Source of the DNA: a virus | IMG/VR virus record: IMGVR_UViG_3300048838_001809 | DNA length: 64,000 nt | Strand: one strand, 5' to 3' | Shown here: in pieces, positions 1 to 64,000 of the stretch | How positions within the stretch are numbered: position 1 is the first letter of the stretch | How the letters are laid out: each line of letters opens with the position of its first letter | Notes under the pieces: model-generated | The model's input: only the letters and a program-made list of their open reading frames with translations | Database searches by the model: none | What the model was told of the DNA's origin: nothing | Position numbers and translations under genes: made by a program

Positions 1-1932
1 TGCCCGCCCCAACTCACGCAAAAATGGCAGCGCGAGATCGAAGAAACTGTCCCCGGCGCTCAAGTTGTACAGCTCCGGTCGTTCCGGCAGCTCACTCGCC
101 TCGATCGTCGCTCGCGCCCGACTGGTCCTGAATACTGGATCGTCAAAGAGACGACCGCCAAAGACGGCGCGGCCTGGGAGCCGGCGTACACGATCTGGAA
201 AACCCGTAAGGGCTATTCAAAGGTTGACAAGTCGACTTGCCCGCAGTGCCCGAATTGCGGGCGGTTTATCCTCAACAAAAAGGGGTCGCCGATTCCGCCG
301 AGCGAGCTGGCCAAGCGTCGCCTCTTCTGTGTCGGCACCGAAGAAAGTCCAGGCTGTGGCTCGCCGCTGTGGACCTACAATGGCGTCACGAAGAAATGGG
401 CGCCAGCGGACTACATCAAAAAGCACCTGCGGGGATTCTTCGACTATCTGGTGGTCGACGAAATCCATGAAGAGAATTCGCCGACATCTGCCCGCGCCAA
501 CGCCATGGGCACGCTGGCCGCCGCTTGCCGCAAGGTGATCGGCCTGACTGGTACGCTCGTCGGCGGTTATGCGTGGCACCTGCGCACGCTGATCCTGCGC
601 ATCGCTCCACAATCCCTCACCGCCGAGGGTTTGCATTGGGGCAACGTGACGGACTTCAATCGCCGCTACGGCCGGATGGAAACAAAGGTCGTCACCACGA
701 GCGACGCCGCGAGCGCTGACAACAAGCGATCGAAGGGCTCGCAGCGCACGATCCAAAAGGCCATCCCTGGCATCATGCCTACGCTGTTCGGCCGCCACCT
801 GATCGACAAGTGCGTATTCCTCTCGCTGGACGAGTTGTCTGACAACTTGCCCACGTTCGAGGAAATCGTGATGCCGATCAAGATGGACCGCAAGCTCGCG
901 GAAGCCTACCAGGAAACCGAAGAGGCGTTGCGCATCGTCGTCAAGCAGATGATCGCTCGCAATGATCGTCGCCTGCTGTCCGCCATGCTTGATTGCCTGC
1001 TGACTTACCCGGACATGCCGTATGGCTGGGACGAAGTGGGCTATTGGCAAAAGGTCGAGACGCCCAAGGGTATCCAGAATCACTTCATTCCGGTGGTCCA
1101 ACCGCCGGACTTGGGTGAGTCCATCCGTGCGAAAGAGCAAGCCCTGGTCGAAACGATCCTGGCCGAGCATGGCGCCGGCCGGCAGTGCTGGGTGTACGTC
1201 ACTTGCACCAACAAGCACGATGTCGCTGGCCGCGTGGAGCGTGCCCTACGGGATGCCAAACTCAAGGCTCGCGTGCTGCGGTCATCCGTCAGCACCGATG
1301 CTCGCGAGGACTGGATTAACGAGCACGCGCCCAAGCTGGACGTGATCATTTCACATCCCCGGCTGGTCCGCACTGGGCTCGATCTGTTCGACAAGCGAGG
1401 GCGACACAACTTCCCCTCGTTGTTCTTTCACGAAACCGGCTACGACCTGTTCACGCTGCGGCAGGCCGCTCGCCGTTCATGGCGGATTGGCCAGCACCTG
1501 CCATGCAAGGTGTTCTACTCGTTCTATGCCGGCACCATGCAGGCCCGCGCGATGACGCTCATGGGACGCAAGCTCGTGGCGTCCGAAGCGATCGAGGGTA
1601 AATTTTCGTCCGAAGGGCTCGCGGCCATGTCGGGTGAAGACGACGAGTCGATGCAAATCGCTCTGGCTCGCTCGCTCGTCAACCGCATGGATGACATGGA
1701 CGCCGAGCGCGTCTGGTCGAAAGTCAGTCAGGTGCAAGGCAATGCTCACTTCAAGCCGCCGGCAGTGGCACCAGCCGCACCAGTGGCCGCATCATTGCCG
1801 CCTGCCAAGCCTGACAAAGCCGCTGGCCGTCAGCGAAAGCAGCAGCCGCAGCCGCAACCCGTCGTCGAGCAGTCCAAGCCGGCGGCACCCAAGCGGAAGA
1901 TCACGTTCCGCGAGAAGTTCTTGTTTGACTAA
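1..1932 (+). CDS. DEAD/DEAH-box (SNF2-like) DNA helicase, 5'-partial.
   Basis: Frame 1 is open from the window edge. Contains a motif II-like 'LVVDEIHE' and an SNF2 motif III-like 'GLTGT', then a helicase C-terminal region. A Cys-cluster insert (CPQCPNC...C..GC) is present, and the tail is low-complexity PAAP/PQP. Confidence 0.75.
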   Translation, partial: CPPQLTQKWQREIEETVPGAQVVQLRSFRQLTRLDRRSRPTGPEYWIVKETTAKDGAAWEPAYTIWKTRKGYSKVDKSTCPQCPNCGRFILNKKGSPIPPSELAKRRLFCVGTEESPGCGSPLWTYNGVTKKWAPADYIKKHLRGFFDYLVVDEIHEENSPTSARANAMGTLAAACRKVIGLTGTLVGGYAWHLRTLILRIAPQSLTAEGLHWGNVTDFNRRYGRMETKVVTTSDAASADNKRSKGSQRTIQKAIPGIMPTLFGRHLIDKCVFLSLDELSDNLPTFEEIVMPIKMDRKLAEAYQETEEALRIVVKQMIARNDRRLLSAMLDCLLTYPDMPYGWDEVGYWQKVETPKGIQNHFIPVVQPPDLGESIRAKEQALVETILAEHGAGRQCWVYVTCTNKHDVAGRVERALRDAKLKARVLRSSVSTDAREDWINEHAPKLDVIISHPRLVRTGLDLFDKRGRHNFPSLFFHETGYDLFTLRQAARRSWRIGQHLPCKVFYSFYAGTMQARAMTLMGRKLVASEAIEGKFSSEGLAAMSGEDDESMQIALARSLVNRMDDMDAERVWSKVSQVQGNAHFKPPAVAPAAPVAASLPPAKPDKAAGRQRKQQPQPQPVVEQSKPAAPKRKITFREKFLFD

Positions 1933-2028
1933 CCAATTCCAACACTAGGGGCTCCCGTCGACCTGGCGCGTCAGTTGTGGGCGCGCTGGGCGGCGGGAGT
2001 TTTTGTTTCTGCATCCGAAAGGAACCCA

Positions 2029-2277
2029 ATGGTCGCACCCTCACTCCAGTACCGCGTCAGCACGTTCCGCCTCGCCGGGATCGAAGCCAAGTGGGGCCGC
2101 ACCCGCAAACACGCACCGATCATTTTGGTGCGCAATCCCAACGCCAGCACCAAGCATCAGCGCGAAACATGGTGGGCCGTCCACCGGGACATGTTCGAGC
2201 GGATGCAGGAAGTTGGCGTGCTCCAGGCGTTCGACGAGCACACTGCCCTGGGTGATTTGTTTTCCATGCCGGTATAG
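2029..2277 (+). CDS. Hypothetical small protein. An alternative upstream start exists at 1975.
   Basis: ORF with strong GC3 bias. An AAAGGA site sits about 7 nt upstream of ATG 2029. Confidence 0.45.
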   Translation: MVAPSLQYRVSTFRLAGIEAKWGRTRKHAPIILVRNPNASTKHQRETWWAVHRDMFERMQEVGVLQAFDEHTALGDLFSMPV

Positions 2278-2353
2278 AATTTCCTGCACTATCAATTACG
2301 ATCGAAGTAGGGACACCGACGGCAGTGGCACCAACCAACACTGAGGAGGCACC

Positions 2354-2818
2354 ATGTTAAAGAGCATCAGCATCCACTTACTTTGGGCGGCCGTCGCCGC
2401 ATCATCAGCGGCTGGAGCCTACATTCTTGGCTTCCAGGACGCGATCGTGGAACGAGCGGAGAACTACAACATCGAACGCGAAAAGCTGCTCGATGGCGTG
2501 AAAGTCCAGCAAGTCACCTACCCAGCCGGCATGAGCAGGCTGTACCCGCACGAACTGACGTTCCAGACCATAGGGGATGTTACGATTGTGACAACCTACC
2601 TGGCGCTGGGTCCGGGGCGATGGGGCATTGACTCCAGCGTGCCCGAAGCGATCAACAGACTTCGCGAAACTGGCTGGGACGGCGACCGGGCGATCATCTT
2701 TCGCAATGAGCGGCCGGACAAGCTGAGTGAACCATGGCTTGACGGCGGCTACGTCCATTACTTCGGCACACTGACCATCGTAGACAGGATCGTCGATGGC
2801 AAGGAGGCAAACGAATAA
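2354..2818 (+). CDS. Hypothetical secreted protein.
   Basis: RBS GAGGAGG at 2344-2350. The N-terminus is hydrophobic and signal-peptide-like (LLWAAVAASSAAGA). Confidence 0.6.
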   Translation: MLKSISIHLLWAAVAASSAAGAYILGFQDAIVERAENYNIEREKLLDGVKVQQVTYPAGMSRLYPHELTFQTIGDVTIVTTYLALGPGRWGIDSSVPEAINRLRETGWDGDRAIIFRNERPDKLSEPWLDGGYVHYFGTLTIVDRIVDGKEANE

Positions 2819-2895
2819 CGATCCTCGATCGAGGCACCCGCCATCGAGCGGGTTTTTTTATGCGCTTTCCCAAAACCTAGTTCGGAGCCCAACCC

Positions 2896-3297
2896 ATGAT
2901 CGAACTTTACACGTCCTGTTTTTCTCGCATCCGCACGCTGCCGCCCTCGATCGAGCCCGTATCGATTGCCCGCTGGCCAGCCCGCAACTTTCGCGGCAGA
3001 CGCATCTACACCGTCGCGCCGCCGCCGCTGGCCATGAAAGCCAAAACGCACGAGGAGTACGATGCACTTTACTTTCCGATCTTCCATTCGCTCGACCCGC
3101 ACGCATTCCTCACCGAGCTGACCGCGGGCCTGGCACCAGGATGCGAAGCGATCGCCATGCTCTGCTTCTGCGAGCCATTGGACTACTGCCATCGTCGCTA
3201 CGTCGCCGAGTGGCTGGAGCAAAACATCGACGGCTTGATCATCCCGGAGTACGGCTTCGAGCGCGAGCAATGCGAGACATTCACCGAATGGACCTAG
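2896..3297 (+). CDS. DUF488-like protein.
   Basis: About 130 aa. The C-terminal motif 'MLCFCEPLDYCHRRYVAEWL' resembles the DUF488 (YeaO-like) signature 'LLCfc...CHR..la.wL'. Confidence 0.45.
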   Translation: MIELYTSCFSRIRTLPPSIEPVSIARWPARNFRGRRIYTVAPPPLAMKAKTHEEYDALYFPIFHSLDPHAFLTELTAGLAPGCEAIAMLCFCEPLDYCHRRYVAEWLEQNIDGLIIPEYGFEREQCETFTEWT

Positions 3298-3387
3298 CGC
3301 GCACCTTGCGCAGATCGTTGACGGATTTTCAAGTCCGCATCGATAATCATCGCCGTTGAATGCAGATACCAAGCTGCGAGTCAAGCA

Positions 3388-3744
3388 ATGGCAAAGAAAC
3401 GTCGTAAGAGCGAACCGAGCGTGGCTTACAAAGCCGGCCGCGCCGTTCGCAAGGTCATTGACACTGTGAAAGGAGTCAACGTGGCGAAGAAGAAAGCGAA
3501 GCCGAAGGCCGCTCCCAAAAAGAAGCCGGCCGCACCGAAGAAGAAGGCCGCCAAGAAAAAGGCAGCCGCACCGAAGAAGGCCGCGCCGAAGAAAAAGGCC
3601 GCGCCGAAGAAAAAGTCCGGCGGCAAGAAGTCCGGCGGCAAGGGTGGCCGCATGGCCAATCTCGTCAAGCGTCACGGCAAGCGAAAGCTGTCCTCGCTGA
3701 TCAAGTCTGGCCGCATCAACGCCAAGACCGGCGCCGGGCAGTAA
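3388..3744 (+). CDS. Histone H1-like / AlgP-like Lys-Ala-Pro repeat DNA-binding protein.
   Basis: 118 aa. About 60 residues of KKAAAPKK / AAPKKK tandem repeats flanked by basic ends. The DNA shows a tandem aagaaggccgcgccgaagaaaaag repeat. Confidence 0.65.
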   Translation: MAKKRRKSEPSVAYKAGRAVRKVIDTVKGVNVAKKKAKPKAAPKKKPAAPKKKAAKKKAAAPKKAAPKKKAAPKKKSGGKKSGGKGGRMANLVKRHGKRKLSSLIKSGRINAKTGAGQ

Positions 3745-3780
3745 GCCTCTCGCGTCCGTCTCTTCAACTCGACTGTTTCG

Positions 3781-3824
3781 CCAGGATCGCATCTAACTCA
3801 TGCGATCCTGGCTGCTCTTTTTTT
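3781..3824 (+). terminator. Rho-independent terminator.
   Basis: Stems ccaggatcgcat / atgcgatcctgg (12 bp), followed by a T7 run. Confidence 0.6.
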
Positions 3825-3846
3825 GTGCGCGTTCGGGGCTTCACCG

Positions 3847-4566
3847 ATGGCTGTCGTATTCGACCAGACCATTAAGCGTCTGGTCCGTCTCGCCAAAGAG
3901 CACGACTCGATCCTCGTCAGCTACTCCGGCGGCAAGGATTCGCTGTGCGTGATGGACCTGTGCTGCTCTCTCTTCGCGCGCGTTGAAGCGTTTCACATGT
4001 TTTTCGTGCCGGGCCTGGCCCACGTCGAAGAACGCCTGGAGTACGCTCGCCAGCGATGGAAAATCGACATCCGCCAGTATCCGCACTGGGGCATGCTGCA
4101 ATGCCTCAAGCACGGCACCTACCGCTTCCCGGACCCCGCGTTCGCCTCGATGCCCGACCTGAATGTCCATGACATCGAGCGGCTGGCCCTCTCTGACGCC
4201 AAATGCTCGATCGTGGCCCATGGTGGCAAGATGTCCGATTCGCTCTGGCGTCGCCGGACGATGAAAGCGCTCTCGAAGTCTCACCAGGAACGCATCTATC
4301 CGATCGAGAAATGGAACAAGTGGCACGTTCTCGCCTATTTGCAATCCAAGAAAATCCCCGTCCCATCGTCGGACGGGGCAACTTCTGGCGGTCTGGGGTT
4401 GACGGTTTCGAGCGTACTGTGGCTATATGATTCCTTCCCGGAGGATTACGAGAAAATCCGGCTTGTCTATCCATTCGTTGAAGCAATTGTTAAGCGTCGT
4501 GATTGGTATGGAATTGGAACGCATGCAGCAGCAAAAGACCGTGCCCGTCCAGTACAGGCCGATTAA
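3847..4566 (+). CDS. PAPS reductase / PP-loop ATP pyrophosphatase family protein.
   Basis: SGGKDS PP-loop motif near the N-terminus. Phage proteins of this family are typically paired with a ParB-like nuclease. Start chosen downstream of the terminator; the track ORF starts at 3823. Confidence 0.7.
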   Translation: MAVVFDQTIKRLVRLAKEHDSILVSYSGGKDSLCVMDLCCSLFARVEAFHMFFVPGLAHVEERLEYARQRWKIDIRQYPHWGMLQCLKHGTYRFPDPAFASMPDLNVHDIERLALSDAKCSIVAHGGKMSDSLWRRRTMKALSKSHQERIYPIEKWNKWHVLAYLQSKKIPVPSSDGATSGGLGLTVSSVLWLYDSFPEDYEKIRLVYPFVEAIVKRRDWYGIGTHAAAKDRARPVQAD

Positions 4567-5083
4567 GCGGTTCCCTGGCTATAGGGCAGGCGATGATGGC
4601 TCTGTTTGGAGCTGCCGGAAAGTCAGGGGCAAAAAAGGTGGTGGCTGCGAATCTTATTTAAGTGATACGTGGCATCAGCTTCGTCCAATTAAAACATCAG
4701 GCGGGTACTACCGAGTCAGCCTGTGTCGCGATGGCAAGAAAATACTTTGTTTGGTTCATCGCCTTATTCTCGAAGCATTCGTTGGTCCGTGTCCGCCGGG
4801 TCAGGAGTGTCGTCATAAGGATGGCGATAAGTCCGACAATCGGTTAAGCGAAATCAAGTGGGGCACGCCAATGGAGAATTATCGAGATCGAATCAGGCAT
4901 AACACTCAGACTCGACACAACAAGGGCGAACTAAACGGCAGCGCCATTCTGACCACAGCTAAGGCGAGTGAGATTCGCCGCAAATATGCCGTTGGCGACA
5001 TGAGTTACGCAATGCTCGGCCGTGAGTTTGGTGTCAGTGCTGCAACGATCGCCAACGTAATCAGAGGCAGAACATGGAACTAA
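4508..5083 (+). CDS. HNH homing endonuclease.
   Basis: Motif 'HKDGDKSDNRLSEIKWGTPMEN' (HNH_3). The N-terminus 'FPGYRAGDDGSVWS' is NUMOD4-like. There is a C-terminal HTH-like tail. Local GC drops sharply over 4560-4960. Overlaps the 3' end of the upstream gene. Confidence 0.7.
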   Translation: MELERMQQQKTVPVQYRPIKRFPGYRAGDDGSVWSCRKVRGKKGGGCESYLSDTWHQLRPIKTSGGYYRVSLCRDGKKILCLVHRLILEAFVGPCPPGQECRHKDGDKSDNRLSEIKWGTPMENYRDRIRHNTQTRHNKGELNGSAILTTAKASEIRRKYAVGDMSYAMLGREFGVSAATIANVIRGRTWN

Positions 5084-6216
5084 CTGACGAGACGAAGGCC
5101 AGGAAGCCCCGCAAGGCGAAGCAGCAGCCGCCTCAGCCGCCCAGTGAGGCCGGAGAGCCAGTCGTTGGCACCGGGGAGCCCGCAGAAGCCCCACAGCCAT
5201 CACACGACGATCACACAGGCAGCCCACAGGCCGAGCCCGCAGAAGCCGCCGGCGACCCCTCTCCCTCTGAAACACCCTCTCCAGCCGCCGCGAAGTCCTC
5301 GCGCGCTAAAGACACTGCGCCCGCCGCGCTGACCGAGCTGGAGAAATTCACGTTCGAGGTCAAGCACCGGCGCGATCTCAAGCCGCACCCGAAAAACCCG
5401 AAAACCATCACGTCCAAGGCCCGCAAGAAGCTCCAATCGACGATCAAGCGCGTCGGCCTGATCGAGCCGATCGTCTGGAACAAACGCAACGGCTATCTCG
5501 TCGGCGGCCACCAGCGTCTCTCGATCATGGATTCGCACCACAAGGGGACCAACTACCGGCTGCACGTCGCCGTGGTCGACATGGACGAAAAAACTCACCT
5601 GGAAACCATGACCGCACTTTCCAACGCGCTCATGCAAGGCGAGTACGATCAAGACAAACTGAAATCTCTCTTCGCCGATGACAAGATCGGCATCGAGGAA
5701 GCGGGCTTTGACCTGGGCGAATACTACCGCCTCTTTGGCGACGAAGGATTCGAGGATCGCGCGCCTGACTTAGAGGACTTGGCCGAGAGAATCCGCGAGG
5801 CGACCGACCGCACCCAGAAGCAAGTCTCTTCCACCGGGGACCGCGACGATCCAGGCTTCTATGCCGTGCTCGTTTTCAAAGATCGCATTCAACGCGATGC
5901 CTTTGCCTGCGCGCTGGACCAAGGGACCGAGCAGGACCGCACGATCATCGACGGCCGCGGCGTGTTCGATTCGCTCTGCGCCATGCGCGTCATCCAGGCC
6001 GACCCGAAAAAGGCCGAAGAGCAACCCTATTCATCGATCCCTTGCTGCGATCGCTGCGGCGGCGCCCATGGTTACATTCCGATTCGCGAAATGACCGTGC
6101 CGACCGACACGCACAATTTCTGGGCTCTCTGCCCGGAAACGGGCGACCCGGTGTTCCTGTACTTTGACCCCGACGAAACAGAAGACGAAAACGATGGCGA
6201 AGACGAAGAAGAATAA
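5074..6216 (+). CDS. ParB-like nuclease-domain protein.
   Basis: 'HPKNPKTI...GLIEPIVWNKRNGYLVGGHQRL' matches the ParB N-domain. The N-terminal 100 aa are a low-complexity Pro/Glu/Ala linker. The C-terminus has a Cys cluster and an acidic tail. Confidence 0.6.
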   Translation: MELTDETKARKPRKAKQQPPQPPSEAGEPVVGTGEPAEAPQPSHDDHTGSPQAEPAEAAGDPSPSETPSPAAAKSSRAKDTAPAALTELEKFTFEVKHRRDLKPHPKNPKTITSKARKKLQSTIKRVGLIEPIVWNKRNGYLVGGHQRLSIMDSHHKGTNYRLHVAVVDMDEKTHLETMTALSNALMQGEYDQDKLKSLFADDKIGIEEAGFDLGEYYRLFGDEGFEDRAPDLEDLAERIREATDRTQKQVSSTGDRDDPGFYAVLVFKDRIQRDAFACALDQGTEQDRTIIDGRGVFDSLCAMRVIQADPKKAEEQPYSSIPCCDRCGGAHGYIPIREMTVPTDTHNFWALCPETGDPVFLYFDPDETEDENDGEDEEE

Positions 6217-6718
6217 CCCCCGCGCGCGCTTCACCGACCCCGATGGCCGCGGCACGGACGACTATCTCTACTCGAATTTTGAAATCATCACCACGCCCAA
6301 CGCTGGCCGTTCTGTGATCGCCCTGCGCGATTTTCTCCCGGACGAGCTGGTCATGCGAATCTACGGCCGGCTGATTCCAGACACCAAGCGATCGCCCTAT
6401 GGCTCGCATTACTGCATGGAACTGGACGATCATCGCATGATCCTGGAGCCCTACATGCCGGGGGGCCTGGTCAACCACTCCTGCTCGCCGAACTGCATCC
6501 AGAACACCAATCCCAACATCCCACACTGTTGGGAGTTGCGCGCTCTGTGCTTCATCGCTACCGGGCAGGAATTGTGCTACGACTACGGCTGGCCGTTTCA
6601 AGGGGAGTTCCCGAAATGTCACTGTGGCTCGTATAACTGCCGGGGCTACATTGTGTCCGAAGAGGACTTGCCGAAGTTGCTGGCCGCCAAGCGAAGGAAA
6701 AAGGCGAAGCGAAGATGA
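6194..6718 (+). CDS. SET-domain protein-lysine methyltransferase.
   Basis: SET signatures 'NHSCSPNC' and 'ELCYDYG', plus a post-SET 'CHCGSYNCRG'. A basic KKNNPR N-terminus and KRRKKAKRR C-terminus. An alternative start exists at 6164. Confidence 0.75.
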   Translation: MAKTKKNNPRARFTDPDGRGTDDYLYSNFEIITTPNAGRSVIALRDFLPDELVMRIYGRLIPDTKRSPYGSHYCMELDDHRMILEPYMPGGLVNHSCSPNCIQNTNPNIPHCWELRALCFIATGQELCYDYGWPFQGEFPKCHCGSYNCRGYIVSEEDLPKLLAAKRRKKAKRR

Positions 6719-6891
6719 TCGACTTGCTTTTGCGGATCAACACAAGACTCGGTGTGTTTGATCTGAATTCCGATCGTGGTCGCTGTGGTTTTTTCTACGC
6801 ACTAGGAATTGCAGTCGGTATCGCGGTTGGCACGTTCATCGTGTCGCCGTTTTTGATCTGCATGTTTATTTTGCAATCGAGGTCGCCGTGA
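6715..6891 (+). CDS. Small membrane protein, 58 aa. Below the ORF-track cutoff.
   Basis: ATGA overlap with the SET gene stop, and its stop overlaps the next GTG start. One TM helix (FYALGIAVGIAVGTFIVSPFLICMFIL). Confidence 0.3.
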   Translation: MIDLLLRINTRLGVFDLNSDRGRCGFFYALGIAVGIAVGTFIVSPFLICMFILQSRSP

Positions 6892-7103
6892 AAAACTGGT
6901 GCGATCAATGTCGGAGCAGCGGCACCATGCCGGACCCATCGGCCCGCTGGTGGCAGTTCTGGCGTCGCGTGCCATGCAAGGTATGTGGTGGTGATGGAAT
7001 CTCCAAGCCGCCTGGGTGGCCTGATCGCGAGGCAATGAAGTCACTCCGGCCGACTCCTTCGCCGCCGCCGCCGCCGATCAAGGTTTACCAGGGCAATGCG
7101 TGA
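6888..7103 (+). CDS. Small zinc-ribbon protein.
   Basis: GTG start. Two CxxC pairs (CDQC...CKVCGG) and a PPPPP tail. Confidence 0.4.
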   Translation: MKNWCDQCRSSGTMPDPSARWWQFWRRVPCKVCGGDGISKPPGWPDREAMKSLRPTPSPPPPPIKVYQGNA

Positions 7104-7633
7104 TGACCGAGCCGATCACCGACCCCCAGACTGGTCACAAGTATGTCACCACGAAGGACGGGAAGGTACGCACCCCCAAGTCCACGGCGAAGGATGTCAA
7201 CGAGCGGGTGGCTGCTTGCGCGGACATGCTGGCGAGGCACTTTCATAAGCATCAGATCAAGGCGATGCTGAAGCAGAAATACGGCGTGGGTGGTCGTCAG
7301 GCCGAAACGTACATTTCTCGCGCGAGAGATTATTTGCTATCCCTCGCCGACGAAGGCCCGCGTGAGCTTGTCGCCAACGTGCTCGCCTCGCTGCGAACCG
7401 TGATCCGGCAATCCGACTCTGGTATGGAAGTGATTGCCGCCAACGCCGAGATTTGCAAGCTGTTCGGGCTCTACAAGCCAGTCAAGATCGCCCCGACCAC
7501 GCCCGATGGAAGTCAACCGTACGCCCTCGCGGAGCGGGTGGCGCAATCACTCACAGATGAACAACTCCAATCGCTGTTCCTGTTGAAGCAACAGATCGAC
7601 AAGGCGCAGCAGATTGAACACAAGCCGGAATGA
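7100..7633 (+). CDS. Hypothetical protein.
   Basis: ATGA overlap with the upstream gene. Good GC3 bias. Confidence 0.5.
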   Translation: MMTEPITDPQTGHKYVTTKDGKVRTPKSTAKDVNERVAACADMLARHFHKHQIKAMLKQKYGVGGRQAETYISRARDYLLSLADEGPRELVANVLASLRTVIRQSDSGMEVIAANAEICKLFGLYKPVKIAPTTPDGSQPYALAERVAQSLTDEQLQSLFLLKQQIDKAQQIEHKPE

Positions 7634-7830
7634 CTATGCGTTGTGCCAACTGCGGCGCCAGGTGCAGCCGCGACGAACTAAAGCAGTGCGATGATTGCCT
7701 CGAATTCATCTGCGAGGCATGCTGCGCGGAGTTTCCGCATCACGATCCGCCGCACAATCGCTGCGGGGATTGCTACGAGCGGCTGGGGCCAAGGGAGTTA
7801 AGCAAGCGCAAGCACAAGCAATGCCGCTAA
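7630..7830 (+). CDS. Small Cys-rich zinc-binding protein.
   Basis: Multiple CxxC motifs (CANCGARC, CDDC, CEAC, CGDC). ATGA overlap. Confidence 0.4.
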   Translation: MTMRCANCGARCSRDELKQCDDCLEFICEACCAEFPHHDPPHNRCGDCYERLGPRELSKRKHKQCR

Positions 7831-8171
7831 CGAGTCGCCTGCTCCGTGGAGTCGCTGACACCAGGCTTGAGCGATTTTCTCACGGACCTACCGATTGCCC
7901 TGGCCCACGGCGAATCAATCCGTTCGCCGGCAATTTGCCCGCACACCGAGCAGCGATAGGGCATCGTTGAATAGGCATTCAGCGCTGCGTGCAAAATCCA
8001 GAACGGCAGCCACAGTCCGCACATCAAGAGCGCCAGCCCTAGGTGTAGTACGTGCGGAACTTCGTAGGTGTCGCGGGTGTGCAGCGACACCTGTTGACAC
8101 CGATAGCAATAACTCTGCTTCTGTTGGTGTGCCATTTCGTTCCCCTCCATTAAGTGCCGGAGCCACTGCAT
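7827..8171 (-). CDS. Zinc-ribbon membrane protein. It is the only minus-strand gene in the left 60 kb.
   Basis: CYRC...central TM helix...CSVCG. Both overlapping +strand ORFs are Arg/Ala-rich artefacts. Upstream is an AT-rich divergent intergenic region. Confidence 0.5.
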   Translation of the reverse strand: MQWLRHLMEGNEMAHQQKQSYCYRCQQVSLHTRDTYEVPHVLHLGLALLMCGLWLPFWILHAALNAYSTMPYRCSVCGQIAGERIDSPWARAIGRSVRKSLKPGVSDSTEQATR

Positions 8172-8342
8172 CGATTATACCTAACCCCGTTATCAGCAAC
8201 GATTAAAAAATCTTGTTGACAGTTTTGATAACAGTCGGCCATATTCTGCCCTCGCGACGGCGGCGACCAGCCGCGTTCGGGCGATCAAGGACAAAGCTTC
8301 CCGCCGCCGTCGCTTTCCTCCGCGTCCTAGGGGGCCAGTAAT
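8172..8342. promoter_or_regulatory. Divergent regulatory region with a sigma70-like promoter candidate and a 12-bp inverted repeat.
   Basis: TTGACA at about 8215, then 17 nt, then a catatt-like -10. Perfect inverted repeat gcgacggcggcg (8263-8274) / cgccgccgtcgc (8305-8316). AT-rich relative to its surroundings. Confidence 0.35.
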
Positions 8343-8759
8343 ATGGTCGATCTTCTCCTTGCTATCCGCCGCTACACGGCCTGGACCAACTCACCGAAGT
8401 ACACTCGGCATGCCGCGATTTCCGGTAAATTCCGACAGGCCATTGGCGTTGAAATCGCCAAGCTCCAGAATCAGCCGTCGCTCTCAAAAGACCTGGCCGC
8501 CAAGCTCGCCGCGCTCCGCGAGCTGCTGCACGAATCGCTGACCGATGAGCCGGCGGCCGTCAAGCAGATCGCCGCGATCGCCGAGCAGTTCGTGCTCCAG
8601 TTGCCCGAATCGCTCCAGCGCAGGCTGGCCGAGCCGGAGCCGGAGCAATCCAATCTGCCCGCCGAGACTGGCGATTTCATTCCGACCGAGTTCAGCTCGC
8701 CGCCGGAAGCACGCAATCCCTATCCAGGGTCGCTGCCGCGCAGGAATCACGATGGCTGA
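8343..8759 (+). CDS. Hypothetical protein.
   Basis: ORF with GC3 bias. First + gene after the divergent region. Confidence 0.55.
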   Translation: MVDLLLAIRRYTAWTNSPKYTRHAAISGKFRQAIGVEIAKLQNQPSLSKDLAAKLAALRELLHESLTDEPAAVKQIAAIAEQFVLQLPESLQRRLAEPEPEQSNLPAETGDFIPTEFSSPPEARNPYPGSLPRRNHDG

Positions 8760-9198
8760 CAGCAACATTCGCACGTTCATGGCCATTCCTGTTCGCGGGC
8801 CGTGCGGCGGCATCTATCACGGAGGGTTCGAGGAAATCATGGACGACCAAGCCGTCACGAAGTTCGACACCGGAGCCGTTCGCGGCAGCAGCCCCAAGGC
8901 TCGCCTCGATCTGATCAGCCCTGTCGGCCTGCGTCGCGTCGGCAATGCCTGTGCGGAAGGGGCCGTGAAGTACCCGCCGCACAACTGGAAAAAGGGCATG
9001 CCCGCCAGCGTGTTGATCAACCACGCGCTGGAGCATATCGCCAGCTATCTGGAAGGGAAGACGGAAGAGGACGATCTGGGTCATGCGATTTGGAACCTGA
9101 TGACGCTGTGCCACTTCGAGGAAAAAATGCCGCACCTGATCGACATCCCGGAGCGGCCGGAGTACGAGCACTACCTGAAAGCACAGTCGACTCAATGA
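8752..9198 (+). CDS. dATP/dGTP pyrophosphohydrolase-like (DUF5664-type) phage protein.
   Basis: 'KARLDLISPVGLRRVGNACAEGAVKYPPHNWKKG' resembles the conserved 'KPRYDLIPPEAL...GA.KYGD.NWEKG' N-terminal domain. ATGgcTGA overlap with the upstream gene. Confidence 0.45.
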   Translation: MADSNIRTFMAIPVRGPCGGIYHGGFEEIMDDQAVTKFDTGAVRGSSPKARLDLISPVGLRRVGNACAEGAVKYPPHNWKKGMPASVLINHALEHIASYLEGKTEEDDLGHAIWNLMTLCHFEEKMPHLIDIPERPEYEHYLKAQSTQ

Positions 9199-9494
9199 AC
9201 ATCCTCATCGCCCTCATCGCCGTCGTCATCGGAATCCAGATCGGCCTGGCCATTCAGCGAACAGGCTTCGCGCTGTTCTGCTCGCGCTGGTGGGTTTGCT
9301 TCGACGGCCGGAGCAAAGAAGTCTGGATCGATCGCACGAACTGGGCCTTGCCGCCGCTGGCGATCGTGCTCGACAAGTCGATGAAAGTCGGTGTCATCGG
9401 GCCATACGGCTCGGCCGACAAGGCGAACGAGCAGTGTGATCGCATCTATCGCAACCAAGTGAAGTTCGCCCGGCGGAAACAGGCGGCGGCCTGA
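9195..9494 (+). CDS. Small membrane protein.
   Basis: ATGA overlap. N-terminal TM helix (ILIALIAVVIGIQIGLAI). Confidence 0.45.
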   Translation: MNILIALIAVVIGIQIGLAIQRTGFALFCSRWWVCFDGRSKEVWIDRTNWALPPLAIVLDKSMKVGVIGPYGSADKANEQCDRIYRNQVKFARRKQAAA

Positions 9495-9538
9495 CCCTTA
9501 ACCCCTTTCCTCTTTCCTGAAACTCTAGGAGCACCCTC

Positions 9539-10945
9539 ATGTCCAACGATCTACTGAAAGCCCGCCTTGTTTGGGACGGCGGCGACGAAGTGCGAATTCC
9601 GCCAGAGATGGGCGTGCCGCGCAGCGATCAAATGCAGGGGACGGCGGCTGAGCGGCTGAGCGAGTTGGCAGGGCGAGTATGTTACGACTCTCTGGGCAAG
9701 GGCAGGCCGAGCTTTAGCCGATCAGGAGAGTTCAATAGCGCGGAGATCGCATCGAAACTAGACGTGATTGCCGAGTATCGGGAGCTGGGGGTGCAGTTTG
9801 TTGGCGTCGAGCACAATGGCTGCATGACGTGCCATGCGTTCGGTCGAGCAGATTCCAATCCATCGGCATTTGTGAACATAAAGGATGGCCGCTATCACGA
9901 CGCAGCAAACGGCGACAATCTGTCGCTGATCGAGTTCGCAATGAAGGCAGGCAAGTTCAGGAAATGGAGCGATGTCGCCGCCCATTTCGCACAAAAAGCC
10001 GGCGTGTCATGCAGCAGAGTTGAGGGCTACCACGACCACATCCTCGCCGTTGGCCACGGCAGCGTGTTGGAGCATTTCAATTTCACGATCGGCGTTCAGG
10101 GCTTCGATGCCGATTACGCTGCCTATCTGCTGATTAATCGTCCCGGCATTATCTTCCACAGCCACTGGCACAATGCCGATTTCAGAATAACCGTCAATCT
10201 TCGCGCGATACTCGAATGGCAATCCTTCGCCGACGAGTTCGGTAACCTTGACGACGAGTATCGAATTGATGCTCACAATGATCTTGGTCGTCTTCTCGCT
10301 GAGCTTGGCCATCAAGTTGCGCCACACATCATTAAGCGACCGGAGCAATCGTCGTCGACTTCGGCGATGATCATGCCGCCTGAAACTGACCACGAAAAGT
10401 GGATCTCCCTCTACCTCTCCGGCAGCCGCGGCTTCTCACACGAGCAAGTCCGACATGGCGACTTCACCGCGATCAGCCAGCGGAGTACGCGGTATGTGGA
10501 TGAAGATGGTTCGCCGTGGGTCGAGCATCCACTGATCACGGCATACATCAACGATGTGCATGCCGAAGACACAGCTATCCCGAGCTGTGCGGATGAAACG
10601 ATGAAGTCGGCACAGAACACTTACCGTCTGACCGTTCACGAGCTTGAGGCGTATCTGATCGACCGCAAGGTCGACAAGACTTCCGCCCGCAAGCAAGCCC
10701 GCGGCGCGGCACGCGGCTATCTCGGCAACGCACTGCAAACCGAAATGATCTTCTCCGCGTCCGTCAGTCAGTGGCGCAGGATGGTTCAACAGCGATGCTC
10801 CCGGCACGCCGATGCAGAGATACGGGAAGTCTATGTCCAGGTGGTTCGTGAGTTGCAAAAAAGCAGGTATGCAGACTCATTTCAGGACATCCGGTTAATC
10901 GACTCACCGGACGGCATCGGACAAGTGGCAGAGTTCGTGAAATGA
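9539..10945 (+). CDS. ThyX-like protein (FAD-dependent thymidylate synthase fold) with a non-canonical signature and an inserted CHC2-like zinc-finger segment.
   Basis: N-terminal 'AGRVCYDS' and 'SRGFSHEQVRHGDFTAISQRSTRYV' parallel the ThyX 'aRvCy.S' and 'RHR(X7)S...RY' motifs, but the third Arg is Gly and there is a one-residue insertion. Residues about 90-150 ('C..CHAFGRADSNPSAFVNIKDGRYHDAANGDNLSLIEF') resemble a primase-type zinc-binding element. Confidence 0.5.
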   Translation: MSNDLLKARLVWDGGDEVRIPPEMGVPRSDQMQGTAAERLSELAGRVCYDSLGKGRPSFSRSGEFNSAEIASKLDVIAEYRELGVQFVGVEHNGCMTCHAFGRADSNPSAFVNIKDGRYHDAANGDNLSLIEFAMKAGKFRKWSDVAAHFAQKAGVSCSRVEGYHDHILAVGHGSVLEHFNFTIGVQGFDADYAAYLLINRPGIIFHSHWHNADFRITVNLRAILEWQSFADEFGNLDDEYRIDAHNDLGRLLAELGHQVAPHIIKRPEQSSSTSAMIMPPETDHEKWISLYLSGSRGFSHEQVRHGDFTAISQRSTRYVDEDGSPWVEHPLITAYINDVHAEDTAIPSCADETMKSAQNTYRLTVHELEAYLIDRKVDKTSARKQARGAARGYLGNALQTEMIFSASVSQWRRMVQQRCSRHADAEIREVYVQVVRELQKSRYADSFQDIRLIDSPDGIGQVAEFVK

Positions 10946-11481
10946 AAATCATACGCTTGCCATCTGGCCATGAAGTGCTTGTTGATGATGCTGATTACGA
11001 TTGGCTTGCCAGCCTTCCCTGGCGACTTGCGGTTCGCAACAAGACATCCTACGCCCAAATGCAAGTCGGACGAAAAGGCCGCAGGGTTTACATGCACCGC
11101 ATGATCATGGGTGAGCCAGACTGCCTCGTGGATCATCGCAACCGCAATGGACTTGATAATCAGCGCCACAATCTTCGATTAGCTACACAGCCACAAAATC
11201 AGCACAATCGCGGGCCGGTTCTTGGAACGAGTTCGCGATTCAAGGGAGTGCGAAGACATTCGCAAAATAACTGCTGGGTGTCACATATCACGTTCAATAA
11301 AGTTCGCAAGCACCTAGGGACATTCGTAAGCGAAGAGGTTGCGGCACTGGCCTACGACCAAGCAGCCAGAGAGTTGGCTGGAGAATTTGCGAAACTAAAC
11401 TTTCCAGACGTAATTGACTATTCAATCGTCGCAGTGTCACGAGGAAAGATAGGGCGGCGACCAAAAGCATCAACCATTTAG
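10942..11481 (+). CDS. HNH-AP2 homing endonuclease.
   Basis: 'VDHRNRNGLDNQRHNLRLATQPQNQHN' (HNH) followed by 'SSRFKGVRRHSQNNCWVSHITFNKVRKHLGTFVSEEVAALAYDQAA' (AP2). AT-rich island. ATGA overlap with the ThyX-like gene. Confidence 0.75.
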   Translation: MKIIRLPSGHEVLVDDADYDWLASLPWRLAVRNKTSYAQMQVGRKGRRVYMHRMIMGEPDCLVDHRNRNGLDNQRHNLRLATQPQNQHNRGPVLGTSSRFKGVRRHSQNNCWVSHITFNKVRKHLGTFVSEEVAALAYDQAARELAGEFAKLNFPDVIDYSIVAVSRGKIGRRPKASTI

Positions 11482-11565
11482 CTCCGTTTCCCCTCTCCGT
11501 CCGCAGCTCGTTTCTCGTTGCCACCGCGATTCGAGCTGCGGCGGGTGGGGTAGAGAGAGTGACGA

Positions 11566-11617
11566 AGGATCGTGACGAGCTGCGGGAGCGAATCAAGCAA
11601 CTGGAATCCACCTTGAA
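11566..11617 (+). repeat. Direct repeat copy 1. It duplicates the 3' end of the gene ending at 12187.
   Basis: cgtgacgagctgcgggagcgaatcaagcaac is nearly identical to 12097-12150. It would encode ...DRDELRERIKQLE, like the C-terminus ...ERDELRDALRERIKQ of the downstream gene. Confidence 0.5.
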
Positions 11618-11797
11618 GACATGACCGTATCTCGCACCGCCTCTGGCCAGGGGGATGGGACTTTCGGGTATAGCTCGAAAGTAGCGACGGATTGATCGAC
11701 TTGGCCAACGACCAAACGCGAGTCGGAAAAACTGCTGACGAGTAGTCGCGTGACAGCTCGGAGAGACGGGCATATTTATTCCGCCAGGAGATAGCCA

Positions 11798-12187
11798 GTG
11801 GATTACGACATCGAACGAGCGAAGCAAGAGCAGGCCGAGATCCGCAAGGCGTTCCGGGAGATATTCCCGCTTGCTGCCGAGAGTGATCTGCCGTGGGCAG
11901 CCTCGCACATCAAGAACTTCCTGCGGGACCGCATCAAGCGCGAAGTTCAAGAGGGCGTGTTTCATTTTCAATCTGCCATTGTTCGCGTGCTTTGCGAAAT
12001 CTCGCCACCGAAAACGCACGTCGTCGACATGGCCCGGATCGTCGTCGAGGCAGCTAGAGATGGTCGACGTTTTCAAGAGCAACTAGAGAGCGTCAAAAAA
12101 GAACGTGACGAGCTGCGTGACGCGCTGCGGGAGCGAATCAAACAACCCGAAAAGATTATTGAGGAAATCAAGAAAGACAAGCAATGA
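11798..12187 (+). CDS. Hypothetical protein.
   Basis: GTG start with AGGAGA RBS 6 nt upstream. C-terminal coiled-coil. Confidence 0.5.
   Translation: MDYDIERAKQEQAEIRKAFREIFPLAAESDLPWAASHIKNFLRDRIKREVQEGVFHFQSAIVRVLCEISPPKTHVVDMARIVVEAARDGRRFQEQLESVKKERDELRDALRERIKQPEKIIEEIKKDKQ
12097..12150 (+). repeat. Direct repeat copy 2, inside the 3' end of CDS 11798-12187.
   Basis: See copy 1. Confidence 0.5.
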
Positions 12188-12612
12188 AAAACTATATCGA
12201 GCAGGCACTGACCACCGAGGCCCCTATCACGCCGGAGCTAGCCAATCGCCTTATTACCGATGCTCGCGCCGTACATGCGATCTTTGGACTCGCGACTGAA
12301 ATCGGCGAACTGACCGACTCGTTCAAGCGCACGATCTTTTATGGCAAGCATGCCGACCGCACGAACATCGCCGAAGAGATTGGCGATGCGTTCTGGTATC
12401 TGGCCATCCTCTGCGATCACGTCGGCGTGAGCTTCGAGCAGTGCATGGTGGCCAACATCAACAAGCTCCGCGCTCGTTATCCGAATAAGTTCACAGAGCA
12501 CGATGCAGTGAATCGCGACCTGGGGAATGAGCGGGCGGTACTGGAGCGGCATGTGCCTGACGATTTGCAAGCAACGGAACCGCGAGCGAGTTCCGTTGCG
12601 AACGGACGCTAA
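12184..12612 (+). CDS. MazG-like nucleotide pyrophosphohydrolase.
   Basis: 'EEIGDAFWYLAIL' and '...NINKLRARYPNKF' match the all-alpha NTP-PPase (MazG) signatures. ATGA overlap. Confidence 0.7.
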   Translation: MKNYIEQALTTEAPITPELANRLITDARAVHAIFGLATEIGELTDSFKRTIFYGKHADRTNIAEEIGDAFWYLAILCDHVGVSFEQCMVANINKLRARYPNKFTEHDAVNRDLGNERAVLERHVPDDLQATEPRASSVANGR

Positions 12613-12626
12613 CAGGAACAACAGGC

Positions 12627-13523
12627 ATGAAGTCCACCGAGGCCATCAACGCATTTCGCTATGCCCTCTCCGGCAATCGCGATCAGTTAATCAGCGCAAT
12701 TCGCTGCTTGGAAGCCAGCGAGCGCGCCGCACGCCGCCACTCGCTGGCCGATCGGATTCGCAAACTGCTGGAGCAGCACGCCGGCCCCACCAGCAGCCTG
12801 GTTGCCCTGCCGAACTGCTCCGATGGAGTCTGTGCCATCAATCCCACGCGCACGCTTGGCACACTGCTGCTGCCCGATGATGTGCGGCAGTCGCTGGAAT
12901 TGCTCAAGCGCGAGCACGATCGCCGCGAAGTGCTCCTGGCCAATAATCTTCGCCCGCGAACCAAACTGCTGTTCCATGGTCCGCCGGGCAACGGCAAGAC
13001 CGCCGCGGCCGAAGCACTGGCCAGCTTGCTTGGCGTGCCGCTGCTCTACGCCGAGCACAGCCAGATTGCCGATAGCCACTTCGGCACGTCGGCCAAGAAT
13101 CTCGTGAAGGTGTTCAGCGACGCCGCACGCCAACCATGCGTGCTGTTCATCGACGAAATCGACGCCCTGGCCGAGTCGCGGGCCGCTGGCACCAGTGGGG
13201 CCGACAAAGAGGCTAATCGCATGGTAACGCAGCTATTGATGTCGCTCGACGCGATGCCGCCGACATGCACGTTCATCGCGGCGACCAATCGCCTTGATTG
13301 CCTCGATCCAGCGCTGTTTCGCCGCTTCGACACCAAATTGGAATTCCCGCCGCCGAGCGATAGGCAAGTCGCGATCTTCATCGACACGCTATGCAGGCGG
13401 CACCCGATACTCCGCGGCAGCTTGTCGGCACTTCGCTTTGACGAAAGCACGCCACGCCCAAGCTTCGCAGAAATCGAAACGATCCTACAGAACAAGGCCA
13501 GGGAGCTAATTGCCGCGGCATGA
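12627..13523 (+). CDS. AAA+ family ATPase.
   Basis: Walker A 'GPPGNGKT', Walker B 'VLFIDEIDAL', sensor-1 'ATNR', Arg finger 'LDPALFRRFD'. Confidence 0.75.
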   Translation: MKSTEAINAFRYALSGNRDQLISAIRCLEASERAARRHSLADRIRKLLEQHAGPTSSLVALPNCSDGVCAINPTRTLGTLLLPDDVRQSLELLKREHDRREVLLANNLRPRTKLLFHGPPGNGKTAAAEALASLLGVPLLYAEHSQIADSHFGTSAKNLVKVFSDAARQPCVLFIDEIDALAESRAAGTSGADKEANRMVTQLLMSLDAMPPTCTFIAATNRLDCLDPALFRRFDTKLEFPPPSDRQVAIFIDTLCRRHPILRGSLSALRFDESTPRPSFAEIETILQNKARELIAAA

Positions 13524-13783
13524 CCACTGAACTAATTAGTATGGTTCGCGCTCGTTTGATCGCCACTGCCGTCAAGGAGCTGGAGCGCGACGGCCCGAAG
13601 ATCATTCACTGCTTCCGCAAGCAGCACTGCCTATCGCTGGCCGACCTGGAGAAGCTAACCGGCATTAACCGGCCGAATCTCTCCGCGATGGAGAATGGCA
13701 AACGCAAGGTGACATTTGCTACGCTGGCCAAGCTAGCCGAAGTGGACAAGAGGCTGTCGAGGAAACGGAGCAAGTGCGAATGA
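13520..13783 (+). CDS. XRE-family HTH transcriptional regulator.
   Basis: 'LSLADLEKLTGINRPNLSAMENGKRKVTFATLAKLAEV' is a Cro/C1-type HTH. ATGA overlap with the AAA gene. Confidence 0.65.
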   Translation: MTTELISMVRARLIATAVKELERDGPKIIHCFRKQHCLSLADLEKLTGINRPNLSAMENGKRKVTFATLAKLAEVDKRLSRKRSKCE

Positions 13784-14340
13784 ACAGAAGCGTGGACGAG
13801 ATCGTCAGGCAGGCTGCCGAGCGCATCAGCGAATTGCGAGGCTACCTGCCCAGCGGCGGCGAGTGGATGGTGCAAAGCCTGCTTGGTTTTCGCGGCGAGC
13901 CGAGGGTGCATGCCGTGCCGGATGTTGAGTCGGTCATCCGCGAGGCGATTGCGGAAGCGATCAATGAAATGCAGGCGAAGTTGCTGGCGGCCGAGCAAGA
14001 GCGAGACGAATGGAGGCATCGCGCTGTTGGCGAAACATGCCGAGTAATGAGCGACCCCGATTGCCGTTGCTCACTGTGCATCCGCGACCACGAAATCCAG
14101 CAACTACGGAATTTGTGCGGCTACGTAGAGCTTTATCTGGCCCATTACGACGATTGCGTCATCAAACGAGGAAAGCCGCAAGAGTGCAGTTGCGGCATGT
14201 GGGCCTTGCATCGCCGCCTTAATGACGCCGCCGCCAAAAATTCCCTTGACGGATTTGAAGCACCGGCGCCATCATGCGACGCCGATGCACTATCAACAGT
14301 GATCACTACGATCGATGTTGCGCGGGAGGGTGCCGGCTGA
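13774..14340 (+). CDS. Hypothetical Cys-rich protein.
   Basis: CxxC clusters (CRCSLCIRDHE, CSCGMW). Overlaps the HTH gene stop. Confidence 0.5.
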   Translation: MRMNRSVDEIVRQAAERISELRGYLPSGGEWMVQSLLGFRGEPRVHAVPDVESVIREAIAEAINEMQAKLLAAEQERDEWRHRAVGETCRVMSDPDCRCSLCIRDHEIQQLRNLCGYVELYLAHYDDCVIKRGKPQECSCGMWALHRRLNDAAAKNSLDGFEAPAPSCDADALSTVITTIDVAREGAG

Positions 14341-14481
14341 CTCCGGCCAATAGCGGCCCGATGGATCGAGGCAAGCTGGTTGCGTTGCGTACCTGCCTTG
14401 TAAGCAAAGCAAAGTCCAGCCGCAGGAGTAGCCCAGAGCCCGCTGTGGCGTTGTAACGCGGGCCTGCTTGTCCTTTCGAGG

Positions 14482-14526
14482 CCGTTGCGGTCGGTTCGCC
14501 TGAGTCGGCCGCAACGGTGTTTTTAA
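14482..14526 (+). terminator. Rho-independent terminator.
   Basis: ccgttgcgg...ccgcaacgg stem, followed by tgttttt. Confidence 0.55.
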
Positions 14527-14536
14527 CGGGTGACGC

Positions 14537-14842
14537 ATGAACAGAGATGAGAAGAATTTACTCGAAGCCCGGCTCAAGAGAGCCACGGAGATTGAAAGCC
14601 GCATCGAGTTCCTGAATGATGCGTTGGTAAGACTAGGTGGCAGTGTAAGTGTAGTTGCCTTCGATCTAGTGAAGGGCGAAGTGTGGTATGGCAATGACTC
14701 GAATGATCTGCAGAAATCGGATCTTGCGAAAGTGTGCTGGGCCAACCGCGAGCCCAGCCTTGTGCCGGAAGCACTGCGGCTATTCATCGAAATGTTGGAG
14801 TGTCGAATTGCCGCAGCACAGAAGGAATACGAGGAGCTTTAA
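14537..14842 (+). CDS. Hypothetical protein.
   Basis: ORF directly after the terminator. Confidence 0.5.
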   Translation: MNRDEKNLLEARLKRATEIESRIEFLNDALVRLGGSVSVVAFDLVKGEVWYGNDSNDLQKSDLAKVCWANREPSLVPEALRLFIEMLECRIAAAQKEYEEL

Positions 14843-14959
14843 AGAATCCTGAATCGCGGCCGGCGGCTTCTTTTCGCCTGGATACTTCGGTGAAGATGAT
14901 CCAGTTCAGCCGGAGCCAGAAAAATCTGCTTGACGGTTTTGAAGCCCTGCCGCTAAATC

Positions 14960-15271
14960 TTGCCCATGCCACAAAGGAAGCCGCACAACCCGAACGTCAC
15001 GCCGGCTGGCACGCTGACCGTGCTCCGCAAGATCGCCTACATGTCAGCCGTGTCCGATGGCCTGCCGGTCCCGGTCAAGCACCCGGAGCTTGGCAGGCCA
15101 GCGCTGGGCGAAGTCACCCGCTGGCTGCTGCGTCAGCGTTACGTCGAGTGCAAGCGGAAGGGTGATACCCTGCTGTTTAAGCTAACTCCCAGTGGCATTC
15201 AGGCCCTGCAATCCGCAGAACTAAGAGTCGACCGATACACCGAGCGGCAGCGTAAGTTGCGTGGGTGGTAG
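14960..15271 (+). CDS. Hypothetical protein, possibly DNA-binding.
   Basis: Strong GC3 bias. Preferred over the overlapping Arg/Ala-rich ORF 14734-15165. Confidence 0.5.
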   Translation: MPMPQRKPHNPNVTPAGTLTVLRKIAYMSAVSDGLPVPVKHPELGRPALGEVTRWLLRQRYVECKRKGDTLLFKLTPSGIQALQSAELRVDRYTERQRKLRGW

Positions 15272-15274
15272 CCA

Positions 15275-15703
15275 ATGATCAAGCAAATCGAAGGCCGCCG
15301 TCGCTTCGTCAAGGGGAATGAGTCTCAGGTTATTCTCGGCGTGGATGGCATCACTGGATCGACGCCACTGACGCGAGCCCGCTGCATTCAGATGCAGATC
15401 GACTTTCACAATGAGCGGATCATGGAATTAGAGAAAGAATTGAAGTCGGTGGGCCAGGCGTGCTCCGAAGAAATGACTCGCGAGCTGTGGCTGGAAACCA
15501 GCCTGGCCGAAATCTTCGGCGACATCGAGCTGCGGTTCGTGAACCGCATGGAAGAGGCCGGAGTGCTATACCTAAAGGATCTTCTTAAGCTCACTCGCGG
15601 GCAACTCATGTCGCTGTCGAACGTGGGCGAGAAGACGATAGCCAACGTGTTCAAGCGACTCGAAGAGATTGGGTTCTCAGCGAAGTCCAGCAAGCCGAGA
15701 TAA
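15275..15703 (+). CDS. HhH DNA-binding protein resembling the RNA polymerase alpha C-terminal domain. Candidate small terminase subunit.
   Basis: C-terminal 'LRFVNRMEEAGVLYLKDLLKLTRGQLMSLSNVGEKTIANVFKRLEEIG' is alpha-CTD-like. It sits upstream of the large terminase. Confidence 0.4.
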   Translation: MIKQIEGRRRFVKGNESQVILGVDGITGSTPLTRARCIQMQIDFHNERIMELEKELKSVGQACSEEMTRELWLETSLAEIFGDIELRFVNRMEEAGVLYLKDLLKLTRGQLMSLSNVGEKTIANVFKRLEEIGFSAKSSKPR

Positions 15704-15704
15704 C

Positions 15705-16265
15705 ATGTCCACCTGGCTCACACAGTTACTCGGATCGATCGGCAAGCCATTTCAATGGTGGGTTGTTATCGCCGCATGGGAGGCTGGACTGCTCGTTCGT
15801 CTCGGCAAAACCACGAAGCTACTATCGCCCGGAATCCACTTCCGCATCCCGTTTCTCGACCGCGTTTATTCACAGAGCGTTCGACTGCGAATAATGACGA
15901 CGACCAACCAGACGATGGCCACGTCGGACGGCAAGGTCGTTACCGTATCGTTTGCGGTCCAGTTTGCGATCAGCGATCTCGTAAAGCTCTACCACGAAGT
16001 GGCGAACCCTGAGCATACGCTGTTGAATTTTGTGCTGGCGAAGTCGGCCAAGTATATCTCAGCTCATGCGTCGACCGACTTGAGGCCGGGCGACATCGAG
16101 GAGTCCATCAACAAGGAAATTAGCGAGCTAAACGCATGGGGGCTGAATCAACTCCAGGCGTTTGTCACCGGATTTGCTTTCGTGAGGACGTACCGACTGC
16201 TCTCTAACGACTACATGAATCTGTCGGGCCTCGATCTTGAACGCGAGAACACTGGCCTGAAATGA
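15705..16265 (+). CDS. SPFH / band-7 (stomatin-prohibitin-HflC-like) domain membrane protein.
   Basis: N-terminal TM segment, then 'PGIHFRIPFLDRVYSQSVRLRIMTTTNQTMATSDGKVVTVSFAVQFAISDL' matches the SPFH core pattern. Confidence 0.65.
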   Translation: MSTWLTQLLGSIGKPFQWWVVIAAWEAGLLVRLGKTTKLLSPGIHFRIPFLDRVYSQSVRLRIMTTTNQTMATSDGKVVTVSFAVQFAISDLVKLYHEVANPEHTLLNFVLAKSAKYISAHASTDLRPGDIEESINKEISELNAWGLNQLQAFVTGFAFVRTYRLLSNDYMNLSGLDLERENTGLK

Positions 16266-18127
16266 GCACCGTCAACTCGCCACCCGCTGAGATCAACCCA
16301 ATAGCCCTGGAAGCGGCAGCGATCGAGTTTCTGAAACGCAAGTGCCGCGCTGGCGACCCGTTCCCGCTGATCGCCCATATCTGGCCGTCGCTGATCGTCA
16401 CCGATCCAGCCGAAACAGGATTCTTCGAAGGCGAGCCCGGCAAGCCGCTCGACCCTTGCCTGTGCATCGACAACTGGCAGCGCGACATCATCCGATCTTT
16501 CTTCGACGACACGATCCGCGAGATTTTCATCAAAGGAAACACGAAGGCCGGCAAGGGCACGGCCGTCTCGATCGCCATCAATCTGTGGCTCTATGTTTGG
16601 GATGAATGCAAGATCATCCTCACGTCGACCAGCTACGAGCACTGCCAGAAAAACCTCTACGGCGAAGTGCTGATGTGGCGCAACACCGCAGCCGTCGACT
16701 TGCCAGGCGACGCCCTCACTGATGAAATCAAGTGCCACGAAACTCGCTACCTTGTCGTCCGCAACCCGTCGAGCGGCGAAGGCTTTTCAGGGCAACATGG
16801 GCCGCGTACTCTATTCGTGTTCGACGAGTCCTCGAACTGCCGCGGGCTGCTCTACGAGAACGCCCAGAAGCAGTTCCGCAAGATTGTGGCGCTGTCTAAT
16901 CCTCGCACGCTCTCTGGCTGGTTTTACAAGGGGTACGATCCATGTGTCGACCGGGATGTCACGCAGACAGTCGAGGGTGCGTTCGGTCTGAGGCGATGCG
17001 TCACTGTCGGCGGCCTCGACTGCTCCAATGTCAAGCGATCGCGACTCGAAACGCCTGTTGCGCCACCGAACGGCATCACGATCAAAGACCGCGTATTTCA
17101 GCCAAATGAACGCATCCCGGATGAATACTATGTTCACGTCCGGCCGCTGATCCCCAACCAATGCGATCTGGCTCGCTTCCAGGGCATCAGTCGCCATCTG
17201 GATCAGCGACACGTTGACATCTTCGCTCATGGCAAGTTTCCAACCGAAGACATCGAGAAGCAAGTCATCCTGGCCTCGTGGCTGCGGCGGCACCAGCAAG
17301 CGTGGAACTACGAGGCGATCGAGATCGAATGTTTCGCGGTCGACGTGGCCCGCTCGCTCTCCGGCGACAACACCGTCCTGGCCGTTGGCGGTTTACTGGG
17401 GCTCAAGGCGCTGCACACCTGGCAGAAGACGAGCACCACGGAGCATGCTGCGTACATCGTCCATCTGGTCAGCGAGACGTATGGCATCGACCTGACTAAG
17501 CACTGCCATCCCGTCGTGGTTGATACAGTCGGGCTGGGCGCCGGCACCGCCGACAAGCTCAAGGACATGGGCGTCTGGGTGATCGAGTTCATGGGCGGCG
17601 CGGCACCAAGCATGGAGCTGCGGGCCTATTACGGCAACCTGCGAGCCGAGTCCTATGGCACGCTCGGCCGCCGGCTCAACCCGGATGACCAGTGGGGCGA
17701 TACCGCCTGGATGCTGCCCGATGACGATGAGCTGGCCCAGGAATTATGTGCCCCGGAAAAGGTCTATTCCAGTAGCGGCGACAGCCTGCGATTCCTGCTG
17801 ACGCCAAAGGACCGTCATCCTGGTATGGCCGAGGACGCGCCGACTGTCCGCGAAAAGCTCGGTCGCTCGCCTGACAAGGGCGACGCCACGGTCATGCTGT
17901 TCCATGCCGTCCGCGAGCTGCATTCGCTCAATAGCCAGTTCGCCATGTACTCTGGCCCGCTCGTGTCGTGGCCGCCAGCGCCGGAGCACATCCAGCGACA
18001 GCGCGAGCGCGAAGGACAGCTTGACGAAAACGAAAATGACCTTGTAGCGTACCTGGAGCGAAACTACGGCCGCCGTTCCAGTGGAGGCAGCGATGTAAGG
18101 TCAATCATTAGCGACGAGAGTTGGTGA
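16262..18127 (+). CDS. Terminase large subunit.
   Basis: Walker A-like 'KGNTKAGKGT', Walker B 'LFVFDE', and a C-terminal RNaseH-like nuclease region ('VVDTVGLGAGTADKL'). 621 aa. Immediately upstream of the portal block. ATGA overlap. Confidence 0.8.
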   Translation: MSTVNSPPAEINPIALEAAAIEFLKRKCRAGDPFPLIAHIWPSLIVTDPAETGFFEGEPGKPLDPCLCIDNWQRDIIRSFFDDTIREIFIKGNTKAGKGTAVSIAINLWLYVWDECKIILTSTSYEHCQKNLYGEVLMWRNTAAVDLPGDALTDEIKCHETRYLVVRNPSSGEGFSGQHGPRTLFVFDESSNCRGLLYENAQKQFRKIVALSNPRTLSGWFYKGYDPCVDRDVTQTVEGAFGLRRCVTVGGLDCSNVKRSRLETPVAPPNGITIKDRVFQPNERIPDEYYVHVRPLIPNQCDLARFQGISRHLDQRHVDIFAHGKFPTEDIEKQVILASWLRRHQQAWNYEAIEIECFAVDVARSLSGDNTVLAVGGLLGLKALHTWQKTSTTEHAAYIVHLVSETYGIDLTKHCHPVVVDTVGLGAGTADKLKDMGVWVIEFMGGAAPSMELRAYYGNLRAESYGTLGRRLNPDDQWGDTAWMLPDDDELAQELCAPEKVYSSSGDSLRFLLTPKDRHPGMAEDAPTVREKLGRSPDKGDATVMLFHAVRELHSLNSQFAMYSGPLVSWPPAPEHIQRQREREGQLDENENDLVAYLERNYGRRSSGGSDVRSIISDESW

Positions 18128-18130
18128 TCT

Positions 18131-18319
18131 ATGTTGACGGAGAATGAAATCCACCTGATCCAGATGCTCGGCGACGCCTACTCTTGTTTTGTCAGTCTTG
18201 GCGACCACCATCCAGATGAGTGTAGTGAGTTCGCAACAAAGATACATGACCTGCAAAGACATGTCATGGCGCGAAGTGCCGAGAGAGAATACCCTACCAT
18301 CTTTGGCAAATGGACATGA
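18131..18319 (+). CDS. Hypothetical small protein.
   Basis: ORF in a lower-GC block. Confidence 0.35.
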   Translation: MLTENEIHLIQMLGDAYSCFVSLGDHHPDECSEFATKIHDLQRHVMARSAEREYPTIFGKWT

Positions 18320-18600
18320 CCCCGGAAGAACGACAGGAACGCGACTACTGCCGCAGCTTGCTTTTGGCCTGCCCGACGCCGCGCGATCGGTTGCCGTACA
18401 CGCCGGAGTTCGATGAGCTGCTTGGCCACTTCCGCCGCCGCTTTCCGAATCGCAAGATCACAGAGAATGAATTCTGGCGATTGCTCGCGTCGGCGGCCAA
18501 GCAAGGCTGGTTGGCTGGAAAGCGAGGCACAGCAACCACGATTGCGCATGATTCAAAGTACGAACGGCATGGCTTCTCAGTCACCGAACTAAAGCAATAG
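18310..18600 (+). CDS. Hypothetical protein.
   Basis: ORF. Confidence 0.4.
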   Translation: MDMTPEERQERDYCRSLLLACPTPRDRLPYTPEFDELLGHFRRRFPNRKITENEFWRLLASAAKQGWLAGKRGTATTIAHDSKYERHGFSVTELKQ

Positions 18601-18602
18601 CC

Positions 18603-18902
18603 ATGGGCGCAAAGCAACCAGAACCGCCGCCACCAGGCACGAAACCGGAGCCGCCGTTTTCGCCGCCGCCGCCCTCGCTTCGTACTTCCGAAGTAATGCG
18701 TATCGAGCTGGTGAACGCCCAAGTGTGCCGCATGAACTTACAGCCCGGCGATCGAGTGCTAGTTCGCGTCAGCTCGATGTTGACGAAAGAGCACCGCCAG
18801 GCGATTACTGATCAACTTCGCACTGCATGGGGCGATGACATTCGATTTGTGATCGCGGACCCGACGTTCGATTTCAGTATTATCAGTTCGGAGCAGAGAT
18901 GA
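18603..18902 (+). CDS. Hypothetical protein with a Pro-rich N-terminus.
   Basis: ORF. Confidence 0.4.
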   Translation: MGAKQPEPPPPGTKPEPPFSPPPPSLRTSEVMRIELVNAQVCRMNLQPGDRVLVRVSSMLTKEHRQAITDQLRTAWGDDIRFVIADPTFDFSIISSEQR

Positions 18903-19450
18903 ACAACGTTCGCCGATCTTTTTTTGGTCAGATTATTGGTGCGATCGCCGCCCTATTTGGATTGCCGGCGGCGTGCAGTGCTATATGCCAGACGCCACGT
19001 CGTAGCCTACTAAGAGCCGCTCAGCGAGAAAAACTGATGAACGCGATCGAAGACAACTATCGAGGTGGCAAGCTTCACAGCGATCCGATTATCCTTAGTG
19101 GCGGCCGGTTGCCATGGGAAATCTTATGCACGCTGGAAAACGGCAAGCAGTACGGTTATCGCTGGGTGGTCTGGGCCAAAACCCCAGAGGAAGCGATAGC
19201 AAAAGAGTATGTTCCGAAGATTCACGATCAGGTTGGCGACCGCCAGATTGCGTCAATTTCCGTTTCGCCAATGCACAATCTTCTTTGTAACTTGAATGGA
19301 GCGACTTGCGAGCGAACATGGCGAAAGATGATCGACCGAAAGTCGACAATTGACAAATGGGAAATCATCGCGCCGGAGACGCATCAATGGAACAGTGCTG
19401 CTGGAAAATGGGAAGTCATTTCAGTGGATCGCAGTGACACCGGGGGCTAA
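18899..19450 (+). CDS. Secreted protein with a twin-arginine-like signal.
   Basis: 'RRSFFGQIIGAIAALFGLPAACSA' at the N-terminus. ATGA overlap. Confidence 0.45.
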   Translation: MNNVRRSFFGQIIGAIAALFGLPAACSAICQTPRRSLLRAAQREKLMNAIEDNYRGGKLHSDPIILSGGRLPWEILCTLENGKQYGYRWVVWAKTPEEAIAKEYVPKIHDQVGDRQIASISVSPMHNLLCNLNGATCERTWRKMIDRKSTIDKWEIIAPETHQWNSAAGKWEVISVDRSDTGG

Positions 19451-19455
19451 AAGGC

Positions 19456-19857
19456 ATGTCACGCATGACATCCAAGTACAACCTGGGCTCAATGGATCGG
19501 TTCTACGATCACCATCGCAACGCGGTACTCTGTTCGTTCGCCACAGCACTGCACGACGGCCCTCGCCAGCGCTTCGAGTGGTTTATCTACTCCGATCAAC
19601 GCTCGCCTGCTGGCATGATTCGCGGCAAGCCTGCCGGCAATCCGCCGCGCAATACACTGCGAGTCTGCCCGATCATGGCACTTTGTATCTGTCATACAGG
19701 TGAACTGTCGTGCAAAGACCCGATTGCGGCCGGCGAAGTGCTTGGCATCAGTGACATCCTGGAAGACCTGTTGTTTGCCATCGACGAGGAGCCCTATAGC
19801 GATTTGGGAATGTATATCCAGTCCGCTCTCGGCATGTGCAAACGATTCCTCAAGTGA
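19456..19857 (+). CDS. Hypothetical protein.
   Basis: ORF. Confidence 0.4.
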   Translation: MSRMTSKYNLGSMDRFYDHHRNAVLCSFATALHDGPRQRFEWFIYSDQRSPAGMIRGKPAGNPPRNTLRVCPIMALCICHTGELSCKDPIAAGEVLGISDILEDLLFAIDEEPYSDLGMYIQSALGMCKRFLK

Positions 19858-19862
19858 GTTCC

Positions 19863-20123
19863 ATGCTCTACTGGCTTAACCGCATTTTCCTGTTACCACT
19901 GCGCCGGCTCGGCGATCAGTCGCTGGTGTTCGAGAATCGCCGTCTGTCGCAAGAAGTAGGCCGGCTAGAGCACGAAATCAGCATGCATGAATTGTCGCTC
20001 AAACGATTCGCTGCGCTGCATGAAATGAACATGGAGTTCATTGAAGCCAATCGAGCTTGGTTCTCTCGGCAGTCAGCCGAGCTGACGCAAGGCATATCCC
20101 GCATGGAGCAGCCGCAAGCATGA
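19863..20123 (+). CDS. Hypothetical coiled-coil protein.
   Basis: ATG 19863 chosen, directly after the upstream stop. Confidence 0.4.
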   Translation: MLYWLNRIFLLPLRRLGDQSLVFENRRLSQEVGRLEHEISMHELSLKRFAALHEMNMEFIEANRAWFSRQSAELTQGISRMEQPQA

Positions 20124-20356
20124 TCGAAATTATTCAGCCAGGGTCGCCAGTCTTAATTGGTGGCCACAGGAATCATCGCGAAAAGTCGGAATCAATTCCG
20201 GCAACTGTCATCGCCGTAATGATCGAGGAAAATCGGCATGTCACCTATAAATGCATCTGGTGGCAAGGTCGTGACCGCAAGGAATTGTGGCTCGAATCAA
20301 TTGAAGTCGAGCGCATGCCTGAAACTCAGCAACAGAAGATCGGTTTTTCGCAATGA
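20120..20356 (+). CDS. Hypothetical protein.
   Basis: ATGA overlap. Confidence 0.4.
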   Translation: MIEIIQPGSPVLIGGHRNHREKSESIPATVIAVMIEENRHVTYKCIWWQGRDRKELWLESIEVERMPETQQQKIGFSQ

Positions 20357-20655
20357 CCGACACAGAACGCATCGCCGCATTTGAGGGCGTCGGCCGCCGC
20401 CTCTGGCCCTTCGTTCGATTCTTTGGCCTCTCAGGAGCCTGCCCGGAAGCGATCGAGGCGATGAACGACCTGGGGCAGCTCATTGGTGTCGAGACGACGC
20501 AGCACGTCGACGCGGGCGACCTGGAAAAAGAGGCTTACAACCGCGCGATCGATGCCGTCAAAGAACTGTACGAGAAGCAATTCTTCCGCAAGATGTTGCG
20601 GCGAGAGTCTGAGCAATTTTTGGCGACACTCGAAGAGAGCCTGAAAATCAAGTGA
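20353..20655 (+). CDS. Hypothetical protein.
   Basis: ATGA overlap. Confidence 0.45.
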   Translation: MTDTERIAAFEGVGRRLWPFVRFFGLSGACPEAIEAMNDLGQLIGVETTQHVDAGDLEKEAYNRAIDAVKELYEKQFFRKMLRRESEQFLATLEESLKIK

Positions 20656-20815
20656 CCGATCGCCGTATTCGTCGCATCAAATCCCGCCGCGCCAAGCGGT
20701 TTCGGCAGGAAGCCAAAGCCGCCATCTGGTACGAAAACCTAGGCAGAAAGCGCTATTGCCCAGTAGATTGTCTCCGCGTCGGAAAACGACCGTGGTAACT
20801 CTATGGAGGTTCGTC

Positions 20816-21073
20816 GTGCATTACAGAAACGGGCGTGAAGCGAAGAACGGCGACAAGATCATCCAGCTTGGCGGGTACGGCAGCGGTCCAGTTCAGATTG
20901 TGGCCGCAGGTGTGCTTTATGACGCCACTCCCGGCAGCGACCACTGCAACGGCAACATCGCGCCGATTCAGCAGGCCATCACTGGCGCGTGTCTGTGCGA
21001 CTGCCTGCACATGGATGACGTGGCGGCGATGATCGCCGAAAAGGGTCTCGACAAGCGGCCGGAAGGCAAGTGA
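20816..21073 (+). CDS. Hypothetical protein.
   Basis: GTG start 6 nt after a GGAGG RBS. Contains a CxC / CNGN Cys motif. Confidence 0.4.
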   Translation: MHYRNGREAKNGDKIIQLGGYGSGPVQIVAAGVLYDATPGSDHCNGNIAPIQQAITGACLCDCLHMDDVAAMIAEKGLDKRPEGK

Positions 21074-21286
21074 TGTCCATCGGCAAGCCAATCGCTTGGA
21101 CCTGGACCAGGGACGGCCAATACCGCCCTTGCGTGTGGGAGTTAAGTCGCGCCGACCGAATTGCGATTGGGCTCGAATCCCCTCGCAATGTCGGCGGGCG
21201 GTTGCAGCGAAAAAGCCGACTACGAAAGAAGCGAACTAAGTGGCTCGATAGCTGAGATCGCCACAGCGGAGAATGGAAGCTCGCCG

Positions 21287-22852
21287 ATGAAGCTCGACAT
21301 GATCCTCTCGGACGCGCGGCGGCGCACTGACGAGTACCGCACGCTGTCTCTTAAGGCCGCCAGCGCCAGCGCGTCCGCTCGATCCGGCGGCACGTTCTAT
21401 TCGCAGCAGCACTCAAACGAGTTTGGCCGCCACCGCGAAACCGAGCATCACCGCGAGCAGTACAGGCACTTCCGCGGCTACGTCTACACCGCCATTCGTC
21501 CGATCGCCACACGCATCGCCCGCCAGGAATTCCGCGCTGGCACGATGCCGACCAGCCTGTCGCGGCAGACTGCCGGCCCGGAACGCACGAAGATGTTCCG
21601 CGAGCGCATGTATTGCATCCAGGCCGATCCGATTCTGCGCAAGACATTCCAGCGGGCGCCAGACTTCATCCGCAAGCAACTGGCCGAAGGAATGGAAGTT
21701 AATCACAACCATCCCATGCTGCGGGCGTTCGAGACGCCGAACGATCTGATGGAGCGATGGCACCTGTCATACTTCACCGCCGCCAGCGTGCAGCTCACCG
21801 GCAAGAGTTACTGGTATCTCGATGGCCCGGACGAAAATGGCGAAATGTCGATCTGGCCGTTCCCTGCCCACTGGGTTACTCCAGTCTTCGGCAGGCGCAC
21901 CACGATCGAGCGATGGGATGTCACGCCGACCGGGCAGACAAAGCCGATTCCGATTCCCGCCGATGACATGTGCTATTTCTATCTGCCGGACCCGGAAGAC
22001 CCGACCGGCGCTCTGTCGCCGCTGCAAGCCAATGCGTTTTCCGCCGTGCTTGGCGAGCACGTCCAGCGATCACAACTAGCCAGCTATCGCAATGGCCCCA
22101 AACCCGGCGTGGTCATCAAGGCTGGCCGCTTGCCTGGTCCCGATGGCCGCCCAATGGACCAGCGCCGCATTCTCAATCCGAAGCAGCGGCGGCAACTGAT
22201 CGATGCCGTCAAGTACGCTTACGCTGGCGTCGAGCACCACGGCGAGCCGGCCATCATCGACGGGTTGATCGAGGACATCTATCCCTGGACCAACTCGCCA
22301 GCCGAAATGGACTACATCAACACCGACACACACCTGGGCAAGCGGATCGATCGCGGCTACGGCGTATCGCCGATTTCGTCCGGCGAAATGGAGGCCAGCA
22401 GCTACGCCTCGTCGGCACTGGCTGACAACACGCTCTGCGCCAACGTGGTCAATCCGCAGATCGTGATGATGAGCCAGGTGATGACTCGCCGCTTCCGCAC
22501 CAAGTTTCCCAGCGACGGCGGCGACCTTTATGCCTGGATCGAAGAGTGCGAGCCGCACGATGCCGAAATGCACTTCGCCAAGATGCAATGGGCTGCACAG
22601 CTCGGCATCACCAGCGAGAACGACATCCGCGAATTCCTGAACATGGAGCCGTCGACCGACGAGCGGGCCAAGCAGCCGATGCGCGATGTCCAGGCCGAGC
22701 AGCAAGCCGCACAGGCTGAGCAGGCCCATGGCTTCAACATGGAACGTACCGAGCTTGTCATTGGGGCAAAGGAACAGCAGGCTAAGGCCGCCGCCAAGAA
22801 ACCGCCCGTGAAGAAGCGGGTACCGAAGGGCAAGGGGGGCAAGGCGACATGA
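21287..22852 (+). CDS. Portal protein.
   Basis: About 520 aa, directly between the terminase block and the head morphogenesis, protease and capsid genes. Basic KKPPVKKRVPKGKGG tail. No motif-level proof. Confidence 0.55.
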   Translation: MKLDMILSDARRRTDEYRTLSLKAASASASARSGGTFYSQQHSNEFGRHRETEHHREQYRHFRGYVYTAIRPIATRIARQEFRAGTMPTSLSRQTAGPERTKMFRERMYCIQADPILRKTFQRAPDFIRKQLAEGMEVNHNHPMLRAFETPNDLMERWHLSYFTAASVQLTGKSYWYLDGPDENGEMSIWPFPAHWVTPVFGRRTTIERWDVTPTGQTKPIPIPADDMCYFYLPDPEDPTGALSPLQANAFSAVLGEHVQRSQLASYRNGPKPGVVIKAGRLPGPDGRPMDQRRILNPKQRRQLIDAVKYAYAGVEHHGEPAIIDGLIEDIYPWTNSPAEMDYINTDTHLGKRIDRGYGVSPISSGEMEASSYASSALADNTLCANVVNPQIVMMSQVMTRRFRTKFPSDGGDLYAWIEECEPHDAEMHFAKMQWAAQLGITSENDIREFLNMEPSTDERAKQPMRDVQAEQQAAQAEQAHGFNMERTELVIGAKEQQAKAAAKKPPVKKRVPKGKGGKAT

Positions 22853-23415
22853 GCATGACGCTCGACCAGCTGCTTGGTAAAGCTGCCGCCAAGATCAGGG
22901 GAAACCTATGTCGCAAGCCGGCTGGGCGAACTGGTGGCGGCCAATTTACATCATGCGGCATCGGCGGCGCACCGCCAGCAACTGGCAGTAAACGCGAACT
23001 ATTGAACAATGTACCAATTAGCCACTATTCATGGGCCGGTCCAGGAGAAAAGTCGCAGCCATTCCCGGACAAAGAGGGCTTTTCTTATGTCGAACAAGCG
23101 TACTCTCAAATTGTTGCTGATATGCCGGAGAAGATGGCCAGTGCGATCAGCAGCCAGTTGGTTTCGATCGTTGTGCATGAAACATCAGAGGACATGAGCA
23201 AGGCGGTCGGCCTGAAAGGCGCACGTGCTGCTTACGATTCGTATATGGGTCGGGTGCATATAACAACACAGGGGCCATCTAAATTTTTTGATAGACGCGA
23301 TCAGATTGAATCGACCCTAGCGCACGAACTGTCGCATGCAGCAGACGTTATAAAAGCCGGGATGAGAAGCGGAGTGCAGATGCGTAGCGACAGTAGCGAC
23401 TGGAAGGCGGCGTAG
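22849..23415 (+). CDS. Hypothetical head-module protein with an HExxH motif.
   Basis: 'LAHELSHA' near the C-terminus. The N-terminal 'CRKPAGRTGGGQFTSCG' motif is shared with the next large gene. Its 3' half lies in an AT-rich segment. Confidence 0.5.
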   Translation: MSMTLDQLLGKAAAKIRGNLCRKPAGRTGGGQFTSCGIGGAPPATGSKRELLNNVPISHYSWAGPGEKSQPFPDKEGFSYVEQAYSQIVADMPEKMASAISSQLVSIVVHETSEDMSKAVGLKGARAAYDSYMGRVHITTQGPSKFFDRRDQIESTLAHELSHAADVIKAGMRSGVQMRSDSSDWKAA

Positions 23416-23561
23416 AAAAAGGAAGGCGAAAGGCTGTCTAAGTATGCAAAAACAAACCCAGCCGAAGGATTCGCTGAATTTGGACGAGCGGTGATTTTGG
23501 GTCTTGTCGACAAAAAAACATTCCCGTTGTCTTATGCCGCTTGGGAAAAATTCGGTCTACT

Positions 23562-24371
23562 ATGATTCTCACTGAATTATTCAACGTGCCTGTAACCAAG
23601 GACGGCAAGTTCGGGGATGCGTGGATTCAGCGAAAGCGATCCAGAAAGAAATCGCTGGAATCGCTGCTCAATGAAGCCACAGACCTACTCACCAAAGCCA
23701 ACGCCTGTCACTTGCCCGCAGGCCCGCGCGGCGGGCAGTTCTGCTCCGGCCGTGGCAGTGGTGGCAAGCGTGGGACTGCCGCTGCGAAACCTGCCGCCAA
23801 GGCGAAGCCGGCCGCCAAGGCGAAGCCGGCCGCCAAACCAAAGACCGCTGCGAAATCAGGGGCCTCGCGAGTTCCCGAACAAAAGCCGCTCACGTCGAAG
23901 GCCGAGCGGGCGAAGGCGACGTACAAGCCGTCGACAAAAGAGAAGCAGGCGTTCGCCGACAAAGTGGAAGCCATGATCGCTCGCAAGCTCGGCGCGAAGC
24001 GCACCGATGACAACAAGCCGATGGACAATACGATCAAGATCAACGGGAAGCTGCACGGCGTTGAAGTCAAAGCGATGGTCGACAATAAGAACGGCAAAGT
24101 GACAGTCCACCCGGAGAGCAACCAGCGCAAAAAAGAATGGGCTGGCGGCAAGAGGCCAACGCACCTGATCATCTATGATGGGCAAAAAGAATTCTCCGGC
24201 GGCAAGAACGCGCATCAGTATACTGGGCACAATCTGTATTACTGCCGGGGGACGGGTGCGTTTCGCGCGAAGGCCCAATACAAAGCCAAGAGCGTAGCCG
24301 AAATCAAAAAGCTCATGGCCCTGAGCGATTCCGAATTTGAAGCACTTAAGCGAAAGCAGCGCGGCAAATGA
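23562..24371 (+). CDS. Lys/Ala-repeat (AKPAAK) protein that shares the GGQF motif.
   Basis: 'CHLPAGPRGGQFCSGRGSGG' followed by 'AAKPAAKAKPAAKAKPAAKPKTAAK' repeats. ATG 23562 preferred over the track's TTG at 23541. Confidence 0.5.
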   Translation: MILTELFNVPVTKDGKFGDAWIQRKRSRKKSLESLLNEATDLLTKANACHLPAGPRGGQFCSGRGSGGKRGTAAAKPAAKAKPAAKAKPAAKPKTAAKSGASRVPEQKPLTSKAERAKATYKPSTKEKQAFADKVEAMIARKLGAKRTDDNKPMDNTIKINGKLHGVEVKAMVDNKNGKVTVHPESNQRKKEWAGGKRPTHLIIYDGQKEFSGGKNAHQYTGHNLYYCRGTGAFRAKAQYKAKSVAEIKKLMALSDSEFEALKRKQRGK

Positions 24372-24721
24372 GTTACTACGCAATCATCGACGACCGGGTG
24401 GCCGACAAGATCGCCACGACGCGCGGCTATAGCGACCTGGGAAAGTGGATCGACACGCTCTCCGTCGAAGACCACGGCGAGCTGATCCATGTCCGCGAGC
24501 ATGGCTGGTCGCAGCAAGTCATGTCGCTCATTCAGCAGCTTGGCAAGGCGCTGCGCGACGCGCCGCCAACGAACAACTCGGTTCTCACGACGGCGCGCGG
24601 GCTGCTCAAGACGATCCGCGATGCCAAGCCGACCGCCGACAGTGTACTCGTCATTTCCGACGGCGCAGACGGCGAACTGCCTGGCGATGACACCCCAAAG
24701 GATGATTGGTCGCAATACTGA
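24368..24721 (+). CDS. Hypothetical protein.
   Basis: ATGA overlap. Confidence 0.45.
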   Translation: MSYYAIIDDRVADKIATTRGYSDLGKWIDTLSVEDHGELIHVREHGWSQQVMSLIQQLGKALRDAPPTNNSVLTTARGLLKTIRDAKPTADSVLVISDGADGELPGDDTPKDDWSQY

Positions 24722-24722
24722 C

Positions 24723-25310
24723 ATGCCCGCGGTTCACGGTCGGACCACACTCGAAGCGGCTATGGAAGCCGCAGCTTACAAGGCCCTCTCGGTGCAGCGC
24801 CGCGCCGTCAACGCGCAGCTCGCCAGTGGCGCCGGGCTAACTAGTGCGTTCTGGGCCGAGCAAGAAATCAAGCTCGCCTCGCGATTGCAATCCGCGCTGG
24901 CCAGCACCTACCAGCGAGCGCACCGCAGTTTCCGCTCGCAGTTCGATCTGGCCGGCGACTCGCAAGCCGCCGCGCAAGTCTGGGCTACCAACTACTCGAA
25001 AAACCTGGCCGGGTTACTGACGGTTCACACCAGCAATCTGCTGGCCAAGCCGACCGAAAACGATCTGCAAGTCCGCTCGCTATTCCAGCAGGCTTTCGGC
25101 CGCGGGCGGGCGCAGACGATCGCGATTACCGAAGTCACGCAAGCCTGGACCGATGCCGAAACGTCGCTGGCGATCCCGCTGGGGCTGAAGGCGATCTGGC
25201 GGGCGACCGGGAAGTCGTGCAGCGAGTGCCTGGAGCGAAATGCCAAGCCTTTTAAGGGCCGGGGGCCGCCCCTGCATCCCCGCTGCGATTGTTTCGTGCA
25301 GTGGCTGTGA
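24723..25310 (+). CDS. Mu gpF / SPP1 gp7-like head morphogenesis protein (C-terminal domain).
   Basis: 'ITEVTQAWTD' and a terminal '...HPRCDCFVQ' match the F-like family's conserved C-terminal Cys motif. Confidence 0.5.
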   Translation: MPAVHGRTTLEAAMEAAAYKALSVQRRAVNAQLASGAGLTSAFWAEQEIKLASRLQSALASTYQRAHRSFRSQFDLAGDSQAAAQVWATNYSKNLAGLLTVHTSNLLAKPTENDLQVRSLFQQAFGRGRAQTIAITEVTQAWTDAETSLAIPLGLKAIWRATGKSCSECLERNAKPFKGRGPPLHPRCDCFVQWL

Positions 25311-25365
25311 AAAATTCCCGTGCGCGAACCGTTGACCGATCTTCGACACCACACCTAGCATCATC

Positions 25366-25548
25366 ATGGCAAAAGAAAAGGAAATGTCGCCCGAAGACCG
25401 CTTGCGGGCAGCGATGGACCTGATTAAAGTCCTCGCCACTCCGCAACGCAAGCTGGCTGTAGCCGGCCAAGTCCGGGCGACCTTTCACTACAACTCGCGC
25501 GGCGAACTGTGCAAGGCGCAAGTTGAAGACGATCTGCAAATAACCTGA
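25366..25548 (+). CDS. Small hypothetical protein.
   Basis: 60-aa ORF followed by a terminator. Confidence 0.3.
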   Translation: MAKEKEMSPEDRLRAAMDLIKVLATPQRKLAVAGQVRATFHYNSRGELCKAQVEDDLQIT

Positions 25549-25573
25549 TTCAGCCGCGGCGATCACCACCACT

Positions 25574-25618
25574 AAGCCCCGGTCGAACATTCGCGTTCGA
25601 TACGGGGCTTTTCGTTTT
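25574..25618 (+). terminator. Rho-independent terminator.
   Basis: aagccccggtcgaac / gttcgatacggggctt imperfect stem, followed by ttcgtttt. Confidence 0.5.
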
Positions 25619-25636
25619 AACTGTCGGAGAAAACAC

Positions 25637-26098
25637 ATGAACGCTCATGGCTCGATGTACATCACTGGCGGCTCGACGAACTTCAACGCTCGCGCCACCG
25701 GCCGCAAGGTGACTGGCTGGTCCGCCAATGCCGTCAGCCGTCATGGTCGCAATGACGTGGAAATCGATACGGCCAACAGCCGGCTCACCGCCAACACTCC
25801 CGGTCAGTACATCGTTTCCGCGCAGCTCACTGGCGAGCTGGACGACCTGTCGGGCACGTCGGGCGACGCCGCGGGCCAGGTGGGCATCGCGCTGGCCAAG
25901 AACGGCACGATCGTCACTGGCACCAAGGCACTGATGAACCACACGGCGGTCGACTTGCCGCAGAGCCTGTCGATCTGCAACTGGCCGCTGGAACTGGCCA
26001 TCGACGATTACGTCGAACTGATGGTCATCGCTGTCGATGCTTCGGGCAACGACGTGACGGTCAAGGAGGCCCAGTTGTCGATGGTTAAGGTCAACTAA
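25637..26098 (+). CDS. Hypothetical head-associated protein.
   Basis: Gly/Thr/Ala-rich and beta-rich composition. Lies between head morphogenesis and protease genes. Confidence 0.45.
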   Translation: MNAHGSMYITGGSTNFNARATGRKVTGWSANAVSRHGRNDVEIDTANSRLTANTPGQYIVSAQLTGELDDLSGTSGDAAGQVGIALAKNGTIVTGTKALMNHTAVDLPQSLSICNWPLELAIDDYVELMVIAVDASGNDVTVKEAQLSMVKVN

Positions 26099-26156
26099 CC
26101 GAGTTGGCCGCCGGGAGCGATTGGACTGAACGCTGGCCAGTAGGTGAGTCGCACAA

Positions 26157-27770
26157 ATGAAGCTCGACATTGAAGCCATCCTGAAATCGCTCGGCGAGCG
26201 CGACGCGCTCTGGGGCATCGGCACGGCCGCTCGCGACATCGGCGGCCTGTTGCCATGCTTCGGCCAGGGCGAGAGCGCGCTGTGCCCGACCAAGATTTTT
26301 AATCTGGCGTCGGGCGATCTGTGGCAAAAGGAAATTGCCGAAGCTGCCTCGCGCCTCACTTGGGGCGATGAGGACATGCGGATCAAGTCGCTGCGCGACG
26401 GCAGCGACTTGCCGGATGGCGCGATCCTCATGTTCGACGGCATCCTGTCCTCGTCCAATCTGGACCGGGACGGCGATGTCCTGGAGTCGAAGGGTCTGGC
26501 GATTGACGTGGATATGCCGCTGTTATGGCACCACATCAAGCTCCAGCCGATCGGCCGGCACGTCAAACTGCTCGACCAGAACGACAAGTGGGTCAAGTGT
26601 CAGTTTGCCATTGCCGACACCGAGTTGGGCCGCGATGCCGCCGTGCTCACGCGGATGAAGGCGCTGCGGATGAGCCATGGATTTATCCCCAGCGACTTCG
26701 AGCCGCGCGGTTTCAAGAAAGGCTTGAACGGCCAGCAGATTCCCATCGGCTGGCACGTCAAAAAGGCCAACGTGTACGAGGGAACGCTGTGCTCGATCCC
26801 GGCCAACTCTGATGGCCGGGTGCTCGATGTTTACGCGGGTGAAGGCAGCGTTTGGGCCACGAAGGAATTCGACGGCCTGGCCACGGCTCACAGCCGCGGC
26901 ATGCTGCAACACGAAATGGTCAAAGCCTGGGCGAAGAACATCTTCGACCAGCGACCGACACAAGTTTCCGGCGCGGACCTGGCTGGCAAGATGCTGGCCG
27001 ATGACGACACGTCCGGTGGCACGGAGGCCACGCCGCCGGAAACGACCGCAACCGCCAAAAAGCGCCGCAAGAAAAAGAGGCCCGGCGGCTGTCCCGGCAT
27101 GAAGCCAGACGGCACCTGCGATTGCAATAAAAACAAGAGCAGCGAAATCTCGCTGGAAACCAAGGGGAAGCTACGGGCAGTGGGCCAGTCGTTGATCGAT
27201 CTGGCCAACTTCGATCCGTCCGAAGTGCCTGTTTACCGCAAGTCGCTCGACGCGCTGGTCGCCAAGTCGTCCGGCGAGCTGTCGACCAAAGGCATGTACG
27301 GCATCATGGATGACTATCTCGAAGGTTCCTTCGAGTGGGTCGCCCACAAACTGCGCCGGACGGCGGTGTCTCACTTATGCGCTAGCGGCGCAACCGATCT
27401 GCCGAGCTACGACGATGGGGCCAGCATGGTCGCCACGTTTGCTGACTCGGCGATCTTCTGCATCTACCACGGCGGCAAGCACGCCTGCTATCGCTCGTCG
27501 TGGGCGATGAACGATGCCGGTCTGCCGGCATGGACGGGAACACCCGAAGCGGTCGAAATCAAGCCCCAGGTTGTCACGAAGGCCCTGGCCAGCTTGGGCG
27601 CACCGCTCGCGCCGATCGCTTCGGACAGCCTGGAGCAACTGACTCGCAAAACTTGCGCGGCCCTGTTCATGGCCGACGAAGAGGCTGCCGCCCTGGCCGG
27701 CAGCGCTCTGCTCGATGCGATTAAAACCGTTGAACAGCAGCTTGAACCGCTGGAGCCGCTGCTGAATTAA
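26157..27770 (+). CDS. Prohead maturation protease (HK97 U35/S78-like) fused to a scaffold-like C-terminal region.
   Basis: 'MFDGILSSSNLDRDGDVLESKG...VDMPLLWHHIKLQPIGRHV' matches the HK97 protease 'vpllwqHd...piG' core. The second half is a long helical, charged region. Confidence 0.55.
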   Translation: MKLDIEAILKSLGERDALWGIGTAARDIGGLLPCFGQGESALCPTKIFNLASGDLWQKEIAEAASRLTWGDEDMRIKSLRDGSDLPDGAILMFDGILSSSNLDRDGDVLESKGLAIDVDMPLLWHHIKLQPIGRHVKLLDQNDKWVKCQFAIADTELGRDAAVLTRMKALRMSHGFIPSDFEPRGFKKGLNGQQIPIGWHVKKANVYEGTLCSIPANSDGRVLDVYAGEGSVWATKEFDGLATAHSRGMLQHEMVKAWAKNIFDQRPTQVSGADLAGKMLADDDTSGGTEATPPETTATAKKRRKKKRPGGCPGMKPDGTCDCNKNKSSEISLETKGKLRAVGQSLIDLANFDPSEVPVYRKSLDALVAKSSGELSTKGMYGIMDDYLEGSFEWVAHKLRRTAVSHLCASGATDLPSYDDGASMVATFADSAIFCIYHGGKHACYRSSWAMNDAGLPAWTGTPEAVEIKPQVVTKALASLGAPLAPIASDSLEQLTRKTCAALFMADEEAAALAGSALLDAIKTVEQQLEPLEPLLN

Positions 27771-27835
27771 AGAGCGTTTTTTGCCAACAGCTCGCGACCC
27801 TGTGAAAGTCGCGGTTCTTTCAAGGAGGTTTGAAC

Positions 27836-29476
27836 GTGTTAAAGGTCACACCGCAACTGAAACAGCACATGGTCGCCAACTTCGGTCTGGCTGCCGACGC
27901 GGACGACGCTGCCGTGCGCGAGGCGGTCCAGACGGCGATTCTCGATGAGAAGCTGGAGCCGAAAAAGGTCAAGGAATTGACCGTCACCCCGAACGCGCAG
28001 GCCCGCGAGGAATTTTTCTCGGACCTGGACAAGCGGATGGAGGATCGATTCAGCAAGTTCGAGGAGAAGATGCTGACCACGATCACCAAGGCGCAGCCGG
28101 CCGGCGGCGACGGGGCCGATGCTTCGACCGGGCTGGGCCGCAAGGCTTACGCCATGGCCGGCAGCGCGCTGGGCGAGTACAACGACGAGGCTCGCGTGCG
28201 CGTCAAGTCGATCGTCGAGCGCTTCGACGATTCTCGCACCGGGGCGACCTGGGACATGTACCGCGGCCGCGACCAGATGTTCCGTAAGGAATTCTCCGGT
28301 CGCCCGGTGATGACCGGCGTGGGCATCGACGAGAACTGCGATATCGCGCCGCGCCGCCTGGACGTGCCCAGCGATCGCCAGAAGGCCATCGCCGGCGCCT
28401 GGTTCAAGCTGATGGTCAACAAGAGCTGCAACGCTCACCGTCAGGCCATTCCGCCCGCCATGCGGATGACCGAAGAGGACTGGCAGCTCTGCCAGTACGC
28501 GGTCCACGAATGCAAGTTCGTGGGTCCGGTCGGCGCGGACGACAAAGGCGAGGAAGCGCAGTTCTGGTCGAAGGGCAATCGCATTCACAACGAGCTGCAT
28601 CGCAAGACGCTGCTCGATGACACGCTCTCCGGCGGTCTGGAAGCTGTGCCGATCGAGTTCGACGATCTGGTTATCTTCACGCCGCTGCTGACTGGCGAAA
28701 TCTACCCGCTGGTCACGGTGCGAAACGTCACCCGGCGTCGCATCGAAGGTGTGTCGATCGGCAACCCGACGCTCTCCTGGGGCGTTTCGGAAGGCACGTC
28801 GATCGGCCTGTTCGACACCGACGCCTTTATTGCCGCGTTCGATACGAACATCCATCCGATCACCGGCGCGATCGAGTCCGGCCTGGACTTCGAGGCCGAC
28901 AGCCCGGTCGCAATTGGCGATGCCTTGGTCGATCGCTATGGTGTTCGCTTCCAACAGGAGCTGGACAACGTAGTCACGAGTGGCAACGGCACCGATCGGC
29001 CGGAAGGCTTGTTTGTGTCGAGCGCCGTCACCACCACGACCAGCGAAAACGGCGCTGTTGGCCCGCCGGAAATCGACGATTACGAGGCGCTGCTGTTTGG
29101 CGTCAAGAAGGAGTTCCGCACCGAGGCAGGCCGTGCTCGTTCGGTATATATCACCAACGAGACGACCTACAGTCGCGCTCGTGGCATTCCGGTTGGCGCT
29201 TCGGACGCTCGCCGCGTGTTCGGCATGGACCACGAGAGCTACGAGCTGCTGGGCCATCCGCACAAGATCAACGAATCGATCGACAATGCGGACGCCGGTT
29301 TCTTCTGCATGAACCGTTATCGCATGTATCGGCGCAGCGGTTTCGGCATTCGCGTCGTCACCGAGGATGCCGATCTGGCTCGTCGCAACACCCGCATGAT
29401 CATCTTGCGGGCGCGCTTCGGCGGTCAACTGGAACTGGGTGGCGCGGGCTACCGCATCACCGATATGCAGTCCTAA
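27836..29476 (+). CDS. Major capsid protein.
   Basis: AAGGAGG RBS 7 nt upstream of GTG 27836. 547 aa, directly after the protease and followed by a strong terminator. Helical delta-domain-like N-terminus. No motif proof. Confidence 0.55.
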   Translation: MLKVTPQLKQHMVANFGLAADADDAAVREAVQTAILDEKLEPKKVKELTVTPNAQAREEFFSDLDKRMEDRFSKFEEKMLTTITKAQPAGGDGADASTGLGRKAYAMAGSALGEYNDEARVRVKSIVERFDDSRTGATWDMYRGRDQMFRKEFSGRPVMTGVGIDENCDIAPRRLDVPSDRQKAIAGAWFKLMVNKSCNAHRQAIPPAMRMTEEDWQLCQYAVHECKFVGPVGADDKGEEAQFWSKGNRIHNELHRKTLLDDTLSGGLEAVPIEFDDLVIFTPLLTGEIYPLVTVRNVTRRRIEGVSIGNPTLSWGVSEGTSIGLFDTDAFIAAFDTNIHPITGAIESGLDFEADSPVAIGDALVDRYGVRFQQELDNVVTSGNGTDRPEGLFVSSAVTTTTSENGAVGPPEIDDYEALLFGVKKEFRTEAGRARSVYITNETTYSRARGIPVGASDARRVFGMDHESYELLGHPHKINESIDNADAGFFCMNRYRMYRRSGFGIRVVTEDADLARRNTRMIILRARFGGQLELGGAGYRITDMQS

Positions 29477-29520
29477 TTCACCTGCCACTTCCGGCTGCGG
29501 GGTCTGGAAGTCGCTGCACA

Positions 29521-29562
29521 GGCTGGCGCCGGTTTTTCCATCGGCCGGCGCCAGCCGTTTTT
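29521..29562 (+). terminator. Rho-independent terminator.
   Basis: ggctggcgccgg / ccggcgccagcc 12-bp stem, followed by gttttt. Confidence 0.6.
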
Positions 29563-29576
29563 CAACTCACTCGACC

Positions 29577-29915
29577 ATGAATCAAGCAAACGAGAATCTG
29601 ATCCGAATCTGGCTGCTGGGGGCGTCGGCCATCAGCATCAAGAAGTTCTCCGAGGCTGCGAATGCTCGCGCCATCGAACTTGGTATCGTCCCAGCCGCCG
29701 AGCCGTGGCGAGCGCGCGACAACGATCCGGGCAACGTCAACGTCAATGAGCGTGGCTTGATCGATTGGGTCTGGGCCATCGAATTGCCGGTTCCGGTGCC
29801 CGAAGGCGACACGACCAAACAAGGCGACCGCGAGCGTCGACTGAATAAGCTGCGGCAAAAAAACGTCGACATCCTGGCGAAGTGCTTGGCGACGCTTCGG
29901 GCCAGGAGCTTCTGA
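29577..29915 (+). CDS. Hypothetical protein.
   Basis: ATG 29577 chosen after the terminator. Confidence 0.4.
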   Translation: MNQANENLIRIWLLGASAISIKKFSEAANARAIELGIVPAAEPWRARDNDPGNVNVNERGLIDWVWAIELPVPVPEGDTTKQGDRERRLNKLRQKNVDILAKCLATLRARSF

Positions 29916-29957
29916 TCCACCTATTTTGCTTCTGTTTTCCATCTGGGGGTTTCACGC

Positions 29958-30539
29958 ATGAAAGTTGTGATCGAGATTGCCGGTCCTCGCAATGAAAGCC
30001 ACACGTTCAAGCCGCTCATGCGGCGGTTGCGTGGCCGCTGGGACACCGCCAACGTGGCGCAAAAGGACAAGGCGGAATCACTCAAGGCGATTTCGACAGT
30101 CCATTTCATTCCAGGCATTCATATCAGCCTGGATGTCGACAAGAAAACAGGCGTGGTCTTTGACCCGCTGGCCGAGCCCAAGGACGGCGGCACGCCGGAG
30201 GGGCACGCGATCTGGGAGAAGATCAAGCCGATCATGTCTCAGTATCCGTCGTTCTTTTCGCCCACCAAGCCCTGGCCGCAGTCGGTCAAGGAAAACATGA
30301 GCCAGGACGAAATCAAGACCTGGCTGTACGAGATGGCGCGCACGGTCGAGGCTGGCTATGCCCGCGTCGTTAGCGGCGAACTGATGTCATCGGAGGAGGC
30401 CCGCAAGCTGCCTGGCAAGCGACGCAAGGGCGCGCTGGGAAAGCTGCACAAGCCTGAAGATCAGCGCTGGACCGACCGCGTTGAAGTTCCTGCCACGACC
30501 ACCAGGAAAGAGCCGGCCGGTTCTGGCGGCGGAAAGTGA
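29958..30539 (+). CDS. Hypothetical protein.
   Basis: RBS-like GGGGGT upstream. Good GC3 bias. Confidence 0.45.
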   Translation: MKVVIEIAGPRNESHTFKPLMRRLRGRWDTANVAQKDKAESLKAISTVHFIPGIHISLDVDKKTGVVFDPLAEPKDGGTPEGHAIWEKIKPIMSQYPSFFSPTKPWPQSVKENMSQDEIKTWLYEMARTVEAGYARVVSGELMSSEEARKLPGKRRKGALGKLHKPEDQRWTDRVEVPATTTRKEPAGSGGGK

Positions 30540-30790
30540 TTCAAGAGCAGTCGCGAGTGTGTGAAGCCCCCACTCGCAGCCCGCACGTCGACCGCGCCTG
30601 GAAGACGTGCGGGCAGCTAACAGTCGATGGAGTGATCGTCATGGAGAATCAGCAACCCAGGCGACCTTGCGAGTCCTGTGGCGGCAAGGGGAAGCTGATT
30701 TACAAGTCGCAAGTCGATCCAAGCAAAAAGGTCGAGGCGACCTGCCCGGCGTGCAGTGGGACCGGGAGGCAATCACTCATCTGCAAATAG
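30536..30790 (+). CDS. Small zinc-ribbon protein. An alternative start exists at 30642.
   Basis: CESCGGKGK...CPACSGTG. Confidence 0.35.
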   Translation: MIQEQSRVCEAPTRSPHVDRAWKTCGQLTVDGVIVMENQQPRRPCESCGGKGKLIYKSQVDPSKKVEATCPACSGTGRQSLICK

Positions 30791-30818
30791 GACTGCCGTG
30801 TCACCTGAAACCAACAGC

Positions 30819-31397
30819 ATGTCGCTCGCGAAAGCCGTCGATCACATGGCCGACGGCGACTTGCTGCTGTTTCGTGGCTACGGAGTCTTCTCGTTCTCCA
30901 AGCTGATTCGCACAGCCAGCCGCTCGATCTACAGCCACGCGGCCATGTATTGCGTCTGGAACGGCATCCCCGCGGTGATGGAAATGTGCGAAGGCGTTGG
31001 CGGCCGCTGCGTCAGCTTGCGGAGCCAAGTCAAAGATCACCCTGGCCGCTGGGACGTGTATCGCGTCCGACAGGAATTCGAAGACCAATACGACCGCGCG
31101 GGCGCAGTGCGGCACATGTTCACTCACTCCGTTGGCGAGCCCTACGGATGGACCGCAATCTACTCAGCCGCGCTGCTGCATCTGCCGTTTGTCCGGCTGT
31201 TCATCAAGCCGGAAATGGATGACATCGGCGACCCCTCGTGGCTGCCGAAATTCTGCTCATTCGCCGTCAGCACGTCCGCCCGACTGGGCGGCAAAATCGA
31301 CCCCGTTCCCAACATTTCCGACCGCATTACAGAGCCGGGCGACCTGTCCCACAGCATGCTCTGGAGATATGCGTTCACCCTCGATGGAGTTGACTGA
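30819..31397 (+). CDS. Permuted papain-like amidase (YiiX/YebB, peptidase C92-like). Candidate cell-wall hydrolase.
   Basis: 'GDLLLFRGYG...SKLIRTASRSIYSHAAMY' resembles the C92 family 'GDLlf.r......ai...t.s.ySHvgiy'. Confidence 0.45.
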   Translation: MSLAKAVDHMADGDLLLFRGYGVFSFSKLIRTASRSIYSHAAMYCVWNGIPAVMEMCEGVGGRCVSLRSQVKDHPGRWDVYRVRQEFEDQYDRAGAVRHMFTHSVGEPYGWTAIYSAALLHLPFVRLFIKPEMDDIGDPSWLPKFCSFAVSTSARLGGKIDPVPNISDRITEPGDLSHSMLWRYAFTLDGVD

Positions 31398-31398
31398 A

Positions 31399-31824
31399 AT
31401 GGCTCGTTATATCGCTGGAGCGATGTACTTTGTTTTCGCCGGCATCTGGATTGGATTGATGATTGCCGCTTCGATCCAGGCTTCCAACGAAGTCAAGTGG
31501 CAGCCCGTCACCGGGTTCACGATCGCGCCGCTCTCTCCGGCCTGGCCGGGTGCGGCGTTCCGCACTGGCAACATGTATCGCTGGGAATACAACAGCCGCG
31601 GAGAACTGCGGTACACCTATCTGGGCAAGTCCAATACTGAGCTGACCGTTCACTCGACCGAACCAATCACCCTGGAGGCCGAGCCGCGAATTCACCAGGA
31701 CGGCGGCGGCGGGGCCTGCCTTTGCGTCGTGTCATGCGACTGTCAGAAGCCATGTCGCTGCACCGAGCGAAAAACCACTGGCCAAAAGCTAGGCGAAAAA
31801 AGCGTAGTCGAACTACAAAACTAG
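31399..31824 (+). CDS. Membrane protein with a Cys-rich C-terminus.
   Basis: N-terminal TM helix and a 'CLCVVSCDCQKPCRC' cluster. Confidence 0.4.
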   Translation: MARYIAGAMYFVFAGIWIGLMIAASIQASNEVKWQPVTGFTIAPLSPAWPGAAFRTGNMYRWEYNSRGELRYTYLGKSNTELTVHSTEPITLEAEPRIHQDGGGGACLCVVSCDCQKPCRCTERKTTGQKLGEKSVVELQN

Positions 31825-31867
31825 CGGCTTTTTGGCGGGCAACAGGACTTTTCAGCGAGTTTTCGAC

Positions 31868-32521
31868 ATGGATCGACTTACCAGCATCATCAACGGCCTT
31901 CACTGGAGCGCGATTGCCTACGAGACGTGCCGCTTTGTCGGTCGCCTGCTTTTCGTGCTCGTTGTCGCTGGCTGTACCATCAAGACGGGAGAGCCCCTGG
32001 CGATGACTCGCAGGCCAGGCGTCAATCTCACGCCGCCCAGCGTGGCGCCGCCGCCAGCCCCACTCCCAAACCAACTGCCCAACTGGAACGACCCGCTCGA
32101 CATCCATGTCGACGATCCAGTGACAGAGCTGGAAATCCGGCTCGGCATTCGATTGCGCAGCCGAAACAACTGCCTTTATCTGTTTAGCGACCAGAAGCTC
32201 ACGGCCGCCGCCGACCAGTTTGCCAAATGGATGGCCAGCACTGGCAGGCTCGGACACCAAGGCCAAGGCGGAAGTTGGCCTGCCGATCGCGTGCGCGCCG
32301 CTGGCTATCCGGCAAGCAAGGTTGGTGAAGTCGTAGCCGGCGATTTCGAGACACCAATCAGCGTTATCAATGGCTGGCTGCAATCACCTGGCCATAAGGC
32401 GACTATCCTCGACCCTGAGTTCACTCAATTCGGCTGTGCGATGGCAGAGGATACTCGTGGCCGAAAATGTTGGGTTGTAGTGCTCGCGAGGCCAGCGAAC
32501 CGCCCAGAACCAAGCCCTTGA
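31868..32521 (+). CDS. CAP / SCP / PR-1 domain lipoprotein.
   Basis: Lipobox-like 'VVAGCT'. 'GHQGQ...VINGWLQSPGHKATILDPEFTQFGCA' matches the CAP signatures (HyTQ.vW, GHYTQ). Confidence 0.6.
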   Translation: MDRLTSIINGLHWSAIAYETCRFVGRLLFVLVVAGCTIKTGEPLAMTRRPGVNLTPPSVAPPPAPLPNQLPNWNDPLDIHVDDPVTELEIRLGIRLRSRNNCLYLFSDQKLTAAADQFAKWMASTGRLGHQGQGGSWPADRVRAAGYPASKVGEVVAGDFETPISVINGWLQSPGHKATILDPEFTQFGCAMAEDTRGRKCWVVVLARPANRPEPSP

Positions 32522-32560
32522 AACCGAGGATGTGAGTCGCCAGTTCGGCGATAGAGCGCG

Positions 32561-32752
32561 ATGGAACGAGACACAAGCAACCTGATGATCGTACTGGTCC
32601 TGGCGGCTGTCGCCTGTCTGTTTGTTTGTCAGGGTCGCGGCTGCAAGGCCACGCACCAGCACGGCCACGACCACCACCACCACTACGACGCCCAGCGGCA
32701 CGATCACTACATCCACTTTCAAGTGCCGTGGAAAAAGGATCGCGACAAATGA
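32561..32752 (+). CDS. Small His-rich membrane protein.
   Basis: TM helix followed by 'HQHGHDHHHHYDAQRHDHYIH'. Confidence 0.35.
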   Translation: MERDTSNLMIVLVLAAVACLFVCQGRGCKATHQHGHDHHHHYDAQRHDHYIHFQVPWKKDRDK

Positions 32753-32955
32753 AACAAATGATCGCTGCGATGATGGTCTTGCTTGCCGTTGGTGGCTGCA
32801 CGGTTCGCACTCCTGGAGCCCAGCAATGCGGCCCTGACGGCTGTTGCCCGGACGGCCAGTGCCCAGCGCCAGCCATCAATTACCAGCGACCGCAACCGCC
32901 CTTTTCACCGGATACGACGCCGGTGCCGGGTCCAATCAAGGAGGATTGTCCATGA
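32749..32955 (+). CDS. Small Cys- and Pro-rich lipoprotein.
   Basis: ATGA overlap. Lipobox 'LAVGGCT'. 'CGPDGCCPDGQCP'. Confidence 0.4.
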   Translation: MKQMIAAMMVLLAVGGCTVRTPGAQQCGPDGCCPDGQCPAPAINYQRPQPPFSPDTTPVPGPIKEDCP

Positions 32956-33557
32956 AGCCACTCGCCACGCTGGCGATCATTGCGATCGTTTTCGCTGCCG
33001 GCTGCACGATTCGCACCGGCTCTGGTCCGCTGGCCTATAGCGACGCCGCCTACGTCAATTCGCCTGGCACCTGCTACGGCGACTATCCGTGGACTGGCGT
33101 GCCGCCGGTCGATCTGCCCTACGAGCTGCGGATGAAGAACTATTCCGGCGGCTCGTGTGTCCACGCCAGCACTGAAATGATCATGCGCTGGCAGGGCATG
33201 GAAGACTTGGCCGCCTGGTGGCGCGAGACGTATCACGGCGGCGAGTCATCTGGCGGACTGATCAATAAGTGCGAGAAAGCGGGGTTGCGATTCGCCTACA
33301 CGACTGAGGGCGACGTTGGTTTTCTCGATTGGTGCAGCAGGACTAAACGCGGGGCGACGATTTTCTACAAGCCAAGTCATTCGATCTGCTTCTTCGGTTG
33401 GACCGAAGACGGACGCCAAGCGATTTTGCTGGACAACAATCACATTAAGGAGCACGAGTACGTCGACCGCGAGACGTTCATCAGTAAATGGAAAGGATTC
33501 GGGGGCTTCGCGCTGACACCCGTTTACTCTCCCGCACCGCCCAGGCCATGGCTGTAG
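32952..33557 (+). CDS. Lipoprotein, possibly a papain-like (C39-like) cysteine peptidase.
   Basis: ATGA overlap. Lipobox 'FAAGCT'. 'GGSCVHASTEMIMRWQG' resembles the C39 'CG.A.l.MiL.y.G' pattern, and a His follows later ('HSICFFGW'). Confidence 0.4.
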   Translation: MKPLATLAIIAIVFAAGCTIRTGSGPLAYSDAAYVNSPGTCYGDYPWTGVPPVDLPYELRMKNYSGGSCVHASTEMIMRWQGMEDLAAWWRETYHGGESSGGLINKCEKAGLRFAYTTEGDVGFLDWCSRTKRGATIFYKPSHSICFFGWTEDGRQAILLDNNHIKEHEYVDRETFISKWKGFGGFALTPVYSPAPPRPWL

Positions 33558-33601
33558 ACGCCAGGCCGGCAATGTCCATCTTCAACTGTGGAGGGAATCA
33601 C

Positions 33602-34342
33602 ATGAAAGTATCGTTCACTCACGCGGCGATCGCCACGCTATGCGTGACCGTATCGCTGTTCTTGGTCCGCGACTACCAGCAGAACAACGACGCCCAAGCA
33701 GCCAGCCAGATTCAACAGCAGCAGCCGCGGCAGCAATTGCAATTGCCTGCGCTCGATCTGCCCGCCAATAGCCTGATTTCCGATCGCGTCATCGAACTGC
33801 CCGAAGACGGCCAGTCGTACTACCTGACTGTCTTCACCAACACCAATCCGACGCCGCAAGAGCGTGTGATGCTGAGCTGGTTCCAAAGCGATACGTCGCT
33901 GGCCAGTCTTAAAGCGCAGACGCATTGGAACCACTACACTCCGGCACTGGCCATGTACCGCACGCGGTTTGCCTCTGCGGTCCCTGAAAATCAGTTTCCA
34001 GCCATCATGCTGCAAGGCCCGGACCAGTACGGCAACCATGGCAAGGTGGTTTTCAAGTGCGCGTCGCACAATATCCCTGATTCGCCGCAAGCCCTGGTGG
34101 CCATGATTCGCAACGCGCTCGGCCGACCCTGCCCGCGGCCTGACCCGGCGCCAACGCCGACGCCGGAGCCGAATCCAAATCCGAATCCTATTCCAGTCAT
34201 CCCGGACATCGGACCACAGCCGCTGGCACCGACGCCGCCGGCCGAAGAGCCAACCAACGTGCTCGGCTTGGCGGCGATTGCCTCGCTGATCACGGCAGCT
34301 ATTGCCGCCTATCTGGAAACCAAAAACCGCGTGAAGATGTAA
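33602..34342 (+). CDS. Bitopic membrane protein with a Pro-rich linker.
   Basis: GGAGGG RBS. N- and C-terminal TM helices. 'PRPDPAPTPTPEPNPNPNPIPVIP' linker. Confidence 0.45.
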   Translation: MKVSFTHAAIATLCVTVSLFLVRDYQQNNDAQAASQIQQQQPRQQLQLPALDLPANSLISDRVIELPEDGQSYYLTVFTNTNPTPQERVMLSWFQSDTSLASLKAQTHWNHYTPALAMYRTRFASAVPENQFPAIMLQGPDQYGNHGKVVFKCASHNIPDSPQALVAMIRNALGRPCPRPDPAPTPTPEPNPNPNPIPVIPDIGPQPLAPTPPAEEPTNVLGLAAIASLITAAIAAYLETKNRVKM

Positions 34343-34397
34343 CCGCTCTGGCGGTTGATCGCGGCAGATACACCTGACACCACTGGAGAGAAATCAC

Positions 34398-34850
34398 ATG
34401 AATCCTTTTCTGCTTGCTGACATTGCGGTCACTCCGCAAGACGGCGTGATGGTTGCCCTGGCGGTCGCCTGTACGTTCCTGGTCGTCAAGATGCTGTTCC
34501 GCGTCGATGACAAGATCGAGGAGCGCCGCAAGGCCGGCATGGACCTGTTCGAAGTGCTCACCAACTGGGGGTTCGTTCGCACGCCCGAATTCGTCCGCAA
34601 CTATGTTGTTGGCGATTACAGCGGCATGCTGCACGAGCTTCGCTCGGCCGTGAAAGCGTTCGCCAATAAGGAAAACGTCGTCCGCGAGCTGCAAGGCGTC
34701 TTCAAGAAAATGCTGGCCTATCTGGCGAAGGATAACGAGCTGCGGCCCTGGCTGTTGACCCAGCTCAAAGACAACGGCTTTGTGCCCGCGCCGGAGCCGC
34801 CATTGGCAGAGCCAGTTGCGGCCGTAACGCCTGCGCCGGCAACCAAGTAG
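34398..34850 (+). CDS. Membrane protein.
   Basis: N-terminal TM helix. ORF with GC3 bias. Confidence 0.45.
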   Translation: MNPFLLADIAVTPQDGVMVALAVACTFLVVKMLFRVDDKIEERRKAGMDLFEVLTNWGFVRTPEFVRNYVVGDYSGMLHELRSAVKAFANKENVVRELQGVFKKMLAYLAKDNELRPWLLTQLKDNGFVPAPEPPLAEPVAAVTPAPATK

Positions 34851-34978
34851 CGCCAGAGTTTGCTTGACATTGCCGATCAGCTTGACCAGCCAGCCAGGGA
34901 TTCCGGTTTGGCACGCCTCGCGGCGGGGAGGGGACGCCTGGTCAAGTTCGATCGGCTCTTTGCCAGGAGGGCAGCGAA

Positions 34979-35293
34979 GTGACTTCCAGCAACGGCAAAT
35001 TAAAACTTGGCGCTGCGGAGTGGATTACGCTGGCCTCGCTGGCAATGACTCCCGCTGGTGGGTTCGCCTGGTGGGGGCTCAATATGCAAACGCGCATCGC
35101 CGTTACTGAGAACACGATGTCTCAGATGGCGGTTGTGCTCACCAAGCTGGAAACGAAAACGGATATTTTGGCTCGGATTGAAGTTCAGCAAGCCGGCATG
35201 ATCGAGCGGCAGAGTGCCCTCGAAAGCCGCATCGAGCGCATTGAGCACGACGTTCAGCAACTGGCTCGCAACAGGTCGTCCGGCACCAACTAA
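34979..35293 (+). CDS. Membrane protein with a coiled-coil tail.
   Basis: GTG start after an AGGAGGG RBS. One TM helix, then a helical region. Confidence 0.4.
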   Translation: MTSSNGKLKLGAAEWITLASLAMTPAGGFAWWGLNMQTRIAVTENTMSQMAVVLTKLETKTDILARIEVQQAGMIERQSALESRIERIEHDVQQLARNRSSGTN

Positions 35294-35362
35294 CAGCCCA
35301 TGCTCACCCCCTCACCACTTTGCAGAATATCAAGTTTCCCTGCCTTTCGTGAGACATAACCC

Positions 35363-35602
35363 ATGCCTGGTTCCCCCGCAGTTTGGTATCAGACCGCCGA
35401 TGGCATTCGTCCGTTCGCCGATGGGCAGACGATCTACGGGTCGCCGGCAGCGGGCGGCAACATGGTCATGGCAAGCAATCCGACAGGCACGCCGGGGAAG
35501 ATTGTCGCCGCAGATCCAATTTCATCCGCTATCCCAGCATCCGGCGCAGGCAATTCGCTGTACCTCGAAACGACTTCTGCGACCTCTGGAATGCAGATGT
35601 AG
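35363..35602 (+). CDS. Hypothetical small protein.
   Basis: ORF. Confidence 0.35.
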   Translation: MPGSPAVWYQTADGIRPFADGQTIYGSPAAGGNMVMASNPTGTPGKIVAADPISSAIPASGAGNSLYLETTSATSGMQM

Positions 35603-35611
35603 GGGGCACCA

Positions 35612-36790
35612 ATGGCAATTACCTTCATTCCTAGCAGGCTGTCGCAATTCAGCGACTACTCCACGGTAGCGCTGTTGGCGGGCCGCGCTGGCGGGCAGAC
35701 GCTGATTGGCGGCACGGCGAGTGGCGAGGATCTGACGCTACGCGGCACGTCTCACGCCACAGCAGGCGATGTGATTTCGCTGGGGACGTTCATCGCGCGG
35801 CAGATTGGCGGGGTAGCCGGCACGGATGAAGTGCAGATCAGCCACGATGGAACTAGAGGGCTAGTCACTAGCGAGTCCGGTTATTTAAACATTGCAGCCA
35901 CAGGCATTAGGCTTGTAACGAATATCGGGGGCGGTGGTGCTGATCTTGTTATTGGGTCCGCTTCTACAAGAGATGGGGTGGTGACTGGTATATGGGAAGT
36001 GAATGGGTCAGGTTGGATTCGCGGACCAGAGAGCGGGATGTTTGCTTGGGGAGGCATCATCGGAGCCACTTTCCCTGACACTGCCATTGCCCGCAACGCC
36101 GCTGGTGTGGTCGAAATCAACAACGGCACGGCCGGCAGCGTCCGCGACCTGATGCTGCGGTCCCTACTCGGCAAGCCGGGCTCCGGCAGCAACGCGGCAG
36201 GCTCGAATCTCGTCCTAGCCCCTGGCCAGTCCACCGGCAACGCCACGCCTGCCAGCGTGATCTTGCAATCGACGGTTGCGGGTGCGAGCGGGTCAACGGC
36301 GCAGACGCTAATCGACATATTGACGGTGCAGAACGGGCGCGTTGCCATCGGCAGCGTGACACCACTGTCGCCACTGCATCTCAAGATGGATGCGGTCGGC
36401 TCTCCGTACTTTGCACAAGTCATTATTGAACCAGTATCTGGCGAAAGCGACGCCGTCGTCTATCTGAAAACGACGCGGGGCAGTGACCGCGAATGGTTTT
36501 TCGGAGCAGGCACGGGCGGCGCTGGCGACAGCGGCAAGTTCCGCGTCTTTGACATCACGGCCGGCGCAGACCGCCTGAACATCGACCACGACGGACGGGT
36601 TATTATCGGCGACACAAGCGGTACGGCACTACTAGACATCAACAGCGACGTGCTGCGGCTGCGAACCGCCAAGACGCCAGCCAGTGCATCGGCAACTGGC
36701 AACGCCGGTGACATTTGCTGGGACAGCGGATTCATCTACGTCTGCACGGCAACGGACACATGGAAGCGGGTGCCAATCGCATCTTGGTAA
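35612..36790 (+). CDS. Fiber-like structural protein (tail or head fiber).
   Basis: Gly/Thr/Ala-rich repetitive beta-helix-like sequence. Terminal 'GDICWDSGFIYVCTATDTWKRVPI' resembles conserved phage fiber C-termini. Confidence 0.55.
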   Translation: MAITFIPSRLSQFSDYSTVALLAGRAGGQTLIGGTASGEDLTLRGTSHATAGDVISLGTFIARQIGGVAGTDEVQISHDGTRGLVTSESGYLNIAATGIRLVTNIGGGGADLVIGSASTRDGVVTGIWEVNGSGWIRGPESGMFAWGGIIGATFPDTAIARNAAGVVEINNGTAGSVRDLMLRSLLGKPGSGSNAAGSNLVLAPGQSTGNATPASVILQSTVAGASGSTAQTLIDILTVQNGRVAIGSVTPLSPLHLKMDAVGSPYFAQVIIEPVSGESDAVVYLKTTRGSDREWFFGAGTGGAGDSGKFRVFDITAGADRLNIDHDGRVIIGDTSGTALLDINSDVLRLRTAKTPASASATGNAGDICWDSGFIYVCTATDTWKRVPIASW

Positions 36791-36894
36791 CAAAACAGTC
36801 GCGGGCCGTGCGTGAACACGACCCGCTAAACCGACCGCACGGCACAGAGTCGATCACGACAGTAACGTAACCAACAACCAACAGGAGAACGAAA

Positions 36895-37185
36895 ATGAGC
36901 GCACATCGACAAGCAGACCGCCAAGCCATCTTGCCACAACTGGCGAAATTTGCGCAGCAGCAAGTGGAACTGGCAGCCAACGCGCAAATCGCGCTGGGCA
37001 AGCTGGAACTCTGGAGCGGTGTCCAACTGGACGACTTTGGCGACGGCGAGGACGCACAGGCCAAGCTAGACGAAACGCTGGCAGCCGTGGCGGCGGCGAA
37101 GCAGTTGTTGAGCGTGCTGGACAGGCCGGTTATTGGCTTCGAGCCGCTGACCGTAAAGCAGGCGCTGTTGCGGGTGGCGAAGTAG
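36895..37185 (+). CDS. Hypothetical protein.
   Basis: AGGAGA RBS. Confidence 0.4.
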   Translation: MSAHRQADRQAILPQLAKFAQQQVELAANAQIALGKLELWSGVQLDDFGDGEDAQAKLDETLAAVAAAKQLLSVLDRPVIGFEPLTVKQALLRVAK

Positions 37186-37222
37186 GAACTTTTACCTGGG
37201 GCAGACAACCAGGAGAGAACAC

Positions 37223-37540
37223 ATGTTAAAAATCGAAGGCAATTCCGTGATGCTGAATCTTTCGCCGTCGTCTGGTGGTTTGAAACTTTGCAGCACGCCA
37301 CAGACCGCCAATCTGATGCCAGCTGGTGACTTGCCGTTGTCCGACCCATCGTTCACGAACGACGTGCCGAGCATTGTTATCCGCTCAACGACCGCGCCTT
37401 TTCAGTCCAGTATTACACAGCAGGAGCCAGTGCAATTCGAGGCAGCGAAGATGCTGCAAAAGCAACAGGACGAAATCGACCAACTGAAACGTCGGGTTGC
37501 AGCACTGGAAGCGAAGTTGGAGGAAGGCGGCGACTACTAA
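37223..37540 (+). CDS. Hypothetical protein.
   Basis: AGGAGAG RBS. C-terminal coiled-coil. Confidence 0.4.
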   Translation: MLKIEGNSVMLNLSPSSGGLKLCSTPQTANLMPAGDLPLSDPSFTNDVPSIVIRSTTAPFQSSITQQEPVQFEAAKMLQKQQDEIDQLKRRVAALEAKLEEGGDY

Positions 37541-37759
37541 ATGACCGACGAACCAACCCCCCAACCCACTCCCGACGAACGCCGCAAGAAGCTGGTGGAC
37601 GAGCAGCGCGCCGCCATCGAGCGGGAGATTGAGTTATTGACGAAGCAGCAGCATCACCGCGAAGTGACGCTAGTGCAGCAGCAGCAGGAGTTGCAAACCA
37701 TCGCGGCGAGAATCGAAGAACTGAAATCAACGCTGGTCGAGTGGACCGTGAAGGACTGA
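37541..37759 (+). CDS. Coiled-coil small protein.
   Basis: Q/E/R-rich helix. Confidence 0.4.
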   Translation: MTDEPTPQPTPDERRKKLVDEQRAAIEREIELLTKQQHHREVTLVQQQQELQTIAARIEELKSTLVEWTVKD

Positions 37760-37760
37760 C

Positions 37761-38657
37761 ATGGCCAAACTACGATTTTGGGCGCGGCAGTTGACCGGCA
37801 CCAATCTTTACGCGCACATCACTAACACGTCGGCCGAAATCTGGAACGGCACAGCCTACGAGGCTGTCGTTGCTGCCAATATCGCCACCTATGCCATTAC
37901 GCTCACGGAGCACGACGGATTCGGACTGTTTAGCGCCGACGTACCGGACCTGCCAGAAGGCTTGGCCGACGTTCCTATTTTCCAGCGGGCCGGGGGATCG
38001 CCAGCGACCACCGACGAGCAGGTAGGGGTGGGCACGCTGGATTGGAGCGGGAGCGCGGAAAGGACGCTGTTGACGGACACGCAAATTGAAGATGCCGTTT
38101 GGGATGCTGCAACCACCGATCACACCACCGCCGGCACGTTTGGCTTGCTGTTACAAACGATCAACACGGCCATCGCCGCTCTGTCTTCCGCCGCCGCCAT
38201 CGCCGCCGCGGTATGGGCCTACGCCACCCGCACGCTCACCAGCTCGGCCGCCGCGACGGCCGCGACGGTCGAGGGCGATAACATTACGATCACGCGCGGC
38301 GACACGGCCAGCATTTCGATCACCGGGCTGGGGTCGATTGCTGACCGTTCTACACTCTGGTTTACCGTCAAAAAGCAAGAGCGAGAGGCCGATACCAGGG
38401 CGACGATTCAGATCACCGAATCTGGCGGGTTGCTGCGGCTGAACGGGAGTACGACAACCAGCGGCAATGGTTCAATTACAGTCGACAGCGCAGCCAGTGG
38501 CGATGTCACGATCGCAATCGACGAGGCGGCTACCGCAGAGCTTGATCCGGGGCAATACATTTACGACATCCAGGTTCTGCGGTCTGGCGGCAGTGTAGGT
38601 ACTCTAACGTCTGGCAAATTCATCGTCTCAGCGGATGTCACTCGATCAATCAGTTAA
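37761..38657 (+). CDS. Structural protein, Ala/Thr-rich.
   Basis: 298 aa with a beta-rich C-terminal half. Lies in the structural block. Confidence 0.45.
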   Translation: MAKLRFWARQLTGTNLYAHITNTSAEIWNGTAYEAVVAANIATYAITLTEHDGFGLFSADVPDLPEGLADVPIFQRAGGSPATTDEQVGVGTLDWSGSAERTLLTDTQIEDAVWDAATTDHTTAGTFGLLLQTINTAIAALSSAAAIAAAVWAYATRTLTSSAAATAATVEGDNITITRGDTASISITGLGSIADRSTLWFTVKKQEREADTRATIQITESGGLLRLNGSTTTSGNGSITVDSAASGDVTIAIDEAATAELDPGQYIYDIQVLRSGGSVGTLTSGKFIVSADVTRSIS

Positions 38658-38668
38658 GCGGTGAATTC

Positions 38669-39445
38669 ATGCTCGTCACGATCGACGAAATTCTGATTTA
38701 TATTGGCAAGAGCACGTCTGTCACGGAAGCAGAGCGTGAGCTGATTTCACTGATCCACCGCCCAGTAGAGCGTGCGCTGCAAAACTACATCCAAAAAGAG
38801 CTTGGCCGTCGCCGGCATGTCGAATATCTGCCAGTTGGCGATGACCTGAAACTCGACAACCGCCTGGCTGATTTCGAGTACGAGAACGGCCGCGCGGTCG
38901 CCAGTATGGGCGTCGCCGGCAGCGACCGTTTGCAGCTCACGCATGCGCCCGTCATTTCAACGGGCATGGAAGTCTACGAGGACACTGGCGCCAACGCCGG
39001 CCACCACCCCAGCAGTGCCTTTCCGGCATCGAGCCTGCTGACGTTTGGCAGTGACTACTGGCCAGACACCGACAGCGAGTATGACGTGTCAGGCGATGTT
39101 GGCACGAAAATCTGCCACTCCGGCGTGCTGTTTCGCAGCGGCTACTGGCCGCGCGAACCGCGCAGCGTGAAAGTGCTCTATTACGGCGGTTGGGATGCGG
39201 ATCAGCTCATGGAGTGGGCCGAAGACATTCGGCTGGCTGTAATCAAGTCGATCGCCACCGAGTTCTGGAAGGTCAAGCATGGAGCACAGAACCAGGGAGC
39301 CGGGCCGCTGACTTCGGAGTCGATCGGCAAATGGTCGGGCTCGTATGCCACGAACCTTTCCTCGCTAGGCGCTCCGCAACTGATCTGCCCTGAATCACAA
39401 CACATTCTAGAACACTACCGGGATTGGGGCCGATTGTTCGGCTAA
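38669..39445 (+). CDS. Head-tail connector (gp6-like) candidate.
   Basis: N-terminus 'MLVTIDEILIYIGKSTSVTEAERELISLIHRPVERALQNY' resembles the gp6-like connector pattern. Confidence 0.4.
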   Translation: MLVTIDEILIYIGKSTSVTEAERELISLIHRPVERALQNYIQKELGRRRHVEYLPVGDDLKLDNRLADFEYENGRAVASMGVAGSDRLQLTHAPVISTGMEVYEDTGANAGHHPSSAFPASSLLTFGSDYWPDTDSEYDVSGDVGTKICHSGVLFRSGYWPREPRSVKVLYYGGWDADQLMEWAEDIRLAVIKSIATEFWKVKHGAQNQGAGPLTSESIGKWSGSYATNLSSLGAPQLICPESQHILEHYRDWGRLFG

Positions 39446-39450
39446 CCGAC

Positions 39451-39825
39451 ATGAGCATCGCATCACTCTGCACTGGTCACACGCTCGTTGAAAAGCCGAT
39501 CGCCGTCTCGGTCGGCTCGGCGATGGGCGTGGCGTACACGCCAGGGACCGCCAGCAACAAAACCTGTCTCATGCAGACTGTCTCGGCGTCCGAATCGCTG
39601 GGCTTCAAGGCTCGCGACCAGCGCGCGACGCACATGGCATTCTTTTCTTCGAATCCATCGCTGGAGTACGATTCACACTTCACTTGGACCGATGCCGCGG
39701 GCACCGTCCACGTTTTGCGATTGCTGGGGGCTTACGACGAAGGCCGGCCCGGCGTGGCGACCCCGATGTTGTGGATCGCGGAATTCGAAGAGGACAAGGG
39801 ACGGCTGGAGGCGGCTAATGGCTAA
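39451..39825 (+). CDS. Hypothetical head-tail joining protein.
   Basis: ORF, with position as the argument. Confidence 0.4.
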   Translation: MSIASLCTGHTLVEKPIAVSVGSAMGVAYTPGTASNKTCLMQTVSASESLGFKARDQRATHMAFFSSNPSLEYDSHFTWTDAAGTVHVLRLLGAYDEGRPGVATPMLWIAEFEEDKGRLEAANG

Positions 39826-40213
39826 ATCGCAGATCGGGGTCAATTCAACTGGACTTACCCTTTTATCCTTCGCGGCCAAGTTTTACTGGAAGCTCCGTCC
39901 GGCGGAATACCTGATTCGCCGTGAGATTGCCAATCGGCTTGACGACGCGGGGAAGGTCGCCTTACGCCAGCTTCGCAAGAATCTGTCGACGCCGTTCCCG
40001 CCCGCCAGCATGCCCGGCGAGTTTCCGCACCGCCGTACCGGCGAGCTGCAACGCCGCACGCGATACACCGTCAACCGCTCCAAGCTCACGTTGTCGCTGT
40101 ACGCCGACGCCAAGCACGCGCCGTTTGTCGAGAAAACGCGGCCATTCCTGACCCGCTCGCTGTTCATGGCCGCTGGCCAGATTATGGGCTGCTTTGGCCG
40201 GAGGCGACGCTAA
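39818..40213 (+). CDS. HK97 gp10-like tail component candidate.
   Basis: ATGgcTAA overlap with the upstream gene. 'FPPASMPGEFPHRRTGELQRRTRY' is gp10-family-like. Confidence 0.35.
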   Translation: MAKSQIGVNSTGLTLLSFAAKFYWKLRPAEYLIRREIANRLDDAGKVALRQLRKNLSTPFPPASMPGEFPHRRTGELQRRTRYTVNRSKLTLSLYADAKHAPFVEKTRPFLTRSLFMAAGQIMGCFGRRRR

Positions 40214-40642
40214 ATGCCCGATACATCATCCCTTGACGTTTTTGCAGCCGTCAAAGTAGCTTGGGACGACGTGAGCGGACTGTCGGACATCGACGGGCCG
40301 TTTTTTGGGGAGCGCCCCAAACAGAACACCGATGGCTCGGAAGTAACCTTCCCTTACGCCGTGTTCGAGAGCATCGACAACCGGCGAACACTGACAACTA
40401 CGTCGTCGGAATACTGGCGGCATGAATTCAAGGTCCACTTTTACCACGAGACAATCGAGCAGGCTGGCGCTGCCATGGCCGAGGCCGCCAGCGTCATTGA
40501 CGCGGCGGTCTTGACGATCGCCAACGGCTCGATGACCAGCAAGCGTAGGCAAGCCGAAGAAATGACGATCGACGACAAAAAGGTAGGGCGAGCAGCCATT
40601 GAATACCTCGTCGTCCGGCGCAAGGCGCTGACCGGGCGATAA
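40214..40642 (+). CDS. Tail completion / neck protein candidate.
   Basis: Position and size only. Confidence 0.35.
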   Translation: MPDTSSLDVFAAVKVAWDDVSGLSDIDGPFFGERPKQNTDGSEVTFPYAVFESIDNRRTLTTTSSEYWRHEFKVHFYHETIEQAGAAMAEAASVIDAAVLTIANGSMTSKRRQAEEMTIDDKKVGRAAIEYLVVRRKALTGR

Positions 40643-40716
40643 CAACTCGAACAACCAACGACGTGGGGGCCGTTTCACGCTCGCGAATTTCCTCTTGAAA
40701 CAAAGGAGTTCGCGGC

Positions 40717-41100
40717 ATGTCATCTGGAGCCGTTTCCTCAACTGGTTCGACAGTCAAAATTGGTTCGTCTGAAATCGTCGAAGTCACTGGCTTCGACGTG
40801 GATCGAAAACCCGAAGTCCACACCTACGCGGCGAACACGACGGACGGCTTCCAGGCTGCGGTCGTGGGAACCAAGCGAGCCAGTGGAACCGTCCGCGGCA
40901 AATACGACCCCCTTGATCCGATCACGGATCACATGGATGACGGCGATGCGGTCACGCTGTCCAAGTACCTGACCGCCAGTAAATCCACCAGCTACCCCTG
41001 CAAGATCGACGGCCTCAGCTTCGAGGTTGACATCGACACCGGAGATATCGTTGGTTGGGAAGCCACCTGGACTTCGCATCTGGCCTGGACCGACACCTGA
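40717..41100 (+). CDS. Major tail protein candidate.
   Basis: AAAGGAG RBS. 127 aa, beta-rich, directly upstream of the chaperone pair and the tape measure. Confidence 0.5.
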   Translation: MSSGAVSSTGSTVKIGSSEIVEVTGFDVDRKPEVHTYAANTTDGFQAAVVGTKRASGTVRGKYDPLDPITDHMDDGDAVTLSKYLTASKSTSYPCKIDGLSFEVDIDTGDIVGWEATWTSHLAWTDT

Positions 41101-41151
41101 TCGCCGTCTCGTTTGGCGTGAAGTGAGTCCACAACTCACCTGGAGGGCTTA

Positions 41152-41664
41152 GTGAGCACTGCTTTAGGTTTGGCACTCGGCGCGGGAGTGCCCGTCACCA
41201 TTGCTGGACAGACAGTCGTAATGCCGCCAATGGTCATGGATGACATTGCGACGATTGGCCACTGGATGAACAGCCGGCGGGCGAATCCGCTGGAATTGGC
41301 CGCCAAGTCACTGCATTACTTCCCGCCCGCCGAACAAGATCGTCGCTGGGAACAGGCCGTCAAGTCGGCCGCCGAGGCGTTTGCGATCGACCCGGATGTC
41401 GTGCTTCGCTTTATCGAGCATGACATCGAGGGAATGGCCATGAGCGTCTGGACGCCGCTGGAGCGGGTGTATCCCGGACGGTTCACGTTCGCCGCCGTGA
41501 AGGAATACATCGTCGAAGAGGGATCGAAAAACACTGCCGAGTTTCGCGACCTGCGCGACAAGCAGCAACAGATCAACGGACTGGATGCGGTGGGAAACTC
41601 CTCTGGCCAGTCACCGACGCCGCCGACGAATCAGCCGATCGAGGCGGTTCCGGCAGCCGGGTGA
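41152..41664 (+). CDS. Tail assembly chaperone (G-like).
   Basis: GTG start after a GGAGGG RBS. Sits directly before the tape measure protein. Confidence 0.45.
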   Translation: MSTALGLALGAGVPVTIAGQTVVMPPMVMDDIATIGHWMNSRRANPLELAAKSLHYFPPAEQDRRWEQAVKSAAEAFAIDPDVVLRFIEHDIEGMAMSVWTPLERVYPGRFTFAAVKEYIVEEGSKNTAEFRDLRDKQQQINGLDAVGNSSGQSPTPPTNQPIEAVPAAG

Positions 41665-41972
41665 ACTGGCCACACCTAGTCGCGATCGCTTGCATGGCGC
41701 CGGACTTTGGCGGCCACGGCAAGACGATCCAGGAAGTCAGACTTTGGACGCCCTACCAGCTCATCATCTTCACGATGGAGCCGGACAAGATCAACGTTCC
41801 CATGTTCCCTGGCAAGCCGATCAAGGGGAGTAGTCGCACCCAGAAAATGAGCCGCGCAGAAGCCGCTGATTTTCAGCAGAAAAAGCAAGGCAATAAGCCG
41901 CCGCCGACGCGGAGGCCGTCTACTGTCACCCAGCGTTATCAGCGGTCCCAGCAGTCGCGAAAGGCTCATTAA
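41661..41972 (+). CDS. Second chaperone-like ORF (GT-like). It overlaps the G-like stop by 4 nt.
   Basis: GTGA overlap. Basic, Pro-rich tail. Confidence 0.4.
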   Translation: MNWPHLVAIACMAPDFGGHGKTIQEVRLWTPYQLIIFTMEPDKINVPMFPGKPIKGSSRTQKMSRAEAADFQQKKQGNKPPPTRRPSTVTQRYQRSQQSRKAH

Positions 41973-44393
41973 GTGGGATACGACACAAGGCTCGGCGAAG
42001 CATCGATCCTGGTGAGCATCCAGGAGAACATCAAGCGTGACATGGGCCGCATTCGCAATGCGGTCGAGTCCACGATGGGCTCCATGCTGGCCGCGGTCAA
42101 CTTGCCGACCAGCTTTAGCGGGCTGGTCACGGACATTCGTTCGCTGGGTAATGAGCTGATTCGCACGAATGCTCAGTTCGAGGGCTTCGCGGCCAGCATG
42201 AAAGTCGTGATGGGCAGCGCCGGCCAGGCCCGCGCGATGATGCGCGAAATCGAGAAGTACGCGATCAAAACGCCGTTCACGCTGGAAACCCTGTTTCCAG
42301 GCGTGCAGCAGCTCATCCAGGCCGGCTTCGACCCGGCGAAGATGGTCGGCGAAAACTCGATCATGGAAGCCTTGGGCGGGGCGGCCTCGTCCAGTTCGCT
42401 TGGTCCTAACGTGGCCATGGAACGCATCATCTACGCCGTCAAGCAGATGAAGGACGCTGGCAAGGTCATGGGGCAAGAAGTGCTCCAGCTCTCTAATGCT
42501 GGCATCCCGTTCTGGGCGATCATGGCCGAGCAGATGGGCAAGAGCGTGCCGGAGGTGAAGAAGCAAGTCCAAGGCGGCACGATGCAGATCGACGCCATCC
42601 TGGAGACTTTCTTCGCTGGCCTGCGCAAAAAGTACGGCGGCATGATGAGCGAGCAGTCGAAGACGTTCGCCGGCATTCAGTCGAACATCCAGGACCGCAT
42701 GTCCCAGATCAAGCGCGAGCTGGGCGGGCCGATCTTCGGCTTCGCCAAGAATCGCGCGAAGGACTTCCTCGATTTCATCAACTCCGATGCCGTTGTCAGC
42801 GCCGTTAAGACAATCAGGGCGGCCCTGGTCAGCTTTTTCACTTACGCGGAAACGATGATCCACCGTGGCACCCAGTTTGTCGCCCAGTACGGACAGGCGA
42901 TTCAGCAGTGGGTTGCCGCCGCTTGGGAGCGGTCGAAGAACGCCGCTTTGGCGGCCTGGAATGCCATGTACCCGATTCTGGCGCAAGGCATCGCTTTCGT
43001 CACCGAGTACATTCCGACCTACGAAGAGATTCAGAATGTCGCGGCAGGCGCCTGGAACTACATCGCCGAAACCGCTGCATCGACCTGGGAGTGGATCACT
43101 CAATTGATCGCTCGCAACCGGGAGGAGTGGTCGACTTGGTGGGTCTACGTCGTGAACATCTGGAACAACCTGAAGCGCACGGCCAGTCAGGTATTCGAGT
43201 CTGTGGCGACCGTGATCAGCAAGATCGTGGACGGCTTCTCGATGGATCCGGTGAACACCGCTGTTGATGCCGCATTCAAGGGCGTCACCGGCCTGCTCAA
43301 CCAGTTTAGCCTGCTTAGCACCAACTGGCAGTTGACGTGGGAGTTGATGGTCCTGCACGTCAAGCTGGCGATCGAGAAGATGAAGGGCATGCTCGGCGCG
43401 TTCGTGGCGGAAGTGCCGGTTCTGATGGAGAAAGCCTGGAATGCCGCGGCGGATGCAATCAGCGGGAAGGACGAAGAGAATCCGAATGCCAGACGGTCGC
43501 GGATGCTCGGTCTGAATCGCCAGCAAACCGAGCAGCAGGAGCGGCTGCGCAATCGATACATCGGACTGGCTGAAACCGCCAGAAAACAGGGCGGCAAAGT
43601 GACTGATGAAAAGGGGCACGAGTACACAACAGAGGAGCTGGATAACGCAATCAACGAGTCGAGCCGGCGCATGAAGAAGCTCAAGGCTGAACGTGAAAAA
43701 ATTAACAGCATGAGCGACAATGAGATTATGGACAAGGGTTTTGGCCTTACCACCAAAGTCGAAGAGGGAATGATTACCCAAGGCATCGCCGGCTTGCTGG
43801 AAAGCGGCTCTCAGGCGACCAAGAGCTTTGGCCAGCAAGCCAAGATCGACTCCGATCGTGAGGCGGCGACGATCGAGCAGCAGATTGCCAAAGTGCAGGA
43901 GCAGATGCGTAAAGAGCGTGACGCCAATATGACGCTCGAAGGAAATGCACCAACGGGCGGCACACCCGCGACCGCTGGCTTGCCGTTTGTGCGCACGCCG
44001 CTAACCGATCCAGCCACCGAATGGGCGAAGAAGGCCAGCGCAGCAGCCAAGGCAGCCGGCGAATCGGATGGCGGCCTGGATGCGAAACTGCAAAACATTC
44101 GTGGCGAGGACATCCCCGACGAGCCGTTGCGGTCGCGGCCGCGGGCAGGCATCCCGCCGCCTAGCGCGCTGTCACGCAAGCCGAAGGGCAAGGTCGGCTA
44201 CGAAGGGCTAGTGCAGCGATCAAAGTCGATCCAGCAATCTCTGTTTGCCGCCAGTAAGGCGAGCCCGGAAGTGCGAGCCATGAAGTCGATCGAGAATGTT
44301 GGCAAACAGCAGCTCGACAGGCTCGGTGGCATCGCGGCCAACACACAGAAGACGGCAGACAACGTAATGAACATGGGTGCGAGGGTGGCGTAA
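41973..44393 (+). CDS. Tail tape measure protein.
   Basis: 806 aa, alpha-helical and repetitive. Conserved tape-measure core pattern ('...AIKTPFTLETLFPGVQQLIQAGFDP...QMKDAGKVMGQEVLQLSNAGIPFW'). Confidence 0.75.
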   Translation: MGYDTRLGEASILVSIQENIKRDMGRIRNAVESTMGSMLAAVNLPTSFSGLVTDIRSLGNELIRTNAQFEGFAASMKVVMGSAGQARAMMREIEKYAIKTPFTLETLFPGVQQLIQAGFDPAKMVGENSIMEALGGAASSSSLGPNVAMERIIYAVKQMKDAGKVMGQEVLQLSNAGIPFWAIMAEQMGKSVPEVKKQVQGGTMQIDAILETFFAGLRKKYGGMMSEQSKTFAGIQSNIQDRMSQIKRELGGPIFGFAKNRAKDFLDFINSDAVVSAVKTIRAALVSFFTYAETMIHRGTQFVAQYGQAIQQWVAAAWERSKNAALAAWNAMYPILAQGIAFVTEYIPTYEEIQNVAAGAWNYIAETAASTWEWITQLIARNREEWSTWWVYVVNIWNNLKRTASQVFESVATVISKIVDGFSMDPVNTAVDAAFKGVTGLLNQFSLLSTNWQLTWELMVLHVKLAIEKMKGMLGAFVAEVPVLMEKAWNAAADAISGKDEENPNARRSRMLGLNRQQTEQQERLRNRYIGLAETARKQGGKVTDEKGHEYTTEELDNAINESSRRMKKLKAEREKINSMSDNEIMDKGFGLTTKVEEGMITQGIAGLLESGSQATKSFGQQAKIDSDREAATIEQQIAKVQEQMRKERDANMTLEGNAPTGGTPATAGLPFVRTPLTDPATEWAKKASAAAKAAGESDGGLDAKLQNIRGEDIPDEPLRSRPRAGIPPPSALSRKPKGKVGYEGLVQRSKSIQQSLFAASKASPEVRAMKSIENVGKQQLDRLGGIAANTQKTADNVMNMGARVA

Positions 44394-45181
44394 TGGCTGT
44401 CGTCCGCGATCAAGTTCCAGGCTGGCCGCAGTATCGTGGCTCCATGGCCGAGCTGACGGCCACCACGAAGTTTATTATCGATTGGGATGACATCGATCCG
44501 CTGTATATCGAGCTGTTTCCCTTGGCGATCGCAGGCGTCCCGCAGCTTCCGGAGCTACTGACCGGCAGTTCGGTTCTTTATGCCGACAGCGTGTTTTTCG
44601 AGCCTCTGTGTGGCACCACAGGCGGTGAGTTCGACGGATCAGCCTACCCATCCGTCTACCAAAACGCACTAGCGACAGTCGACTACAAGACGAAGACGTA
44701 TGAGCACAACGGATCGAACATTCTGACGCGACAGATTTCGATTAGTGGCGAGTTTATGACTCTGCCAGCGCGTGCTCTGCGATGGGCCGGTGGCGGTTCA
44801 GACAATCTGGTGACTGGCGAGGATTTATCTGCCGGCAAGGTTCTCACTTCGCTGGAGCACTCCATCACCGCCCATCGCGTTCCGACGCCCAGGTATTCGG
44901 CGATCAGGAGCTTGATCGGCAAGGTGAACAGCGTTGCGTTCGAAGGCGCTGCGATCGAGACGCTGTTATTCATTGGCGCCGAGCTGAATCAGGAGGTCAC
45001 TGCCGGTGGCAGTATGCCGTGGACGGTTAGCATGAAATTCCAGGAGCGGTTTATCAACGGCAACACAGCGTTGAATTGGAACTACTTTTTGAGGCCCAAC
45101 ACTGGAACGTGGGAGCGACTGCAACTGGTCAACGGCGACCCTATCTATAACTCCGGAGCGTTCAGCGCGATGGTCGCATGA
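44393..45181 (+). CDS. Distal tail protein candidate.
   Basis: TAATG overlap with the tape measure stop. Position. Confidence 0.45.
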   Translation: MAVVRDQVPGWPQYRGSMAELTATTKFIIDWDDIDPLYIELFPLAIAGVPQLPELLTGSSVLYADSVFFEPLCGTTGGEFDGSAYPSVYQNALATVDYKTKTYEHNGSNILTRQISISGEFMTLPARALRWAGGGSDNLVTGEDLSAGKVLTSLEHSITAHRVPTPRYSAIRSLIGKVNSVAFEGAAIETLLFIGAELNQEVTAGGSMPWTVSMKFQERFINGNTALNWNYFLRPNTGTWERLQLVNGDPIYNSGAFSAMVA

Positions 45182-46131
45182 TTGAAGACATCAAAAAGTG
45201 GGTTAAAGGCGATTCGATAACGGCCGATCGGCTGAATGCCTACAACCGCGCGCTGGGCATCGTGGACGACGCCACGGTCAGTCCAAAGCTCGGCATGCTT
45301 CACAATGGCGCCGGCAAGCGCATCCTGGATGGCTATCGCGAAAAAGTCTTGCTGTTCGAGCTGACTGAAGACTTGGCGATCGACGGCAGCGACGACGTGC
45401 GTAGCGCACTGGCGAAGCGACTCGTCCTCGATCCCGACTCGAATACATATAACGTTGACCAGAGCGACCAGACGGAATATCGCCTCTATCACCCTCAAGA
45501 CAAAGAGAACAATGATGCCAGTCCGGGCAGACTGGATCGCGTACACGCCAAATTCAACTATCAGTCTAGTCGCTGGGAGATTATCACTGGCGGCCAGGGC
45601 ACTACAGTCGTCATGTTTCGCCCGGAAGAAGAATTATTCCGAGGCATGGCTGCCAACGCCCGGATCGTGGATCCGGCGACATTGCTCACCAAGCCCGGCC
45701 CGCAGATCATCGTGCAGGACGATGAGCGAAAATGGTTCGCGCGCGGCGAAACAGCTCCCTCTGGAGATGACGGCGGCGACCCCAAGGGGAACGCTTGTTT
45801 TGGGTTTGCACTAAAAGCCAATCTTACCGACGACGGGCAAGTCGGATCGGGCGACATATTCAGTGAGCTGCAAGTTTATACGGTCATTTCCGTGGGGACA
45901 TGGTATCGGTACATCACCGGCACGCTACTGGGCGACCAATGGGAGGTCGAAGCCGAGAACGTCACCGGCCACGACGGCGAGTGGCCACGATCGGACATGG
46001 GGACCAACACAGGAAAGATCACGCTCTATCCCCTGGGCTGCCTGGAGGCCGCTTACGGCGTCGAGTTTCGAGCTATCTTCAACGCCACTAATCGCCACTA
46101 CGAAGTGTGGTCGGCGTGCTGCCCGGAGTAG
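45178..46131 (+). CDS. Tail tip / baseplate protein candidate.
   Basis: ATGA overlap. Position. Confidence 0.45.
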   Translation: MIEDIKKWVKGDSITADRLNAYNRALGIVDDATVSPKLGMLHNGAGKRILDGYREKVLLFELTEDLAIDGSDDVRSALAKRLVLDPDSNTYNVDQSDQTEYRLYHPQDKENNDASPGRLDRVHAKFNYQSSRWEIITGGQGTTVVMFRPEEELFRGMAANARIVDPATLLTKPGPQIIVQDDERKWFARGETAPSGDDGGDPKGNACFGFALKANLTDDGQVGSGDIFSELQVYTVISVGTWYRYITGTLLGDQWEVEAENVTGHDGEWPRSDMGTNTGKITLYPLGCLEAAYGVEFRAIFNATNRHYEVWSACCPE

Positions 46132-46134
46132 CCG

Positions 46135-47052
46135 ATGAGCGGACTGCAAAGCTATGGTTGTTGCTGCAACCCATGCGAGATGATTGAGCTACCCTGTTGT
46201 TATATCCCGCTTAGTCAATACCTGATTGCCACCGCACCCAACGGCAAGCGGCACATCCTGCGCTACGATCGATCTTGGGGCGAGTACGGCGCCTGGATCG
46301 GCTACGTCCTCTACGTCAGTGACTCTGGTCATCCACTGGGGAGAGTCTCGCGCGTCGAGTTCGGCCCGAATTGCGTGGGCGACTTGCAGGTTTCGACCTG
46401 GACGCTCCGCATCTACTGTCGCGATGCTTTCCAGAATCGTCCGACAGACTTCCAGGCGACGGTCGATTGTACTACCGGCGAGTTTAGCGCCGTGTTTGAC
46501 GTGCCGTCCCTGCACCCCGATTGCTGGGATACCGACGAGATGCACGGCACCTGGACTATCACAGACCCCGGCCAACTCTGCACTTCCTGCTGCTGTGCGC
46601 GATCTATGCTGGTCGTCAATCCGGGCGGCCAATGCTGCGCTAGTCTGGCTGACCCAGACGGCACGGTGCCTCTGACGGCCATTCTATGGGATGATTTTTT
46701 ACTGCTGGGCACCTGCCACTTGGAGTCGGCGTCGTTTTACGTCATCGGGCCTAATCGGGATTGCGAGGTATGCGACATCTGTAATACGTGCGATAGCTTT
46801 CTAGAAGTAGTGGGCCTGATGAGCTGGGTCGTTGAACAACTGGCGGGCACGAACCCCGGAACGTGCCTGGTTCGGGCGTCACTCGTCGGCGTGGCGGACT
46901 GCCCGCGGACATGGGTGGTTTATGAGCTTGACAATATCACCCAGCAACAATGCGCTGGCACGGCGACACTGACGCTCGCCAAGGTGTCCGAGAGTGTCTC
47001 AGACACCTTTGATTGCACGTTTCCTGACGAGATCAGCTTTCAAAACGCCTGA
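46135..47052 (+). CDS. Cys-rich protein, about 30 Cys in 305 aa.
   Basis: Motifs 'YGCCCNPCEMIELPCCY', 'CTSCCCARS' and 'CEVCDICNTCDSF'. Confidence 0.5.
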   Translation: MSGLQSYGCCCNPCEMIELPCCYIPLSQYLIATAPNGKRHILRYDRSWGEYGAWIGYVLYVSDSGHPLGRVSRVEFGPNCVGDLQVSTWTLRIYCRDAFQNRPTDFQATVDCTTGEFSAVFDVPSLHPDCWDTDEMHGTWTITDPGQLCTSCCCARSMLVVNPGGQCCASLADPDGTVPLTAILWDDFLLLGTCHLESASFYVIGPNRDCEVCDICNTCDSFLEVVGLMSWVVEQLAGTNPGTCLVRASLVGVADCPRTWVVYELDNITQQQCAGTATLTLAKVSESVSDTFDCTFPDEISFQNA

Positions 47053-47067
47053 GACAGTAATTGTGAC

Positions 47068-49161
47068 ATGTATAGACACCTACAGGACGACTGGTATCAG
47101 TGCGACACATGCGGGTCGCGCCGCCGCTCTCCGGTCGATCTATCGAGTATTCGTTGTCGCTGCGGCAGTACCCCATCTCTCCCCGAGACCACGACGGACA
47201 AAAAAAAGCCGTGCGGCGAGCCGTGCGATAATCGCGTCGTCAAATTGTTTGAGACGGCATGGGGTTTCGCTAAATCAATCGCCTATTGGACCGCACGCGG
47301 CTTTAAGACCACGACGCAAGAGCAGTACGAGGAGCGGCGGGCGATCTGTCGCTCCGGCCCGCATGGAAAGTGCCCCAGCGGACAGCTGGTGGTCACGTTG
47401 GGGATGGTCGAGCGGTGCGGCAAGTGCAAGTGCGTCGTCGCGCTCAAAGCAGGACTCGTGCAGAACGACGGCAAGAGCGACTGCCCGCTAGGACACTGGC
47501 CAGCGATTGAACTGGCGGCAGAAAGCGCAGGCGACGAAGACCAGTCGGAGCCGCTGGAGGATTGCCGGATCAAGCTGGTAACGCGCGAGCCAGCGCCATT
47601 TGAGTCAGCGCCATCGGAGACAGCCGTAGACCTCACCGAGAGAACGGTGTGCCTAACGATCCTTAAGGGGCTGGGCGATTCGATGTGCTTTCGCTCGGCG
47701 CTCATGCACCTGGCTCGCTTTCGTCCGCGATGGAAGGTTGACGTGTTGACACACGTTTATCATCGATCGCTCTTCCAAGGACTCTGTGAACGCGTCTTAG
47801 AGCAACCGCCAGACCATTCTCAATACGACGTATTGCACCAGCCTGGATTTATGAGGCCCAGGCAATGTTACGTGAAGGTGCCATGCAATACGACCCAATT
47901 GTTCCTGCTAAGCATTCTCGGCGTAACTCCGTCTGCCGAGTTGAGCACCTACGGGCAGTTGTCGCCCAGTGACCAAGAGGTCGAGTATGCCGATCGATGG
48001 CTGGCTCCATATGGAAATGTGGTGCTGATTCATCAGCGGGGCCGCAGCTTTCCGACCGCCAAGAATCCGCCCGGATCTACATGGGGACAGTTGACGCAGA
48101 AAGTCCGCGACATGGGCTACACGCCCGTCGTCGTCAATTTCGACGGAAATGCCGAGTTGCATGGCGCTGTCAGCCTAAGTGCCGGCAATTACCATCAGCC
48201 ACAACATGGAACGAGCCTGGCAGCCCTTATTAGTCGCTGCACGCTGTTTGTCGGGGTCGATTCTGGGCCGTTGCACGTCGCCGGCGCCACGGCGACGCCG
48301 ACCATTGGAGTGTGGCTCAATCATCATCCTGCACATAGCTATAACATTGCCGATAACGTCACCCACCTGGTTCCGAGAAACCACGTTCAATTCCTACCGC
48401 GCAAGAACCGAACTTTCGGCGGCCGGGTCTTCGATGACCACTATCGATACCGGATATACGACGACCTGGGCGGCGACCTGGCATCGACGGCCGAGAGGCT
48501 GCTGTCCGCCGGCGGGCCATCGCCCGATGGCGAGCTGGTGCGCGTCGACGGATCGTGGCTGCGCCGTCGGTGGAAAGCCGAAGACTTGTATATCTGGCGG
48601 GAGATTTTCGAGCAGGACGACTACCGCGTCCGCCAGCTTGGCTGGCGCCCGCAGTGCGTCATCGACATCGGGGCGCATTGCGGCTTCTTCACGCAGCTGG
48701 CTTCGCAGCTCTGGCCGTCCGCGGCGCTGATCGCCGTCGAGCCTGCCGAAGAGAACGTCGCCGTAGCGCATCGCAATTGCCCGCGAGCCAGCATCATCCA
48801 GGCTGCCTGCACCTATGACCCTGAGCCAATCCACTTGGAGGTCTCGCTAGGGACAAAGGAACACACCGGCGGCTGTCGCGTCAGTCAGCTTGGCAGAGTT
48901 GTTCCGCGTGTGACCATGGATGAGATTCTGTCGAAAACCGATTGCCATGACATCCTATTGAAGTTGGATTGTGAAGGCGGCGAGTTCTCGATCATCGAGC
49001 ACTGTCAGCAGATGCACCGCATCCGCACGATCGTCGGCGAATGGCACGATCGCAACCGGTTCATCAAGCTGGTTCGCCGGAAGCTCCCAGACTGGAAATT
49101 AACGATCTACCGCGACCATGAAATCGGACTGTTTCGCTTGGACCGACCATGCTCACCGTGA
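47068..49161 (+). CDS. Three-domain fusion: an N-terminal Zn-ribbon, a GT9 heptosyltransferase-like domain, and an FkbM-family SAM methyltransferase.
   Basis: 'YQCDTCGS...CRCGS' ribbon. 'LFVGVDSGPLHVAGATATPTIGVW' matches the GT9 signature. The C-terminal 'VIDIGAHCGFF...IAVEPAEENVAVAHRNC...LLKLDCEGGEFSII' matches FkbM (Methyltransf_21). Confidence 0.6.
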   Translation: MYRHLQDDWYQCDTCGSRRRSPVDLSSIRCRCGSTPSLPETTTDKKKPCGEPCDNRVVKLFETAWGFAKSIAYWTARGFKTTTQEQYEERRAICRSGPHGKCPSGQLVVTLGMVERCGKCKCVVALKAGLVQNDGKSDCPLGHWPAIELAAESAGDEDQSEPLEDCRIKLVTREPAPFESAPSETAVDLTERTVCLTILKGLGDSMCFRSALMHLARFRPRWKVDVLTHVYHRSLFQGLCERVLEQPPDHSQYDVLHQPGFMRPRQCYVKVPCNTTQLFLLSILGVTPSAELSTYGQLSPSDQEVEYADRWLAPYGNVVLIHQRGRSFPTAKNPPGSTWGQLTQKVRDMGYTPVVVNFDGNAELHGAVSLSAGNYHQPQHGTSLAALISRCTLFVGVDSGPLHVAGATATPTIGVWLNHHPAHSYNIADNVTHLVPRNHVQFLPRKNRTFGGRVFDDHYRYRIYDDLGGDLASTAERLLSAGGPSPDGELVRVDGSWLRRRWKAEDLYIWREIFEQDDYRVRQLGWRPQCVIDIGAHCGFFTQLASQLWPSAALIAVEPAEENVAVAHRNCPRASIIQAACTYDPEPIHLEVSLGTKEHTGGCRVSQLGRVVPRVTMDEILSKTDCHDILLKLDCEGGEFSIIEHCQQMHRIRTIVGEWHDRNRFIKLVRRKLPDWKLTIYRDHEIGLFRLDRPCSP

Positions 49162-49541
49162 TGACCAATGGCTGTTTTGACCTATTGCACGCCGGCCACG
49201 TCGACTTCCTGCGCCGCTGCCGACTGCTGGGCGATCACCTTGTCGTGGCGATCAACAGCGACCAATCGGTGCAAAGACTCAAAGGGTCGGGGCGGCCGAT
49301 CTACAGTCAGCACGAACGTATTTGCATCGTTTCCGCTTTGCGTTATGTAAGCGAAGTTCATGTGTTTGACACCGAAGAGGAGTTGTCGGAGTTGGTGAAG
49401 CGGATTCAACCTGACGTATTGGTCAAGGGGGGTGACTACGCCGGTCGCGACGTAACCGGGGCAGGGCATGCTCGGCGACTGGTCCTGTTGCCGCTCGTGC
49501 CAGGGCATTCAACCAGTCAGACGATCGCGAGGCTGCGATGA
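49149..49541 (+). CDS. D-glycero-beta-D-manno-heptose 1-phosphate adenylyltransferase-like, corresponding to HldE/RfaE domain II.
   Basis: 'GCFDLLHAGHVDFL...VVAINSDQSVQRLKGSGRPI...VLVKGGDY' is a cytidylyltransferase-fold signature. Confidence 0.7.
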   Translation: MLTVMTNGCFDLLHAGHVDFLRRCRLLGDHLVVAINSDQSVQRLKGSGRPIYSQHERICIVSALRYVSEVHVFDTEEELSELVKRIQPDVLVKGGDYAGRDVTGAGHARRLVLLPLVPGHSTSQTIARLR

Positions 49542-50074
49542 GGCGTGCGTTTTTTGTTTGCGGACCTGAATCGAGCGGCAATCGCCTCATGGTTTCCATG
49601 CTGGTCGATGCCGGCTGTTGGGGCCGGGGGAAAATCGATCAACCCATCGACGGGTCGCTGCCAGATTACCCGATCGTCAAACCTGAGCCGCAGCCGGATC
49701 GCCTGGCGTTTTATCGCTCTTTTCCGCATGGGGGACATTGGCCGAATTTCATGCAGATCGTCAGTAACTTGCGGGCCTGGGGTTATCGGGACACCACTGT
49801 CCTGGTCATGGTCCGCGATCAATACGCCATTGAGCGCAGTCAGGTTCGCGCTGGCCATGTCAGCGACCTGAATCACGCGCGACAAAACACTACACGGGCA
49901 TACAAAGAGATTTTCTTTGGCGTGACTCGCCTCCGGCTGCCGTTTGTCATCGTGTCCTACGCGCGGCTGGGAGTGCCGGAATACCGCCAATGGATCACCG
50001 AGACACTGCGACTTCCTAAAGCACCAACGATTGAGTGGACGAATGAAGACACCAAGTATTACGGCCAAGTGTGA
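49538..50074 (+). CDS. P-loop protein, sulfotransferase-like.
   Basis: 'FFVCGPESSGNRLM' P-loop at the N-terminus. ATGA overlap. Confidence 0.35.
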   Translation: MRRAFFVCGPESSGNRLMVSMLVDAGCWGRGKIDQPIDGSLPDYPIVKPEPQPDRLAFYRSFPHGGHWPNFMQIVSNLRAWGYRDTTVLVMVRDQYAIERSQVRAGHVSDLNHARQNTTRAYKEIFFGVTRLRLPFVIVSYARLGVPEYRQWITETLRLPKAPTIEWTNEDTKYYGQV

Positions 50075-50984
50075 TGTGGACGCCATCTTGGACTCGATTC
50101 GCGGGGTCCAGATTCAGGTGTGCGGCGACACGCTCGTCGATCTGTATCTGCATCTGGCGAATCCGCGTGCATCCAAGCGCAATGCGCAGCATGTGTCCTG
50201 CGATCTGATTCGCAAGGCAACGATCCCCGGCGGGGCTGCCAACGTCGCCTGCTACGCCGCCGCGCTGGGGGCTCGCGTGGAGTTTCACTCGATCTTCTTC
50301 GCCGCTGCCCATGAGCCGGTCGACTACCTGGAGAGCATCGAGAATCTTTCGCTGCGATTGATCTACACTAAAGACTGGCGCAATCCGGTCAAAACGCGAT
50401 CGGTCATTGGTTCCGACGTGCGGATGCAAGGCAGCTACGAACCGGACGGTCTGGTTCCCGCCTTGTTGTCGGAACAGCTCGTCGATCAAGTCTTAGGCAT
50501 GGATGTCAAGACGATCGCTCTGGCCGATTATGGGCGAGGGGCCGTGAATTACCGGCAGGCTCGGCGACTCTGCGAGAGCGGCAATCAGGTGCTGGTTGAT
50601 CCGCACAAGCGCACCGAATGGTCGCGGTACGACGGGGCGCATTGCGTGAAGGGAAGTCATCTGTTTTTCGCAGAGGACTACGGGCAATCCGCCTGCTCGC
50701 CAATTCGCATCATCACCCACGCGGAACAAGGATCGCAGCTCTGGAGGACAGGCCATGCGTCGCCGGTATGGATTCCAGCGATTTCAACACGGGTCGCCGA
50801 TACGACCGGCGCCGGTGACTGCTATCTGGCGGCGCTGGCGTGTTGCACTGCGGCCGGCGTCCCAACTTTTGAAGCATGTCAGTTCGCGAGTGTGGTGGCG
50901 TCAATGAGCGTCGAGCGGATTGGCACGGAGCCGATCTATCCGCATGAAATCAGGGATTGGGCGAGCACGGTGGCATGTTCGTAA
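50043..50984 (+). CDS. PfkB-family sugar kinase, corresponding to the HldE/RfaE domain I heptose-7-phosphate kinase.
   Basis: 'DTTGAGDCYLAAL' PfkB signature. The N-terminus 'VQIQVCGDTLVDLYL' is consistent. Confidence 0.65.
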   Translation: MKTPSITAKCDVDAILDSIRGVQIQVCGDTLVDLYLHLANPRASKRNAQHVSCDLIRKATIPGGAANVACYAAALGARVEFHSIFFAAAHEPVDYLESIENLSLRLIYTKDWRNPVKTRSVIGSDVRMQGSYEPDGLVPALLSEQLVDQVLGMDVKTIALADYGRGAVNYRQARRLCESGNQVLVDPHKRTEWSRYDGAHCVKGSHLFFAEDYGQSACSPIRIITHAEQGSQLWRTGHASPVWIPAISTRVADTTGAGDCYLAALACCTAAGVPTFEACQFASVVASMSVERIGTEPIYPHEIRDWASTVACS

Positions 50985-51787
50985 GCGGCCAGGGCCAGCC
51001 GCTATCGCTGGCCAATCTGTATCGCAATGGCCAGGCATTTTTGTTGCTGTCTGGACCTAGCGCAAAACAGCTCGATCTTTCGCTGCTAACGCGGCGAGGC
51101 TGCTACGTCATGGGCGTGAACAATTCGCCCGCCCTGGTTCGCTGCAATTCGATGATCTACGTCGATCGCGCCTGGAAGATTCACGATGCGATCTGGCTCG
51201 ATCCGGCAGCGATGAAGTTCGTGCCGCAAACGCAGCTCGATTGTGGTATCCGCCGCCAGACGCCAAACGGGCCGGCTTATCCGGCCGCTCCGATCGTCGC
51301 TGGCACCCTGCCAGGGGTCGTTGGCTACGCGCGCAATGATCACTTTCGGCCGGCAGTGTGGATCGAGGAGGCGTCGGTCAACTGGGGGCACAACGACGTG
51401 CGAGGGGGCACTTACCCCTATTGTAAGGACGTACTGTTCGCGGCCCTCAAGGTGTTGTACGTGCTGGGCTTTCGCACGATCTACCTGTTGGGCTGCGACT
51501 TTTCCATGCGCGCTGACCGGCCCTACGCATTTGACGTGGCGCTGGGCCAGCACCACGCCGAGTGGTACGAGCACGCCAATAACAGCATCTACAAAAAGAT
51601 GGCCCAAATGCTGGCCGACCTGAAACCTCACTTCGATTCCGCCGGGCTGAAAATTTTCAATTGCAACCAAAAATCTGGGTTGACGGTTTTTGAATCATGC
51701 TCTTACAACGCCGCCATCGGTGCGGCTTCCGGGGGTATTCAGCAAGGGTTGCTGGACGCCAGGGGCTGGTACGAACTAAACGACTAG
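50975..51787 (+). CDS. DUF115 / Maf-like (motility-associated-factor glycosyltransferase family) protein.
   Basis: 'AFLLLSGPSAKQLDLSLL...CYVMGVNNSPALVRCNSMIYVDRAW' resembles the DUF115 'GPSL...vi.vN.a....PD..v..D' pattern. Confidence 0.4.
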   Translation: MFVSGQGQPLSLANLYRNGQAFLLLSGPSAKQLDLSLLTRRGCYVMGVNNSPALVRCNSMIYVDRAWKIHDAIWLDPAAMKFVPQTQLDCGIRRQTPNGPAYPAAPIVAGTLPGVVGYARNDHFRPAVWIEEASVNWGHNDVRGGTYPYCKDVLFAALKVLYVLGFRTIYLLGCDFSMRADRPYAFDVALGQHHAEWYEHANNSIYKKMAQMLADLKPHFDSAGLKIFNCNQKSGLTVFESCSYNAAIGAASGGIQQGLLDARGWYELND

Positions 51788-51812
51788 CAGTCGATCGAGG
51801 GGCACGGAGCCC

Positions 51813-52550
51813 ATGCAGGACTGGACTCTCATTCTGGCAGTGGACGCCGAACACGCGCGCGAACTTCAATTGTCCTGGCCGACGTGGCGAGCGCACCGGC
51901 CGGAGATTATGGAGCATCCGCTGCTGGTCATGCTTGATACGTCAAGTTGTGGACCCAGCACGCTCGACATCATCGGCATCGATCATCCGCATGTGACGTT
52001 TGCGAGCTGGCCGCCGCGCAGGTTTGGTTCGTTTCCAAACCAGCGAGCCAAGATGCTGTGGTCATTCGTGGCGGCGGCCGACTACATCCAGACTCCGTAC
52101 TATCTCAAGCTCGACACGGATGTCATCGCCCGCGAGCCGTCGCAGTGGTACTCCGACTGGTGGTTCAAGCGGAACTATTCTTTCATCGCGCCGCGCTGGG
52201 GATACACCAAGCCTGCCAACGCCATCGAGCAGCTTGAAGCCTGGGCTAACCGCATCAAATTGGGTGAAGAGTTGGTTGATCCGGGGTTTGCTCGCCATGG
52301 CGATCGCGTCATGCACAAGCGAATCACGTCCTGGATGTTCTTCGGGCAGACCAACTGGACTCGTAGCATGGCTGCGATCGCCGCCAAGCACCCGCCGCCC
52401 ATCTATTCGCACGACACGTTTCTCTGGTTCTGTGCCGTCCGCACTGGAGCGCACTTCATGCCGATCAGCGCTCGCGGAAACGGCTGGGAGCACGTTCCGC
52501 CATTCAAGCTGGAGCGAGCCGCACAGGAGGCGTTGACATGCCGGAGCTAA
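51813..52550 (+). CDS. Glycosyltransferase-like (GT-A) protein.
   Basis: 'YYLKLDTDV' DxD-type motif. Confidence 0.4.
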   Translation: MQDWTLILAVDAEHARELQLSWPTWRAHRPEIMEHPLLVMLDTSSCGPSTLDIIGIDHPHVTFASWPPRRFGSFPNQRAKMLWSFVAAADYIQTPYYLKLDTDVIAREPSQWYSDWWFKRNYSFIAPRWGYTKPANAIEQLEAWANRIKLGEELVDPGFARHGDRVMHKRITSWMFFGQTNWTRSMAAIAAKHPPPIYSHDTFLWFCAVRTGAHFMPISARGNGWEHVPPFKLERAAQEALTCRS

Positions 52551-53173
52551 ACGCCGACTGCCCGCGGTTCGAAGTGCTGGTGCGAAGTGAGTTCCTTTAC
52601 AACTTCCAGAAGGGCATGGGCGAGTACGCGCCCGGCATCTGTCACTCGATCACGTCCATTCCAGGCCGAGCGCTGGGCTTCAACGTCCTATTGAACAACG
52701 GAGCCCATATCGGCCGACTGCCGATTCACGCGCTGGCGCACCGCCGCGACCGTGTGGCCAGCGTGCCGCATGATGACCCTTGGCGCCGGCAGCTCTGGGA
52801 TTGCTTCTCGGCGAATGTCGCTGTGGTCGAGTACGCCTATCTGTCTGGCATGCGCTGCCGCGTCAGCCTGGCCGATCGCAAAGTGATCGGCGGCGTCTAC
52901 ATGTTTACGGTTGACTACTGGGGTTCGCCCGCCGCTGAATCCGCTGGGAATGCTGGCTGGAAGTGTCATCACCTGATCGCGCTGGATGACGGCACGTTTG
53001 CCGCGCAACCGAACAACCGCATCTGCCTGTTCGAGCCCTCTTGCGTTACGCCATTCGAGCAGCCGCCGGACTACAAGACGATGGAGCGTGTCTGGCGCGT
53101 CGAGGACGGCGCTCGCTGGCGCACGTCCGATGACAGCGCCATGTTCTACGGCGTTCAGGAGCTGAATCAATGA
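52538..53173 (+). CDS. Hypothetical protein within the glycan island.
   Basis: Overlapping start-stop coupling on both sides. Confidence 0.45.
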   Translation: MPELNADCPRFEVLVRSEFLYNFQKGMGEYAPGICHSITSIPGRALGFNVLLNNGAHIGRLPIHALAHRRDRVASVPHDDPWRRQLWDCFSANVAVVEYAYLSGMRCRVSLADRKVIGGVYMFTVDYWGSPAAESAGNAGWKCHHLIALDDGTFAAQPNNRICLFEPSCVTPFEQPPDYKTMERVWRVEDGARWRTSDDSAMFYGVQELNQ

Positions 53174-53934
53174 GTGACTGCATGATCGTCCTCACGAACT
53201 GGCGCAGGCCGCAAAACATCGCGCAGATTTTGTACGCGATCAAGCGGCAGTCAGTGGCACCGATCGCAGTCGCTTGCATCGACAACGCCGAGAGTGGATA
53301 CGAGCTGCCGGCCTGTGACGCTTGCCGGTTCGATGCTTACTTTCGCGTCGAGCGGCCGAACTACGGGCCGCCCTGCCGGTTTATCCCCGCGCTGGCCAGT
53401 TATGCGGAGTATTGCCTGTTTCTGGATGACGACCTGTCACCCGGCTGGCGGATGCTCGAAACTTTCCAGGACACCGCCAAAAAGCTGCGAGGGCAATTCT
53501 CCACGCTCTGCCAGATCGGCCGCATCTTTGAGTATCACGGTCATCGTGTCCCGCCCTGGCATTACAAGGCCCGTAACGTGCCGCTCCAGCGAGAGCCCAT
53601 TCGGGTCGACATGGGCTGCCGCGCGCACTTTTTCCGCACGCGCGACTTGCATCACGTCATTCAGTTCAACTGGGACTTGATCGACGCATACGGCGAGCAG
53701 GCTCGCATCGAAGTCGCTCGCCACGACGACCTGTCTCTTTGCCTGGGGTTGCAGCGCGCCCTCAATCTGCCGACGTACATCTTGCCTGAAAACCTGGATC
53801 GGTCGACCTGGATCAACGGCATGGAGCTTCCCGACAACGACGCTTTGTCGAGCATGCCTTTATTCAAGCAAGTGCGCAGCGAATTCATTCACTGGGCCGA
53901 TCAAATCGGCTGGCAATCACTCGTTTCGAGGTAG
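53170..53934 (+). CDS. GT2-like glycosyltransferase.
   Basis: 'CLFLDDDL' DxD motif. ATGA overlap. Confidence 0.45.
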   Translation: MSDCMIVLTNWRRPQNIAQILYAIKRQSVAPIAVACIDNAESGYELPACDACRFDAYFRVERPNYGPPCRFIPALASYAEYCLFLDDDLSPGWRMLETFQDTAKKLRGQFSTLCQIGRIFEYHGHRVPPWHYKARNVPLQREPIRVDMGCRAHFFRTRDLHHVIQFNWDLIDAYGEQARIEVARHDDLSLCLGLQRALNLPTYILPENLDRSTWINGMELPDNDALSSMPLFKQVRSEFIHWADQIGWQSLVSR

Positions 53935-53936
53935 GC

Positions 53937-55202
53937 ATGGCCCGCTTTATCTTGCGTGTCGATGACGTAGGCTGGCTCCCGGATCACAGCCCCGACTACG
54001 GCCTGGAATACTTCGCCGCCTGGCGCAAGGCTGCCGGCCTGTCGGGCTTGCCGGTCTATTACGGGGCCATCCCAAGCTGCATTGGGGATCGCGAGTTGAA
54101 ATGGCTCCAAGAGAATCTCGCTGGCCGCGAGGAGCTATCGGTCCATGGCTGCGATCATGCGCGAGGCGCGAACGTCACTCGCCAGCAAATGGCCGATGCA
54201 ATCCATCGCTTCCGCACGGCGGCAAAATGCCGGTCGTATATCGCCCCCTTCAATAAGTACACTCCCGCCACTGTGCGAGACTGGAACTTGGCGACTGCCG
54301 CCGATCACGAAGGCTACTTCTTCGGCGGTTTCGATCACGAGCATCACCAGCATGGAAACTATCCAGTTGCCGTAGATGGGCATGTCGTTCACCTGCCGGC
54401 GTTCCGGCCGCTCTATGATCACACCGAGCCGTTGACTGAAGAAGTTCCGCTGTGGTGCGACACTCAATGCCCGCTGGTGGTAACACTGCATTGCACCTGG
54501 GGTCACGCCAGACTTGATCGCTTGGCGGCAATCACGGAACTGTTGCTGCCGCACTTGATGCCGATCGACTTAGTGCAGCCCTGGCTGGAGCGGTCGCGGC
54601 TCAATTTGAAGCGGCTGACTGCCGCGCATTACTTCGCTCAACGCTGGGTGCTGGAGCGAATCAAGATCGGTGACAGGGTGCTTGATTTCGGGGCTCGCGA
54701 CGGAGAGATGCCTTCTCAAATGGCGCTGCGCGGGTGCACTGTTTCTACAGTGGACCGCGATTCAACGAGTCCGGGAAAGCAGCATGCCGTCGCAGGCAGG
54801 CTGGGTGTCGAATTGACCGCCTATTGCTCCTCCAGCCTCGATTCGATCGGCGAGGGCTACTACGACGTTGTGACAGCCACCTGGGCGATTCAGCACAATT
54901 TGCCTGGAGAAACCGAGATACCAGCGATTGCCGCTGCACTAGCCCGTCGCATCAGGCCCGGCGGCCGATTATTGATCGTATCCAGTCATTCATCGCGCGA
55001 GAGCTTCGACCAGATCGCCAGGCCCGATCCACAGCGAGTGCTATCCTGGGTCGACCATCAGCGATTGATCGTTCAGCCAAGCGGCTGTCAGCTAGCTGGC
55101 GATCCGTATTTTTTTCAATACGAACACGCCACCGCGATTGGCGGAAAGTGCCGGCAGGAAGATGCAAATGCCGTGGCTTATGAACTCAGGAAGCCAGCAT
55201 GA
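53937..55202 (+). CDS. Fusion of a polysaccharide-deacetylase-like N-domain and a class I SAM methyltransferase C-domain.
   Basis: N-terminal 'ILRVDDVGW' is NodB-like. C-terminal 'VLDFGARDGEMPSQMALRGCTVSTVDRD' is MTase motif I, and 'RPGGRLLIV' is motif-III-like. Confidence 0.5.
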   Translation: MARFILRVDDVGWLPDHSPDYGLEYFAAWRKAAGLSGLPVYYGAIPSCIGDRELKWLQENLAGREELSVHGCDHARGANVTRQQMADAIHRFRTAAKCRSYIAPFNKYTPATVRDWNLATAADHEGYFFGGFDHEHHQHGNYPVAVDGHVVHLPAFRPLYDHTEPLTEEVPLWCDTQCPLVVTLHCTWGHARLDRLAAITELLLPHLMPIDLVQPWLERSRLNLKRLTAAHYFAQRWVLERIKIGDRVLDFGARDGEMPSQMALRGCTVSTVDRDSTSPGKQHAVAGRLGVELTAYCSSSLDSIGEGYYDVVTATWAIQHNLPGETEIPAIAAALARRIRPGGRLLIVSSHSSRESFDQIARPDPQRVLSWVDHQRLIVQPSGCQLAGDPYFFQYEHATAIGGKCRQEDANAVAYELRKPA

Positions 55203-56206
55203 AGATTGTTTCGGTAAGCCGCATTTATCCGACGCACCGCCCTGGCGGAATGGGTTTCGTCGCGCAAGATCGCGCCCATGCGCTGGCCAAGGCAGGGCAC
55301 GAAGTTCACATTCTCACGACTGGAGCACACCGCGGCGAAGCAGACGTGATGGATGCGTTCGTGCATGTCCACCACCTGGACTGCAAGCCACTGGCTTACT
55401 CCGACGAATTCGCCAGTCGCTGCCGGGAAGCGTGCGAATCAATCCGGCCCGACATCATCCACCTGGACAGTTTTGACACGGATCGCTTGTGGTGGGCTGG
55501 CCGACCGCGCGGCGTCAAGAAAGTCGCCATCACGCTGCACGGATTCTGCTGGGGCTCGGCTTTAACCAAGTGGAATCTCTACAAGCTCGGCCAGGGTCCG
55601 GCTCCGCAGTTCGATTTCGTTGGCATGGTGCATGAGCGCGAATCGCTCATGCAAGCCGACGCCGTGATAGGAATCTCTCGACACGAGCACTGGATGCTCA
55701 AGGATTTGCTCGGCATTCCGCACGCCCGGTTGGTTTACAACCCGATCGCACCTGGATTTTTCGCCAAGCCGATCGTCGATCCCCCTAAATCGCCGCGACT
55801 GCTTTGCGCGGCGATTTCTGGACATGGAGAGCGGCTGTTCGCGGTGGCCAAGAAAGCAGCCAGTAAGGCTGGCATTCCGTTGGATGTCGTCTCAAAGTCG
55901 CCGCGGCAGCTCATGCCGGGAGTCTATGACGAGCATTCTGCGTTGATTGTTCCTACGGCGTACAGCCAAGGACTGGATTTGACAGTTGCAGAAGCGGTAG
56001 CTCGCGGGCGGCCCGTCATAGCGTCTGCAACAGGCAGTTACCTAAGAGAATCTGAAGTATCCAGCTCCGTTTCTGTCGCGCCGCTGGGTGACATTGATTC
56101 GCTGGCAAGAGCGATGTCGCTGTTGACGCAATGCAATCACCGTGAGTCAGATAAGCATAGACCAGAAGTGCACGTAAGTAACTGGATGTCGGCGATCAAT
56201 GTTTAG
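55199..56206 (+). CDS. GT4-family glycosyltransferase (GT-B fold).
   Basis: 'GGMGFVAQDRAHALAKAGHEVHILT' N-terminus and 'E..GLDLTVAEAVARGRPVIAS' are both GT4-like. ATGA overlap. Confidence 0.65.
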   Translation: MKIVSVSRIYPTHRPGGMGFVAQDRAHALAKAGHEVHILTTGAHRGEADVMDAFVHVHHLDCKPLAYSDEFASRCREACESIRPDIIHLDSFDTDRLWWAGRPRGVKKVAITLHGFCWGSALTKWNLYKLGQGPAPQFDFVGMVHERESLMQADAVIGISRHEHWMLKDLLGIPHARLVYNPIAPGFFAKPIVDPPKSPRLLCAAISGHGERLFAVAKKAASKAGIPLDVVSKSPRQLMPGVYDEHSALIVPTAYSQGLDLTVAEAVARGRPVIASATGSYLRESEVSSSVSVAPLGDIDSLARAMSLLTQCNHRESDKHRPEVHVSNWMSAINV

Positions 56207-56774
56207 CGAAGCAGACATTCGTGAAGTTTCAGGATTTGCAGGGTACTTCGCTAGAGGCGATGGGACACTATGGACACGTTGGACTAAAGGGCCAATGCGA
56301 CGGAAGCGAGATAACTTAAGGCAAATCGTTGGTCACAGAAACAAAGTTAGTGGATACATCGAAACTGATATCTTGAATGACAAAGGCGAGCGATGTCACG
56401 TACTGGTCAATTGGATTATCGCAACAGCGTTCCATGGACCGAGGCCACAAGGGTTGCAGTGTCGGCATATTGATGGAAATAGAGCCAACAACATGCCGGA
56501 CAACCTTGCTTGGGGAACGCAATCAGACAACGAGCAAGACAAAAAAGACCACGGACGTTTTAATCGTGTGGTTTTGCGTGGAAGTGAGAACGGTAGTGCA
56601 AGGCTAAATGAATGCCGAGTATTGGAAATAGTTAGACGTTGCAATGATGGGGAGAGCCGCTCGTCCATTGCTGCTGAACTTCATGTGTCGCGTGGCTCCG
56701 TTGATTCGATTATGTCGGGAAGAAATTGGTCGTGGCTTACAAAAATCAGTCGCAAAAGGGTGGCTGCGGCATGA
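56199..56774 (+). CDS. HNH homing endonuclease inserted in the glycan island.
   Basis: 'VSGFAGYFARGDGTLWTRW' is NUMOD4-like, and 'RHIDGNRANNMPDNLAWGTQSDN' is HNH_3. Same architecture as the HNH at 4508-5083. AT-rich island. Confidence 0.7.
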   Translation: MFSEADIREVSGFAGYFARGDGTLWTRWTKGPMRRKRDNLRQIVGHRNKVSGYIETDILNDKGERCHVLVNWIIATAFHGPRPQGLQCRHIDGNRANNMPDNLAWGTQSDNEQDKKDHGRFNRVVLRGSENGSARLNECRVLEIVRRCNDGESRSSIAAELHVSRGSVDSIMSGRNWSWLTKISRKRVAAA

Positions 56775-57295
56775 AGCGACTGGAAATTGGACCAGGCCCC
56801 AACAAGCTCGGCCCGGACTGGATCACGCTCGATTGCGTACCTGGGCCGCATATCGTTTTCGTGGCCAACTGGGGCGAGGATCGCCTGCCGTTCAATGACG
56901 AGACGTTCGATCTGGTGTACGGCAGCCACGTCCTCGAACACGTTCCCTGGTTCCGCACGATCGATGCACTGCGCGAAGTACATCGCATCTTGAAACCCTG
57001 CGCTCCGCTGGAAATCTGGGTGCCCAACTTCGCCGTGATCGTCAGCGCCTATCTCGACGGCGAGCCTGCCGACAACTGGCGAAAGCACAATGACGATGGC
57101 GACGTGATGACATGGGTGAACGGACGACTCTTCACCTACGGCCCCGATCCGAACTGGCACCGCGCCTGCTTTGACGAGAGGCACTTGCGGCGATGCTTCG
57201 AGGCCGCCGGCTTTCGTGAAGTGCATCGCCTGACTGGCCGCGAGCGCGGTCACGCGCATGGTCCAATTAGCCTGGGAATGCGGGGTGTCAAGTGA
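56771..57295 (+). CDS. Class I SAM-dependent methyltransferase.
   Basis: 'FDLVYGSHVLEHV' (Methyltransf_11-like). ATGA overlap. Confidence 0.6.
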   Translation: MKRLEIGPGPNKLGPDWITLDCVPGPHIVFVANWGEDRLPFNDETFDLVYGSHVLEHVPWFRTIDALREVHRILKPCAPLEIWVPNFAVIVSAYLDGEPADNWRKHNDDGDVMTWVNGRLFTYGPDPNWHRACFDERHLRRCFEAAGFREVHRLTGRERGHAHGPISLGMRGVK

Positions 57296-58140
57296 GTGTC
57301 ACTTACGTTACCTATCAGCAGCTCTACAGCGACATCCTGGCCTTCGCGCCCAAGCTGCCGCGCGGCATCGACATTATCGCTGGCGTACCGCGCAGCGGCA
57401 TGATCCCGGCCGCGATGCTGGCGACGCATTTGCATTTGCCACTGACTGACATTTATTCGCTATGCGACGGGCACTTTCCAAAATCAGGAAATCGCCTATC
57501 CCCACTGCCAGTCAAGTCGCAATATCGCGTCCTGGTTGTCGATGACTCGATCTATCGCGGGTCGTCGCTCAGGGCGGTGAAGACTTGCATTAATAGCTCC
57601 ATCAATGGTTTGAGCTTTACTTTCGCGGCGGTTTACCGCGACCCTGGAATCGACGTGGCGTTGGATGTCGATCTGTACCACAAGAACATCTCGCCGCAGC
57701 GGTACTTCGAGTGGAATCTGATGCAGCATTCAGAACTATTCGATGCCATGCTCGACATCGACGGCGTGCTGTGCGTGGACTCGCCCGTCTTTGACAACGA
57801 TGGGCCGGAATATGTCGCCGCCATTGAAAACGCCGTGCCTTTGCATTTGCCACGAGTGCCAGTCGGCGCCCTGATTAGTTGCCGACTGGAGCGCTGGCGA
57901 GAGCAAACCGAATCCTGGCTTAAGCGCCATGGCGTCAAGTATGGCCGACTGATCCTGAGCAGCTACCCCACGGCGGCCGATCGCCGTCGGCAATGCAATT
58001 ACGGCCGCTACAAAGGCGAGCAGTATCGCGATTGTGGCGCGACCCTGTTCATCGAAAGCTCCTCTGACCAGGCCCCGGAAATCGCCCGCGTTTCCGGCAA
58101 GCCGGTCATCTGCCTGGGGGACAAAGGGGTTCACCAATGA
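57292..58140 (+). CDS. Fusion of a phosphoribosyltransferase-like N-domain and a HAD-like hydrolase C-domain.
   Basis: 'VLVVDDSIYRGSSL' is a type I PRTase PRPP motif. 'MLDIDGVLCVDSP' is HAD motif I. GTGA overlap. Confidence 0.5.
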   Translation: MSVTYVTYQQLYSDILAFAPKLPRGIDIIAGVPRSGMIPAAMLATHLHLPLTDIYSLCDGHFPKSGNRLSPLPVKSQYRVLVVDDSIYRGSSLRAVKTCINSSINGLSFTFAAVYRDPGIDVALDVDLYHKNISPQRYFEWNLMQHSELFDAMLDIDGVLCVDSPVFDNDGPEYVAAIENAVPLHLPRVPVGALISCRLERWREQTESWLKRHGVKYGRLILSSYPTAADRRRQCNYGRYKGEQYRDCGATLFIESSSDQAPEIARVSGKPVICLGDKGVHQ

Positions 58141-58988
58141 AAGTCGCCCTCGTCACGCTCTGCCTGAATGAAGCGGAGTTCATCGAAAAGAACTACGCAC
58201 AGCATGCCAATTGGCCTGGACTGGCCGCATGGATTTTCGTTGAGGCCGCCGACCACGCCTACGCCGCGGCGTCGCCGAGCATGGTGTCGCATCATGGCCT
58301 GTCGATTGACGCAACTACAGAAATCTTAGATAGACTGTCTACTTGCGACGAAAGAGTCACCGTCATTCATCACGGATGGATGCGACACACAGACCCAGCA
58401 CAAGGAAAGTGCGAGGGACGCAATAGATACATGGAGATTGCCGATGAAGTACGGCCCGATATGTTCATAGTAATCGATCAAGATGAGTTTTACAGCCGCG
58501 AAGATCAACTGCGCATCAACGAGCTTGTCGATCTGGACCGCGAGCATCGTTGTTTTCGTCTGCATCAGCGGCACATCTGGCGCCCGCCGAGCATTGCCCA
58601 CGAACCACTGTTTCGACATGAAGTGGTCGGCGGCTACTGGAGCGTCGAGCACGTCCGCGTGTTTCGCTGGTGTCCTGGTTTACGCTACACGAAAAATCAC
58701 AACTGGCCAGAGCTGCCGGGCTACGCGCCCACCAAGCGCATGTTTAAGTCGCCATTCTCCGGCCCTCAGTGCGTGCACTTAGGGTTTGCCCGTTCGCCCC
58801 GCGAGCGCATGGCGACTAACCGCTATTACGAGCATCGCGGCGAGGGGAAAGAGCAGCATGGCATCAACCGGCAGATGTACGTGAATTGCAGGTCAAGCTG
58901 GGAGTCGTGGAGCCCTGGCGACGACTTGCCGCACGGCGCCCGCGTGATCGAGTACCGGGGAGAGTCGATCCCGGAAGTCCACCAGTGA
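58137..58988 (+). CDS. Glycosyltransferase-like (GT-A) protein.
   Basis: 'FIVIDQDEF' DxD-like motif. ATGA overlap. Confidence 0.45.
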   Translation: MKVALVTLCLNEAEFIEKNYAQHANWPGLAAWIFVEAADHAYAAASPSMVSHHGLSIDATTEILDRLSTCDERVTVIHHGWMRHTDPAQGKCEGRNRYMEIADEVRPDMFIVIDQDEFYSREDQLRINELVDLDREHRCFRLHQRHIWRPPSIAHEPLFRHEVVGGYWSVEHVRVFRWCPGLRYTKNHNWPELPGYAPTKRMFKSPFSGPQCVHLGFARSPRERMATNRYYEHRGEGKEQHGINRQMYVNCRSSWESWSPGDDLPHGARVIEYRGESIPEVHQ

Positions 58989-59011
58989 ACGTCCAGTATA
59001 AAAGTATCTAA

Positions 59012-59821
59012 ATGAATGGAGTCATTTATTTTAATGATGGCAACACGCATCTGGTGCGGATGCTGGTTTCCATCTATTCACTCCGCAAGTTCTGGTCCGG
59101 GCCGATCGCCGTGCTGGATTCGACTTCGCGGCACAATCGCAGCACCGCCAAGACAGTAGACGCGATCTGTAGCGCGCTCGACTGCGAGAAGATTCGCATT
59201 GTCTCGGCCGGCAAACCTTATGTCACCAAGGCGATGCTCTGGCGCAGTACGCCGTTCTCTAAAACTCTATTCCTGGACTCCGACACGATCGTCGCCGACA
59301 ACCTGTCGCCGATCTTTGGGTTTGGCTCGCTGGTTGTGACACGGTTCTCAAATTGGTCGACCGAAACGCCCTTAATCGTCAAGCGACTCCGGCAATGGTC
59401 TGCGGTTGAGTGCAATGGCATGGAAGTCAAGCAATTGCTTCACAGGTCGCTCGGTGATCCGCATGTCGCCATCAATACCGGCGTCGTGGCCTGGTACCAC
59501 GGGCACCCCATCCTGCCTGAATGGGAGCGGCTGACCGCTGCCGGCGACGCGGCAGGCTGCATCCTGGCCGACGAGCTGGCCATGCAGCTTTTGGTCCGTA
59601 AGCACCATCACGTTATCGCGGCCGATCGCTGGAACCTGTCGTGTCGGTATGGGGTTGAGACGCATTGCCCGAAGGTGATTCATTTGCACGGCGGCAAGCA
59701 CATTGGCCGCTGGGCGCATCCACTGTGGAAAAAGGAATACGACGAATGCGTCCGCCGCAATATCGCTCGCGTGAAGCGATGGCAGCCGGCGGGCGATACA
59801 GCGCTAGCGAGGCTGCTGTGA
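59012..59821 (+). CDS. GT8-like nucleotide-diphospho-sugar transferase.
   Basis: 'TLFLDSDTIV' DxD motif. 'HLHGGKH' is GT8-like. Confidence 0.5.
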   Translation: MNGVIYFNDGNTHLVRMLVSIYSLRKFWSGPIAVLDSTSRHNRSTAKTVDAICSALDCEKIRIVSAGKPYVTKAMLWRSTPFSKTLFLDSDTIVADNLSPIFGFGSLVVTRFSNWSTETPLIVKRLRQWSAVECNGMEVKQLLHRSLGDPHVAINTGVVAWYHGHPILPEWERLTAAGDAAGCILADELAMQLLVRKHHHVIAADRWNLSCRYGVETHCPKVIHLHGGKHIGRWAHPLWKKEYDECVRRNIARVKRWQPAGDTALARLL

Positions 59822-60528
59822 AACTGGAAATCATCGTCCACTGCTGGCACTACAGCCGGCTGCTCACGTACCAATTGTCGAGCCTCATCCAACACGCGCC
59901 GCCATTCGTCGAAACGACCGTGACGATCTGCTATTGCCCGACCGAGGATGCGGCAACTCAACGGACGGTCAATTGGTTTTATCTGGCGGCCGAAGCGATT
60001 CCGCATCTGGCGGTCAATCCATTACCCATGCACCGGCGGCATCTTCTGCGGCGGGCAATCGGACGCAACATAGCCTGCAAGAGCACGTTCGCCGATTGGG
60101 TCTGGCTGACCGATTGCGACTACGTGTTCCACAATGGCTGCTTGGCGGCACTGCCTCAATTGCTGGTCGTCGATGGCCCGCTGGTTTATCCGCGACTTGT
60201 CCACAAGCATAAGTCGCACGCCATCGGCGATCGCTACATCGAGGCCGCGGTCGAACCAGCGATCCACGAAATCAACCCCGATGACTTCGAGCTCGTCAGT
60301 CATAGCCGTGCGATCGGCGGTCTACAGATCGTGCGCGGCAGCGTAGCTCGCACCAAAGGCTACTTGCCGCACTCGGTCTATCAGGAGCCAGCCGAGTCGT
60401 GGCAGCGCACCATCGAAGACCCTGCTTTTCGCAAGTATCTCGGCACGGATGGCGAGCCGATCGAGCTGCCGGCGCTGTACCGTATTCGCCACACTTTGAA
60501 AGGGAGAGAAGCACCATGCGAGCTATAA
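59818..60528 (+). CDS. GT2-like glycosyltransferase.
   Basis: GTGA overlap. 'WLTDCDYVF' DxD motif. Confidence 0.45.
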   Translation: MKLEIIVHCWHYSRLLTYQLSSLIQHAPPFVETTVTICYCPTEDAATQRTVNWFYLAAEAIPHLAVNPLPMHRRHLLRRAIGRNIACKSTFADWVWLTDCDYVFHNGCLAALPQLLVVDGPLVYPRLVHKHKSHAIGDRYIEAAVEPAIHEINPDDFELVSHSRAIGGLQIVRGSVARTKGYLPHSVYQEPAESWQRTIEDPAFRKYLGTDGEPIELPALYRIRHTLKGREAPCEL

Positions 60529-61277
60529 CTTGGGCAGTGGGCGTCACGACGGCGCCGCGCGAGCCGTCGTACCTGTGGGAAACGATCAGTAATATCAAGG
60601 CTGCCGGCTGGCCCGAGCTGACAATCTGCGCCGAGGCGGGGCATTTTTCTGACGAATTGCTGGAAACAGCCGTCGCGGACGAGGAGGGACTATCCGGCGA
60701 CACCGTACTCGACCCGCCCGACACGCTCGACAGCCTGCCGACGACATGCCGCGGCTACCCGCTGCACTTCAACGACGGCCCTGCCGGCCCCTGGCCGAAT
60801 CTGCTATCGACGATCGGCTACTTGATCGACATGTCGCCACGCGCCACGCACCTACTGGTGGCGCAGGACGATATTGCGATTGCCGCCAATTTGCGATCGT
60901 GGCTGGAGCGGCAAAGGCCGGTCTTGGAGGCTAAGGAAGTCGTGAACCTATTCACTTGCCGCCAAATGGCCGAGCGTCGCGGCTGGCATTTGCATCGCGG
61001 CATCAAGCAGATGAAGCTCGGCGCTCAATGCTATGTTATTCCGCGCGAGATCGGTGAACACCTGTTGCAGGCCCCGCCGGATTCCGGTGCGAGCGTCGTT
61101 ACGGCTGATTTCTGGTTCGCGAAGTTTCTGTCGGAGAATCAGTATGCCATGTGGTATCACTCGCCGAGCTTCGTGCAGCATGTCGGCGAGAAGCACTCCA
61201 GCCTGGCTAATCCTGGCGGCGTCATGGATTGTCGGCTGGCAATGGAATGGGTCAAAGACATGGAGGGCTTTCGATGA
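60516..61277 (+). CDS. Glycosyltransferase-like protein.
   Basis: AGGGAGAG RBS. 'LLVAQDDIAIA' acidic motif. Confidence 0.4.
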   Translation: MRAITWAVGVTTAPREPSYLWETISNIKAAGWPELTICAEAGHFSDELLETAVADEEGLSGDTVLDPPDTLDSLPTTCRGYPLHFNDGPAGPWPNLLSTIGYLIDMSPRATHLLVAQDDIAIAANLRSWLERQRPVLEAKEVVNLFTCRQMAERRGWHLHRGIKQMKLGAQCYVIPREIGEHLLQAPPDSGASVVTADFWFAKFLSENQYAMWYHSPSFVQHVGEKHSSLANPGGVMDCRLAMEWVKDMEGFR

Positions 61278-61519
61278 TGCTCTGGTTGCCAAGGCGGTTT
61301 CGTCAGCGCGAGCCAATGGGTTGCTATGTCGTCCGCGCCATGGTGTTTGGCAAGTGGCGAGAAATGCGACTGCTTGGCATGCGTGGCGCGATCGTGCATG
61401 GCGAATCGGTCGACAACGGCAGCAAGGTCATCTACGCACTCGCTGAGAATTTGATTCACCCCGAATGCCTTGGCCGATACCGCGAGTTCGTCGAGAAGTG
61501 GATGCGGGGGGCTCGCTAG
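61274..61519 (+). CDS. Hypothetical small protein. Last gene of the + operon.
   Basis: ATGA overlap. Confidence 0.35.
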   Translation: MMLWLPRRFRQREPMGCYVVRAMVFGKWREMRLLGMRGAIVHGESVDNGSKVIYALAENLIHPECLGRYREFVEKWMRGAR

Positions 61520-61959
61520 CGTTTCTCAAACAGCAGGCAGTCGAGTTGGTGATCGAGAATACTGCCGCCTTGCGTGGTGATCCTGGCGATGAAGGCGATC
61601 TTGTTGCCTTTATCGAGCGGCAGAACGCGGTCCTTGAGTTTTTCCGGCACGAATAATTTCAGGTCCGAATGCGTCACTGGAGCCTCAGAGGGTCTCATGG
61701 TGACGCTAATCAGATAACCATCGCCCAACGGCTGCTCTTGAACCATGTTGACCGTGCCAAACCAGCCGATCACCTTGCCCTCGTACTTGCTTTTGAAAAC
61801 GCTCTGCGATCGAACCTTGTTTGATTCCTGCGCCTTAACGCCGCAGTCGCGGACAAATTCGCTCCATTTTAGGTCAGCGACCTCCACGGCCGCAGCCGCA
61901 TGGAAGCTGAAAGCGATGGCAATGGTCAGGGCGACAGTCAGAAAGAGGGCGCGTGTCAT
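61516..61959 (-). CDS. Secreted hypothetical protein.
   Basis: Signal peptide 'LFLTVALTIAIAFSFHAAAA'. Lower-GC gene, convergent with the glycan operon. Confidence 0.55.
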   Translation of the reverse strand: MTRALFLTVALTIAIAFSFHAAAAVEVADLKWSEFVRDCGVKAQESNKVRSQSVFKSKYEGKVIGWFGTVNMVQEQPLGDGYLISVTMRPSEAPVTHSDLKLFVPEKLKDRVLPLDKGNKIAFIARITTQGGSILDHQLDCLLFEKR

Positions 61960-62042
61960 GGCGGGACTCCGGCAATACTGAATTTAATCCATCTGCATTC
62001 AATTCTTGACACTGGCGCAAGCGAGAGCAAGCGCAATTTCGC

Positions 62043-62873
62043 CTACAGCGGCGGCGGACAGGGCGGCTTGTGGCAGAGCTGCTTGGGATCGACGTAGTGT
62101 TTGTACGCCAATCCGGCGGTTTTGTGGCCCAGAAACTGCATCGCCGAGCCGGGGTGCTCCGCTTCGCAGTGCGTAGCGCCAGATCGCCGCATCCACTTCG
62201 GCGAGCCCGGCACGCCGGCAATGCGCTTGAGCCACTTCCACCAGTCGTCGAGCGTCTTTTTAGGGACAGGGAAAATCTGCGAACGATCGCGAAAGTTGAT
62301 CGCGGCCAGGGCCGCCATGGCGTCAGATGGCAACGGCCGAACAACCGGCCAGCCAGTCTTCTTCTGGGTCTTCACGAGCTGGCTGTCGTCATCGATCATG
62401 TCGCTCGTCAGGCCAAGCAGATCACCCGGCCGCAATCCGCTGTAGTAGCCCACGAGCAACCACGCAGTCAGATAGCTCGATCGCTTAATGCCGCAAGCAA
62501 AGCTGCCCGGCGCCGCTTCGGCAGCCTTCAAGAGCGACTTGATCTGAGACTTCTGCCAGGCGACCGGCATGACGATCGGCACTTTGACGGGCCTGATCTT
62601 GCTCGGCTCAGTGTCGAGCATCCCTTCCTCGGTGGCAGCTCTCCAGAGGCTAAGGATTGCCCCCCGCTGACCCTTGACGGTCTTTCGCGCAATGCCCGCC
62701 TCAATGCGGGCAATAATCCAGTTGTTGACATTTTTATCCGATAAGTCATGTAGCGTCGCAGCGCGCTTCAGCCATCGGTCGAACGACAAGACGGCGTACC
62801 GCAACTGTTCGACGGTTCCCGCCTCGATATCACGTTGGCTGGCGTACAACGCCACAAAGTCGCCCAGTGTCAT
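62043..62873 (-). CDS. int: Tyrosine recombinase / phage integrase.
   Basis: 'GLRPGDLLGL', 'MRRSGATHCEAEH...FLGHKTAGLAYKHYV' (R..H..R / H / Y catalytic pattern), and a SAM-like N-domain. Confidence 0.85.
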   Translation of the reverse strand: MTLGDFVALYASQRDIEAGTVEQLRYAVLSFDRWLKRAATLHDLSDKNVNNWIIARIEAGIARKTVKGQRGAILSLWRAATEEGMLDTEPSKIRPVKVPIVMPVAWQKSQIKSLLKAAEAAPGSFACGIKRSSYLTAWLLVGYYSGLRPGDLLGLTSDMIDDDSQLVKTQKKTGWPVVRPLPSDAMAALAAINFRDRSQIFPVPKKTLDDWWKWLKRIAGVPGSPKWMRRSGATHCEAEHPGSAMQFLGHKTAGLAYKHYVDPKQLCHKPPCPPPL

Positions 62874-63085
62874 AACTGGTCCCTCTCACGAAAGCCTGCG
62901 GGGACCATCCGTGGGGCATCATGCGACTTGTTCCTTCACCATCCTTTGGCAGTCCACTTCCATAGTGGGCGGCCGTCCATCGCGACCGACTAACCCTATT
63001 CAGTAACACTCGACGAACAGCAGCGGCGAAAACTCAGGGAAAACCCTGAGCCGAACAAGCATCTTCTAGGGGGCAGCTTTGAGCA

Positions 63086-63574
63086 ATGTTGAGCATGAGG
63101 GGCATAACACTGCTGGATCGCACGGGAAAGATTCTATTGGTAAGCAATCGCTCACTGCACCAGCGGGTTGCCGGAACCTCCGTCTGGTCCTGGATCGACG
63201 CTCGCGATCTGGCGGATTTCAAACTCGCGATTGCCAATTTCCAGTTCGAGCAGCGTGCGGTCGCGTATTGTGTGCGCACGCTGAAGCTAGACGGCTTCCT
63301 GTTCAGCGGAGTGGTCGAGCACGTCGGCGACCTGTTTGTGGCGCACTGGCAGAGGCGACTGGCATCAGCTCCAGAGCTGACACCGCGAGAGCGGCAAGTC
63401 CTAGTGGCCCTGTGCCGCGACGAAACGATCAAACAAACGGCACGGCGGCTGCGTATCAGCGTGAAAACCGTCGAGTCCTTCCGCCTGATTCTGCGGAAGA
63501 AGATCGGCGCACGCAGCAGCGCCGGCCTGATTGTTTGGGCAGTTGCGAACGGCATAGTCGATGCGGATGAATGA
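63086..63574 (+). CDS. LuxR/GerE-family HTH transcriptional regulator.
   Basis: 'LTPRERQVLVALCRDETIKQTARRLRISVKTVESFRLILRKKIG'. Confidence 0.7.
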   Translation: MLSMRGITLLDRTGKILLVSNRSLHQRVAGTSVWSWIDARDLADFKLAIANFQFEQRAVAYCVRTLKLDGFLFSGVVEHVGDLFVAHWQRRLASAPELTPRERQVLVALCRDETIKQTARRLRISVKTVESFRLILRKKIGARSSAGLIVWAVANGIVDADE

Positions 63575-63602
63575 CCAGTTGAAGTGTACGGCCATCCATG
63601 AC

Positions 63603-63632
63603 GTACTAGGTTCGAGTCCTAGTCGGGGAGCC
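63603..63632 (+). other. Partial tRNA 3' end (T-arm and 3' acceptor strand). Candidate att core.
   Basis: ctagg-TTCGAGT-cctag T-arm, then tcgggga, then g, then cc. No matching 5' acceptor strand or anticodon arm lies upstream. Adjacent to the integrase. Confidence 0.4.
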
Positions 63633-64000
63633 TTTCCACACGCTCACAGTTCCAGCCGGTTAACGGCTGGAACGTGAGCGTTTTTTCTTGCGCCCCATTG
63701 AGTTGCGTCAAATGGGGTTTCCAGCCTGGAAGCTCCTCCTCGAACAGCATGATGTTCATGTGGCCGCTGCTCGGGTCCTCCTCTTCCTGATGGATGTCAA
63801 TCGCCGCGATATAGCAGGCGAGCAGGTCTTTCAGGCCGTGAAGGTTGCCCTCCTGCCGCAAGCGGCTGACGATGAACGGGAAATCGCAATAGGTCTCGGC
63901 GATCACGTCCGACGACAGCGTCTCCTGCTCTTTGCTGCTCCGTTCCAGTTCCAGGCGGTTGATGCGTTCTTCGAGCGCAGTCCGGTCCTGTTCGAGAGCC
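63619..64000 (-). CDS. Hypothetical protein, 5'-partial. It continues beyond the window edge on the minus strand.
   Basis: The minus-strand ORF is open to position 64000. Likely flanking host or boundary gene. Confidence 0.35.
   Translation of the reverse strand, partial: ALEQDRTALEERINRLELERSSKEQETLSSDVIAETYCDFPFIVSRLRQEGNLHGLKDLLACYIAAIDIHQEEEDPSSGHMNIMLFEEELPGWKPHLTQLNGAQEKTLTFQPLTGWNCERVERLPD
63639..63688 (+). terminator. Rho-independent terminator.
   Basis: cacgctcacagttccagccg / cggctggaacgtgagcg long stem, followed by tttttt. Confidence 0.5.

Follow-up and report, generated by a model that had tools for sequence, protein, structure and literature searches.

A block of 18 genes rich in predicted carbohydrate enzymes lies directly behind the tail genes of an uncultured virus, which raises the questions of whose DNA it is, whether it encodes one pathway, and what that pathway would modify. 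The block (47068–61519) was analysed in a window of 64,000 nucleotides, the whole stretch of DNA studied, which is the middle of a 174-kb contig recovered twice at near-equal size (174,365 and 174,324 bp). All 18 ORFs of the preliminary description were reproduced on the + strand, with coordinates that agree with those given there exactly or to a few codons, and the JGI gene calls for the identical source contig yielded the same set (Table 1). For g01, ATG 47068 was preferred as start to the JGI TTG 47245, since conservation with a homolog of 50% identity starts at residue 49, upstream of 47245.

The first island gene follows the last tail gene (stop at 47052) after a gap of 15 nt. Start-stop overlaps had been described for almost every junction; 13 of the 17 internal junctions do overlap, of which nine are of the 4-nt ATGA/GTGA type and the rest span 8–32 nt, and the other four have gaps of 2, 8, 23 and, at most, 25 nt. 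The block has a coding density of 99.5%, all of its ORFs are intact, promoter-like and terminator-like sites did not exceed shuffle expectation, and its sequence does not vary among the contig fragments recovered from seven or more samples. Apart from the HNH gene g11, the block has the GC and GC3 of the tail genes, which argues that the block has long been resident in the phage. The carbohydrate-enzyme-rich block forms one packed unit with the tail genes, and from this packing we infer that it is co-transcribed with them and expressed late.

Phage-type genes were found on both sides of the block and continue beyond the window: to the right over approximately 9.6 kb, with genes for a large serine recombinase, an RT, ParB and a PD-(D/E)XK nuclease, and to the left over approximately 7.6 kb, with HNH endonucleases and an SNF2 helicase. 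The tape measure gene was confirmed upstream; the integrase placed downstream was recovered as a weak, sub-threshold tyrosine-recombinase match, and the phage extends beyond it. The block is phage DNA and not host flank, as had been argued, and its carrier is a large uncultured phage that probably infects Planctomycetota.

Table 1. Predicted features of the island and its context, with positions in the window.
Feature	Coordinates	Strand	Evidence
Tape measure protein (context; start of distal tail module)	41973..44393	+	Pfam TMP_3 1.8e-22; PHROG tape-measure families
t262, tail protein immediately after TMP (Dit position)	44393..45181	+	Position; homologs in L037, L042; no family match (searches including Pfam, PHROG)
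t317, tail-module protein	45178..46131	+	Homolog in L010
t305, final tail-module ORF	46135..47052	+	No family match
g01, Cys-rich N-terminal region + GT9 heptosyltransferase + FkbM methyltransferase domains, 697 aa	47068..49161	+	Pfam GT9 6.2e-11, FkbM 7e-07
g02, HldE-domain-II-like (HldC-like) sugar-1-phosphate nucleotidyltransferase	49149..49541	+	Pfam CTP_transf_like 4.4e-20; best NCBIfam rfaE_dom_II 1.5e-40 (138 bits; equivalog cutoff 181.5 not reached)
g03, small sulfotransferase-fold protein, 178 aa	49538..50074	+	AF2/Foldseek; conserved motifs
g04, PfkB-family sugar kinase, HldE-domain-I-like (HldA-like)	50043..50984	+	Pfam PfkB 7.1e-17; best NCBIfam rfaE_dom_I 4.3e-30 (105 bits; cutoff 345 not reached)
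g05, candidate sialyltransferase-/DUF115-like glycosyltransferase	50975..51787	+	phrog_4603 'alpha-2,3-sialyltransferase' 3.8e-10; Pfam MptE-like E 0.23
g06	51813..52550	+	DxD-type motif LKLDTDV by eye; no significant family match
g07, phrog_3704 family, annotated 'PurM'/'ferredoxin' in cyanophage/pelagiphage	52538..53173	+	PHROG 9e-51, full length
g08	53170..53934	+	GT-A-like DDD motif LFLDDDL by eye; no significant match
g09, N-terminal domain NodB-like by motif only + C-terminal class I SAM methyltransferase	53937..55202	+	Pfam Methyltransf_23 3.3e-08, residues 240-374
g10, GT4-family (GT-B) glycosyltransferase	55199..56206	+	Pfam Glyco_trans_4_4 9.8e-18, Glyco_transf_4 2.3e-16, Glyco_trans_1_4 1e-07
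g11, free-standing HNH_3 + HTH homing-type endonuclease	56199..56774	+	Pfam HNH_3 4.1e-12
g12, small class I SAM methyltransferase, 174 aa	56771..57295	+	Pfam Methyltransf_23 + Methyltransf_11, ~5e-08
g13, PRTase-like N-domain + C-terminal region with HAD-type DxDGV motif (by eye)	57292..58140	+	Pfam Pribosyltran 8.4e-06 (slightly under GA)
g14, candidate GT2-like (GT-A)	58137..58988	+	Sub-threshold Pfam Glyco_tranf_2_4 0.067, GT2 0.15
g15, GT8-family glycosyltransferase	59012..59821	+	Profile-level/transitive match
g16, candidate GT2-like (GT-A)	59818..60528	+	Sub-threshold Pfam GT2 0.017, Glyco_tranf_2_3 0.044
g17, candidate GT-A	60537..61277	+	PHROG 'glucosyltransferase' 0.01, weak
g18, final ORF of block, 81 aa	61274..61519	+	JGI call; no family match (Pfam, PHROG)
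Tyrosine-recombinase-like gene, convergent with island (context)	62043..62873	-	Pfam Phage_integrase 2.3e-05 (24.7 bits, under GA 27.1); Phage_int_SAM_1 3.4e-04

Profile searches (Pfam, NCBIfam) agreed with the GT9, FkbM, PfkB, HldE-domain-II and GT4 assignments made before. The predicted structure of g01 (AF2) showed pLDDT >90 across most of residues 190–697, with 3TOV, WaaF, WaaC and TibC as best Foldseek matches; of the supposed triple fusion, the GT9 and FkbM domains stand, and the Zn ribbon amounts to Cys motifs in a region of low pLDDT. The GT9-methyltransferase architecture is common to 88 homologs of g01, those with a named source all being from Planctomycetota, as are its full-length relatives in genomes, and PfkB-GT9 and sulfotransferase-GT9 fusions also occur among the homologs. 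Nucleotidyltransferase g02 shows 43–57% identity to the HldC half of the HldE adjoining GT9-FkbM in Planctomycetota loci, and g04 is weakly similar to the kinase half. Since both score under the NCBIfam equivalog cutoffs, the island sugar could be other than heptose. A split ADP-heptose pathway had been proposed: its kinase and adenylyltransferase were recovered, GmhA and HldD were not found in the island, and none of the nine island proteins searched with NCBIfam, g13 included, matched GmhB. The predicted ADP-heptose pathway of the island is thus partial.

The P-loop sulfotransferase-like call for g03 was borne out by its fold. The AF2 model (pLDDT 89.8) matched sulfotransferases best in the PDB (Foldseek: TPST2 at 2.3e-4, CurM ST, Teg12, StaL, Stf0), and motifs GPESSGNR and RDx6S are conserved; g03 has five homologs only, and no match in Pfam, NCBIfam or PHROG. 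The GT8 call was reached at the profile, transitive level: g15 had no direct Pfam match, its family profile matches glycogenin at 1.1e-07, and 13 of 50 relatives (n = 644 in total) matched Pfam Glyco_transf_8. The GT2 calls are weak (sub-threshold Pfam E values of 0.017–0.07), the five putative GT-A proteins showed no significant family match, and hhalign of g06 against the GT8 profile was negative. For g05, the DUF115/Maf-like call is weak, the PHROG match is sialyltransferase-like, and the PDB held no sequence match. SAM methyltransferase domains number three in all (FkbM of g01, g09 and g12); the C-terminal domain of g09 matches UbiG-type methyltransferases in the PDB (1e-5), and g12 carries motif I (LEIGPGP) at its N-terminus. 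The NodB-like deacetylase fusion was not recovered, residues 1–230 of g09 having no match in Pfam or the PDB. In the PRTase-HAD fusion g13, the PRTase part is weakly matched (purine PRTase in the PDB, 0.002) and the HAD part is a motif seen by eye.

At least two genes of the block do not belong to glycan synthesis. The HNH homing endonuclease g11, identified as such before, has a GC of 0.479 and a GC3 of 0.43 against 0.56–0.62 and 0.64–0.77 in its neighbours, and both flanking genes (GT4 g10 and methyltransferase g12) are intact; judged from sequence, it is a recent insertion. Relatives of g07 were found in 114 phage records (33–39% identity) and occupy unrelated contexts, e.g., flanked by RNR subunit genes or following a TMP, and g07 is probably a passenger that is not glycan-specific.

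Transmembrane segments were predicted in none of the 18 island proteins, all of which appear soluble, and the 18 genes were found to include no flippase, polymerase, ligase or polyprenyl-phosphate transferase, which implies that assembly of the glycan should be cytoplasmic and proceed straight on the final acceptor. We read the island as a functional phage-borne cytoplasmic heptose-glycan pathway (probability roughly 0.85), a methylated, heptose-containing glycan being its most reasonable product. Judged from homology at every step, g04 and g02 would boost or replace the host ADP-heptose supply, the host would supply the GmhA step, and the HAD-motif part of g13 would be the sole candidate in the island for the phosphatase step. 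The GT9 domain of g01 would then move heptose onto the acceptor and the fused FkbM domain O-methylate it, and g03 may sulfate the sugar. The chain would be extended by g10, g15, g05 and as many as five other GT-A candidates, and g09 and g12 would add further decoration.

Comparison with related loci gave a new observation: predicted GT9-FkbM genes follow homologs of the tail genes in three divergent relatives, phages or prophages, of which two lie on Planctomycetota MAG contigs. In L010, the second gene upstream of GT9 (43% identity) is a homolog of t317 (46% identity). Full-length t262 homologs (28–30% identity) were found 1.3–2.4 kb upstream of GT9-FkbM on the two MAG contigs, L037 and L042; in L037 the gene that follows is a GT9-FkbM-Sulfotransfer_3 fusion, and L042 also holds a homolog of the 40717–41100 protein, with portal and terminase nearby. 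A closer relative (L108/L109) retains the order g01-g02-g03 (50–68% identity), with a PfkB gene next. Across these relatives, conservation of the block was seen for GT9(-FkbM) and the order g01–g03; g05–g18 were not found in the related phage loci, and a homolog of g17 was found in one bacterial locus only (L026), directly downstream of HldE. Conserved module structure is demonstrable for g01–g04 only.

In Planctomycetota chromosomes, the same GT9-FkbM fusion adjoins HldE. In 16 bacterial loci, most of them from Planctomycetota, a GT9(-FkbM) gene has HldC/HldE no more than a few kb away. In L026 and L027, the two loci for which Pfam calls were made, Sulfotransfer_3 adjoins GT9-FkbM, and L026 also holds a second GT9 and an SIS/GmhA-like gene. 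Together with the fusions among g01 homologs, this argues for functional coupling of GT9 to heptose activation. In an NJ tree, which carries no bootstrap values, the phage-associated GT9-FkbM sequences separated from the chromosomal HldE-adjacent clade. This separation, and a divergence roughly in step with that of the neighbouring tail proteins, make GT9-FkbM look more like a core gene of the module than a sporadic moron.

Virion proteins of the phage itself, above all those of the tail, are slightly preferred as acceptor to a remodelling of the LPS core or surface, and we propose them tentatively, by analogy with virion glycosylation in mycobacteriophage, chlorovirus and mimivirus. A protein acceptor is plausible because the protein heptosyltransferase TibC is among the top structural matches of g01, the best sulfotransferase matches of g03 are tyrosylprotein sulfotransferases, and the S-layer protein of anammox Planctomycetes bears oligo-heptose and methylated glycans (bioRxiv 10.1101/2020.12.03.409086). 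Against a virion acceptor, no Ser/Thr-rich tails or repeats were found in the phage structural proteins.

Host-envelope remodelling is a somewhat less probable possibility, in which the enzymes would act at the cytoplasmic face of the inner membrane and rebuild an LOS-like LPS core or glycosylate a host surface protein. The structural match of g01 to the LPS enzymes WaaF and WaaC is at least as good as that to TibC, and the gene content (GT9, GT8, GT4, GT2-like, sialyltransferase-like, HldE parts) parallels LOS/LPS-core loci; both count against a virion acceptor, as does the position of the island, which is flanked by tail genes and two recombinases, the classical site of lysogenic-conversion and serotype-converting genes. 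LOS-type synthesis without Wzx, Wzy and WaaL is compatible with the lack of transmembrane proteins, the chromosomal neighbourhoods with HldE, sulfotransferase and SIS/GmhA-like genes fit as well, and L037 lies at a prophage edge beside host pilin-like genes. However, a gene block coupled so tightly in translation to late tail genes, and lacking a detectable promoter, would not readily be expressed in a lysogen, and the core-gene behaviour of GT9-FkbM also speaks against this reading. Besides, to our knowledge, conversion cassettes add one residue and do not encode some eight transferases. If the envelope were the target, the phage receptor would be changed, leading to superinfection exclusion, sparing of progeny from adsorption to debris, or lysogenic conversion.

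That the block is mosaic cargo, i.e., independent small modules or partly decaying genes at a permissive end of the tail operon with no coherent product, is unlikely. The restriction of the conserved module to g01–g04 and the unrelated passengers g07 and g11 would fit, and 'stuffer DNA' has been considered for cyanophage LPS clusters (PMC3037559); the intact, translationally coupled ORFs, the equilibrated composition and the identity across samples do not, and the enrichment in transferases and methyltransferases far exceeds a random collection. Glycosylation of modified bases in phage DNA by some of the transferases is very unlikely. Phage glycosyltransferases acting on DNA are known (as cited in PMC12619734), the genome encodes a ThyX fusion, MazG, dGTP_diPhyd_N and a PAPS_reduct-like protein, typical of modified-DNA phages, and g13 and g07 lie inside the island; however, these nucleotide-metabolism genes are located 35–45 kb from the island in the early/replication region, the island itself lies in the late structural operon, and no DNA-binding or base-flipping domain was detected in it except in g11. 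We know of no precedent in DNA modification for GT9/ADP-heptose, FkbM O-methylation or a sulfotransferase. Bacterial LPS DNA beside a prophage end is effectively refuted: g01, g02 and g04 do have homologs on Planctomycetota chromosomes, but the nearest bacterial homologs are just 31–35% identical, the contig was recovered twice at near-equal length, g11 is one of at least four HNH_3 genes on the contig, and both the flanks and the GC3 are those of the phage.

The description of the island as unusually large for a phage was overstated. Large clusters of LPS genes are present in cyanophages S-SSM7 and P-SSM2 (PMC3037559) and serve, like the glycan machinery of giant viruses, as precedents for the island, the cyanophage clusters also for envelope remodelling; HldC-like genes were found in 136 phage records, and uncultured Caudovirales hold proteins annotated as GT9, Aah/TibC and FkbM. 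Phage glycan clusters as such are already known, and the present island is a real and moderately unusual one.

Phage hallmark genes were found on both sides of the glycan island (g01–g18; see table) on one contig, Ga0498930_0000262, of 174,324 bp, of which the window occupies approximately 59.8–123.8 kb, and the island was thus confirmed as phage cargo rather than host flank. Upstream of it, the window contains genes for a portal, a prohead protease, an HK97-type capsid protein (MCP) and the tape measure protein (TMP), and further left a ThyX fusion, an AAA ATPase and a PAPS-reductase-like gene; more HNH genes, a SNF2-type helicase and ankyrin-repeat proteins lie beyond the left end of the window. 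To the right, a GerE regulator within the window is followed by a 565-aa large serine recombinase, a reverse transcriptase (RT), ParB and a PD-(D/E)XK nuclease. The 'integrase' does not mark a prophage boundary, since phage-type genes continue past it. These genes, together with GC and GC3 values that are the same in the island as in the tail genes, place the island as long-resident DNA in the interior of the phage genome.

The shorter g01 product called by JGI, which matches ours exactly from residue 60, was found on 10 JGI contigs, seven of which span 50–200 kb. The two longest are of near-equal size (174,365 and 174,324 bp), which suggests a complete genome of approximately 174 kb, and fragments retrieved from at least seven samples were 100% identical to the window. 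Contigs that are identical in other respects carry different versions of the RT that follows the recombinase and adjoins ParB and the nuclease (371 aa with RVT_1 only vs. 593 aa with RVT_1 and RNase H). Long extra regions were seen in both the capsid protein and the prohead protease, and a cluster of nucleotide- or modification-type genes in the left part of the window may point to non-canonical bases in the phage DNA.

The same 18 ORFs were called by JGI on the identical source contig, with small differences in start codons. For g01, we prefer the ATG at 47068 over the TTG at 47245 chosen by JGI, since similarity to a 50%-identical homolog begins at residue 49, upstream of 47245. Overlaps were found at 13 of the 17 internal junctions, nine of them 4-nt ATGA/GTGA overlaps, and the gaps at the remaining four are only 2, 8, 23, and 25 nt, giving a coding density of approximately 99.5%. 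The upstream tail genes are packed in the same way, and 15 nt separate the stop codon of the last one (47052) from the ATG of g01. A consensus scan for promoter-like and terminator-like sites showed no excess over shuffled sequences, which is weak evidence, as the host promoters may not follow the consensus. No convincing transmembrane hydrophobicity was detected in any of the 18 proteins (19-residue windows), the highest value (1.75) being located in a predicted Rossmann strand of g05. Components of Wzx/Wzy- or Gtr-type cassettes (flippase, polymerase, ligase, GtrA/B-type glycosyltransferase, polyprenyl-phosphate transferase) were absent among the 18. An ORF of 147 aa, convergent with the island and overlapping its last stop codon by 4 nt, has an N-terminal signal-peptide-like hydrophobic segment and no family match.

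Features of the island and its surroundings. Positions are those of the window unless a retrieved locus (L) is named.
Feature	Position	Strand	Description
Nucleotide/modification-type cluster	3847-4566, 6194-6718, 8752-9198, 9539-10945, 12184-12612		PAPS_reduct-like, SET-domain, dGTP_diPhyd_N, 468-aa ThyX-like (best ThyX stretch residues 292-441), MazG
HNH_3 gene	~4508-5083		free-standing
Prohead protease	26157-27770		537 aa
Capsid protein	27830-29476		548 aa; HK97-type domain only residues 273-534
40717 protein	40717-41100		tube-like
TMP	41973-44393		tape measure
t262	44393-45181		tail module
t317	45178-46131		tail module
t305	46135-47052		tail module
g01	47068-49161	+	GT9-FkbM fusion; Cys-rich N-terminus (residues 54-152) at 47227-47523
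g02	49149-49541	+	HldE-II/HldC-like
g03	49538-50074	+	sulfotransferase fold
g04	50043-50984	+	PfkB family, HldE-I/HldA-like
g05	50975-51787	+	related to phrog_4603
g06	51813-52550	+
g07	52538-53173	+	phrog_3704 member
g08	53170-53934	+
g09	53937-55202	+	C-terminal half SAM methyltransferase
g10	55199-56206	+	GT4
g11	56199-56774	+	HNH_3 + HTH
g12	56771-57295	+	SAM methyltransferase
g13	57292-58140	+	weak PRTase N-domain
g14	58137-58988	+
g15	59012-59821	+	GT8, through relatives
g16	59818-60528	+
g17	60537-61277	+
g18	61274-61519	+
147-aa ORF	61516-61959	-
HNH_3 genes left of window	L112 1-277, 6554-7291		free-standing
Recombinase and variable RT, right of window	L005 10534-15749, L006 9008-14695
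Counterpart of g01 N-terminus	L026 15324-15572		34% identity
GT9-FkbM-Sulfotransfer_3 fusion	L037 9788-12511		907 aa
UDP-galactopyranose mutase	L012 7544-8632		phrog_9677, 2.4e-131

The fusion of GT9 and FkbM domains in g01 was verified by Pfam (6.2e-11 and 7e-07, respectively). The GT9 domain (PF01075/CAZy GT9; residues ~190–480) scored 42.5 bits against a gathering score (GA) of 22, with an alignment covering only the C-terminal nucleotide-sugar-binding part (model positions 175–228 of 247). The AF2 model is confident from residue 190, with pLDDT above 90 over most of the GT9 domain, and has a GT-B fold of two Rossmann domains. Its top PDB fold matches were all ADP-heptose heptosyltransferases, the best in Foldseek being 3TOV (6.6e-12), WaaF (7.6e-11), WaaC (1.4e-08) and the protein heptosyltransferase TibC (3.5e-08), followed by class I methyltransferases; a single-sequence PDB search was uninformative. 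FkbM (PF05050; residues ~530–670) scored 30 bits against a GA of 22.7, and this region too was modeled confidently by AF2, with class I methyltransferases as structural matches. FkbM-type methyltransferases and GT8/GT-B proteins of giant viruses were also present among the structural matches. ADP-heptose as the putative donor is only indirectly supported, by HldC/HldE genes near homologs in 16 bacterial loci and by the existence of PfkB-GT9 fusions. The counterpart of the Cys-rich N-terminus in L026 is an apparently uncalled stretch in a bacterial GT9-FkbM/HldE cluster that is bordered by two proteins of ~2,030 aa; the Cys-rich module may be an independent small, possibly metal-binding, protein.

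Of the split ADP-heptose pathway proposed in the preliminary description, the two activation genes were supported at family level, and the pathway is partial. The best NCBIfam model for g02 was HldE domain II/HldC (TIGR02199, heptose-1-phosphate adenylyltransferase; 1.5e-40), and that for g04 was HldE domain I/HldA (TIGR02198, heptose-7-phosphate kinase; 4.3e-30). Membership of the cytidylyltransferase-like superfamily (72.7 vs. 21) and the PfkB family (62.1 vs. 25.8), respectively, was clear. Heptose specificity is likely rather than proven, since the scores of 138.3 and 104.9 bits are below the equivalog cutoffs of 181.5 and 345. GmhA, GmhB, and HldD matches were absent: no SIS/GmhA or epimerase match was found in any of the 18 proteins (Pfam), and no match to GmhB models in nine of them including g13 (NCBIfam). 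Between the two activation genes, g03 had been described as sulfotransferase-like, and this fold was supported by AF2 (pLDDT 89.8) and Foldseek, in which 13 of the top 14 PDB matches were sulfotransferases and the first 11 tyrosylprotein sulfotransferases (TPST; best 2.3e-4, TM 0.55–0.60). Its RDQYAIERS (RDx6S) matches the spacing of the 3′-PB motif (RDPxxxxxS), and its GPESSGNR is without the Lys of the canonical 5′-PSB motif (PKxGTT). No Pfam match was obtained for g03.

Among the remaining enzymes, GT4 was well supported for g10, with Glyco_trans_4_4 (65.4 bits), Glyco_transf_4 (60.7) and Glyco_trans_1_4 (32.7) all above their gathering scores. For g15, without a direct Pfam match of its own, GT8 (PF01501) holds as family-level homology through its 644 relatives: a profile of 50 of them matched glycogenin at 1.1e-07, 13 of these 50 matched PF01501 (best 5.6e-07), and D89-x-D91 is invariant in the family. 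The GT2 assignments of g14 and g16 were not sustained, as PF00535 and its relatives gave E-values of 0.017–0.15 (12–15 bits, below GA) and the DxD-like motifs were recognized by eye only. For g05, the DUF115/MptE-like/Maf assignment failed at the level of PF01973 (E 0.23; 11.7 bits vs. a GA of 34.6), but a relationship to phrog_4603, annotated as 'sialyltransferase,' was detected (3.8e-10); a single-sequence PDB search was uninformative. SAM methyltransferase domains were found in the C-terminal half of g09 and in g12. A NodB-like deacetylase in the N-terminal half of g09 gained no support, with no Pfam match at E ≤ 0.01, no PDB match for residues 1–230, and DD and HxxxH motifs seen by eye only. 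Of the PRTase-HAD fusion claimed for g13, a weak PRTase N-domain was retained, but the HAD part consists of a DxDGV motif seen by eye only. Comparisons of the GT8 profile with g06, g14, and g17 were negative (hhalign), and no fold assignment was confirmed for g06, g08, g17, and g18. A defense system was rejected, as PADLOC on 10 island proteins gave only a generic methyltransferase-domain match of g09 to mad2.

Two passengers were identified in the island. The HNH homing-type endonuclease noticed earlier in g11 was substantiated; it is not a glycan gene, and its GC (0.479) and GC3 (0.43), well below the ~0.58 and ~0.70 of its neighbors, indicate that it was recently inserted between the GT4 and methyltransferase genes, both of which are intact. 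The contig has at least four free-standing HNH_3 genes. That the HNH gene splits the downstream methyltransferase was ruled out, since motif I of g12 is intact at the N-terminus and the upstream GT4 is complete. The other passenger, g07, matches phrog_3704 over its full length (9e-51), is without Pfam or PDB match and is probably not glycan-specific. The 114 records of phrog_3704 come from cyanophage, pelagiphage, flavophage, and Aphanizomenon phage, carry contradictory labels ('PurM/phosphoribosylaminoimidazole synthetase' vs. 'ferredoxin'), and stand in unrelated contexts: in HTVC008M the gene is flanked by RNR subunits, and in Aphanizomenon phage CL131 it closely follows TMP.

Full-length g01 relatives in species-representative genomes were almost all from Planctomycetota (Pirellulaceae, Gemmataceae, Planctomycetaceae, and Planctomycetia; 27–35% identity). 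In 16 of the loci from such genomes, HldC or bifunctional HldE was located within a few kb of the GT9(-FkbM) gene. A Sulfotransfer_3 gene adjoins GT9-FkbM in both bacterial loci with Pfam calls (L026 and L027), the former additionally containing a second GT9 and a SIS/GmhA-like gene; these neighbors showed no similarity to g03 (phmmer). GT9 fusions with PfkB or sulfotransferase domains exist among the homologs, and one chromosomal cluster contains two separate homologs, one of g17 and one of the Cys-rich N-terminus of g01. Given the HldE and sulfotransferase linkage and these fusions, g01–g04 are the phage counterpart of a [sulfotransferase]-[GT9-FkbM]-[HldE] module known from Planctomycetota chromosomes, with HldE divided into two genes.

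Of the block, GT9(-FkbM) was found behind tail genes in divergent relatives and g01–g03 were conserved in a closer relative, but g05–g18 were not found in any related phage locus. In the closer relative (L108/L109), the g01-g02-g03 order was kept with 50–68% identity and a PfkB gene next, and L009 has kept g01-g02. In L010, a t317 homolog (46% identity) is followed by one more gene and then GT9 (43% identity). A contig of a Planctomycetaceae MAG (L042) contains homologs of the 40717 protein and t262, two small genes and GT9/FkbM, with portal and terminase genes following on the opposite strand. In a Planctomycetia MAG (L037), a t262 homolog and two genes precede the GT9-FkbM-Sulfotransfer_3 fusion, after which pilin-like (N_methyl) host genes follow, and this site is probably a prophage edge. 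In an NJ tree without support values, the window grouped with L108/L109 and L009, the viral or prophage copies L011/L012, L014, and L037 grouped with MAG fragments (L032, L034), and both groups were apart from the chromosomal HldE-adjacent clade. We take GT9-FkbM to be an old gene that a set of (pro)phages of Planctomycetota has conserved as the distal gene of their tail modules; in this phage, sugar activation and many more transferases would have been added behind it.

Searches of isolated phages (INPHARED) gave no match to the DNA of 40000–64000 (megablast) or to MCP and g01 (tblastn), and the GT9 part has no detectable relative there. In IMG/VR, scans with g01 or TMP as single proteins likewise gave none, and 64 pattern matches to a 4-sequence GT9 alignment in metagenome contigs yielded no confirmed case. 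HMMs of t262, t317, and the 40717 protein detected no further relatives in the retrieved loci. PHROG annotation of the genes flanking GT9-FkbM in the IMG/VR contigs L012 and L014 was mostly empty. The UDP-galactopyranose mutase two ORFs upstream of the GT9-FkbM relative in L012, which is 52–55% identical to proteins recorded as glf in Streptococcus suis phages, indicates that the sugar genes around GT9-FkbM are different ones in other viral contigs.

In the pathway, every step of which we infer from sequence, g04 and g02 would raise the supply of ADP-heptose from host heptose 7-phosphate; GmhA, absent from the island, would be provided by the host, and for the phosphatase step the sole candidate is g13, in its part with the HAD motif. 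Heptose would be transferred by the GT9 domain of g01 and methylated by its FkbM domain, g03 may sulfate it, the GT4, the GT8, g05, and the unconfirmed GT-A candidates would extend the chain, and g09 and g12 would add further methyl groups. As the island has no membrane component, Wzx, Wzy, WaaL, or initiating transferase, assembly is expected in the cytoplasm on the final acceptor.

Virion proteins, especially of the tail, are tentatively favored as this acceptor, at somewhat short of even odds. The embedding in the late operon, the conserved linkage to tail genes with a divergence roughly tracking theirs, the phage-specific clades and the TibC-like and TPST-like fold matches would all be consistent with it, as would be the heptose-rich, methylated protein glycans reported for anammox Planctomycetes (bioRxiv 10.1101/2020.12.03.409086). 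TibC and Aah are ADP-heptose users that modify proteins in the cytoplasm; they share the GT9 fold with g01, and Cys clusters occur in g01 as well as in TibC, where they bind metal according to the PDB title. However, identity is only 13–15%, an FkbM fusion is lacking in TibC/Aah, no autotransporter substrate is present at the island, and the Cys-rich region of g01 is N-terminal and poorly modeled, its metal binding being only putative. A search of the structural proteins for Ser/Thr-rich acceptor-like segments or extensions found nothing striking.

Precedents for glycosylated virions may be drawn by analogy from two groups. Giant viruses have self-sufficient soluble multi-enzyme pathways, GT-methyltransferase fusions and methylated glycans on virion proteins, as exemplified by chlorovirus A064R (GT-GT-methyltransferase) and the fibril glycosylation clusters of mimivirus. 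The island likewise is a soluble multi-enzyme set with a GT-methyltransferase fusion; the analogy is functional only, and giant viruses have eukaryotic hosts and other sugars, with no known ADP-heptose or tail-operon context. In mycobacteriophages, soluble glycosyltransferases of the phage act in the cytoplasm on capsid and tail-tube proteins; such genes are few, none is known for sugar activation, and glycosylated C-terminal extensions are known. Unlike the island, these systems are not known to involve GT9 or heptose; they have no homology to it, and a comparable acceptor extension was not seen here. Their virion glycosylation is described by Freeman et al. (2023), as cited in PMC12619734.

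The host envelope, either a lipid A-core of LOS type or a host surface protein, is a possible and only slightly less favored acceptor. The gene content of the island resembles that of LPS inner-core/LOS loci (WaaC/WaaF GT9 with HldE and GT8/GT4/GT2), which have the same soluble or peripheral enzyme families; WaaF and WaaC are best structural matches of g01, and chromosomal homologs adjoin HldE. The Planctomycetota cluster (L026, L027) contains homologs of g01, g02, g04, and g17. However, identity to the island is only 25–50%, Kdo transferase and lipid A genes are absent from the island, and in contrast to the bacterial clusters its HldE is split into two genes around a sulfotransferase-fold gene within a phage tail operon. 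The position beside recombinases is a classical conversion slot: the P22/Sf-type gtrABC and oac cassettes likewise lie between tail genes and integrase and alter the receptor surface glycan. These cassettes encode membrane proteins and act in the periplasm on a bactoprenol-linked sugar, whereas the island is without a membrane protein and has approximately 10 times more enzymes.

A further precedent cited for the envelope is the large 'LPS gene clusters' of the T4-like cyanophages S-SSM7, P-SSM2, and S-SM2, the function of which is still unknown (PMC3037559). As in the island, large blocks of sugar-nucleotide and glycosyltransferase genes are found in big phage genomes, HldC/HldE-like genes occur in many cyanophages, and the g07 family is shared. 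The cyanophage clusters differ in being located near hli/phoH hot spots and tRNAs rather than in a tail operon and in their host phylum, and their sequence relationship to the island is limited to g02 and g07. That the island is an incoherent mosaic of cargo is improbable, that the glycan is placed on DNA is very improbable, and a host-flank origin retains next to no probability given the phage genes on both sides.

The description of the island as unusually large for a phage was overstated, since large phage glycan clusters are known (S-SSM7, P-SSM2; PMC3037559). With these clusters, HldC-like genes in 136 phage records, and GT9-, Aah/TibC-, and FkbM-annotated proteins in uncultured Caudovirales, the presence of such genes in a phage is unsurprising. 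What is new is the architecture in which a GT9-FkbM fusion precedes a split HldE with a sulfotransferase-fold gene between its halves, a module not found in isolated phages; the conserved attachment of GT9-FkbM to tail genes across divergent (pro)phages of Planctomycetota; the 18-gene expansion in this phage; and the matching chromosomal module in Planctomycetota. Taken as a whole, we suggest, with a probability of roughly 0.3, that GT9-FkbM, with or without a sulfotransferase, is a tail-module core gene of a Planctomycetota phage lineage that would heptosylate, O-methylate, and perhaps sulfate the phage's own tail or virion proteins, and that it has here grown to a self-sufficient pathway of ~16 enzymes, with its own ADP-heptose activation, for a complex methylated glycan on the virion.

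Phage and host are both uncultured. If modification of the phage's own virion is true, this would be the first bacteriophage protein-heptosylation system; tailed-phage glycan coats would then reach beyond actinobacteriophages, to a host phylum and a chemistry that are both new, the latter being methylated, possibly sulfated heptose, and the tail-module-linked GT9-FkbM would be a convenient genomic marker of such phages. Should the host envelope be modified instead, the phage would rewrite a surface glycan of a planctomycete to an unusual extent. With either acceptor, a conserved Planctomycetota [sulfotransferase]-[GT9-FkbM]-[HldE] module is defined and phage contigs are linked to a poorly studied phylum.
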